DNA of 57,438 nucleotides, taken from the NCBI GenBank assembly GCA_000934665.2, contig KZ538629.1, positions 1-57,438 on the forward strand. Direction: 5' to 3'. Position numbers and translations under genes: made by a program. Shown here piece after piece: positions 1-57,438 of the stretch (position 1 is its first letter; the number at the start of each line of letters is the position of its first letter). The DNA is from Catajapyx aquilonaris. Its lineage: Eukaryota. The notes under the pieces are model-generated. The model did not search any database, was not told the origin of the DNA, and saw only the letters and a program-made list of their open reading frames with translations.

Positions 1-69
1 CACCTCTGAAGAAGTGTTAAGGAAACTGCGAAGGAACAGTCGCCATCTTGGCCAGAGATGACGGCTGCA

Positions 70-140
70 AGGAGACACGGGATTTGAACCCACATCTCCC
101 GATTGAGAGTCTGATGCGTTACCACACAGCCACGCTATGC
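70..140 (-). repeat. tRNA-derived pseudogene / SINE head (Glu-CTC-like loop)
   Basis: Reverse complement reads GCGTGGCTGTGTGGTAACGC (A box) ... CTCTCAA loop ... GGGTTCAAATCCC (B box); acceptor stem does not pair, so not a functional tRNA. Confidence 0.6.
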
Positions 141-271
141 TGCAACGAGAGTGTGAGTGTTGGAAGGGTCTAGCCTATTTACCGGATGCACTTCAAAGAG
201 AAATAAATGTGAAACGAGAGATGAAGTAACAGCCAGAAAGGTCCATGTAGCGATAAAAAGAAACGACGTCT

Positions 272-345
272 TCCTTTCAGGATTCGATCCTTCAACCTTC
301 AGGTTACGAAGAGAGAGTCTTACCCACTAGACCACTGCGCTACTT
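272..345 (-). repeat. tRNA-derived pseudogene / SINE head
   Basis: Reverse complement has TGGTCTAGTGG (A box), TTCGTAA loop and GGATCGAATCC (B box) at tRNA spacing; stems degenerate. Confidence 0.55.
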
Positions 346-1580
346 CGATACTGACACTCTCTCCAGCATGTACTTATCGTAAAGAAAGGGCGCAAAAAAA
401 AAAAAAAAACATTCATCTCAATGTAGTGTCATTTGTCAAATAAATTCTCATAATATATCCATGCATATTTTCTAAATATTAAGGAAATTTTCTGTGTAAT
501 TATGCCGGGGAAAAAATAATGAAAGATTATTTTGGCTGATGGCAAATAGGATGTGGATGTGATTTATGTGCTTGATATAACAGTAGGTACAACAACTGGT
601 TCTGGAACAATAGTGATGAGTCCAGGAGTTAAAAAATGGTTCAACTTTCTATGAAATGAACAGGTGCGAATGGATGCTTTTGGCATAATGAGCCATGATG
701 TCATCATCATGCTTTTATTTATTTTTCCTCTCCTCAGATTCCCAGTAGACATTAGTAACACTACCATATTCGAAAAATACATTGCTCCAATTTGGTATAC
801 CTCAGTGCACGTTTACAGAGGCAATTATTGTGTGACTGTGACTGAGTAGTTTTTGATAGTTTTCGCCTGCTACACATTATGAAAGCCTGGCGGTCCGTAA
901 ACCTGCAAAAAAAAAAAACTGGCGTTTCTTGAACTGATTAATTGCTGCGCATACCATAACTGAATGACATTACATGCTCTAGGGAGCGTGTGAATACAAC
1001 GTGAACTGCTTCAGGATTTTGAACGCTGATTACACTTAATATTGTACTGACCTTGATAGGTCCATATGTCCTACTTATTCTCTCATTTTTATCATATTAA
1101 ATAGTACCCAGTTTCAAGTGTCTATAAATTATTCGCAAGAAGGCAATCCACATGGAGTGGTACTGGTTGTGTCAACATTATTTCACGCTTATTTGCATAT
1201 GTGACTTTTATTGCTTCGACTCTTTATTATCTGATGACATATTCAATAATATTGATGGTTAGTCCCCCACCAACGGATGAGGATTTGACATTAAAGGATT
1301 AAAGCACAAATTTTGCATGGACTATACAGCTAAAAGGGCCATGCGCCAGACACATGAGCAACAGGGGAAGCAGAGGGGTGTCGAATACGCAACAAGCCCC
1401 GACAAACCCAGGGGAACATTATCATATAACAGATCGAGAAGGACCTTACATCACTCCAGGTCCTCATCAGCAACAAAAGACAGCAAAAAGTGAGCCATGT
1501 CGTACCACCACCGCACCACCGTCCAGAGCAACGGGTTTTGGTCCCGTGCAAACCATCACAAGCCGGTCAACGAGGTGACC

Positions 1581-4500
1581 ATGGTGTGTCACTCCAACAG
1601 CATCGGTACCAGGGAATTGTTCCGGATGCCAAGGCAGCTCAGCAACAGCAGGAGGCCCGAAGTGGCTTTGGACCTGGAAGAAGAAGAAGAGAGGCCAATA
1701 AGAGGAGGAGGAGGAATCGTAGCCTGGAGGTATCCATTGGAGTTTTGCAGAGACACTTCGCTGCATGGGCTCAAATACGTGGCAGACGAAAGGAACCACG
1801 TTATCGAAAGGTTTGTCCATTTGGCACGAACCAAAGATTTAAAATAATTATTAATTATAACATCTGAAATGTCGAATAAACAGTCACATTTGGAGGGGGT
1901 GGATCATTGTAGGTATGAACTGTGCGGAACAAAATTTCGTTTAAATATATTTTAGCCATTTCTGTCACACGCTCTAATTATTTATTTAGGTGCAAAGAAA
2001 TTGGCTATATCAGTACAGTGTATGCCAAACTCAGTATTACTGATGCACTTTACGTTTTCTCCACATTGATTTGTCTCGTGGATTTCCTGATGGATTAGTT
2101 AGACAAGCGCACTATTTGTTCATAGTGAAGGGCTATAGCATTCTTATATCCAGTGGGTCACTTAACTCGCTTCAATGAGACACAATAGATCTTATTGTGT
2201 GGAAAGGCGGTGTTGGTACCGCTTTGATGGACACATGATGACATTGCGGCTTTTGTTGGCTTTTGTGCCTCAAAAACCTTCCCCCGCTAGTTCCCATCTG
2301 TTAATTTGCGAAAGTGGGATCGATTTTTACAAGTCTATTAGGGGCCAGTGGTAAACGAGACTTGATGGGTCGTTGGTTGTGCTGATGATGAAAAATATCT
2401 CGAAACAGGATATTCTGGCTGGCCGCTTTTGCCCTGGGAGTATTTTGCTCCGCTTATCTAATCCGGGACGTACTTCGTAAATGGCAAGAGAACCCAATTT
2501 TCGTTTCGTTTGACGCCACCGCCACACCCATGTGGGAAATACCCTTCCCGGCTGTCACCATCTGCAACATCAACAAGGCTCGCAAATCTAAGGCAGTCGA
2601 AATTCTCCAGTAAGTCATTCCTTTTGATTTGCATCACGAAACAGTCTATTGAATTGTTTGTTGCTCGCGTTGCATTGCAGACGAGAGGACACCGAAGAGG
2701 ATGCTTCCAGAGACCGTTTCCTGCTTCACCACGTGTGTTCTGCAGGCGGAACCACGTTCATTCCGTTCACCTCGACGTGTGACAGAAGTGGTCTAAGTCC
2801 TATCCTGGACGAAGAGGAAGAAGACAGCTTGCAAAATGTCACAGGCGAGGAAATACAGGAGTTTCTTCGTGACGTGAGTTGATTTGATTCAGATAAATCA
2901 GCAGGGCCTATAATTAGTGTTTTCAATTATCTCTGCAGGCGGCTCAACCATGTGGATCTTTACTGCTCCACTGCTCCTGGCAAGGAACCATTTGGAACAA
3001 CTGCAGCCAGCTTTTCCAACCAGTAGTTACCGATCACGGGCAGTGCTGCACTTTCAACATGATGCCTCTCAGCCTCATGTTCAAAAATAGGTGACACAAT
3101 TTTCGAAATCAGACCACCATTTGAATGAAACGGTTGAATTATTCATGCCATATAATTCGTCATTGTCTGGTCGGGGACGTCTCGTTATCGAACCTTACGA
3201 CTAAACTTTGAGCCTATAACATATTCAAGGGCGAGAAAGAAAGGGAAGGAAAAAAAAACCTACTGCGACATATATAATTTATGACGGCCTTGACCTTCCA
3301 GAATGTTACGTGAAATGCACTGGGTCATTCACATTATCACGATATTACTACATGAATGGGTCATACTTATTATAGTGTTGCTTGGTTGACAGGAAGGACA
3401 ACGGTGGTCGAGAGATGGAAATGTGGGAAAAATGGGACCCGGAAGAGCCGGTTAGTACAGACACATATGGAGAAGATTCCAGGCCAAGACACCAAATCTA
3501 TCCTGGTAAACGGTTGGGACTGTCTGTCACTTTACATCAGGAGATAGAAGACTACTACTGCATATCTGGAAACTCAACCGGGTTTTTGGTAAGGTCCGGT
3601 GGTTACTTGTGTTATGTAAAGTTAAATATATTTGGTTCCAGGCAGTTTTACATAGCCCAGTCCAGTACCCATTGGTGAGGGAGTACAGCCTGGCTCTAAG
3701 CCCTGGCAAAGAGACGTTCGTGGAGCTTCGACCGTACCTGACCAGTGCCAAGGAGAGGATAAAAGCCTTCCCTGCAACACTGCGAGGCTGCTACTTCACA
3801 GATGAGAAGCCTCTTCTGTTCTACCGTCACTATTCCCAGCACAATTGTGTGGCCGAATGCGACGCTAACCATACCCTGAGTCTGTGCCATTGCGTCCTCT
3901 ACCACATGCCACGTGAGTAAGTGTGCTGATCTCGACACTCATGGGACACCCTCTCTTCCCTTGCTTGCTATACATTTGACAGGTGACAACCAGACACCTC
4001 TCTGCGGATCGGATGACATCGCGTGTGTCCAGAGTGTCAGAGGTGTACATCACTATCGTCTAATCCGCTTATTCTCGCAGTCGGATGTTTGTCCGACCTG
4101 ATAGTCCCACTATCACCCGCACCACTTGAAAGTGGCAGGAGTGTGCAGGGGAATGCTACGCCATCTATGCGTTAATAATAGTACTACGTGTTAAATCGGC
4201 CTCCATCAAGCTCGATAAGGTCGGACAAACATCCTTTGATGAGAAATAGCTCATTAGATGTTGTCAAATTTTGTAGTGCAAATGGTGGATATGTTTCAGA
4301 TCAGTTGGAAGGATCGTACGGACCGAGTAGCCCCAGAAGCATGTGCGACTGTTTGCCGACCTGTACTGAGCACGATTACACTGCGGAGATGTCAGCAACT
4401 CCACTGGCTGACCTACCCTCAGTCGATCCCGTTCTCAGGTTTATTTTTGCAAAAAATAAATAAAAACTACATAAATTAATATTGTTGAACTTTTCCGTTT

Positions 4501-4823
4501 CTCTATCTCAAGGAACAAGAGTAACATTGCGGTGGTGCATTTCTTCATGGGTCAATCGCATTTTGTGTCCAAAGTTCGCAGCGAGTTGTACGGAACCAGC
4601 GATTTACTAGGTGAGATCATATAGCTGGGGAAAACCCGCTTTTTTGGTATCTACTATAACATATGAATGTAATTTTTCAGCCAACACCGGAGGCCTTCTT
4701 GGACTTTGCTTGGGATTCAGCGGACTCAGCGCAATCGAGGTCATCTACTTCTTCACCTTGAGGGCATGGTGTCGTTCCAGGAGAAGACCGGTCGGACACA
4801 GAAGTGACGCATCAGTCGCATGA
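1581..4823 (+). CDS. DEG/ENaC (pickpocket-like) amiloride-sensitive sodium channel subunit, about 10 exons
   Basis: Spliced translation gives pre-TM1 FCRDTSLHGLKY (HG motif), TM1 RIFWLAAFALGVFCSAYLI, WEIPFPAVTICN, DHGQCCTFN, Cys-rich thumb (RGCYF, YSQHNCVAEC, CHCVLYHMP, CDCLPTC) and TM2 ANTGGLLGLCLGFSGLSAIEVIYF. Start uncertain: ATG 1581, or ATG 1354 via a possible 1575-1642 intron. Confidence 0.93.
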
Positions 4824-5259
4824 TTAACTTCATTAATTATTATGTCCAACAGCACCTGTCGCCTCATCTAAAAAAAATCATAGTTACTTTGATGTGTACA
4901 TTGCGTGTTTTATTTTCGCAGTAAACGAGTCTAAAATGTCGTAGGTCAGTCCGATGATTAAACAAAACCTGTTTTTCTATAGCAATGACGCAACGTACAT
5001 CATCTGTTTCTTAAGATGATTTTACGATATACTAGCTGTATAGCTTATGTATTTTTTTTAAACGAGCCGGTAAAACCCGATGCTTCCGCACGATTGCGCA
5101 GAATCCACATCCTTCCTTAGGTCTGCAGTTTGGTGACCTATAGTCAACCAGTCAGACCACGAAGACTTCCCGGAAATATGCGACACAACTTTTTAGATGA
5201 AAAGAGAAGCACAAACGTGATCGCAGCATCATTTGCCCAAGCATCGCACTGAGCACAAC

Positions 5260-6858
5260 ATGAAATTACTTTTCGTCTGGTTGCTGCTGCTGTCAGCCGC
5301 AATTGCTAGTGACGACAACGGCGGTGAATATTTATCAGAGGAAGATGTACGGAGGAGGGTACGCAGACAAGGTGAGAGAATAATAGATAAAATTGTGATT
5401 GTTGGGTATGTGTCTATACATGTTGCCTTGTAAAACATGCACTATTGGATTGTGCGAAGTACATCAGTACATTCAGGTACAAATGTAATTTCCTCACCGC
5501 AGATGTGTTCTTTCCTGATGAAGAACCTGAATCACTGGATGTGTCACAAGAATCGTGCACAACAACCCAAGGAAGGGATGGCATATGTCGACTTCTGTCA
5601 CGATGTCCAATTGTGCAGGACACATTACGTACAATGCGACCAACTCTGTGCAGATTCAATCAAAGGGAGCCTGTAGTTTGTTGTCCTTCGTCTGAACGTA
5701 AGTTTAAACAAGATATTTAAAAAAAATTATAATTTAAAATATCGTTTAAATTGTAGGGATTTCGGGGAGTACGTCTATCAGAGTGCGGAACGATGTAGGT
5801 CAGTGCGGAAGGTCAACTCGGCCTGATGTGATCTTTTCTGATACCAACAGGCTAGTAGTAGGAGGACGTAATGCTACTGTTGCGACCTGGCCTTGGATGG
5901 TACGTACAGCAAGTCATGTCCCACGTGTGTTTAATTGATTTATGGATATTGTGTCATTAGGCAGCTGTGGGAACACAAGGAAGGAGAGGCCCAGAGTGGT
6001 TTTGCGGCGGAGTTTTGATTAGCAATCAGTACGTTCTGACAGCAGCACACTGCCTCATCAAGTAAGTTATTCCCGCTCTAAAAAAAAGTCACGACGTTTT
6101 ACCCTATAACGTTGTCCAAACAGCAAGCCAGCGTTGGTTCGCCTGGGAGACCTGGACCTTTCAAGAAGCAACGACGGTTCCCAGCCTCAGGACGTGCCCA
6201 TAGAAAGCACCGTGTCTCATTCCCAGTTTTCCTACCCATCTCTGTACCACGACATTGCGCTAATTAGACTCAAAGAACCGATCAAGCCCTCTGTGTACAT
6301 TCGACCCATTTGTCTCCCATCATCAATCCTAGACATTGAATCACAAGATGTGGTTCTTCTCGGATGGGGTCGTACCCAGTTCTGTAAGTGAAATATTAGA
6401 GTTGTTCACTGATTATATTTAAGAAGGTCCCTCATAAAAAAATTGTTTTCAATGTCACAGTGGGGGACACTAGCAACATGCTTCAGGAAGCTGAACTGAA
6501 GGTTCTGAAGCAACGAGCCTGCGCTAGTGCCTATAGTGATCAGCCTCAACTGGTAGTCAGTCTTCCAGATGGGATTCAGCGTCATCAACTGTGCGCTGGA
6601 ATTCCAGGAGGAGGAAGAGATGCCTGCCAGGTATGCATTTGTCCAATTAATAATAATGGCATCTTCATTGATGCTGATTATTATTATATCTAGGGGGACT
6701 CTGGGGGTCCGCTGATGTACCTGAATCCATCTACTCAACGATGGACGGTGGCTGCAATTGTGACTGGTGGACTCGGATGCGGATTCGAAAACTTCCCTGG
6801 GATATACTCCCGGATTCCCAACTATGTGGACTGGATCAAGGCCAACATAAGACCTTGA
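5260..6858 (+). CDS. SP1: CLIP-domain serine protease, snake/proclotting-enzyme-like, catalytically intact, 7 exons
   Basis: Signal peptide [30 protein letters not shown]; six-Cys CLIP ([17 protein letters not shown]...LCRF...VCCP); activation NRL^VVGG; TAAHC, HDIAL, DACQGDSGGP; stop 6856-6858. Confidence 0.95.
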
Positions 6859-7534
6859 ATTGCAGTGGGCTAGTTTTGAAAAAAAAAAAAAAAACGAATA
6901 CTGTAGCTATTAATAAATAATAGGATATAATAAAATACAATTAATTAATTAATTAGAAATGTTATTTTGAACATATTAACTCACTTTCATATTAACTTAC
7001 CCATCTTGAGATAGACTACTACAGGAAATAAATGACAAAAAAAATTTGACATGTCGAGTTACCTAACTTGACTTGTTTTTGCAATTATGACGCTTTGCTC
7101 AGTTTATTCACAAATGTTCCGCTTAAATTATGATTAATCCGATGCACTGTACAGTACACCTGACGTGGGAGTTGTTTGATCATCAACTTCATTAGTCATG
7201 CAAGCCTAGTAGACAATTTCCGCAGGAAATCACCCATCGGTAATTTTTTTTATCTATTTTTAAACATCCTTATGCTATTTATGTAAGTGCAGCCACCTTT
7301 TCCTCGAATGTGTCGTCACAATGCAGACGCAATTGTGTACTATCGGCGGTATTTATAAACCAAGGGGAAAATATTTGTACTTAATATTCTCAGATGAATC
7401 AGAAAATTTATTAGTAAAAAAGTGAGGAAAAAGGCGACTTTCTGATGCTTATAACCAGGGGAGTCCTCCAACTTTATCGTAGTTGCATTCGACACATCCA
7501 CAGGGAAGGTCAAGATCACGTATACTAATCAGTC

Positions 7535-8968
7535 ATGAGAAAACACGGCTTTTTTCTCTCAGTAATTAGCGCTCTTCTGGTGTCAACAACACAGCACGAT
7601 TTGCACGAAATGTTTACTGCGACTCACCTCAGCAGACTTCGGAGGCAAGGTATATGTAAACTCTTATTGCAATAATCTGCAACGTAAGTAATTATTCCTG
7701 TTTTTCAATTTCCTTTTAATTGGGATTCAGATGTGTTTTTTCCGAGTGACACCGATAGTCGACCGATCATCTCCGAACCATGCACTACGTCAGACGGTAG
7801 TACCGGTACATGCGAACTTTTGTCAAGTTGCTCTCAGCAGGGTCTTGCAGTGAAGAACATGACGGTATGCCAGTATCGCGAAAAAGACTCTGAAGTTTGT
7901 TGTCCACTAGGTACGTATACCACATTTAAACGAGCAGAAAATTGCACATATGAATATTTCACCCCCAAAAAATGCATATTTATTGGCAGGCATGAACCTT
8001 CCTGAAAACTGCGGTCGGACTTTTCCGTCTTTCATAAATAACAAGAGGATTGTTGAAAGTCCTTGGATGGTAAGTGCAACATGCAACATGCAATTATGTC
8101 CGGTATGAAACCACGTTTTGTGTCTTAATTAGGCGATGGTGCTGGGGAATCAGCACTGGTTTTGCAATGGAGCCCTGATCAACCCTCGGTACGTTGTATC
8201 CACAGCTCACTGCGTCATTAGGTATGAATAAATCCGCTAACAAAAATATAATGTTAGTAACGATAGTTTTACCTCCGAATGCAAGGCAGCCCACAGTCGT
8301 TCAGCTGGGGCATTCAAGTATTTCAATCCGATATATGGATATCGAGACGACAATGATTCATCCACTGTACAAGTTCCCGGATATTTATTACGACATTGGC
8401 CTAGTAAGGATGACAGCTCCAGTCAGGTTCTCTCCTGGTATCCAGCCTATATGTCTTCCTTCCCCAGATGTAGAGGACATCAATGGGCATCGAGTGGAAT
8501 TCATTTCAGGCTGTGATTATGATTGTACGCACCATTAGCAGGTCATGAACCTGTACATAAATTGTGCCATTTTTTTCTCAGCGAGTGCAAGAGGTGTACG
8601 TAATGTGCAGATGTACGTGGTGAAGAGGACAGTGTGTGACAAAAGGTATTTGAGAGTACCCGAACTCTCCTGGAACTTCAGAAAAGGTGTGATGGAATAC
8701 CAAATGTGCGCAGGACCCATTGGAGGAGACATGAATGTATGCCAGGTATGATCCTCATTATTTATACGTGAATATTTTAAATTGGCAGTCAACTTCATTT
8801 CAGAATACTTTGGGAGGGCTTTTGGTGTATCTGAACTTGACATCGCAACAAAACGTGCTCGTGGGAATTCTCTCAAGAGGATCAGGATGCGACTTCAAGA
8901 CCTTGCCAGCAATCTTTGCCAAAATGTCGGCGTTTTCAAAATGGATTGCTAATATCATTATCCCCTGA
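7535..8968 (+). CDS. SP2: CLIP-domain serine protease homologue (non-catalytic, Ser195 to Leu)
   Basis: Signal peptide, RLRRQ-DVFFPSD, CLIP (CTTSDGSTGTCELLSSC...VCQY...VCCP), KR^IVESPWM, STAHC and YDIGL retained, GDSGGP replaced by NTLGGL; same intron positions as SP1. Confidence 0.9.
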
Positions 8969-9387
8969 TTTGTGATATCGCTGGAAGTACTAATAAATGT
9001 GGTCTTGAACTTGAGAAGAGGCACGAGAATGATTTAAAACTTACAGTTAAGTGTCAGTGTTCTCGTTAAATTCGAAATGTGACAAAAAAAACATGGAGTG
9101 TGTAATAAAAACAACTTACTTTCTCGATTGGTCAGTTTACAGAATAAATGCAGACTCTACTTATGATAGGGGCAGACCTAGTTGCGTCCCTGACAAACCC
9201 TCGACACAATTGACAGTAACCTAATCCATTATGTTATACTCCAAATGCACGTGTACCGAGGCGTTATCAGAATGTGCCATTATGTCCGATGCCATTGTTC
9301 AGGCGAACCGGAATGTATCGAACCGTGTCGTGATGGTATAATGTTTCCATTCTTCAGTAGTATATTAGGCCTAGTCTTGCCTCGGAG

Positions 9388-11505
9388 ATGAGGGAATTGA
9401 CACCGTACCTTTTTCTTGGGATCTGTGTTCTGGTGGCCAGTAAAGAAGTTAAAGGCATGGATCATATTTTTTTTACGAGTTTTGGTTTATTGACTGCCGG
9501 TCTTTAAAAAAATATTTCATGACGCAATTCATTGGTCATTATTTTCCAGACCCATGTCAGCATTCTACCGGAAATCGAGGAATATGCAAGAGGTGGTCAG
9601 AGTGCCCCGAAATTCATAAAAAGCCATTCAGAATTTGCAAATATGAAATTCCCGACATGATCGTCTGCTGTCCAGATATCTCACTTCTTGGTAAGTTGTG
9701 ATTCTCTGTTACTGTATTGCATAGCATCAGACATAAAACTTATACTGATAGAAAGTGAAACAGATTGCATGATACTGATTTTTTTCCTTCAAAACCTCTT
9801 GTTGCATATACCAAACATGTAACATACAGTACTAATGCACAACATGCACCTATCCAGTACAGGACCTTGGCATCACAACCGAATACACCATCACAGAATC
9901 ACCTGCAGTTGTACCAAGTCAAGTAGCTGAAGAGGTTACAGAAGTACCAGAGGTCACCAAAGCACCAGAGGATATTCTGATGGGTGAAAGGCCATCGGAG
10001 ACCACAACGATGGCTCCGGAAGTGAGTATTGCGAGGCCGACTGCTCCTCTGTGGAATCCAGCGGACTACATGTTGTACACCACTCCAGCTGGACCAAAAG
10101 TGATCAGGACGCTTCCTCCTGAACTTTTGGCTATGTTAGCCATGCCAAAGAAACTGCCTAAATTGGGCTCCTTGTTCCGTCCAACCGAAGGTCCTCTGGG
10201 ATTCAGGTCGATGACTAATAAAGCAGCAGCGACCAACGTATCAGACCAAGTGATCGTGTGGCCCTGGATGGTACAGTTGACATTTCACTGTTAATAATAC
10301 ACCCTGTATCTCACTAGTTTCTTGTGCACTTGGCAGGTATCGTTAGGAAATCGCACCGCAATAAGTGACATCTTCGACATCTTCTGTGGAGGAGCTTTGA
10401 TCCAGCTTCGAGTGGTAATCACGACAGCAAGCTGTACTGCCAAGTAAGTAATGTGTCGAAAGGTCAGAAGGTGCTTTTACGCTTTATTTTGTATGTAATG
10501 TAAATTTTCTTCACAATCACTTAGGAGCCCAGACGTGGTCAGACTCGGAGTGGCAGAAATGCTGGATGTTGTGGCAATTCAGAAGGTTATAACGTACGAA
10601 GGGTTCAACGAGCTGAATTTGAAGGATGATCTGGCTCTGGTGATTCTGGAGCGAGAGAGCCGACCATCGCCGTTTGTTCAACCAGTTGGGCTCATTGTCG
10701 ATGGCACAGAGATTCCCCTGGAAGGAGAGCATAATATAATACTCACCGGATTGGGATACTTTAATGGTTCGGCGCAGTTTTTTTTACATAGTTGCTAGGT
10801 GTTTAGGTCAAAAATGACAAAACTGAAGGTCCACCACACCCCTCTAAGTTTCATGAGCCATCAATGGAAGTGGACCCATGAGCCACAGATTGATTCCCTG
10901 TGACCTATTCAATCTGCCCTACACAACAGAAACTAAACATTTTTCCCTTATAAAATTCATCAATTTTGCATTATAAAATAATTTCTATCCTTATGTCTTT
11001 AATAAGTCCACATGACGTAGTTTGGGAAATATTTAATTCTTCTACAATGTAACCAAATACTTTATTTTTCATCTCCATACATTTCTAATTTCCATCCAGA
11101 TGTAGGCAATGGATACGCATTTATTCATGGAGCCATAGACATCATGGATCGTGCACAATGCAACAAGAGGCTCGCTGATACCTCCATGTTTTCCAAAGGA
11201 ATTCACGACAATTATATCTGCAGCGTCGAACCTGATTATTTCAAGACACATTGCGAGGTAAGAAACACTGTCTTATTTAGAGGGAATGATTAAACATTAT
11301 GTATTATGTACTTACCATATTTTCTCCCTCATTTTCTAACTAGAATGGTGAAGGATCACCTTTGGTATACAGGAAGAATGAACATGAGAATATTTTAGTA
11401 GGCGTTCTTTCATGGAAGGAAAAATGCGACAATAAGCCTGCACCTTTCGTGTTTACCAATGTGATGAAGTATGGCTCATGGATTCAGAAACATTTGTTGC
11501 TATGA
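9388..11505 (+). CDS. SP3: CLIP-domain serine protease homologue with long Pro/Thr/Glu-rich linker (His to Ser, Ser to Glu)
   Basis: Signal peptide MRELTPYLFLGICVLVA; CLIP PCQHSTGNRGICKRWSEC...ICKY...VCCP; linker exon 9858-10270 ending VWPWM; FCGGALI...TTASC; DDLAL; HCE-NGEGSPL; stop 11503-11505. Confidence 0.88.
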
Positions 11506-13983
11506 AATTATCATCAAATACTCACGATGTCCGGTTACCACAATTATTACGCTCACTCATCATAAGTAAGGATAAATTGACTCGTTGCGCGAACATCTGC
11601 ACATATTAATTAATATCATTATTCTAATTGCGGTTGGTCCACAATTTGCCAATCCACACCTAATGTTAGAAGGTGCTTTTATATGGGGCAATGATAATAA
11701 TATTAATGAATGTGCCTATCTGCACTATCAGCAAGATAATAGCAGTCACCTCATCCGGAAATTTTTAATTACCTACATACGAACCCTTATATATAAGCAA
11801 TAATTAATTTCCGTTTTTTGTACTTTCCAGAATGCACGGTTGACACTGAAGCGTGTACACCTTCAATACTAGCTACAGCGTGTAATATAAATTATTCTCG
11901 TTCCTATAATTATTATAGTGTGGCATTTCCATTGTGTACGACTGTAAGATATTACAAAATAAAGAATAAACAGGCGAACATGGTAAAACTAAAGTGTTCA
12001 TCTCGTGTTAAGGAGGAAAGTGTAAGTTTCTGGCTGTCATCTCGAAGACCAGTAAGAAAATGGATCCACTTTATATTGGATGTCAACAACTTACAGGTAA
12101 TGTTACTGGGGTTAGCATATTCCGAGTAAGGCCCAAAAAGCAGGAACTGTACAATATTTGAATATTATGGTCAGTGACTTACAGTATAAAGTATAATATA
12201 CAATATTAATTGGCACAATTATTTGTATGCAATAGGTTTATGACCGAAAACCGCATCAGAACCACAATATTATCTAGCAGACTTTTGAAAAAATATATAT
12301 CAATTTTTATCTTCATTTGAGATTGAACCTCGCTTATAGGTGCCAACCACAGCTATATTGAAGTCGCAATCGCAAATTCCTAATTAACCAATCTAGAAGT
12401 TTAGTCCAAACTACCCTTCTTCAGCAGTTTCGTAAAATTAATGATTGTAAGCGATCAGATAAATGCAGACAAATATAACGATAAATGACACACGAGCTGT
12501 GTCATCATACGCTGCTACCGGTATACAACAGACGATTTTAAAATATATTCAAAATTGATTGTCAGTACCAGGTGTAGCAGAACACAAACATTTTGATACC
12601 TTAATGATCATTTTGCATCACTGTGCTATTCAAATAGTCAAAACGAATATAATTTGAATTTACGAGTATTATGAGTAGGAAATCATTCTAATGCCCAAGT
12701 GTGATGAGCAGAAGGAGTGTCTATAATGACACCATCATCATGGAATATTACAGTGCATATCTTACACGAAGAGGTAACTACTAATTACAGATGTTGTGTT
12801 CATAATTATTAAAGGTAGAGCATTCTCATTAGAATTTCTTCGTGCAATTAAAGAAATAGCAGATTACACACATACACAACATATCTACGCAAAAGTATGT
12901 ATCTGTTGGAACTCAAAAATTTTCATGCCACCTTCATGTCAAGAGAAAATATGTAGATTCACATAGAATATGAACCAATTACGTGACAATAAGAAGAAAA
13001 AAAGATACTACAGTGGGATCCCATATCATACGAGCGTTGGGGTCTAGGATTCGATTCTCTGAATCTATGGTTCATGCATAGTGGTCCATGAATTTTTCCT
13101 TTTATCACTATAAATCCACAACGAAGCCTATAGAAACCTTGATGGAATAAATCTGCTCCAGATATGAGGACAAAGGATATAAACGTTAATGCCTCATAAT
13201 ATATAGGCTGCAGATCCCAGCACGTGAGGCATCCACCAAATGGTCTAGGCTTAAATGTGCAGCTGCAAGATGCCTTAGAGAATGTTTCGATGCAGTGAAT
13301 ACATGAGGTTCACATGTCACCAGGCACTGCAGCAATTCGGATCGAGGGAGTCACTTCTATACCCCTGCACTGTATAGTCACAAGCATAACGACGGAGATG
13401 AACAGTGTCATGAAATCCAACGTGGGAAACCGTGGGATGTGTTCCAAGAATATTGGTCATTAATTGTTCTACAAAATTAAGCATAATTTCAGCAGAGACA
13501 CGTATGGTTATTCAGCAAAATCGTGGTTCCTCCGTTACCCTGTCCAACCCTGGCAATCATTTTGCTCAGTAGTGTACCTGCTGCATGATAAGTAAGGCAA
13601 TGGATCTGTTGGCATTGTCTCATTTTACCAGCCAACTGACGAGGAACAAGACATGACGCACTCTCCGTGACGAACGTAGAGTGGACATAAATATATTCTC
13701 AAACTCACAATAGGCTCAAAAAATTCGCTCCTCCCTGCTGGATATACACTGGTGCTGATTGCGACTAGAAAATGCTCCATTGGCGTACCCCGCACGTAAC
13801 AAGTCTTTGTCTAAAATGACCGCAAACTCCTCATGTGTGGTTCCTGATAGCTAAATTATGCGAGGCGATAAAATGAGTGTTACGACGCATTGTGGCCGCG
13901 GTTCAATCAAATCCACGTAACAGCTCTTGTCGCAGTGCAAAAGTTACCCCATTCCTATCCTGGCAGGTCGGAGGAGCAGGATC

Positions 13984-15559
13984 ATGAATCTTCCTTTACC
14001 ATTTCGAGTCATCCTTTGGTGTTTCCTGCTTGATTTGCGAGTGTTTGTGCAAGGCCAGGCGGAGGAAGGAGGTAAGTGCACGAATCGGAACTCTGGTACT
14101 GACGGCCAACTATGACTTCCAAACAATGCCAGCAATGATGCAATAATTAAAGGCCCAGTGACGTCAGTACTGAAATTCCGTGTCATAATTATGAGGGCTA
14201 GAAACATTGTGCATAATTTTAAAACGCGAATTTTTTATATATACATATTTTTAAAAATCTATGCTTCAGTTCATAGCTGCAGGAAAGAAGCTAAGGATAA
14301 TGAGGTCCTTATGGAGTGTACAACAGCGAAGGGAAAGGCTGGTCTGTGTATGCCATGGACAAAGTGCAACCACGTGCAGAAGACGTACAGGGAGGTTGCG
14401 TACCGTGTGTGCAAGTACCAGTACCCGGACATGACCATCTGCTGTCCGAGATTAAGTAGGTGAGAGCTGTTCCAGGCCGATCGGGTTGCTTTATTCACAC
14501 CGATTTGATCCTTGCAGCTTTCGCTGCGGATGAGGTGCTGCCTCCGCCTCCGGAGCCGGAGCCCGAGCTAGGAGTCAGAGGATTGGGCGGAGAAGGTGGT
14601 GATGCTTATGACATTGATATCCAGGAGTCGGAGGAGGACGTCCACAGCGTGCAGAGGACCCTCAGGCCTTGGATGGTAACGTTGTTATTGGCTGCATGTT
14701 CGGTTGGGTTCACACGGCCGTCCTTGTCTCTCGGTCTTTGATCATAATTATTATTGGAAACCGACACAACGACGCCCGTGTGAATCCAGCTTCAGGCAGT
14801 TGTGGGTTGCTGAATGTTGCCATTTCCAGGCATCTGTAGGCAAAGTGGAGGATGCAGACGACAGGCGATTAGTCTTCCTCTGCTCTGGAGCACTGGTCCG
14901 GCCTAAATATGTACTCACATCTGCACAGTGTATCCTAGAGTAAGTGCAAGTGTGCAGGGTTGCCTGATGTTCAAGAACTAAGCTTAATACTTTAATTCAA
15001 GTGAACCCACATTCGTTCGTGTCGGACTGAAGAATCTGAGCGGAAAAGGCCCACCCCACAGAGACTACGACATCCAGGGCATCGTAACCCACGGCAAATT
15101 CGCTCCTCCAAACCTGCAGTACGACATAGCCCTGGTCCGACTTCACAGGAAGGTCAAGATGTTAGATGACATCAAGCCCGTCAAGCTTCCATCTGGGAAA
15201 CTGGCAGACGACATCGTTGGAATGGCTGGAGTCCTCACCGGAATGGGATACAACGGTACATATACGGGATGGATTCCTTATACGAGTGTACAGAGGATGT
15301 TTCTTACTAATCCATCGGTTCAATTGATATAATCTTCAGCGTACGACTGGAGCCATCGCCTGATCGAAGTGTCGCAAAAGGCCATCAGCCAGGAAGAATG
15401 CTCATCTAAAGTGGCACAATCAGAGTTCTTCCCCGACGGTGTAGGAGAAAAGTCATTCTGCGCTATCGTACCACCTGGATTTAGAGACAAATGTGAAGTA
15501 AGACAAATTCATTGTTTGGTCTCAACGTTCACGAATATCACCGGAAAAAAACTGTTCCC

Positions 15560-15631
<72 letters not shown>

Positions 15632-15820
15632 GGCTGCTACTTCTGCTGCTGCTGTTTGTAGGTGAATCTTGGAGGGCCTATGGCGATTGAGGTTAATGGA
15701 GAATGGACTCTGATTGGTATTGTCACCGCCGAGCACAGTTGCGACCTTCCTGATGCCCCGAGGATTTACACCAGGATTTCTTCATACGCCAAGTGGTTGA
15801 AGTCACAGATGAAGAAGTAA
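13984..15820 (+). CDS. SP4: CLIP-domain serine protease homologue (His to Gln, Ser to Leu)
   Basis: Signal peptide MNLPLPFRVILWCFLL; CLIP CTTAKGKAGLCMPWTKC...VCKY...ICCP; acidic Pro-rich linker ending LRPWM; LCSGALV...TSAQC; YDIAL; KCE-VNLGGPM; stop 15818-15820. Confidence 0.9.
15561..15630. repeat. (ATT)n microsatellite in last intron of SP4
   Basis: About 23 ATT units with one ATC interruption. Confidence 0.95.
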
Positions 15821-18035
15821 GGAATAATATTGAATGAATTTTTTACACCTAATCTGACATGTAGGATGGAGAGTGTCCCGTCATAATTATGATAGTGCGA
15901 GTATGTAGAGTAAAAGTGACATTAATTTTTTTTCTTTCAGCTAAAACGAGAGTGCTTGCCCTGCTCAACGAACCAAAACTGCAATTATAGGCTTACGTTG
16001 CAAACAAGCAAGGACCACGATTCTAATGGCAAATCTATCATGCCCCTCGGTAATTGTACATTGAGACAAGTAAAAACATGTTAAAATCGCTGAGAAAATT
16101 TTCAAATGTTTCATCTCATCGCACAATGTGCAAATGGATAAGTGATATTTGAATGGAAAGCAATGTTCTCTCATAATGGAAAAAAAAACATTTAAATTAT
16201 AATTTATGACGCATATGTATCTTAAGATAGCCTCAATAACGAGCTGGTGTGGGACTTGTGTAGTGCCATTGTGTAGGAACAAATGCGCCGTCTTTTTAAT
16301 AAAAGTTCTCACAATACTGTACGATTGTGACCTTGCCTTACAGAAATTGAGATCTTCTATTACTCTTCCATATCATGTTGATGAAGTTTTGCAGCAAGCA
16401 TACACAATAATGAGTTGCAAACCTGCAATGAAAATGTTGACTGTCTATTTTATCTACTGCAGAACAAACAGAGTGTCATTATTTTTCTCCTGCAACAAAA
16501 CAAGACATTAAAGAAAAACATACAAGCACAAAGCCCTTGTCGCTGGAACATCTCTGTGATGTAGTGTACATACAATACCTGGAACAGGTTATGAAATCAG
16601 AGTAACGAAAATAATTATATGCCTTTCCACATGATTGTAGTTATATATGAAACTCACGTATAGGAATGCCTACTAAATTATGCATTATGTCTGCATAATC
16701 AATGTACTGAATGTAAAACTCTCCACAGACTTTTAAAATTGGAAATATACTATATCCTTTAATTCTCCTCCATATGAATACCAATAACAAATTTATAATA
16801 TATTTTGCATTATATACATTTAAAACGATATAACAGTCGCATTGAGTTGCTAACCTACGACCTCGTATTTTAGAAGAATATTGCGGACCTGCTTGTGCAC
16901 TTAATGTAACACAAAGGGAAATAATAGTGAAATTTCAATATACAATTGATTTTCGATTTTAAGTCAAGCAACACTTACACTGGGTGATGGTATTGTGACA
17001 TGATCACAAAACAGGGCCAAAATGGATTATTTTGGGCTATCCGATGGAAGTCAAACCCAACTCTGACAGCAATGAATGTAAGTCCCACAAAATATTCAGT
17101 GTCATTTGACTATATTGATTAATAAGAAATGAAATAAGTTATGTTGATCATGATGACATCATAATACTGTATAGTACGTACCCGCGAGCATAATGTTTAA
17201 GTAGTTTAAAAAAGTTAAAGGTAGCTTTTAGTTTTATACAGTATGCTTTAAAGTGTAAATCATGTAATTGCTCGTTTCATACAAGAATTATTTGTAGTCT
17301 GTCAGGAAGATCAAGTTGTTTTTCCTTAATTCTCACAATCAGTAGTTATACAGCCTTACTGAAATGAGGCCTGTTCTTGCCTATCTAGGTAAGTGATCTT
17401 CTCTAGCAAATGGTTTTGTGGCTCTACCTTTTCCTTTCATTCCTATTAGATGCACTAATTTATGCCAGGACTGGACCCACATCTGCCATTCCCACTTCTT
17501 GAATGATCCTTCGAGAAATTTGTCAATATAGCCTGTGACTTGGGGGACAGCATTAAAATGAGAGCTGCATGTCGATCGTGCGTAATTTTCTACGAATTAT
17601 TATTGATGTAACATATTATAGAGTTGAGGCCAAGTTCACGTAACATCTGTAGTCTACACGGAGCCTGAAGTTATTCAGACATGTATACAGTTTATTGTGG
17701 CGCTATTTGCATCACGCATGAAAATGATGTATTTTCAACAAAACATCTTGAGCAACACCAAGTTTTCAATAATATTTATGAAGGAGCCTGGATTTTCAAT
17801 GCTACAAGTGGTCTCTGAATGACTTTATTGTACTAACCACATGTTAGCAACATTACGTTGCATAATGGTACGCGTTATGAATGGGTGAATATTAATGAGG
17901 CCGTACCCCTTGTAATAGTAGCTTCTGTTGTGCTATATAGATGGGCTATGAATATACAACAAACACACCTGACCCCTACTTATAACGCTGGCACTTCAAG
18001 GGCTCTAAGTGACTGTAATAGTAGTTCGTTTTAAA

Positions 18036-20377
<2,342 letters not shown>

Positions 20378-21598
20378 AGAACCTGACGAGTCAACTTGCC
20401 AATATGAATGAAGCTATCGTGTGAAAATAAAGGCAAACAGCATGAAATATTTGGCATTATCATTTTTGATGACGTCCATTGCCTCATAATCGTCTATTGA
20501 AATTGTTTCTCAAAATTTTCAGGTCTGATTATTCTCTGTAATTTTTACAACGAAACACCAGAGTCTTTTTTGATTCAGAAAGGTATCCTGCAGCTATTGT
20601 ATCAAGCTGATTGTAACACATTTTCCAAACACACTGTATATGTAAAGGCCGCCCTAATCTGACTTTAGGGCATCGTAATGTTCAGGCAGCAGCACAACTG
20701 CACAGGGCTTGGGAGAATTTTTCACAGCCTAGTGGATGCTTTGGAAACAATGAGTGCGATAACACGATCTGCTGCTTTCGGTTAAAGCTGATTGATTGAG
20801 TGAAAATCAGCCAGAGTATCTAAGGCTATCTTCTACAGAAGATGGACAGGTAGAGAGGGAGAAGAACAGTGTTTGTCTTGGTGTGTCTCCTATACGGTCT
20901 CCTACCTAACCAGTAACATATATGTCTAGATTGGTAGACATACTGTATATCAGTAATGTGCAGTATTTAGCTACCACATGATAAAACACAATAAGTTCCT
21001 GACAATAGTCACCTAATCATTAGTGTTCTGCTGCGAGAATAATGACATGACGATGAATCAGGTGGTAAGAAAAAAAGAAGTTGTGAACATTCCGCTACAA
21101 TGTAATGCTTGGCGATAAATGGAAGTCGGATGTGAATAAATAGGTAAAAGAACAGCCGTGTTACGTACAAAGTACTTCGATCTGACAGTATTTTTCACTG
21201 GACACCACCCGGATGAATTTGCAGGCAAATTATATAATTTCAAGATAAAAGAAAGCAATAAAATTACTCCCCCATGAAATCCTACAATACGTTTGATATA
21301 ATAATAATATTATTTATTTTACGATAGGTACCTACGACAGGGGACACAATAGACAGTATAGCAGATATAGACACGGTGACAATGAGTTTGGCTGAATCAA
21401 TGGCATTTTACCAATCTGCACTGGGTGAGTCGTGACGAAGCCATACCTTCCCTTCGCGCACGTTCAATCTGAACCCCCTGATAAAAGTGTCGTTACGATG
21501 CATTGTCACATTCATCCGCCGATATTCTTCTATGGCTTTCCGAACTCTGACGACTGCAGGCCCCATTCCCATGATAGAAAGTAGTAGTCGGAGAAGCA

Positions 21599-24560
21599 AT
21601 GAGTGAATTGGGATGGTGTTTGTTGTTGGGATTTGGCGTGTTGATCACCGTTCAAGGAAAAAATGATCCAGGTAGGATTCGTGTGTGTCATCCGGACGTG
21701 AACTCGGGACAAGATAGTGATAACAGATAAGCAATCACAACTTATCTATACTGTGCCATATTGCTTTTACGTGTCCAGAAATTCAGTTGCCATGTCTTCC
21801 CCGATATTGCAACCGATAAGGAAACTTATATGGAGTTCCTATGTGGAGTTCGTGCCCTCAAGTTCTCTAACCCATACGACATGTACGCAACCAACCTTAG
21901 TCTGGCTAAGCCTCATTCTGAAAATGCCAGCGAAGGCCTCCACTAATTATTATAAATTTTAAAACAAATTGAGAATTGAAATGTTGATTGATCAGTCATA
22001 TCTGACTTTGACGTATGAGTGTTTGAAGATTGCAGGCTGCATCAGCACTTACATGGGGATTATTCTTTTCAAAGGCTGTAATTTATGCGTCACAATACTA
22101 AATTGACCATTGGAAAGAAAATGTTATAGGCTGCACTGGACAATGCCCAGTACAATTTCTACTAAAATGTGACTTTGATAGTTCTGGATTTCAAGTCTTC
22201 AATTTTTGTTTTAGTATATAATATTTGAGGCATTATTGAGGGTTTCTTTCATAATAATTTGAGGTTCAATTATGTTCAAGTGACACTGGTTATGTAGGTT
22301 TCTTTGTTCAATGTGACAATCCAGATCTTCACACTGACAGACTGCGCACATTGCCATTAGTTATTGTACTAAGCATAATCCCATGTTTACTCTGATAGTA
22401 CATAAGCGAGTACTATATGCAATATTGTTCCGGTTATCTACATTGCAGCATTGAGCTGTCTCTGTTTTCAATGAGCTGTGCTTGTTAACTGCATCAGTGA
22501 AACAATGGGTTTTTCTGCAGCCTGGTACTTTACACTGGGATAAAGTATTGTTGAAGTATTCAAAGCATTTGAAAGTGACGTCAAGATCATGGGACAAATC
22601 ACCTGATAGAAATAAGATTGTCTCTGCTGACAGCCAGCAGCCAGACAGTCATTGTCTCCATGTCTGGTCAAACCTTCAACATTTCCCACTTAATTTAGGT
22701 GTCCACACACCAAAATAATAACAGCATGTAGTTCCTGGCATTACTGTCGTTTTTGGGCTAATTATCCCTGCATGACAGTCATGTGATCATTTAATCCTAC
22801 GTATTATCGACTTCTCGTAACACTTTTTATTGATTAACCATGATGTACATATAGTGAATGAAAATCATTAGAGCTGGATTTTTGTCACCATGTAGTGTAA
22901 TCTCAACACAAATCAAACTTGAAGTCTAGGTTCATATTGCTTATTATTTTATTCTTGAAGAAAACTCATCTGACCGGGCGAGAGTGTTGAATATGTGGTC
23001 TGCATGTAATGTGTCCACACTTTATATACTGGCCTGATGTTGAATTTCCTCTCTTTTTTCAGCGGTTATACTTCCCCAAGAATGCGGACGATCGATATAC
23101 GCGCCATCTCCAAGAACAAAACGAGAATTACTTGGATTTAGGGGTTGGACATGCTAATATAAACACACGTGAATAAGAATGTTGGATATTCCATTGGTGC
23201 AAACTTTTAGTTTGATGGGTCATTCCATGTCAATACAGACAAGTTGGAGTCTCGATCATATCAGAATTTTATATTTAAAAAAATCATGTGGTACACACAT
23301 ATGAGCTGTTGCTAAAAGTCAGGGGGAATGATACGGAAGCCCTGAGGGGCATGCGTGTTACAATAAGAACTCTACAGGAAATAAATTGTCAGTCCTTGGC
23401 TCCATTGTTGACGAAAGACGTTGCCATATCTCCTTGTGATTTTCATCTGGGTCGCTCTAATTTTGTTTTTAGCAACGCCGCATATGTATGCACGTACATG
23501 ATTTTTTAATATCAAATTCTGAGATGGTCGAGCCACCAACTTGTCTGTATTGACATGGAATGGCCCTGATAATATTAATAATAATTGTGGATTAGACAGA
23601 GGTATGCTGTTGTATACGTCCAACACTATGCACTGAATTCAAAATACATAAATAGGGCCTATACTTCATGCAACTTCGAGCTACTGGAAAAATTAAGCAT
23701 CGCAAATGATAATATTTAATATTCCAAATATTTGTAAGGTAATTCAAAATTACAGACAAAATGTATTTGTGAAACCATAATTTATTAAGAATATTTTTCA
23801 TATAGTTGCTTGCTTTGGGAGGAATATTGACAAAAATTAAGTTTAAGACTTAACATGGAGAGTAATCAGAGAGATATTATTCATATGAAGGTTTGAAGCC
23901 TGAGGACTACATTATCACCCATGTTTTCTCATGGGGAACTGTAATTTCTCCTTAATGAAGCTGGCCAAAAGGTCAGCACGTATAGATCAAGGACAGCATT
24001 ACACAATACCTAATGCAGCTTTGTCATATACTGTAAACATAATTCTTCTGCAAATCAGAGTGAACAACTGAAATAGTCAGTAAAGCATTACGAAAAAAAA
24101 ATCTTAGATCAAATCTGAACGATGATGAGGTTCTACATAAAAATAAAATTAAAAATAAAATGTTTCTGCACATGCCTATGAATAATTCAACGTGTTTGCA
24201 AACATTGATTGCCGAATCTCCACGAGAAATATTATTGAGACGCTTTAATGTTAGAAGCACACTGAAAGTTACAAATAATATTCAGGGTGTTATTCTGCCA
24301 AAGGTGACAGTCCTTGGGTAGAACTGACAGATTAGTCGCCCCTGGCAATCTTGAAGTGCAGTAATGTTTTATTCCGTTCAATTGTTGAAAATTTAATTTT
24401 GTAAATGGCGTAAGACAAAATACATTCCTCACATACGGTACCTGAGCAGCTCAGAGTGAGAAAATAAACTTCAAGAATCGAATGAGCTCCACCTGCACTG
24501 AAATATGGCCGCTATTTTCTTTACAAAGGCAGGAGTGACCAATCCATAAATTCTCCCCCA

Positions 24561-24615
<55 letters not shown>

Positions 24616-26069
24616 CCGTCTCCTTAGACAAAGCAACAATATGCACACGTGTTAGAGGAAGGCTATTATTCACAATGGAATATCCAACAAAAGGACACGA
24701 AATGGAAGAATCGCTATCACATTAGCTTGACCAATAGCTGTTTCTGATTTCTTTAGTTGTTGGAGGCGTAGCAGCTGATCCAGACGCCTGGCCTTGGATG
24801 GTAAAGTAGTCACATCGTTAATTACTCATTTTAAGTGCTGTGTCTCCTGGCATGAAACCAATTATCACACAACAAAGTAAAATATTACAGTACATAACAC
24901 TATATGGAACACGATATTTGTCCATGGAAATTCATCGTCATATTCGTGTCCCTTATAGGTCACAAGTAACTCATAATGACCATTCATTTTGTCTTTGATT
25001 TGTTTTTGACCTCGGGGCAGTCAAAACACAAAAATCCTCAAATATAGCAGTTTTTTTCCCAATCAAGTGGGCCTGAATGTTGATAGACCATCTCGGATTT
25101 TTGTGAAAATAATAACAGCTGTACACACCTATTCGATAACACTGCATATCAAGTTTCAGCCAAATTGCTAAATACCGTGGGGAGGGAAAAAATCACGAAA
25201 CTTTGAAAAATTGGCCTTTTTTGGATAATTGTTCGGTTATTGGAAGTGGTCAACATCCAATCAACATATACATCGAATGGGAGAGAAACGCTGGTGGAAT
25301 GCGCCTATGGAATTGGTTTTTCTGAAAAATGCACATGATTGTGTGGCATGTCATCAGTCGCATGTCCAAGAATTTGGCTCCATTAAAATTAATTGTAATT
25401 CGGCAAACATATCTGTTATTTTCTCACGAGACATGCATGACCTAGGATTGAAACTGAACGTATTGAATCTTGTGTGAGTCACAACTTCTGCCACCAAATA
25501 TGGCTGTTCTTACGCAAATACATCACTAATTTTTGGGGGGTCTAAACACTAGGACATGTTATACTGAGCATATGACCGCTGGAATGCCATATAATGTTGT
25601 TCTGAGTGCATTTTCGAAAGAAAATAAATAATTCCATAGACGCATTCTACTCGTTTCTCTTTCATTTGACGTTGATTGGGTTTTGACCACTTCCAATAAC
25701 CGAAAAAATTATCCACTTGATTGGGAAAAACATGCTATATTTGAGGATTTTTGTTCTTTGACTGCCCCGAGGTCAAAAACAAATCAAAGACAAAAGGAAT
25801 GCCCATGTGTTACTTGTTACCTAAAGAACACGAATATGACGATGAATTTCCATGTACAAAAGAAAGTCAAATTTTGTTGCCTAAGTGTAATCATTCAATT
25901 AGTTAAACATTTACTTAATCCTTACTATGGCAAAAGTGAGCGTACCGTACTAATGTGTCCACTCTTAGAGCAAAGTTGTCCAGATCTATTCATATTAATG
26001 AATATTTTTTTATAAAGAACAAAGCATTCGTTTTATGCTAGGAGCCACACAACTACAGTAGTAGTAGTA

Positions 26070-26140
<71 letters not shown>

Positions 26141-27432
26141 TAGTAGTCCTTTTTGCTACTATACTTAAGTTTTCATACAAAGGTATAGGGCTATAGGCTC
26201 TACGTGTCAGTAAATCGAGCGAAATAGAGCTTGTTGTAGTACACTCTATTTCGGCTAGGTTCACTCTGAAATCATGCTGTGATTCTATTCTAGGCAGCGT
26301 TAGGAAAACTAAACAAGGACGGAGTACCTACCTTCTTCTGCGGAGGAGCCTTGTTTCACAAGAGATACGTCCTCACGGCCGCTCACTGCGTCCCAGAGTG
26401 AGTACGTATTTTGTTTATTAAATACTATCTCAACTATTACACCAATACTTTTACCATGTACAGTACACTCCTTTGCAGCATGATATTCTGCCTATTACTG
26501 TGTGGACTCCTTCGTGACATAATTATATCTGTCTTTTTTGTGTGTGCTCTTGCTTTTTGTAAGGAAGCCCACGTTTGTTCGACTTGGTGAAACCAATCTC
26601 AACCCCGCGCATAAGAATATCGCCACCGACGCAGAGGTCGAGGAAATCATATCCCATCCCTGGTATAGTTACCCTTCTCTCTACCATGATATTGCGCTGA
26701 TACGACTCACGGCGGACGTCTCTTTTACAAGACAAGTCAGACCTATTTGCCTGCCTCCTGCGGATCTGAAAAGTCTCGAGACTCAATGGGCGTCGCTCAC
26801 AGGATGGGGTTACACGTCTTTCGGTACGTAGCAATTAGATCGACAACTCATCCTACAAAATATGTCCAAGGGAATACCATCCTGAAATGATCACGATTTG
26901 GCCTAATGTTACACGTAATATTTTTGGGGGGAGAAACTTATTGTTGCTGAATTGTTGGACGTCAATGAGGCTATTACAGACGGTACTGCATTCTATTAAA
27001 TTAATAATATGCAGGTAAATTTCTCGGCAGTTGGTGATGCTAGCGACACGCTTCAAGAAGTGGAGGTACAAATAATAAGGCACGCTGAGTGCTTCAAAGA
27101 CTACGATGGTGTTCCTCAAGTGGCTCTCAACTTCCCCAATGGCATCTTGAAGACGCATTTGTGCGCGTCGGTTCCAGGAGGCGGAAAAGACGCGTGTCAG
27201 GTAATTATTAAGAAATTTTTCTCAGTGTCGCATAAAACCTGCTACAATTGCAATCTTCATCCGATAGGGTGACTCAGGAGGACCTCTGCAGTTTCAAAAG
27301 CTGAGTAGAGACCCGTTTATGTTGGTAGGAGTAGTGTCTGGAGGACTTGGGTGTGGCTTCGAGAATTTCCCTGGAGTTTATACGAAAGTGACCGAATACC
27401 TAGCCTGGATCTTGGCAAATATGGAGGCATAA
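21599..27432 (+). CDS. SP6: secreted trypsin-like serine protease of the SP1/SP5 subgroup, no recognisable CLIP exon, long introns
   Basis: Signal exon MSELGWCLLLGFGVLITVQG (21599-21671, linkage inferred); exon 23063-23143 VILPQECGRS...RTKRELLGFR; exon 24757-24800 VVGG...WPWM; TAAHC (26293-), YHDIAL (26563-), DACQ-GDSGGP; stop 27430-27432. Confidence 0.85.
24563..24612. repeat. (CT)n microsatellite
   Basis: About 25 TC units. Confidence 0.95.
24917..25860. mobile_element. foldback / long-TIR non-autonomous DNA transposon in an SP6 intron
   Basis: 24917-25068 is the inverted copy of about 25712-25860 (e.g. TCTTTGATTTGTTTTTGACCTCGGGGCAGTCAAA vs TTTGACTGCCCCGAGGTCAAAAACAAATCAAAGA); inverted homology resumes at about 25222-25335 vs 25605-25715, implying a deletion in the right arm. 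Confidence 0.85.
26058..26146. repeat. (AGT)n microsatellite
   Basis: Long TAG/AGT run with two small interruptions. Confidence 0.95.
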
Positions 27433-28521
27433 AAATGTACATTAAAACAGAGTACTGGTATTAATTTTTATTGCTGATCTATCAATGGATAGTGTTTGAT
27501 ACAAAAAAGAGCCATATTTCCACCTCAATAATGAGGACTGTTTCATTTCAGTAATCGCCAGTTTAAGAAGACCAGAGTAAACTATTATTTAACTGTTTAA
27601 GTTTGATTTCATCATCCAGCTCACTTGAGGAATTATTGCATTTACCTTTTTTATTGCATAAATGAATTCAAATTCCCAGCGCAGTATCTAGCGAGTGAAT
27701 GATATTAGCATATTTTCCTGATCAATATTATGTAGATTACCTGTGTACATTATGGACATGAAAGACACAAGTAAAACAACTTCCATTCCTTTCTGGTATT
27801 ACCAGATATTAGACTTTCAACTTTCAGGATATAGTTCTTGCTCCTCTTCCTTTCGCTGTACGTAATGCGGCTTGCAGAGAATTACAGTATCTCGAGCTAA
27901 GACAATGGGGAAAATATATTATTATTCAACTTATTTTAATATGTACTGTACTGTATAGTAATTATGCAGCATGTCAGGATACACCAACGGAGGAGATGAC
28001 GGGAATATCCTTGGGAATATCTCCCCGATAACAATTATTGGCTTTGCTCGAATGAATCTTCAAAGCTTTTAAAAATCATTGTAACTTACTTGTCAACAAA
28101 GTGAATAGTCGTTGTTTTTCTCCAGAAATTGTCTCCTTGTTTTATCCTAGATACGAGCTATTTAAAACTCCTATATTTTTAAGAACTGTAAAAATAATCT
28201 ACTTGTGACCGGAATGGATTAACATATAAAAGCCAGTGGGTAACAATCAAGTACAGTTTATTATTCGTCAGGGCGAGTGTGGGAGAGCAAAAGGCAATAG
28301 GTCAGGGATGGGAGATGACGACCAAACAAGTGGCCCCAGATACAGTCCGGAGCGCCAATATTATATAGCAAGAAAACCGCAAGGGCCGATAGGAGTTGGC
28401 AAGTTGTACTATATATGTACAAAAAAAGTCAAGTAACGGCCCTCGAAGTCAAAGAGATGGGTACATAAAATACGGTAATGCAATGCAGCATCGGAATGCA
28501 GTGAAATACAGGAAGTTATAC

Positions 28522-28603
28522 ATGTAGCAAGATCCGGTACTATCACATAATTACTCATGGCGTATAGTGCATTATGTAGGCTATGGAAGGTTTAAGAGGC
28601 AAG
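28522..28603 (+). pseudogene. possible relic first exon of another array protease
   Basis: Ends GRFKRQG|GTAAGT, matching the RxRRQ-G|GT exon-1 ending of SP1, SP2, SP5 and SP7; in-frame ATG is followed immediately by TAG; no protease exons follow. Confidence 0.35.
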
Positions 28604-29519
28604 GTAAGTTATCGCTATTCCTCCTAAAGAAACAGAACATCGCATATGCATTATAAACCAAGCCATTAATATAATAATTATTTCATATTCGATCATTATA
28701 TAAGTACATAATATCTGTTATTTCATTTAGTAGTTATTACGACCGTCACCAATTAGTATAGCAAGAGTGCAACTGTTCAATTTGAGCAATTGGTATCCAC
28801 AAACGCGAATGATAACATCCATTTTTTGCATGCCAGACCTCCTTTGCAGACTTGGTAAGGGATGGATACACAACCTAATTATAATTAGCTAGTGATATAG
28901 GAATTAAAAGATATAACTGAATCCTAATAATTAGATTATAGTGCAAAAACGAAACAACAATAGGACATTTCTGATTACCCTGCATTAAATATTAAATGAA
29001 ATTAATTTGTTGTGCAAAAATTACACCACACGCTGCCACACACTATCAAAATTATTTAATATCTCCTCATTCCTCTCAAGCTAATGATCTCAAGGGCATG
29101 ATCAAGGGTATCTCCTCGGGCATGCTGTGGTCCAATATATTGTGCACACTCTGCATTTAGGTGATTCTACTCCACTGAATACATGCTGTCCTGATGTCTG
29201 GTCACTTCTCAAGGCTTTCTAAATATACTCCGCAAACAGTGGTTTATTTCCCTCTCGCTCAGCTAATAGCAAATGCAGCGAACAATAATTATTTCATATG
29301 GTCATGCAGCTCTATAAATAAGTCACTCGCAAGAATGACGAACACAAATATGTTTATGCCCCACACGACGTCTGCTTATCACAATTAAACATGTGCGACT
29401 TATTTCATATTTGAATTTGCTGTTGTGTATATCATAACTAGAGTCTAATAATGAACGAAGAGTCTTGTCTCATTATAAAGTGACGCATGTACAGCATGAA
29501 GATCTCACTTGCAGTAGTC

Positions 29520-31029
29520 ATGAAGCCGTTTCAACTCTCTCTGATACTCGTACTCGGTTGCTGTGTGTTTGTTGCAGTGTCTTCTGATATGAAAATAATC
29601 CGCAGGCAAGGTATGGCAGTGCTTTCTCTTAATTACCCAACGCATTAGTGAAAACTCGGATTCTCATTATTTTGAAGTATACATATCAATTAATGCGCCA
29701 TAACACCTTGATAGTATGTAAACATTAAGTGACGAATTCATTACTAACATTTTACAGCTTCTTCTGATTGTGGACGAGCAAATGAAGGCAACAACCGGAA
29801 CATCCCTTTGTTCAGGAGAAGCCTTGCAGTTAACAACTCTATTACTCCTCAAATTGCAGGAGGAACATATTCCTCACCAAATCGTTGGCCTTGGATGGTA
29901 ACCAAAAAAAATCCGCAATATTAAGCCCTCGTGTATAGCAATGTGTTCCAAGTTCGCCTGAGACAGAAGTATGCGTATATATTGGCATTGACGCTATAAC
30001 AATTTACAAATATTGGTAATGATAACTCCGGATAGCACGCATTTTTTTTGAGCTGACAAGTTCGTACTATTCTGAGACATAAACGCATTTAAGTCTTACG
30101 AGGATTTAGTAATATTAATAATAACTCCACAGGCAGCACTGCTGGACTCTTCTCGTCGGCTAATTTGTGGAGGATCCCTCATAAGCCCTCGTTACGTCCT
30201 AACTGCTGCCCATTGCGTTCCACCTGCCTCGTAAGTTAATAACCGTTGGTTATTGCAGCAGATGAAATTTAGATAAGGCATTAGAATGCTGTACTTTCAT
30301 AGGACTGGCAGACGCCCTTATGTTATTCGACTTGGTACAAATAACATCAGGCGGAGCCCAGATGGTTTGAAGTCGAGAGATGTGCGTGTTGAGAAATGGG
30401 TTTACAACAGACGTTTCCGTCAAGTTGCAACTGGTTACGACATCGCATTGGTCAAGATGAAAGAAAACGTGGAGTACACGAGGACAATAAGCCCTGTATG
30501 TCTTCCTACAAGACAGATGGGATCATTGGACAATCAACGTGTGGTGGCCACTGGGTGGGGAAGTATTCGAGGTACATGTACATTACGACATTATGTGTTG
30601 CAATAGTGGACGTCATTATGTGACTATAATGACCTGATTATTATGCTTAATTGCAATTGATATTCCAGCAAGAGGAAGGAACAGTGGAAACGCCCTTCAA
30701 GAAGTGAACATGATAGTAATTGGTGCTCAGCAATGTGGATATGGCTATTCCATATTGTGTGCCCGGGGTGAGAGGCTGGGAGGAGGAGTATGTAATGTAA
30801 GTGGCGTGATAAATAAGTGTGTCCTACACACACAATGATTCATTTCATTAGTGGCACATTTTTACAGGGTGATTCTGGAGGACCTTTAGTGTACAGAGAT
30901 CGGTCGAGTGGGAGGTACACCGTAGTAGGAATTTCTTCTGCTTACAGCAGTGTTGGATGTGGAACGACTTCTTTATTCACCAGGGTTCAGAGCTACCTGA
31001 ACATGATAGAGTCAACTGTGAAAAAGTAG
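29520..31029 (+). CDS. SP7: CLIP-less secreted serine protease with non-trypsin S1 pocket
   Basis: Signal peptide [44 protein letters not shown]^IAGG; TAAHC, YDIAL, GGVCN-GDSGGP (Gly189), GISSAYS; stop at 31029. Confidence 0.93.
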
Positions 31030-31727
31030 AAATATTGTACAACAGTGCTAATTATTTATAACGTTATACTAGCTTGATAATACGATATCAATATTTCATG
31101 TAATACATGCTACATTTTGGTGCAAGTGGAAATCTAATATAAGTGTTATCTGTGGATTAATCATCGGGACCTGCATTAAGCAACATGTTTGCTTCGCTCG
31201 ACTCTGTTGCAATAACATGTTGGGTTTAGTTCAGTTAAAACCACCTTTTTGAAAAACAACACGCTACTAGAATACAGGGAATTAGCCCACACATTTCAAA
31301 GAAAATGTAGTGACATTTCACCAGTGTCGTAAATATCTCACGTGAAATCGTCACCCGACTTCCTGCCTCTACCCCTATACATACTCTCATGCAGTCATCT
31401 AAAGCTTTCTTTATTCCCCTGATAAGGACTAGCTCGTGATTATAATAATTACTTGTATTATCGCGGGGATATCCGGAACTGAGAGAAGGAAGGAGTTCAG
31501 GTTGCTGACCTGGAAATGTATACACATTCAGAATCACACATATACACTCTGCTGCATGAGTATGTCAAAATACTGTACCCATGTAATATTTTACACTATT
31601 AAAATAATAATTTTCCACGGAATATAGAACCAATCGTGTGTGGGTTTTAATTAATAACTTCATCATACTAGATGTTACAATTCATACACTGTAACATTTT
31701 CCTATTCCGGTTATTTTGTCCGGACAC

Positions 31728-31759
31728 CAAGGTGTATAATGGATCCTTTATACACCTTG
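31728..31759. mobile_element. 32-bp P-superfamily-type excision footprint with 8-bp TSD
   Basis: CCGGACAC (31720-31727) + CAAGGTGTATAATGGA/TCCTTTATACACCTTG (16+16 inverted, 15/16 match) + CCGGACAC (31760-31767). Confidence 0.75.
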
Positions 31760-32345
31760 CCGGACACGAAATTGCAACCAGTGGTATGTAAGGGTTAAAA
31801 ATAAGTCGATAATAGGGCCATCTGACATCTGTGAGTAATAAACGTGAGTCAATAAAATATTGCGCAACGTCTAGCGGCTGTTGTTGTTGTCACAGGCAAA
31901 CATGTATGTTATATCAGGGTACAATCTAATATATTCATGATGACAGCTGGTAAATAATGCGCAGCCCTAAAGAAACCTTACTCATGCTGTTAAACTTCTG
32001 AACTGTGAATAGACAACGAAACGTTCATGTTGCGGCAAGCACTCTTTTGCAATAACTGCTCAATAATGCAAATTCTGAAATGTCTGGCACGTGCTGGAAA
32101 GGGCATGAATACTACAATGAATTCAACCAGCTGCGGTCATATACGTAATAGTACTAACTTGTACTCGGACAGAAGATGTCAAGTACAGTATATATAGCAC
32201 ACGTGGTATTTCCCAGCAGTCCTCTCCTACAGCACCGTATAATATTCGCGTATTCTTATAAAAAGCAACAGAATCTATCCCAACTGGTCCGGTACAACGA
32301 TTTGTAAACTACGACTCTATAAAGTCAGTAGCCACATATAAAAAA

Positions 32346-33818
32346 ATGATTCGTGTTTCTTTGTGCCTAATAATGATATCAGCAATTTGCACCTTATCGG
32401 AAGCTAATTCCACGTGCTCGTACGACAGCACTGATCAGGATCAGGATAGGGTTCGAAGGCGTAAGTATTCCTGATTCACATTAACATTATATATATAATT
32501 AACTAATTGTTTTAATTGATCCTTATAAACAGAGTCGCTCACAGAAGACTGTGGTCTGACCACAACGTCCAGGTCACTAGATTTCGGTGAGATCGCATTA
32601 GAAAATGGCAGAAAACGTGCGGCAGTAGACAGCATCCATGCCCAGATTGTTGGAGGAAGAGTTACTACAGCTGGAGCCTGGCCATGGATGGTAGTGTGCT
32701 TAAAAAATCATGATTTATAATGACAATTACGAAGAATAATTTGGGCGATATGCTGAGTAAAAAAAACTTTGTTGCAATATGTGCTGTTCCAAAATATTCA
32801 TAGTTCATGAAGATATTGTTTTTCATGATTTGCATTATATGTCTGCATTATACGTAAATGATACATGATACATGACGGAGAGTAATATTCATGAACCAAT
32901 GCTTCACAGGCTATTGTAGGTCGTGTGGGTCGAGGTGTCTTCATCTTCACATGTGGAGGTTCTCTGATTAATTCGCGTTATGTTCTCACAGCTGCTCACT
33001 GCGTGCGTGGCAGGTAAGCCAATGTGTATACACTCTGCACTTCTCAATATTTGGATAAACACTTTTTTTCCTCTATCTCAAAAGTCCCAACTCAGTTCGA
33101 CTCGCAGAACAAAACATTCGAAGTGCCAATGACCGACATTTCAACGTGGGAATAGAGCAGATCATTTCGAATCCTGGTTTCAACAGGAGAACACTGGTGA
33201 ACGACATCGCACTTATTCGGCTTAACCGTAACGTCCCTACCACAGACTACGTAAGGCCCGTTTGCGTTCCCCAGGCAAATTATCCAAATCTTTTAGGAAG
33301 ATCAGTGGTGGCAACAGGATGGGGCCGAAAATCTGAAGGTTAGTAGTCACATAATGTTGGAACGTATTCTATACAAAACTGGACCTTTCATTTTGCAACC
33401 GAACTTCACGAGCAGATGTGAGTAAAATAAATACTTCAATATATTAATAATCCCCAGGTGGCAGGTCCAGTGCAAATCTTCGTGAGGTGGAAATGCAAGT
33501 TCTTCCATGCAGAAGGACACGAGGGAAGGTGATTTGTGCTGGAGACCCGGAAGGCGGAAAAGATAGCTGCCAAGTAAGTCAATATAACAAGGGCATCACT
33601 GAGTTTTTGACCCAAAAAATGTTGTGTCAACTCTGTAATTTCATTGCCTGCAGGGTGATTCAGGCGGGCCATTGGTGTACCGAGACCCCAATACAAACCG
33701 TTACAATCTTGTTGGAATAGTTTCTTATGGAATTGGCTGTGGAAGGAGGGGATTTCCAGGTGTTTACACCAGAGTTTCGGAATATTCCAGTTGGATCAAT
33801 TCTAACATAAGAAGCTGA
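32346..33818 (+). CDS. SP8: CLIP-less secreted trypsin-like serine protease, Arg-rich
   Basis: Signal peptide [42 protein letters not shown]^[33 protein letters not shown]; stop 33816-33818. Confidence 0.94.
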
Positions 33819-34372
33819 ATATCCCGTAATCAAAAGAAGTACATGTTTTCATCATCCCAATGACCAAATATTGCGCAAATTAACTGATTGTACCTACTTT
33901 CGATAATATTAGTCAATAAAATGCCACAACTTATTACTGTTCACAATTATTCATCAGAATAATTTACTGTTAAATCGTCAATCTTCTTCACAAGTTACAA
34001 TTATATCCCTGTTATATTCAGCGCCAATTTCTTACAAATTTTCCAATCCGAACTTATCTCTCCAGCCTAAAAAGATGCTGGGCTTAAGGTTTCCTTCGAA
34101 CATATTCTAACTACTTTTATGCCTTCTAATAATATCATACAAACACTCTTAACCTGTTTTCAAACTACGTATTTCTCAGTTTATATACTGCAGGCTGCAC
34201 ATCAAGAATGACAACTTGAATGAGCGGAAAGTAGGAATGTAAAAAGTAAGGCAATAAGCACAACTATCACTGTTTATTATCTGCCAAAGAAAACAATCTC
34301 AGTTTACTTTCAACTAGGGGCTGTAATCACATTAGCATAATATTCAGGTGGTGGTAACCTCGGGTTATTCTT

Positions 34373-35537
34373 TCAGAAAAAGAAAGAGGGATTGCAGAAA
34401 ATTTGCTGTTCTTTGTTAGCTGTTTGGTTGTAAGTGATAGTATCGCAGCACCTCCATGAGAGGCCCTCGCTCTTTGAAAACAACCCCAGAAGCTTATAAT
34501 AAGTCTGTTTGTCCTCATATTTCTCATCCTGCCTTCCCATCATACTCCTCTCTGCTATATCAAACACATCATCGGGCTTATCGACACACCCAATCATAGG
34601 GTGTCTCAGGCTGAAGCACTTCATGCGACGACCGTCAAAGTATCTTGTACCAACTAATCTGCTGATGGTGTCATTGGCAGTCTTCAGGCAACGGTGGAAC
34701 TTCGCATCGCAATTACAAGTATTCCTGAAATCATTCAAAATGTTCAAGTTCATGCAAACCTATCCGTCAGTTTTTAAAAAAAAGTACACTGCTGTCAAAT
34801 CCCTTCCAAACTTTGCATTTTGTGACAAAAGTATGAAACTCGGTACATTCGTTCTTTGGGCACTTCAGTGCATATCTGGACGTGGGCCACGATCGGTGAC
34901 ACTATCGCATGTTGCACAGTCTGTTACATTTGTCAACTCCGTAAAAGTGACATCTGGCAGGGTCAGTCATCGTGGCCCCACGTCTAGACATGTTCAGAAA
35001 TGTCCAAAGACCAATTATGGCGAGTTTCAGGTTTTTATCACCGAAGACAAAGTCCGAAAGGTATGCTGCACCTGGTAGATATGGCAACCCTGCGAAATGG
35101 TTCGGCCATCGCGGCTCCACGTCCAGATATCCTCGGAAGTGTCCAAAGAACGAGTGTACAGAGTTTTATACTTTTGTCACAAAATGCAACCTGGACTATC
35201 AGGCATCAGGGGTTACTTAACAAAAAATTAATTCTTGAGCTACCAAATGTTCAAGCAGGAAATGTTCTCAGTTTCACCAAATGTTTCAGCAGTGAAAAAT
35301 ATGAAAACCTTGTAATTCACAACGTTTGTTATAATTGTACTGATAGCGAACGATGGACCAACTTACATGGCGTACAGCTCCTTGTTGCAAACACGTCCCT
35401 CACAATCATCCTGATCAATTGTATCCTCACACATGTCATGCTTGCGACAACACTTGTCAGCTTTCGCAAAAATTCCTGTACTCAGTCCAGTCAGCTTCTT
35501 GGCCTCGTTTATTTCTCCGCACCACTTTGTTCCTTCC

Positions 35538-35604
<67 letters not shown>

Positions 35605-36060
35605 TAGAAGGATGCACTCGTTGGAAAAGTGACAAAAATGCTTATTACTGTCACTTTTCCAGCCGGAAAAGGTTTCCTGGCTCCGGTGCAAGAGACCCTG
35701 AGCTAAAATTCGAAACCTGCCTGGAAAGTATAGCTGCCAGTTTTTTCTCTCGAAAAGTTGCACCCAGTCCAATCTGGTGGGAACCTTTTTGGTGGTTTCC
35801 ATTTCATTCATGTAAATGCAAATGTCCTCCAGAATAGTCTTCATCCTCTCCACAGCCACCGTTTCATCCTGCGGTTTCACGATATCTCCCACGATTGGCT
35901 TGAGATAAGGAATGTATTCGATGTAATCTTTGGAGCAATCCACTGGCACTGGTTCCTTTTTCTTCTTTGCTCCATCTGATGAGGGTTCCAACTGGGTGAA
36001 GGTCGGGATGGGCAAGATGACCGACACCAGCACTAGGACGACGGCCGGTAAAAACTGCAT
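34373..36060 (-). CDS. PLA2-A: secreted phospholipase A2, group III (bee-venom type), HD dyad intact
   Basis: Exons 36060-35721, 35532-35367, 34724-34373. Signal peptide MQFLPAVVLVLVSVIL, propeptide, YFPGTKWCGEIN, DKCCRKHDMC, CNCDAKFHRCLK, VGTRYFD...KCF, C-terminal CC...YNQTA...QIFCNPSF. First intron needs a GC donor; an extra in-frame intron in the last exon cannot be excluded. Confidence 0.92.
34813..35189. mobile_element. MITE / foldback element in PLA2-A intron 2
   Basis: TTGCATTTTGTGACAAAAGTATGAAACTCGGTACATTCGTTCTTTGGGCACTTC is mirrored by GAAGTGTCCAAAGAACGAGTGTACAGAGTTTTATACTTTTGTCACAAAATGCAA; inverted arms extend about 100 bp. Outer CACTGCTG/CAGCAGTG at 34787 and 35294 may be the true ends. 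Confidence 0.8.
35538..35603. repeat. (AAT)n microsatellite next to the PLA2-A exon 2 acceptor
   Basis: About 22 AAT units. Confidence 0.95.
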
Positions 36061-36841
36061 GGCGCCCAGTTGAAAACACCACCGACAACCTGGTCCCAAC
36101 TTGCACTCCACCAATACGTCACATACTGCAAGCTTTTCATTTGCCTCTAGGTTCAGGTTATTACTTTGTGATAAGGGGTATACACGTATAAAGGAAACAC
36201 CGTAGAGAAACAATGCATTGCGAAGCGATAGTGTGCTTACAACGCAAGTCGGGTGTCGTCATTATAAATCATGTACTTCTGAATAATTTCCTATTTATTG
36301 TAATAATAAATAATTATTATTGAATTGTTACCTGAAATATTTTTGCTGGCGCAGTTATCCTACACTATCGTTCAATTTTCATTATTTAAGTGAAAATTGA
36401 GCATTTCCGTCAATTTATTCCAGTGGACATTTTCCATTTAACCTGGATTTAAATAAGTGGAAAATGAACTACACGATACGGTTACAGTTTACTAACCGAT
36501 ATAATCCTATGATCAGATATACCACAGGAATTTACAGTATCGGATAATCATGACTGTTCAATGGTTTTCATGATTCTTTGTAGTATTAAAGTGCCTATTC
36601 AGTTTCCTTCGATTGTATGGATACAATCATGCATAAACCTTTTGAAGTCGTTATGAAAACATTGCCCTTCCTTACCCTAGGATGATGTACGATACTCGTT
36701 AATATTTTACGCGGCGGTGTAAGTTTTGTTCTTTTAGACCATGAACGTTACAAGTACATTGATTAGGATGTCATTATTTCCTGGGTGTAGAATAAGTCAA
36801 AATAGAATCCCAACCAGCAGGAAACCAGATGAAGTTCTCCC

Positions 36842-36952
36842 CAGGGATGGAAAAAGTACCGCTTCCTTCCAAGAAGCGCTTCTTTTTTCCATGTGCAGGG
36901 ATAGAAAAAGAACCGCTTACCGCCCAAAGAAGCGGTTCTTTTTCCATCCCTG
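36842..36952. mobile_element. 111-bp hAT/P-type MITE with 8-bp TSD, made of two tandem hairpins
   Basis: Termini CAGGGATGGAAAAAG...CTTTTTCCATCCCTG; GTTCTCCC duplicated at 36834-36841 and 36953-36960; a second internal CAGGGATAGAAAAAG end near 36896. Confidence 0.85.
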
Positions 36953-37221
36953 GTTCTCCCTCAAACGTTGCCCGTATTATTACGGAACACTTTGTGTTAC
37001 ACTTCATGCATCTGATTTTGAACAAATCCTGCAAAGTGGCATAACTGTACCGGACACATGAATAGTTTTCCTCCTCCACCGAAGGGCAATGTGACAACGA
37101 CAAATGGCTCCATTCCAGTATAGGAAACGTCCAATCCCCGTGATCCAAGCTGCGATGGAGCCATGGTCAGCCCCAACTGACGTACAACATGCGATAAGCA
37201 GTTAAACGGTGTAAGGACAAC

Positions 37222-38296
37222 ATGGTGGACCTGAGGGAGTCACTGGCTTTGAGGATTGCCTTCCTCGGGGTGGTGATGGCATGGTCAACGGACAAGGAGG
37301 CGAATTCGCTTCTGGACGACACGTGGGAGGTTGCCAGGTGCACTTTAGAAGACAAATTAGTGGACTGGGTCGCCACGAAGCTCTTCGGAGTCATGAACGT
37401 CCCGCCCAATATGCCCACCAAGATCGGATTTGTGTACGAGTTTTGCACGTTCATGGATCTCATGAAGAAGGAAGGTCTGGCCTCTTTCAGATCAGATTGG
37501 ATCTCGCTCGTGGAAGGAGCTGAGGATGGAAAATATACTTTCCCAGGTTAGCGGCTAATATACTTTTTGAATCGGCTTAATGTATTGGTACATCCTCACG
37601 GTATACTGCTGTCACTTTCAGAGAGAAAGTGTTAGTAATAGCAATAGCTGTAGTATTTAATCTGCATACGCATATTCTAACAGAGGTTTTTTTTTCCTTT
37701 TTCAAAATGGAAGGTACAAAATGGTGTGGAGAAACGAACATTCCCAAGTCATTTGACGAAATTGCGCCTGCCCCTTTTAACAAAGCCGACGTTTGCTGCC
37801 GAGAGCACCACAAATGCATGGAAGTCTTGGTATCTGGCAGATGCAAGCATGGAATCTGCAACACCAATCCGTACACCATGTAAGAAGTCTGTAGTCATGT
37901 TTTCTATTTGGTTTATTGTTACGACCAGCAATCCTGTATGCATACAGGAGGCACTGCTCTTGTGATCAAGAATTTCACGCCTGTCTGAAAAACACCAATA
38001 AGGATCTCATTAGTTTATTTGTGGCGATCCGTTTTTTCGACGGGATTCATCTGCAATGCTTCATGAAATCCAAGGTTAAAATCGGCTGCAACGAAACGTA
38101 AGTCCCAAATCCCTCCTATGTAAATCCATTTCTTCTGTACTTGTAACACTTTTTTTCCAGGGAGAAACATGAGTGCTGCTCGAATTACGTGTATAACCAA
38201 ACGGCACCGGAGAAGTATCAGATATACTGCAATCCATCTTTCAGAGGCCATCTCAACGAGGAACACCATAACGTCCAACACCACCCCTACTTTTAA
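37222..38296 (+). CDS. PLA2-B: group III secreted phospholipase A2 homologue, predicted inactive or Ca-independent (HD to HH)
   Basis: Exons 37222-37546, 37714-37879, 37948-38097, 38161-38296. Signal-like N-terminus, YTFPGTKWCGETN, DVCCREHHKC, HCSCDQEFHACLK, IRFFD...QCF, CC...YNQTA...QIYCNPSF, His-rich tail. First two intron positions and the 166-nt exon 2 match PLA2-A. Confidence 0.92.
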
Positions 38297-38958
38297 GACT
38301 GCAAATAAAAGCCCTAGAAAAAAAATACCCTGCTATTATACCAGCTCACTTGTCACATCAAAGCGGCAAAGTTCAATATGATGATGCTGCAATAATCTTG
38401 TGTCTTTCATTCCTAAACAGAGCTGTAGTGTACTTGTTTTTTCATCATAACATACTGTACAAGCCTATGCGAATACAGGTCAGGTCGAGCTACATATGGC
38501 TATGGACCCATTCAAGCGCAAGATTTCTGCGTCGTTCATTCCAGCAGCCAGCAATATTGAAAGCAACAATCATTGCCTCATTTAAATATGGGAAGTGCTC
38601 CATACTTAACACAAATTGGAATTAATTATTTTAATATGTAAATTGATGCAGTTCATATTATTAAGTGGAAAACCACATAATAAAACTTTGATGGTCACAA
38701 AATATTTCGTTCGCGTCAAAGTCCACCGGTATTTTTTTTTAAACCCGTGCAGTCCTTATAAAACGAGTTGTAAATCGAGCACAATGGTGGTTATACACTC
38801 ACTGCTATTGTATGCGGATCTTTTGTTCACTCGGCATTGAAAGTAAATTTTACAAGCAAAGCCTCTCTCTCTCTCTCTGTTGCGATAATCTGCCAATAAC
38901 TTGCTTTACACCCGTTGTGGCATAGGCGATAACACAACGGGATAGTTTCCGATCAGGT

Positions 38959-40301
38959 ATGAGTGAACGGACAAGGTTGGTCTTTCTAGGACTGGTCTTC
39001 ACTGCGGTTTCAAATCTAGGAGAAGCGCATGTGTTTATAGAAGAAGGTAAATTGACAACTTTTGATGTATCTATACTCGTAATAAAAATTTTCCTGCCAT
39101 AATATTTTAGCTATTTTGTCTGTTCAAGGTTGGAAAGTGTCGCTGCCTAAATTTTGTGGGAAAGCAAACAATGACAATTCAGAAGGTCGCATAAGTCTTG
39201 GAGGTCGAGAGGCTGACGTCCATTCGTGGCCATGGATGGTAAATACCGTTTAATTATTTCACAAAATGTATGAAATGTACGTATTATTTTAACAGTTGCA
39301 ATTCTCTGGTTGCAGGTTGCTTTGTACGCTAAGGTTAAAGAAAACTTTGAGTTTTCTTGCGGTGGGGTCTTGATAAGTCCTCATTACGTCTTAACCGCCG
39401 CTCACTGCCTGTCACAGTAAGTTATTTCACATTAAAACTCACATTAAATTGTGTGCTGTTTTGGACAACTGAGAAAATGCCAGAATCACATTTTGGTCAA
39501 AATTGAGAAAGCTTTTTGATTGATTACTTTATAGGTCTAAAAGCTATTAAAGACAAGAAATGTTAAAGGTTTTTTCTGTAACACTTTACCTCTAGGCCTC
39601 TCGCATATGTGCAGTTTGGAGGCCACACACTGCACACTCACACACCTAGAGCCATACCCATGGTCTTAGGGGTTGAAAGCGTAATACCCCATCCGGATTA
39701 CACCGAAGATGACCTGCACAACAACGACCTAGGCCTCGTTCGCTTAGCCAAAGAAATTCTCCTGCAGGATAAAATACATGTCGTGTGCCTGCCGACATCA
39801 AGTTTAGGAACAATGGAAGGAAAGCGAGCCGTGGCAACCGGCTGGGCAGACAATCATATAAGTAAGTGATCACTGTCACATATCATCTCAGTCAGTAGCA
39901 ATAATTATTACTCTTTAAACAGGTTCAGGAAGTGACGCACTGCAACAAATTCAACTGAAAATAATTAGCAACAACATATGTCGGAAGAGGTATCCCTTCT
40001 TGCTGGAATCCACCATGTGCGGAACAGTCATGGGAGGAAAAGGAAGCGAATGTTACGTAAGAGTACTAGATGCCAGGCCAAACTTTTGGTCTAAGTAATT
40101 ATTGATTAATGTACATGCGGTTTGTATTGCTTTCAGGTTGATTCTGGAGGACCTGTAGTTTTCAAAAATCCAAGAAGTGGTCGCTATATGCTGATTGGCA
40201 TAGTCTCAGGAGGAATCGGGTGTGCAGCTTCAGAAAGCACAGGGGTATTCGTGAGGGTATCCAGACATATAGGCTGGCTTAAGAGTAATGTAAGGCATTA
40301 A
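38959..40301 (+). CDS. SP9: CLIP-less serine protease-like protein, triad intact but Gly193 and activation site atypical
   Basis: Signal peptide MSERTRLVFLGLVFTAVSNLGEA; KFCG; EGR^ISLGG; TAAHC, NNDLGL, TGWA, SECY-VDSGGP; stop 40299-40301. Confidence 0.9.
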
Positions 40302-41825
40302 TACAATCCTGCATTTATAACCAATTTTATGTTCTACATGCTGTCCTGCATTAGACATTGTATAGTATGAATATATTTGGAGTAAAGGTGATTTTTTTAC
40401 CATATTCATATTAATTGCTGTGTCTGAACTTGTCCCATCCTCCCCTTTAGTGCGGACTGACATTTACTAATCTACGATTCTACGGTACTGTACGTCTCCT
40501 CCAATCACCAAATTCCTCTGATCAAATGTGTGTTATTTAAGAATTTTAAGCTTATGCAAAATTATTGACATTGATCCACAAAGCTGCTGTGATTGTTAAG
40601 TATCAGTACTTCAAAACAAAAGCAAAATTAATACATTACATAATTATGGTGAGGGAAGAAATGTTCATGCAACCTGCACATGATGATCAGCTAACTGAAG
40701 AGTTCTGAAGAAATTCATGATTATGTATATGGATGGTTTGAAGTCATCCTTAGCATCTGACAATGCTTCGACGTCACCTGCTGCCAAATGTACATGCCAT
40801 TTTCAGAAAGGTCAAAGCTATAATGGCAAATACTTACATGCAATGGGAAGCAGCTGTAAAACTAATTGCAGCTGGAATGTGCATGCCCAATGAGATGTAG
40901 ACTACTGTAGTTATGAAGAAAGAAGAAAAAAAGGAACCAAAAAACCTTTCTAGATTCTGAACCTGACAATCGAGTAAGAATAAATGGGGAAATAATTCAT
41001 CTCAAATCTACAAAAGCATTGTACTGTGCTGTACTATACCTTGATGAACATTTTGGAAATAAAAATATTTGGGGGGAAACTCAAGATTTGGCAGAGGAGG
41101 AGGGGGAGTCATTTGGGTCGGCAGGGCGAGAAAAGGTTGGAGATAGGTGAAAAAAAGGTTGGGATCCACTGGTTTAAAATGAGGCTGTGAAGCCATTTAA
41201 CTAAGAATAGTTAAGTTCACCAAAAGTCATTGGTAATATGCGAAAAAATCACTCCCTCAGTAAATTGATGTCTGCAACCTTTGTTACCTCATGTAACTTT
41301 TGTTATGGAAAGGACATTAATTTCTGCAAATATTAATTATCGGTTATGACCAATTCTATCAATTGAAGGCTGCACTCAATATATGGCTCGACAACCCCCA
41401 GAAGTTGCTTTTTGTATAATGTTATTTTTTCTTATTCCTAGGAAAACTTTCACGTATAAAATGTACATTCTGGTAACAAAAGTTACACAGTCTGCAGTCT
41501 GCAAAACTAACATTTAGCTCTGCTTTCAACTATTAGCTTCACTGCAAACTTTACAAATCCACATAATGCAATAATTGTGACTGAAATGTAACAAAAAAGA
41601 TGAAGTACAATGTCTTAAAGTGTTGTGGAGATAATTTTATATTAAAAGTCCTATTCTCAGCGACCGAGTATTGGACATTACATGGCCTATCGATAACCTC
41701 CTCATTGTTGTTTATCGGTATTGATTCCGGGGATCCTTCAAGGCCACTGATGGACAATACTGTATATTCGTGAGTGAGTGGTGGTGTTAAGAGGCAGAGG
41801 TTATAGCCTAACCTGTGTTGGAGTG

Positions 41826-43306
41826 ATGGAAAAATCATTCCTTTACATATTAATAACAGCAATCTGCTTAGTGGCACAGATTTCAGCAGGCCGAGATAAG
41901 GATAAGGGTAATTATTTAATAGAATGTAGTTTGTCACACATGCGCTCATTCCATGCCTGTCTCAGGTTTCAAACAATTTTCATCAAAATGTGGGCAGGTA
42001 CCTATACAACTCGGTAGCAGGATTGTAGGAGGACACACATCAGAAATCAACGCCTGGCCTTGGATGGTAAGAACACATGTTTGATCTGAAACTATTTACA
42101 TGAGACCACGTATTATGCCTTTGAAAATATTTCAGGTTTCCATAGGTTACATGGAGAAGAAGGTGTTTGAAATTCTCTGTGGCGGAACAGTCATCCACAA
42201 GCGCTACGTCTTGACTGCTGCTCATTGCTGCCCAATGTAAGTACTGCATTCCAACATACACAAAGGTTTTATTGTTAGGAGGATTGGTCACGAAATCCGA
42301 GATATTTGGAATATTTTTATTGTTGTCAAAATGTACACCAGTTCACGTCACGTACAAAAGTAGGCCTGCAAAAAGGCCAGCAAATATTCAACTAACTATC
42401 AGTCTATCACTAACGGATTATATTCACAACAGGGACCTTGAACAGGTGCGTCTTGGGCATTACGACCGGGGCGAAAGTACGGCTCATGTCATTGACATAA
42501 AAGTGTCTAAACTTATTTGCCACGAACAATTCGACATCAAGACGTACGAGAATGATGTGGCTCTTGTCAGACTGAAAAAGGAGATCCAATTCTGTGACGA
42601 AGTTCGTCCAATCTGTTTGCCACCACCTGACATAGAGAGGTTGAAAAACTTTGATGGGAAGAATCTGACTGTTGCAGGATGGGGGTTAACATCCGAAGGT
42701 ACCAGTTGAAAACCATTGCTGATGTTGAGTCCGTTAATTTTTAGATAACATTGAACCAATTTGGGAATCAGGTGGAGAACAGAGTGACGTACTGCGAGAG
42801 GTTGTCGTGTATGGCATCCCCCTAGAAGAATGCAAAACCAAGCATAAGAGAGTTACTAACACAAGAATTTGTGCAGGATATCCAGGTGGTGGGAGAGACG
42901 CTTGCCAGGTAGGTACCAGGTATACAAGAAGTACAAACCTCCCTGCCCACCCCGCTAATTGCATGCCATTTTCATTCACTCCACTGTGTAATTCAACAGT
43001 TTCTATAGCAGGTCATAAAATATATTAAGACTGTGAAGTTACCTTGATTTGGTGTGGAGAATATTGTCTCTTATTTCGTATACCCTTCACGCAAATAAAA
43101 GTAGGATAATTTGGCACGTTTGTTCTCAGGGTGACTCAGGAGGACCTCTGATGTACTTGCACAAGCCGAAAGGTTCCTCTGGAACAGTCTACTTTCAAGT
43201 TGGGATTGTTTCTTCTGGAAAAGGTTGCGCACGACCTGGCTATTACGGGCTTTACACTCGCTTGACTGATTATGTTCCGTGGATTTTGGGGAAAATTTCA
43301 AAATAG
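41826..43306 (+). CDS. SP10: CLIP-less trypsin-like serine protease (HCC subfamily, type A)
   Basis: [33 protein letters not shown]^[45 protein letters not shown]; stop 43306. Confidence 0.95.
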
Positions 43307-44043
43307 CCTGCGTCCTGTTCAAGTTCCAATTTATGCAATATGTAAACAGAGTCAAGGGTATAGCATATAATATTGCACGCCACATGCTGCACTGAGAAGG
43401 AGATGTAATGCAATCTGAACCTGGAATATGGATGGTTTTCCAGTATAATAATTCCCAAGACACGTGCGTAAACAGTGTGTGCCTTTGTACAGCATGACTT
43501 AATAATAACTTATATGTATGTTATCGAATTAATTTCACCGTAGATTGAGAGGACAAAATGTGTGAAACCTGATAGTCTGCTGATTGAAGTAAAAGCGGCC
43601 ATCTTTTCCTTCTACTCTGGCGAAGGAAACGCATTGGCTAACTAATTAACATGCGTCTGACCATTGAAGTTGTCAGGTAGCGTGGTAGCAAAAGTGGAGT
43701 GCATCATATAAGAAATGCGAGTAAATTTTACACTGGATGGATATTAAGAATGAACAGGCATGTCACCATTTTTCAATATAAATAATTAATGCCCTTCAAT
43801 ATGAAGGTGGGTCAGCCTTTGGAAAACGATAGCTCGCATCATGCTGCCCTATGTAAAAGCTTAGAGCTTTGATGAGATTATTTTATAACAAAAGACATAT
43901 TCTTAACTGGATACATTTCCATTCCGTGGTTTCATGATAATCTTTGCATTGTAATTAGCCAGTTTATCACCCAGGGGCATACTTCGAGCCACTTTTAGCA
44001 GAGTGGGCTATATAGACAGTGTCGGTGTCTCTGTGCTTGGGTG

Positions 44044-45345
44044 ATGGAAAGAGTGGTTCTTTTCTTATTAATTGCAGCAATCTGTATCGTGTCAGAGAAT
44101 GAAGCAGACCAAGATGAAACATACCGTAATTTATTATTTTATGGAGTACATTTTTGCCTATAGATTTCTCATTACATTTTGCCTTAGATTTCAAACAGCT
44201 TGTTACATTCTGTGGGGACGCTATAAATCCACTTTGGAAAAAAAGTGGAGCCATTGTAGGAGGGACTGAGGCACATCCCAACGCCTGGCCTTGGATGGTA
44301 AGTTCACCTTTAAACTGACATGAAACGATTGACATGAGGCATATGTCTGACAGGCTGCAATAGGAAACTCTCAGTACGGATCCAGCTTCTTCTGGGTCTG
44401 TGGTGGGTCCCTGATTCACAAGCGCTACGTCTTAACTGCTGCTCACTGCTGCCCAGAGTAAGTATTCCAATCTGTATACATCACAACTCTCTAATATTAA
44501 GTTGTGCAGATAACTTATACGGAAAAATGGCAGAAGTGTTGCTGATAATATATGTATAATCTGTTATACATTTCAGATTTTCGAGATGGAAAGAAGTCCA
44601 CGTGCTTCTTGGACAACACAATATGATTAAAAATACGGATGGGGCCGTTGTAACAGTCGTGGATAAACGTTTTTGTCACGAAAAATACAACCTCCGTGGT
44701 AACTCCGAGAATGACGTCGCTCTGCTCAGATTAAGAGAAGACGTCTACTTCAGCGACACCATTCGTCCAATTTGTTTGCCTCCTCCTGAGAAAGATTGCC
44801 CAGACGCCGGCCAATATTTTGATGGGAAGACGCTGACTGTAATAGGATGGGGACAAACGTCCGAAGGTACTTGTTTGCCAACCCATTTGAAATATCATTG
44901 AGCCAATTTGTGAATTATAGGAGGCTACGAAAGTGACGTACTACGAGAGGTTGACTTGTATGGCATCAACATAGAAGAATGTAGACGAGCCCATCCGTAT
45001 ATGATTCGCGACAACAGGCTTTGCGCAGGAGTCAGAGGTGGTGGAAAAGACGCTTGCCAGGTATAGGTATCACAAACCAATCAATTCTGTATCACTCATT
45101 TGCTGTGGAAAATAATGCCTCTAATCTGGGAAGAGAGATGCAAACAATATAGTTGACTAATAATCTTGTTTCAGGGTGACTCAGGAGGACCTTTGATGTT
45201 CAAGTTTACAAGACCCTCAGGACCTATCTACGTTGTGGTTGGCATCGTTTCTGGTGGAGAAGGTTGCGCACGGCCTGATAAATACGGGATTTTCACTCGG
45301 GTCTCTGATTATATGCCTTGGATTTTGGAAAAAATTGAAGAATAG
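44044..45345 (+). CDS. SP11: CLIP-less trypsin-like serine protease (HCC subfamily, type B)
   Basis: [34 protein letters not shown]^IVGG; TAAHCCP; RFCHE; NDVAL; KDACQ-GDSGGP; stop 45343-45345. Confidence 0.95.
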
Positions 45346-45626
45346 CTTGCGTTCTATTCAAGGTCCCAATATATTAAATTTTTGAACTCACCGGTCAGTA
45401 TGCATAATACCGTCCAATCCCAGGTTTTACATATGTGCTGTATGAGAGCAATATTGCTAATACCCAAGGAAACATGCGTTACAAAGTATGTGTGTGTTCC
45501 CATTTGTGCAGAGAAAGCATGGGATTTCCACTGAACATTTTCTTGCCATGATGGACTGTAAAAATGCCTGATTTGAATGTTGTGGAGATAATTTAATATC
45601 AACAGTCCTCTTATCAACTGCCAAAA

Positions 45627-45878
45627 ATGGGTATACCATTCTACTGGATGGGCGCGTATGACCTGGGTCACGAAGGTGAATGGCACTATGCCTTGAGTGG
45701 TCTTAAGCTGGGAAAATTCAACGATTGGGGCGATGATGAGCCCAACAATGACCACGGAATCGAAAACTGTCTCACCATGTCCCTGAAGAAGGACGGGGAC
45801 ACCAAATGGGATGACCGCCCATGCGACACTCGGTACAGCTACGTTTGCACAAAGCTCGATTGCCCATCATGTAAATAA
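45627..45878 (+). pseudogene. C-type lectin domain, C-terminal half only (EPN motif), apparently 5'-truncated
   Basis: YWMGAYDLGHEGEW...NDWGDDEPNN...ENCL...WDDRPC...YVC, stop, AATAAA near 45892. Sequence upstream of about 45640 is homologous to the protease 5' flank, and no N-terminal lectin exons were seen. Confidence 0.8.
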
Positions 45879-46411
45879 TAATAAGGGACTGAATAAAATA
45901 TAGTGTGTGAGCAGCCAAATCTCGTTATGTCATCTTCGTCGCAGTGCACTACTTCTTGGGACACCTTCTTTCTCTTCCAGCAAGTGTCAATTACGCCCTC
46001 GCCTATAGCTTCTACGTAGATGGGATGCCACTTGGGACATATTAAAGGGAAGGCCTTATAATTAGTGGCAGAATAGTTATCCATTGGGGGGCTAATTTGC
46101 ATGAATCAGGCTCCTCAAGGACCCAAGTTGTGTCTCGACGCTTATAGGGACGCCCACTTGGCCCATTAGACCTCCTTGATTATTCCGAGACATCATATGG
46201 CGTGCTATATCTCTGGCCAGGATTTTCAGACAGTCACAAATGGTCGCCAGTTGTGCGTCTACTTGAATTATTGCTAACAGCACATTTAAAGCGGAGCAGG
46301 ACTCGTATTGGTATATAGCCAATATTCAGTCCAATTATTGTGAGATGCCAGCCAGCGCTGGTCATCATCACCACCTCATCAGGCTGCTGGGAAGGACCAA
46401 CCACCACAACA

Positions 46412-49400
46412 ATGGAGTCCTCGACCGTCGACGAGAAGAAGCAGCCGATGCCGACGACCAACGACGACGACAGTGGTTCGGGTCTCTTCGACGAGCTCCT
46501 GGAGAAGATAGGCAACAGAGGCAAGTTCCAGAAGATTCTCAACTATGGGTTCTCCATGCCCCTGTTCGTGGTCATGCCACTGGCGGTCATGACCATGATG
46601 TTTCTGGTGGCCATACCTGACCACTGGTGCCACGTGCCGCATCCGGAGGACACCAATCTGACTCTCGAGGAGTGGAAGGAGATCACATTGCCCAGGTACG
46701 CAAATGATGTTGATGCTGATGTATGATAACCAATCACTACTGCTGATATAGGGATGATGGTTGCATAGGATCAGGATACCCAATACTTACAGATGATATC
46801 ATGGAAAGAGAAGAATTATTGTCACAAATATTTGCACCTCAAGCCATACATATAGTAAATGTAATGTAGAAGTGACCCAATATTCTCTTAATTTCCCTGC
46901 AAATTACAGGGATTATTTTTTATCCCTGTGAGCTATATAGCCTACTGAATACAGATTTTACTACCTCTTCATGGATCTGTAATTTTATGGTAGCCGATTT
47001 TGGAAGAGCTGACATGTATATACAGTTGGAATTTAAAGTACAGTAAAATGAATCTGACATTTACAGGGAAATCGGAAACACAGGCGAAGAGCGTTACAGC
47101 CACTGCAGAATGTACAGTGTGAATGCGAGTGATCCGGAGGACCTTGAGGAGCTGAAAAGCAGCAGAAAAAACGGAACTCAAGCGGAACGAAACATTACAG
47201 GTACGAGCTGAAAAAATAGTGACATAACCACAGGAATTGCCCAAAAATGGTTTGTGTACAGAGTGCAAGTACGGCTGGGACTACGATGACACCTGGTACA
47301 GCCGAACCGCATCGTCTCAACAGGACTGGGTGTGCGATCAGGACTACATTGGATCAACAATACTCTCGACGGCTGAAGCTGCCAACGTGATCGGATCCCT
47401 CATATTCGGGCATTTAGCAGACAGGTATAGTACATTGCGTAATGTATTTCGTGACGAAACGGATTTGTTTCGTCGGTTTGGAATTTCTCTCTCAGCGCAC
47501 GAGATTGCGTGTGATTCGTGATTTTCAGGTTCGGTAGGAAGATGATCTTTTTCGTGACGCTTGGATTCCGATGCGGGTTTCGTCTGCTCAGTCTGGCAGT
47601 GGTCAGCTCTGTACCTGCGTTCATAGTCTTCAACTTCATATCCGCCTCCTCCATGGACTTAATCTTTCATGCACCGTACACACTATGTGAGTCCTGTGAT
47701 TATGAAAATACATGCATGTCACTGAATACTTTAGCCCCAAACATCATACAGAGTGTTTATTTTATTTTTTTGTTTTTTTGCTTCTCCGTGCTTAGGGGGG
47801 AAAGGACACAACCATATTTTCTGTATTAATTTCATTTTTCTTCGAACTCCGGTGCAGGGAATCAAGGACGTTGTGTTTAAGGATAGGAATTTTTGTGGAG
47901 GGAGCATGGGTGCAAGTGCAAGGTCTGGAAAGGGCCATGTGGTGTTCCCCAGGAGGTTAGGTTGCCAGACCCTTCCAAGGTGCGGGTCAGAGACCCTCCC
48001 GACGCAGGTAAAAAGGAACTCCCAGGCGGGAATAGAACCTGTGACCTTTCATTCAGCTAGCCGACACGTTACCATCTCGGCCACCGCACCTCCCATCATC
48101 GTACAGAGTATGACTGATTGTTCTCCAGGTTTAGAGTACTCTCCGCCTGAAGACAGAGCATGGGTGAACACCACGGTGTGTGCAGCCTGGGTGTTCGGTA
48201 TGTGCTTCTTGTCTGTCGTGGTATGGCTTGGAAGAGACTGGATAGTCATTACAATACTGGCCACAGTTCCCCTCTGCTTATTCTTCGGGTTTTGCAAGTA
48301 TGGATTCAAGCTATGAATGAAGTCCTACGTACTAAAAAAGTGTTTCCTATATAGGTTTATACCTGAATCGGCCAGATGGCTTGTGTCTCGAGGACGTTTG
48401 GAGGAAGCTGGAGACATTCTGAAGCGAATCGCCGATACTAATGGCCGTACGTTGCCTCCAGACTACAAGGAAGTGTTGCAGAAACTGCATGAAAATCACC
48501 AAGCATCGCAGAAACTCGGGATTGTCAACTATCTGAAGAAACCTCGATTGGTATTGGTTGCCATGGCTGTGTCCTTCTGCTGGTAAGGACAAAGGATAAA
48601 TCGGAACAGTGTCACAAAATGAATGTATACACTACATTGTATCCGCAGGACAGTGATTATGATGGGCTACTGTGTGCTTCATTTAGGATTTGCAATAATG
48701 TCCGGCAACCCTTTCCTGAATCACTTCTTGCTGTCCATTATCGAGTTGCCATCGTGCCTTTTGGGACAGTGGTTGGCGGACAGATTGGGACGACGTTGGA
48801 GCCAATCACTGTTCCTGTTCTTGGAAGGAATCTGCTGTTGCATCATCCTCGGCATCGTGAGAAGTAGGATCAGTGTAATAATTATTGTTACGTCACTTTC
48901 ATCTTGTCAACTTGTCCAAGCAGATCAAGATCTTCATTGGCTGACGGCCACTCTGAGCGTATTGGCCAAGTTCTGCGTCACCCTGTCCTTTTACGTCATC
49001 TACCTGCAAGCCGTCGAGCTCTACCCAACAGCTCTACGATCTACGATCATGTCCATGGGAGCCATCGTAGCACACTCGTTCTCAACACTTGGGCCATACA
49101 TCGTATACCTGGTACACTTTGTCACGGGATGACCAAACACCTGAAAGTGACCACTTTGAATCTTTCAGGCCAACAAAGACATCGGTTTGCCATACGCGAT
49201 CCTGGCCACTTTGGCCATCGTGGGAGGCACCGTGGCGTCGTTTCTTCCAGAGACGTTGAACAGGGTTCTTCCGGAGACTCTGGAGGACGCTTGCAAGATA
49301 GGCGTGGGTCAGAAGTACTTCAGCTTGCCAGAGAGACGTCGACCCAGAAAGAGGGAGAATCCGAAGAAGAACAAGAAAGAAGGGCTGGAAATTCCAAATG

Positions 49401-49447
49401 ACGTGGAGCATTCCAAAAGCAATGACGTTTCGCAAAACCACACGTGA
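46412..49447 (+). CDS. SLC22-family organic cation transporter (MFS)
   Basis: FDELLEKIGNRGKFQ, PDHWCHVP, C-x-YGWDYD, DWVCD, GHLADRFGRK, IPESARWL, GNPFLN, LADRLGRR, AVELYPTALRS, FLPET; about 8 exons; stop 49447. Confidence 0.95.
47755..48096 (-). mobile_element. full-length tRNA-derived SINE in an SLC22 intron
   Basis: Minus-strand head GGTGGCCGAGATGGT (A box) ... GGTTCTATTCCC (B box), GC-rich body, A-rich tail at 47756-47779, flanked by 13-bp TSD CATCATACAGAGT (47742-47754) / CATCGTACAGAGT (48097-48109). Confidence 0.85.
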
Positions 49448-49579
49448 TTTTTGCATATTTTCCTGCTGTATGTGTGAAAATTTCCCTTTTCCACCCCCTC
49501 TGCGTAGTTCATAATGCACAATTATTAACCAAGGACAGCATAAGGTTGACCCATATTTGCCTTAATAGACAGTCATAAT

Positions 49580-49690
49580 ACGGGTAATAAATTATTACAC
49601 AGAATACAGTTTGATGTTGTGCTACTTACACGATGTCTCAGGTTTCAAGCAATTTTATCCAAACTGTGGGGAGACACGGTATACCTACGT
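49580..49690 (+). pseudogene. relic of a type-A HCC protease (intron 1 plus start of exon 2)
   Basis: GGGTAAT...AGAATACAGTTTG...TGTCTCAG|GTTTCAAGCAATTTTATCCAAACTGTGGG (FKQFYPNCG) matches SP10 41906-41995 (FKQFSSKCG); no IVGG or later exons follow. Confidence 0.75.
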
Positions 49691-50473
49691 GTATCCGAGG
49701 ATGTACAGTACCTGTACAGTATACTGTATATGTAGACTATATGTTACATGATTAATAAATTTATACTAGGCCTCCTTCTTGTAACAGTTTGGGAAATGAC
49801 GCATCATAGCAAGAATTGTAAAAATAATCAGCAAAAACATATGGGGAAACGTACACAACGTTATACTTTATGCGTACTTGCACTGTATTCCCATTTGTGC
49901 GGAGAATGTACGCGATTTCCGCGGAACTTTTGCGACCTCGTGACATATAGGCCTACAATGTCTCCATGTTGTGAAGATAAATAATACCGAAACCTCTATT
50001 ATCAACTGGCAGAAATGTACACGCCATTCCCTAGTAATCTCCTCGTTGTTGTTTATCAGTATTCATGTATTCGTGGGGTCATATCTTGTTGGAATATGAA
50101 CCCATGTGTCCATAATTATTCTTCGCGAGAGCAGTGCATGTCATACCTAAAGGACTGTTATGATACACATTTTTACATCCATGACAACCTCTCACAATTT
50201 TTCCATCAAAACATGCTGTCCAAACCTGTATGCCATGTTCGTTGGGGGTTCCACGCAATCAGGAATAATGAAGAGTTCACGATAATTTGATATCCAAGGC
50301 CCTATTGTCAACTTCCAAAAACGGACAAACCCATGCCCTATAGTGATACCCTCCTCATTGTTGTCTATCAGTTTATCATTCCGGGGATTCTTCAAGCCCA
50401 CTGCACAATTATTCGCGAGTGAGTGCTGGTGGTGTTAAGAGGAAGACGATACGGTCTAACCTGTGCTGTGGTG

Positions 50474-51934
50474 ATGGAAAAAGCATACCTTTTCATACTA
50501 ATAACAGCAATCTGCTTAGCGTCTAATCTTGCAGCAGGCAGAAAAAAGAATGGAGGTAATTATTCCATAGAGTACAGTTTGTCAGACTCATTACAGTCAT
50601 GATGTCATAGTTTTCAAGCAACTCTTTCCGAAATGTGGGGACACTCGTCTCTTGGATGCACCCAAGGATGTGCCTGGTAAAAGGAGTGGCGCAATTGTAG
50701 GCGGACACGAATCAGAGCTGAACGCTTGGCCGTGGATGGTAAGGACACGTTTTTGACACGATAGGATTGACCGATGAGATATGATTGTGATTGGAAATTT
50801 CAGACTGCTTTGGGATTCAGACTCAGAGTGGACAATCGTTTTCAACTGGTGTGTGGTGGGGCCCTGATCCACAAGCGATACATCTTGACTGCTGCTCATT
50901 GCTGCCCACAGTACGTATTGTGTTCCAACAGAAGGTGAAGCTATAATGGCAACAACAATAATTGCGTTGTTAAAATATTCACCTCACATTCAAAAGAATC
51001 TTTGTGCAAACAACCAGAAAAATTCATTCATGTTGATAAGGAACTAACTGATTTCATTCACAACAGGAGAATTGAAATTGTTCGTCTTGGGCATCACGAC
51101 CTGACCAAAGAGGCGGATGGCGTCATTGACGCAAAAGTGGACAAATTGATTTGTCATGAACAGTTCAAAATCGAGACGTACCAGGACGATGTCGCTCTTG
51201 CCAAGCTAACAAAGGACATCGAATTCAGTGACGTAATTCGTCCAATATGCTTGCCACCACCTGGCAGAAAGTGCTTCCAAAATTTTGATGGGAAGGATCT
51301 GACTGTTACCGGATGGGGAAAAACATCCGAAGGTATTCGCAATTGATATCCACTGACGTTGATTGCGTTAATTTTAGTTAACATTGAGTCAATTTGCGAA
51401 TCAGGTGGAGCACAGAGTGACGTACTGCAAGAGGTTGACGTGTATGGCATCAGCTTAGAAGAATGTAAACAAGCCTATCCGACAGTTATTAACAACAAAA
51501 GACTTTGTGCAGGATTTCGAGGTGGTGGGAAAGACGCTTGCCAGGTATGTATCAGCTAATGTCTCAATAAGTCTAACATAATTATAGCTCACCATTTATT
51601 GTAATATTATAACATTTCCATCCATTCAAAAATACAAGATGTACCGCAACAGTTTCTATAGCAGGGCATAAAATTAAGATTGTGAAGTCACTCTGCTTTG
51701 GTGCTTCAATGTCGATATCCATTACATGAAAGTTGGATAATAATCTAGATAATCTGTTTTCAGGGTGACTCAGGAGGACCTTTGATGTACAAGGCGACAA
51801 GACCCTCTGGACCTGTCTACGTTGTGGTTGGGATTGTTTCTGCTGGAAAAGGTTGCGCACGGCCTGGATATTACGGGATTTACACTCGCTTGACTGAATA
51901 TGTTCCGTGGATTCTGGAAAACATAGCAGCATAG
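50474..51934 (+). CDS. SP12: CLIP-less trypsin-like serine protease (HCC subfamily, type A)
   Basis: [35 protein letters not shown]^IVGG; TAAHCCP; LICHE; DDVAL; KDACQ-GDSGGP; stop 51932-51934. Confidence 0.95.
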
Positions 51935-52187
51935 CTTGCATTTTATTCCAGGTCCCAATTTATGCAATAATGATAAATATGAAAGCAAAAAAATGTTCTT
52001 CCATAAATTAATATCTTGGTGTTGAGTTCTACAGCAATCAATTGTATACAAATTCCATCCGCTTCATCCTGAACAATAATGTAGTGTAATTTGTAACATG
52101 AAGCTTTTCGGTGGAAAATATCAGTCTTTATAGTGAGTTACATGATTCCTATCAAGGTTGGATAATTATTTGAAAGATTTTTTACAG

Positions 52188-52310
52188 GGTAACTCGGGAG
52201 GACCTTAAAGTGACAAGACAATCAGGAGATGCCTTACGTTGTGGTTATTGGGATAGTTTCTTTTGGAATATAGGTTGCGCACGGCCTCATTATTATGGGG
52301 TTTACACTCT
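52188..52310 (+). pseudogene. decayed duplicate of the terminal protease exon
   Basis: Acceptor then GNSGGP followed by TAA and frameshifts; GGGATAGTTTCT...GGTTGCGCACGGCCT...TTTACACTC matches the last exon of SP10-SP13; upstream GTTGGATAAT copies the SP12 last intron. Confidence 0.85.
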
Positions 52311-52954
52311 GTATAGTTTCGAACCTGACAAGTGAGCAAGACTAAATTATCTACGTGTTAAATTGTTATTTCCTGTGACTTTTAAATGCATTAAATAAAC
52401 AATTTCAAATTATCTGGGTGTATGAAAAAAATGACTAAAGATAGGCACATTACAAGTTTTGAAATTTTGTTCGAAAGGTTGCACTGAAGGAGAGCTTGCA
52501 ATAAACCATATCATGCAGAAAATTACGCCAATTTCTCCTAACCACGTATTAAATATTTCAGCTCATACTGACATTTGACAATACCTGCAACATCACCTGT
52601 TGACATATTTTCGTGTAATTTCAATACGCATTACTACACTCTGTCTGAACCAAAGAAAAGGGCACATATAGTTGCATGAAATTATTTATACTGTATTTTG
52701 ACCACATTGTATGCTAGTCGCATTGTAACGTCACCTCGTCACCAATATTGAAATATTAGAGCTTATCCGTATGGACGTGGCTTTTTTTGTTAAAAGATAG
52801 CTCCCTAGGCCTATGTCGTAAAATAGTCGTAAAATAGTTATGTTTCTTGGCGATTACTTATACAAGAAAGCATATTCTTAACTGACGAAAATACCCTGGG
52901 ACATTCTTCAAGCATTCCTGCGCCGGACAGTGTCTGCGATCCTGCTTTTTGGTG

Positions 52955-54402
52955 ATGGGGAAAATCCCTTTTTCAGTTTTAATAATTATAGCAATCCATC
53001 TCGTATCTGAGAATGAATCACGCCAACGAAATGAGAATCAGGGTAATTATTTTATGGGGTAGAGTTAATTTTTCTAATGAACTCATTACATTCGGCCTCA
53101 GATTTCAAACAGCTTGATTCAATCTGTGGGGTCCGGAAGAATCGATCTGAAAAAGAAAAAAGTGCTTCCATTGTGGGGGGAAATGAAGCAGGCCTCAATG
53201 CCTGGCCTTGGGCGGTAAGTAATACTGCATACACCTTTTCATTACGTACAACAACGAAGCGATTGTCATGAGGCATATCTTTGACAGGCCGCATTGGGAA
53301 GATATGAGGTCGGCGACACATTTACCCTGATATGTGGTGGAAACCTCATCAACAAACGCTACGTCTTGAGTGCTGCTCACTGCTGTCCAAGGTGAGTATT
53401 CCAAGTCAACCTGTACACCACATCGGATTACCTACAGTATAATCATATGAAAATATGGCAGAAGTGAAATATGGTTTATTGTTACAAAGCTTGGAGGCGA
53501 GCAAGGATTTCGTTCGTGTTCTTCTTGGACAACATAGCCTGAGCAGGAAGACGGATGATGCCATTGCATTACGGATGGAAGATTTGGTTTGCCATGAAAA
53601 GTTCAATGCTGATACGAATGATAATGATATCGCTATTGTCAGACTGGAAAAGGATGTCACATTCACTGATGCCATCCGTCCAATTTGCTTGCCTCCACCT
53701 GAAGAAGAGTTCTTACAGGGTTTTGATGAAAAGACTATGACTGTTGTAGGATGGGGAAGAATAACGGAAGGTATGTCCGTTTAATACTAATAATCACTGC
53801 CGTTTAGTCTATGAATTGTTACTAACGCTGAGCCTACTTGTGAATTAGAAGGCCCTGTGAGTGACGTACTACAAGAGGTTGATGTATATGGCTTCAACAT
53901 AAAAGTATGTGTAGACGCCTATCAGTATCTCGTTGTTATTACAGACAACAGGATTTGCGCAGGAGTCAGAGGTGGTGGAAAAGACGCTTGCCAGGTTGGT
54001 ATAAGACCAAAGATTTTAGTAACCGGTAGGCTAGTAACACAAGTTATGTGACGAATGAGAAAGGATGGTTTTCCATCCACTCTCTGATGATTAGCGACTG
54101 TGTAGTCCAAAGTACAAAACCAATCATACATCCGTCGCACTTCTTTGCAGTGTAAAAAAGTATTGCCTCTCTCATCATATGCATGATGCTAATTAAAGTC
54201 GGGTAATATTATTTGTCATGTTTCTTTGCAGGGCGACTCAGGAGGACCACTGATGTACATGACAGAGAAATCATCCGGACCCGTCTTTTATCTAGTCGGA
54301 ATTGTTTCAGCTGGTTTTGGTTGCGCGCGACCTAATTTTTATGGCCTTTACACCCGCGTGACAGATCAAATTCAGTGGATTTTGAAAAACGTATCAGACT
54401 AG
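52955..54402 (+). CDS. SP13: CLIP-less trypsin-like serine protease (HCC subfamily, type B)
   Basis: MGKIPFSVLIIIAIHLVSENE; FKQLDSICG; KEKSAS^IVGG; SAAHCCP; LVCHE; NDIAI; KDACQ-GDSGGP; stop 54400-54402. Confidence 0.95.
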
Positions 54403-54792
54403 CTTGCATTTTATTCAACAATCAGATCAATTATTTTTTTTCTATGACAGATGATCCACATCAGTTTAACATACGAATGTGATCCTATAAACAAAATATT
54501 TATTATTCTCTATATATTTGGATCATACAACATTAAAAACGCCCTTGCATCTGTCCTAAATAATGATCTAGATCCGTATTTGAAATAATACACATAAACC
54601 GTATTTCACAGGCCGAAACTCTTATCGGAAATGGTAACATGCTTTGTTTAAGACAGTGCGACACTTGTGCTTAATAAAATAATAATTTAATAATGTTGGT
54701 TTGCTTTAATTGTGCACATCGTAGGTATTTCGTAAACGCTACTGTAATTTTCTTGCTCAAGGGGGTAATCACTCGACTGAAAAGTGTACACC

Positions 54793-54918
54793 GGAGTACC
54801 AAATTCAAGGAGTACCAAGGAGTACCGAGGAGTACCAAAGAGTACCTGAGAGTACCGAGGAGTACCAAAGAGTACCGAGGAGTACCAAAGAGTACCTGGG
54901 AGTACCTGGGAGTACCAA
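54793..54918. repeat. 10-bp minisatellite (GAGTACC-nnn)
   Basis: About 11-12 copies of AGTACC plus AAAG/GAGG/TGGG/AAGG at 10-bp period. Confidence 0.9.
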
Positions 54919-54924
54919 ACCTAG

Positions 54925-55720
54925 CAGTGGCGTAGGAAGGGGGGAGGTTGGGGGGGGGNNNNNNNNNNNNNNNNNNNNNNNNNNNNNNNNNNNNNNNNNN
55001 NNNNNNNNNNNNNNNNNNNNNNNNNNNNNNNNNNNNNNNNNNNNNNNNNNNNNNNNNNNNNNNNNNNNNNNNNNNNNNNNNNNNNNNNNNNNNNNNGGGG
55101 GGGGGGAGGGCGGCGTTCATTACGATACATAAGGTGTATACTGTGCATGTCAACCGGACGGTGGGCCGTGCGGCCGTTGGTCATTGTGTGGGTTCCGGAA
55201 TATATTCCGGAAGCCACACCACATGTCCCGAAGTCGGACGGTCGCGTGGTCGGACGGTCCGAGTCGTGGTTTGTAATAGGCAAAAGTACTGACTTGACCT
55301 TTTGGCCCGGACATTACCAAATGAGACGACAAGAAAAATACAAAGCGACACTGCAAAAGTGCATTATTGTAGTAGGCTACCAGGATCAGCGGCGTAGGGA
55401 GGGGGAGGGGGTTGGGGGAAGTTGTAACCCTCCCCGCCCTGGACCCAAAAAAATATAGTTCAAAATAATCAGCTATTTTAAGGTATAAAACCGCACCTTC
55501 GCAAATATTGTATGTGGTGGATGATGTAAGTCATATATTCCAAATGGAAAATATAACTGTAACGTGACAAGACATCCCGAATTTTCCGGGGCAGTCCCGA
55601 ATTTTCATCCTTTGTCCCTGATTTTTTCAAGTGTTATTCGTGACGCCCATTTGTCTCGGATTCGACCAAACTGTCACAGTTAGGGCTAGTGTTGTAAAGG
55701 CCAGGGAAACCCCGATTTTT
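54925..55720. mobile_element. cluster of hAT-like non-autonomous DNA transposon fragments
   Basis: CAGTGGCGTAGG (54925) and CAGCGGCGTAGG (about 55387) ends, each followed by G-rich tracts; repeated TCCCGAATTTT/TGTCCC motifs at 55575-55620. Family assignment is by resemblance only. Confidence 0.4.
54959..55096. other. assembly gap (138 N) flanked by poly-G
   Basis: Run of N between G homopolymers. Confidence 0.99.
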
Positions 55721-56534
55721 CGTTTTTTCCAAGGGTTTCTCTCGTTTTTTTTTTACAAAGACCAAGATTTTTAACAGAAAATCTGCATAAATTATGTTTA
55801 AAATATTTAACACATAAAATGGTGAGATCAAAGCTCTCACAATCCTAAAATATTTCCATTTTTTGTGATGTAGGCTATTCCAACTTGTCAGTACAAAAAT
55901 GGAAAAACTAATCTAGCATACAGTTCTGGACATCAGTATGCCTATCACTACTGCTTGTGTCACCTTCTTTTGTTAGAATCAGATTACACAACAGTAAAAG
56001 TGCAACAAAGCAGGTTTTTTTCTGAGTTTTAAAATTGCTTCTCATCGTGACCCATTTCTTTTTCCCATGTAATGTATAGGCTAATGTCGAATATAGAGTT
56101 TGACTACAACTTGTATTATAATTATTATATATCCCATGCACACATTTTCCTGGTATTTATACCTTGAATACATTACGCTCTTTGTATATATTTCAGCCAA
56201 TTCCCAAAGAGTCTGTTGGGTCATTTGCCAGTTGTAATTATCTTGCATTTTCATCTTGCATAAAATATCTTGCATTTTCATTCAAATAACTGGCAGATGT
56301 CAATAAACTGGATATGGATATAATGTTTTGGATGATTTTGGATGTGTAAAGGACATGGCACAAAATGTATGGGCCAGTGGCCTTCCGTTCAATTTGCCTG
56401 AAAAATGGGATATGTTGTAGCCCAGACTGTCCTGATCAGCCCACGGACACTACCCCTATCTTCTGGGCTTATCACCTGCCGGGGGGTTTTGCAGCGGGTG
56501 CTCACCTGAGACCGCCACGAGACATTTCCCAGAG

Positions 56535-56706
56535 CATTTATGTGGCGACCCTATCGGACTAAGGCTGAACTTTACAGGTACGAAAGGGGAGGGCTACATT
56601 GGGGGGCCCAACATGGCCGCCGGCGGCCATGTTGGGCCAGCATGTAGCGCTTCCCTTTCGTACCTGTAAAGTTCAGCCTTAGTCCGATAGGGTCGCCACA
56701 TAAATG
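56535..56706. repeat. 172-bp near-perfect palindrome
   Basis: 54-bp perfect outer arms (56535-56588 / 56653-56706), imperfect middle, perfect loop-less core GGCCCAACATGGCCGCC/GGCGGCCATGTTGGGCC. Confidence 0.92.
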
Positions 56707-57438
56707 AAGACCACAACGTGAAAAAGGCCGCACGTGTTAGGTTACGATGCATTGATAACAAGGACCGGTGGCTCCCAGAGATCTAAAAAGGGCAGCCGGA
56801 GAACTCTGAAGAGCTAGGGCGGCCCCGGGGCAGACGTCTGCGATTTTATCGCATCACTCAACATGGCGGCCAGCTTATCGCATTGCTTTTCACCCAACAT
56901 TTCCTCAATACTCTGAGGGGAATTTTAAAACTACTTTTACTAATGTTTACCAGTAGGCCCATGCCAGAAGGCTTGGAGAATCTAATATGATGCATATTAT
57001 TGTGTCATAATGTGAAGGTGGGATTAAAGGTCAAGAAGACGCAATCCAGCCAGGAGTGAAGAAATACTCTAGGAATGCAAAACTTGCCACCGACACGCAG
57101 ATATGAGGGGGAATTTCAAAACGATGGAAGGGGACTGACCATGTGACGTCTGAGGATGGAACAACAGGCCCATTAAAGAAGACAATCAACCTCCGAAAGA
57201 CAGAAAAAGATGATACAAGACTATCAAGGACCATTGTGCAGCGAGGGGCGGATTAACAATAGAATCTAAACTACCGCTTAACTTTGGAAATTATGGAATT
57301 TTTGGACGCAATGACCAAGGCTGACCGCTGATAACTGGCCGGCCTAGGTGGATATAAAAGGGGAAGCCGACAAAGCCCCAAAAAAAGAAGGAGGAGAAGA
57401 GAACTACATTTTGGACAGCCAAAAGTATCCGGACGCAT

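Follow-up and report, generated by a model that had tools for sequence, protein, structure and literature searches.

The protease genes on contig KZ538629.1 of Catajapyx aquilonaris (assembly GCA_000934665.2) raise the question of whether an immune cascade locus has shed its regulatory domains and become a glandular secretion cluster, as a sequence-only reading of this DNA had suggested, or represents a kind of locus already familiar in arthropods. In the window, i.e., the whole stretch of 57,438 nucleotides analysed here, a motif scan, tblastn and a spliced aligner recovered 13 complete S1-type genes (G1-G13), all on the + strand, with the first ATG at 5260 and the last stop ending at 54402, which are exactly the limits given in that reading. 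Its description of co-oriented, leader-bearing genes is likewise accurate, as a hydrophobic N-terminal leader, scored by a simple home-made rule rather than by a signal-peptide predictor, is present in all 13 products. Every intron of the 13 models is of the GT..AG type, and the four common catalytic-domain introns that had been described are found in each gene at the same places and in the same phases: after WPWM (phase 0), a few codons past AAHC (phase 2), a few codons past GWG (phase 1) and directly 5' of GDSGG (phase 0). All 13 S1 domains align with one another and with foreign S1 domains (peptidase S1A, chymotrypsin fold), and Pfam Trypsin (PF00089) scored above its cut-off in the two single exons scanned, those of G5 and G12 (E 3.3e-12 and 1e-12).

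The claim that all 13 are proteases stands in part. The catalytic triad His57/Asp102/Ser195 is complete in 10 products (G1 and G5-G13) and fails in G2, G3 and G4 at the residues given in the table. The array thus comprises 10 proteases and three homologues, since G2, G3 and G4 lack catalytic residues; these three are clip-bearing homologues without a working triad, not enzymes.

Coordinates and main properties of the array genes, the PLA2 pair and two relics (positions in the window; a slash marks the activation cut)
Feature	Position	Strand	Properties
G1	5260..6858	+	clip-domain serine protease; 7 exons; 381 aa; His/Asp/Ser present; Asp189; TNRL/VVGG
G1 clip exon	5503-5697		Pfam CLIP 22.4 bits (cut-off 20)
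G2	7535..8968	+	clip-domain serine protease homologue; 343 aa; NTLGG for GDSGG; shortened IVE..SPWM N-terminus
G3	9388..11505	+	clip-domain serine protease homologue; 424 aa; His to Ser (TTASC); GDSGG to NGEGS
G4	13984..15820	+	clip-domain serine protease homologue; 370 aa; His to Gln (TSAQC); GDSGG to VNLGG
G5	18036..20377	+	clip-domain serine protease; 376 aa; full triad; Asp189; His at P1 (NPH/VIGG)
G6	21599..27432	+	clip-less S1 protease; 301 aa; 7 exons; R/VVGG
G7	29520..31029	+	clip-less S1 protease; 295 aa; Q/IAGG; Gly at 189
G8	32346..33818	+	clip-less S1 protease; 304 aa; Q/IVGG; Asp189
PLA2-A	34373..36060	-	group III secreted PLA2; 3 exons; 285 aa; CCRKHD; calcium loop WCGEIN
PLA2-B	37222..38296	+	group III PLA2 homologue; 4 exons; 258 aa; CCREHH; calcium loop WCGETN
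G9	38959..40301	+	clip-less S1 protease; 287 aa; EGR/ISLGG; Ser189; VDSGG (Gly193 to Val)
G10	41826..43306	+	clip-less S1 protease; 287 aa; GSR/IVGG; Asp189; AAHCC
G11	44044..45345	+	clip-less S1 protease; 298 aa; KKSGA/IVGG; Asp189
Possible relic of G10-G13-type linker exon	49644..49682	+	FKQFYPNCGETRY; weak, E 0.12
G12	50474..51934	+	clip-less S1 protease; 300 aa; Ala before cut; Asp189
Relic of G10-G13-type last exon	52188..52308	+	QGNSGGP then stop; GCARPHYYGVYT; E 0.007-0.013
G13	52955..54402	+	clip-less S1 protease; 300 aa; KEKSAS/IVGG; Asp189; WPWA

The proposed layout, with clip genes at the left end and clip-less genes at the right, was confirmed by a pattern scan for six cysteines (C..C..C..C..CC), which found this pattern in one exon each of G1-G5 and in no exon of G6-G13. 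These five exons match one another (E 1e-4 to 1e-10), and a search for clip remnants outside them returned nothing scoring below E 0.03. Pfam CLIP (PF12032) exceeds its cut-off of 20 bits in two of the five, G1 and G4 (20.2 bits in the latter); G2 stays below it at 14.0 bits, and the exons of G3 and G5 gave no match. By the six-cysteine pattern, G1 and G5 class as clip proteases, and G6-G13 have the same catalytic-domain gene structure as the clip genes without the clip exon.

How the clip-less genes came about can be read from the exons flanking this domain. The clip exon is symmetric (phase 1-1) and every signal exon ends in phase 1; the signal-exon end RRQ is common to G1, G2, G5 and G7, with VRR/Q across the exon boundary in G8, and the linker motif DCGRAN is shared by the clip-bearing G5 and the clip-less G7. 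Because G7 and G8 retain the flanking exons of the clip genes and the clip exon is symmetric, a clean loss of this exon is well supported. Additionally, 11 of the 13 products retain both the linker cysteine and Cys122, which lies in the P(I/V)C(L/V)P motif (RPVCVP in G8, identified by eye), whereas G3 and G4 lack both. Such a loss would leave a leader, a short pro-segment with its tethering cysteine and the protease domain. The shedding of a regulatory domain postulated earlier is thus supported by exon phases, common signal-exon ends and linkers, the cysteine pair and the tree described below, and the gene structures support a derivation of the clip-less genes from clip-type genes. In this respect the locus illustrates how a regulated cascade protease may turn into a simpler secreted enzyme, in that it loses the symmetric clip exon but keeps its leader, its catalytic exons and the cysteine that tethers the pro-segment.

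Whether the clip-less genes nest within the clip clade, a question already posed from the sequence alone, was addressed with an 88-row tree, in which all 13 genes fall into one clade of 50 rows (SH-aLRT 91), 24 of whose 37 foreign rows carry the clip pattern. This clade also includes named snake-, grass-, PPAF-, MP1- and "venom protease"-like clip proteins, and the rows for a chymotrypsin of a fish, a chymotrypsin-like elastase of a mite and a trypsin-1-like protein of a shrimp branch outside the clade. The tree comes from a quick search, its key node is not starred, and G2, G3 and G9 sit on long branches; as the references were chosen by likeness to the clip-protease family, few digestive enzymes were present to attract the clip-less genes. 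With this sampling, the tree supports a placement of all 13 genes, the clip-less ones included, inside the arthropod clip-protease radiation. Monophyly of the 13 was not rejected (p-AU 0.488), a result compatible with the suggested origin by local duplication from a single ancestor; this origin is nevertheless unproven. Most copies are as distant from one another (23-50 % identity) as from foreign clip proteases (35-44 %). The copies, at 23-60 % identity, are old, with the exception of G10-G13, which arose by recent tandem or block duplication and show repeats at the DNA level.

In insects, tandem SP/SPH clusters are the rule, and those described for Bombyx mori contain secreted S1A zymogens with N-terminal clip domains mixed with non-catalytic homologues, arranged head to tail and formed mainly by tandem duplication (PMC2996933). 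The present array resembles them in all these respects. It departs from the clusters described there in that a stepwise series of clip protease, clip homologue and clip-less protease stands in one array with unchanged flanking exons, in that the foreign proteins nearest to its members are just 35-44 % identical, in the lack of Arg or Lys at P1 in 7 of 10 catalytic members and in the PLA2 pair lodged inside it. A similar likeness holds for clip proteases of the proclotting-enzyme type from chelicerates and crustaceans, represented by Nymphon and Hyalella rows, which combine a clip domain, a linker cysteine and a trypsin-like domain; over its full length G1 is matched best by a Nymphon "proclotting enzyme" (33.5 % over 379 residues), although these rows form a neighbouring clade and do not group with the array genes.

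The clip family supplies both the secreted zymogens and the non-catalytic cofactors of the haemolymph cascades that drive melanisation, Toll signalling and clotting. It is somewhat more probable than not that the locus is an old tandem array of this arthropod family, encoding zymogens and non-catalytic cofactors and belonging to a known kind of locus; at present it is an ordinary kind of arthropod protease cluster, well annotated. A cofactor role in haemolymph cascades suits the three clip-bearing non-catalytic homologues better than membership of a glandular cluster does. Immune regulation finds no backing in the kB-type sites, as these are not enriched (6 found versus 6.5 expected, for a motif derived from insects and vertebrates).

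A first alternative is that the clip-less genes, above all G10-G13, are gut digestive enzymes that lie beside immune-type clip genes by chance. Their short pro-segments, the trypsin-like pockets indicated by Asp189 in G6, G8 and G10-G13, the recent duplication of G10-G13 and a relaxed constraint on them would all suit such enzymes; whole-gene dN/dS values of 0.40-0.67 in G10-G13 agree with evolution that is relaxed or diversifying, a mode that digestive and venom families show as well. However, the linker cysteine and Cys122 are retained, a two-chain trait of clip proteases, G11-G13 carry Ala or Ser and not Arg or Lys before IVGG, and the genes branch inside the clip radiation, apart from the chymotrypsin, elastase-like and trypsin-1-like rows, in a tree with few gut enzymes. 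A digestive role is unlikely.

The activation sites deserve separate consideration. Each product would leave the cell as a zymogen and become active through a single cut before (I/V)(V/I/A)GG, after which the pro-piece would remain linked to the enzyme by a predicted disulfide between the linker cysteine and Cys122. The residue before this cut is non-basic in 7 of the 10 zymogens (Leu in G1, His in G5, Gln in G7 and G8, Ala in G11 and G12, Ser in G13), and Arg occurs there only in G6, G10 and probably G9. As to specificity, Asp189 is found in G1, G5, G6, G8 and G10-G13, Gly189 in G7 and Ser189 in G9. Since most zymogens have no Arg at the cut, they should not be activatable by the trypsin-like (Asp189) members and would need other activators, possibly G7 or G9, or a two-step trimming. 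This high share of non-basic sites is the unusual point of the locus, which thus also gathers many zymogens with uncommon activation sites. Most clip proteases carry Arg or Lys at P1, and the precedent for His is Drosophila Persephone, a clip protease described as activated in two steps (PMC5823974). Like Persephone, G5 combines a clip domain with a long linker and has His immediately ahead of VIGG, a likeness that need not mean orthology: G5 groups with G1 and G6 in the tree and not with named insect proteins.

The two PLA2 genes lie between G8 and G9, head to head and divergently transcribed. The embedded PLA2/pseudo-PLA2 pair of the sequence-only reading is thus real as regards two group III genes, one of them with CCREHH, but the pair is divergent and not co-oriented. 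Pfam PF05826 covers both domain halves of PLA2-A (E 1.8e-13 and 4.3e-9) and of PLA2-B (E 7.6e-13 and 1.1e-7), the two share 49 % identity over 45 residues, and we infer that they are diverged paralogues lodged in the array. Both resemble bee venom group III PLA2 (PDB 1poc, 8pih), to which they align across the active-site helix with CCxxH(D) and across the calcium loop; the match to 1poc shows the catalytic His kept in both, followed by Asp in PLA2-A and by His in PLA2-B. Unlike the bee enzyme, both are about twice as long owing to N- and C-terminal extensions, PLA2-A consisting of a leader, an N-terminal region of about 90 residues, the PLA2 domain and a cysteine-bearing C-terminal tail, and the second Gly of the expected calcium loop WCGxG is replaced by Ile in PLA2-A and by Thr in PLA2-B. 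Judging from these residues, PLA2-A, which has HD, probably still hydrolyses lipid, and PLA2-B, in which HH and WCGETN depart from the CCxxHD and WCGxG features, has lost the Asp that binds calcium and is probably devoid of enzyme activity. Snake venom PLA2 homologues of the Lys49 type have likewise lost the calcium-ligating Asp beside the catalytic His with an otherwise intact secreted fold; PLA2-B parallels them in this loss, although they belong to group II and PLA2-B to group III.

The pair gives some substance to the glandular alternative, in which a venom or salivary gland would express the clip-less proteases together with the PLA2s, for delivery into a host or a prey animal. All products bear leaders, S1 proteases and group III PLA2 are combined in arthropod venoms (bullet-ant venom reportedly being a case that bears on this co-occurrence), G10-G13 have a sister group in which some proteins bear the NCBI name "venom protease", assigned by homology only, and the dN/dS values given above would suit a venom family. 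Transcripts point in the same direction: spliced contigs of a single public, tissue-unlabelled run (X1) were found for the protease genes G6 and G8-G11 and for both PLA2 genes. This run lists 15 joints, and all 10 that lie in protease genes fall on model introns within the stated "cut +n" slack. In all, the spliced contigs give independent backing to 10 protease introns and 4 PLA2 introns. Three joints lie in G8 (32460>32533, 33336>33456 and 33573>33654), four in G9, one in G10, two in G11 and three in PLA2-B; a single contig of 973 nt covers all exons of PLA2-A, and the exon 2-3 junction of G6 is visible as the loose end of a contig. However, X1 contigs cannot rank expression, and presence in one tissue-unlabelled run does not amount to co-regulation. 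Also arguing against a gland are the long extensions of both PLA2s relative to the compact bee venom enzyme (133-134 residues), the three clip-bearing non-catalytic homologues within the array and the age of most copies, which speaks against a recent burst. A glandular cluster is improbable. Were the clip-less genes and the PLA2 pair to share one gland, the locus would clearly exemplify, at the genomic level, how effectors can be recruited from a locus of immune genes.

A broader proposal joins these elements, and it, too, has only a slim chance of being correct: an immune cascade locus would have given rise to a self-contained network of secreted proteases. Its non-basic zymogens would be activated by G7 or G9 rather than by a trypsin-like chain, or else by proteases of foreign origin, as in the case of Persephone, or in two steps with trimming behind the KK/KR found ahead of SGA/IVGG. 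Together with the PLA2/pseudo-PLA2 pair, the clip-less members would form a joint effector cocktail, either with an immune function or, should the animal be venomous or parasitic, of the venom or saliva type. Least probable of all is that the array serves another extracellular process with clip-family proteases, such as the patterning of the embryo, reproduction (in the seminal fluid) or moulting and the remodelling of the cuticle: in insects, dorsoventral patterning and reproduction do employ proteases of the clip family and related S1 enzymes, and a Bombyx "male reproductive organ serine protease 2" is among the relatives found, but its row lies outside the 50-row clade that holds G1-G13.

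Within the old clip-protease array that we favour, several details of the gene models may be added. The G3 linker spans about 140 residues rich in Pro, Thr and Glu, and the splice acceptor inside it is uncertain. G6 has an additional phase-1 intron exactly at the activation site and three introns of 1.4-1.6 kb, and its exon 1 donor may lie at 21671, 21680 or 21716. Two further matches to the six-cysteine pattern, at 2918 and 31121, are not clip exons. An MFS transporter gene and an exon of the C-type lectin kind interrupt the array between G11 and G12.

The sequence-only reading had proposed a venom- or saliva-like secretory cluster derived from an immune cascade locus, and the evolutionary half of that proposal is well supported: a clip-type immune locus shed clip domains within this array, on the evidence of the retained leader-exon end and linker, the symmetry of the clip exon and the placement of the genes in a tree. 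The functional half, a venom- or saliva-like secretory supercluster, stands as a hypothesis. The window is eukaryotic and rich in introns, and a six-frame motif scan found WPWM, AAHC, GWG and GDSGG repeated on the plus strand only and CCRKHD once, on the minus strand. Using one hand-built gene as query, tblastn returned 13 related loci (G1-G13, numbered left to right), for which several rounds with a small purpose-written spliced aligner gave 13 complete reading frames, with all introns GT..AG, the first ATG at 5260 and the last stop ending at 54402, exactly the end points first proposed. Each gene starts with a leader exon ending in phase 1, and all 13 share four catalytic-domain introns: after WPWM (phase 0), a few codons past AAHC (phase 2), a few codons past GWG (phase 1) and immediately 5' of GDSGG (phase 0). 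The models thus reproduce the 13 protease-family genes with four common introns, and the original observation is sound and was carefully made. Three introns of G6 measure 1.4-1.6 kb, vs. mostly 55-240 bases elsewhere, and long microsatellite runs lie within introns of G4 (about 15500-15650), G6 (about 24500-24560) and the phospholipase gene PLA2-A (35530-35614). No S1 motifs occur between 54402 and the window end, a stretch that includes a 138-N assembly gap (54959-55096).

The five leftmost genes (G1-G5) carry an extra exon after the leader exon, phase 1 on both sides and with the six-cysteine clip pattern, which has just two further matches in the window (2918 and 31121), neither of them a clip exon. 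The five clip exons match one another at E 1e-4 to 1e-10, and the rest of the window never falls below E 0.03. The Pfam CLIP model scores above its cut-off in G1 and G4 only, below it in G2, and is silent in G3 and G5; the clip call for G2, G3 and G5 is therefore made from the cysteine pattern and paralogy. Within the clip-less genes G6-G13 and ahead of them, a search turned up no decayed clip exon. The leader exon ends in RRQ| in G1, G2, G5 and G7 and in VRR|Q in G8, and the second exon of G7 begins ASSDCGRAN, where the exon 3' of the clip exon in G5 reads LPADCGRAN. Being symmetric (phase 1-1), the clip exon can drop out without a frameshift, and intron 1 of G7 and of G8 (147 and 72 bases, respectively) is so short that it holds no clip-exon remnant. 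Such a clean exon-loss series inside a single array merits follow-up.

Phylogenetic placement, which the earlier reading had called for, puts G6-G13 inside the clip-protease clade in a quick IQ-TREE analysis of 88 catalytic domains, whose references were chosen for likeness to the clip family and include few gut enzymes. All 13 genes fall within one 50-row clade (SH-aLRT 91), together with rows named snake-like, grass-like, PPAF-like, MP1-like and 'venom protease'. Judged by our own cysteine rule, a clip pattern lies upstream in 24 of the clade's 37 foreign rows. The clade excludes fish chymotrypsin, a mite chymotrypsin-like elastase and a shrimp trypsin-1-like protein. The best foreign proteins, from oribatid mites, a sea spider, a centipede, a barnacle, a lobster and insects, are 35-44 % identical. 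Pairwise identity within the array is 23-60 % and is close only among G10-G13 (48-60 %) and among G1, G5 and G6 (44-50 %). The tree groups G10-G13 together (100), G1, G5 and G6 with G2-G4 (92) and G7 with G8 (87), leaving G9 unplaced. Constraining the 13 genes to one group lowers the log-likelihood by 1.26 units (p-AU 0.488), so that a single local origin is allowed; the proposed local duplication is to this extent compatible with the tree, although the tree does not demonstrate it.

DNA-level repeats are confined to G10-G13 (direct; 41779-45379 and 50427-54436), with G10 matching G12 at 77-89 % and G11 matching G13 at 62-75 %. Because these repeats are spaced about 8.6 and 8.9 kb, respectively, the comparison suggests that G12-G13 arose by duplication of the two-gene block G10-G11, around the lectin and transporter genes. 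Among G10-G13, dN/dS is 0.40-0.67 at dS 0.37-0.90; the older pairs (G1, G5, G6, G8) gave no usable value, their synonymous sites being saturated.

Features within and beside the array other than the 13 protease-family genes.
Feature	Position	Strand	Details
Amiloride-sensitive sodium channel exons (DEG/ENaC)	2918-4820	+	PF00858, E 4.9e-23 for best exon; just left of G1
PLA2-A	36060 to 34373	minus	285 aa
PLA2-B	37222 to 38296	plus	258 aa
C-type lectin domain, C-terminal exon	45597-45875	+	PF00059, E 8.1e-9; between G11 and G12
MFS/SLC22-like transporter, multi-exon	46319-49400	+	weak PF07690 match; between G11 and G12
Relic, G10-G13-type exon, weaker	49644-49682		
Relic, G10-G13-type exon	52188-52308		

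Arthropod genomes are already known to carry clip proteases and their homologues in tandem clusters (PMC2996933), and the array is on this basis taken as a member of a known locus type. The kB-type motif GGGRNNYYCC gives no signal in the window (6 matches vs. 6.5 expected).

The catalytic His, Asp and Ser are all present in G1 and G5-G13. The triad is incomplete in G2 (NTLGG), G3 (His replaced by Ser; NGEGS) and G4 (His replaced by Gln; VNLGG), so these three are protease homologues that bear a clip exon. Asp occupies position 189 in G1, G5, G6, G8 and G10-G13; G7 has Gly there, and G9, which also carries VDSGG, has Ser. Both the pro-segment cysteine (CG motif) and that of P(I/V)C(L/V)P are kept in 11 of the 13 genes and gone in G3 and G4. 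Arg directly precedes the (I/V)(V/I/A)GG start in G6, G10 and probably G9. In the other catalytic members this place is taken by His (G5), Leu (G1, where Arg stands one position ahead of it), Gln (G7, G8), Ala (G11, G12) or Ser (G13). Arg or Lys is described as usual there in clip proteases, the His of Persephone being unusual (PMC5823974), and the many non-basic activation sites also deserve follow-up. In G11-G13 (44169-44297, 50662-50738, 53162-53214), Lys-Lys, Lys-Arg or Lys-Glu-Lys stands three residues before the P1 Ala or Ser ([29 protein letters not shown]), an arrangement that would fit two-step activation.

The two phospholipase genes in the middle of the array are likewise borne out: PF05826 is matched in two exons of each, and both match bee venom PLA2 (1poc). 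They are divergently oriented, with starts 1.2 kb apart. The active-site helix has His-Asp in PLA2-A (CCRKHD) and His-His in PLA2-B (CCREHH), and the second Gly of the calcium loop is replaced in both (WCGEIN and WCGETN, respectively). The two are 49 % identical over 45 domain residues and faintly similar in an N-terminal part of roughly 90 residues, and each has a C-terminal tail with additional cysteines. An atlas look-up of the PLA2-A exon returned PF05826-type clusters only (best score 0.88); a word-indexed protein search with the last PLA2-A exon, and likewise with one G7 exon, found no match, which is weak evidence. Group III secreted PLA2 has been tied to insect immune responses via eicosanoids (PMC11253937, PMC6375067), and PLA2 genes beside immune proteases can therefore be explained without venom.

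Transcripts came from X1, a public run whose kind is not on record and in which 30 % of the words sampled from 33001-43000 occur. Its contigs, which carry no level, tissue or strand, were placed on 27500-47499 only, a stretch outside which G1-G5, G12 and G13 lie. They jump the DNA at GT..AG, or at CT..AC for the minus-strand gene, and thus derive from spliced RNA. The 15 joints comprise ten in protease genes (three in G8, four in G9, one in G10, two in G11), all coinciding with model introns within the stated slack, four in the PLA2 genes and one in the transporter gene (47195>47257). Additionally, at 44281 a contig has a loose end in which GGG runs directly into the opening 27 bases of G6 exon 3; this join indicates that G6 is transcribed, and via it G6 exon 2 was placed from the sole GGGGT site, at 23141. 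No inference is drawn from stretches of 27500-47499 that X1 leaves uncovered, e.g., 28167-30167 with the 5' half of G7. Over the lectin exon, an X1 contig of depth 222 shows four base differences and continues unlike the window at both ends, so it probably stems from a highly expressed paralogue elsewhere. The top local depth (29.6) lies between the PLA2 starts, at 36838-37504, where several contigs end loosely (36842-36955); it may reflect a repeat or a separate transcript in the shared upstream region.
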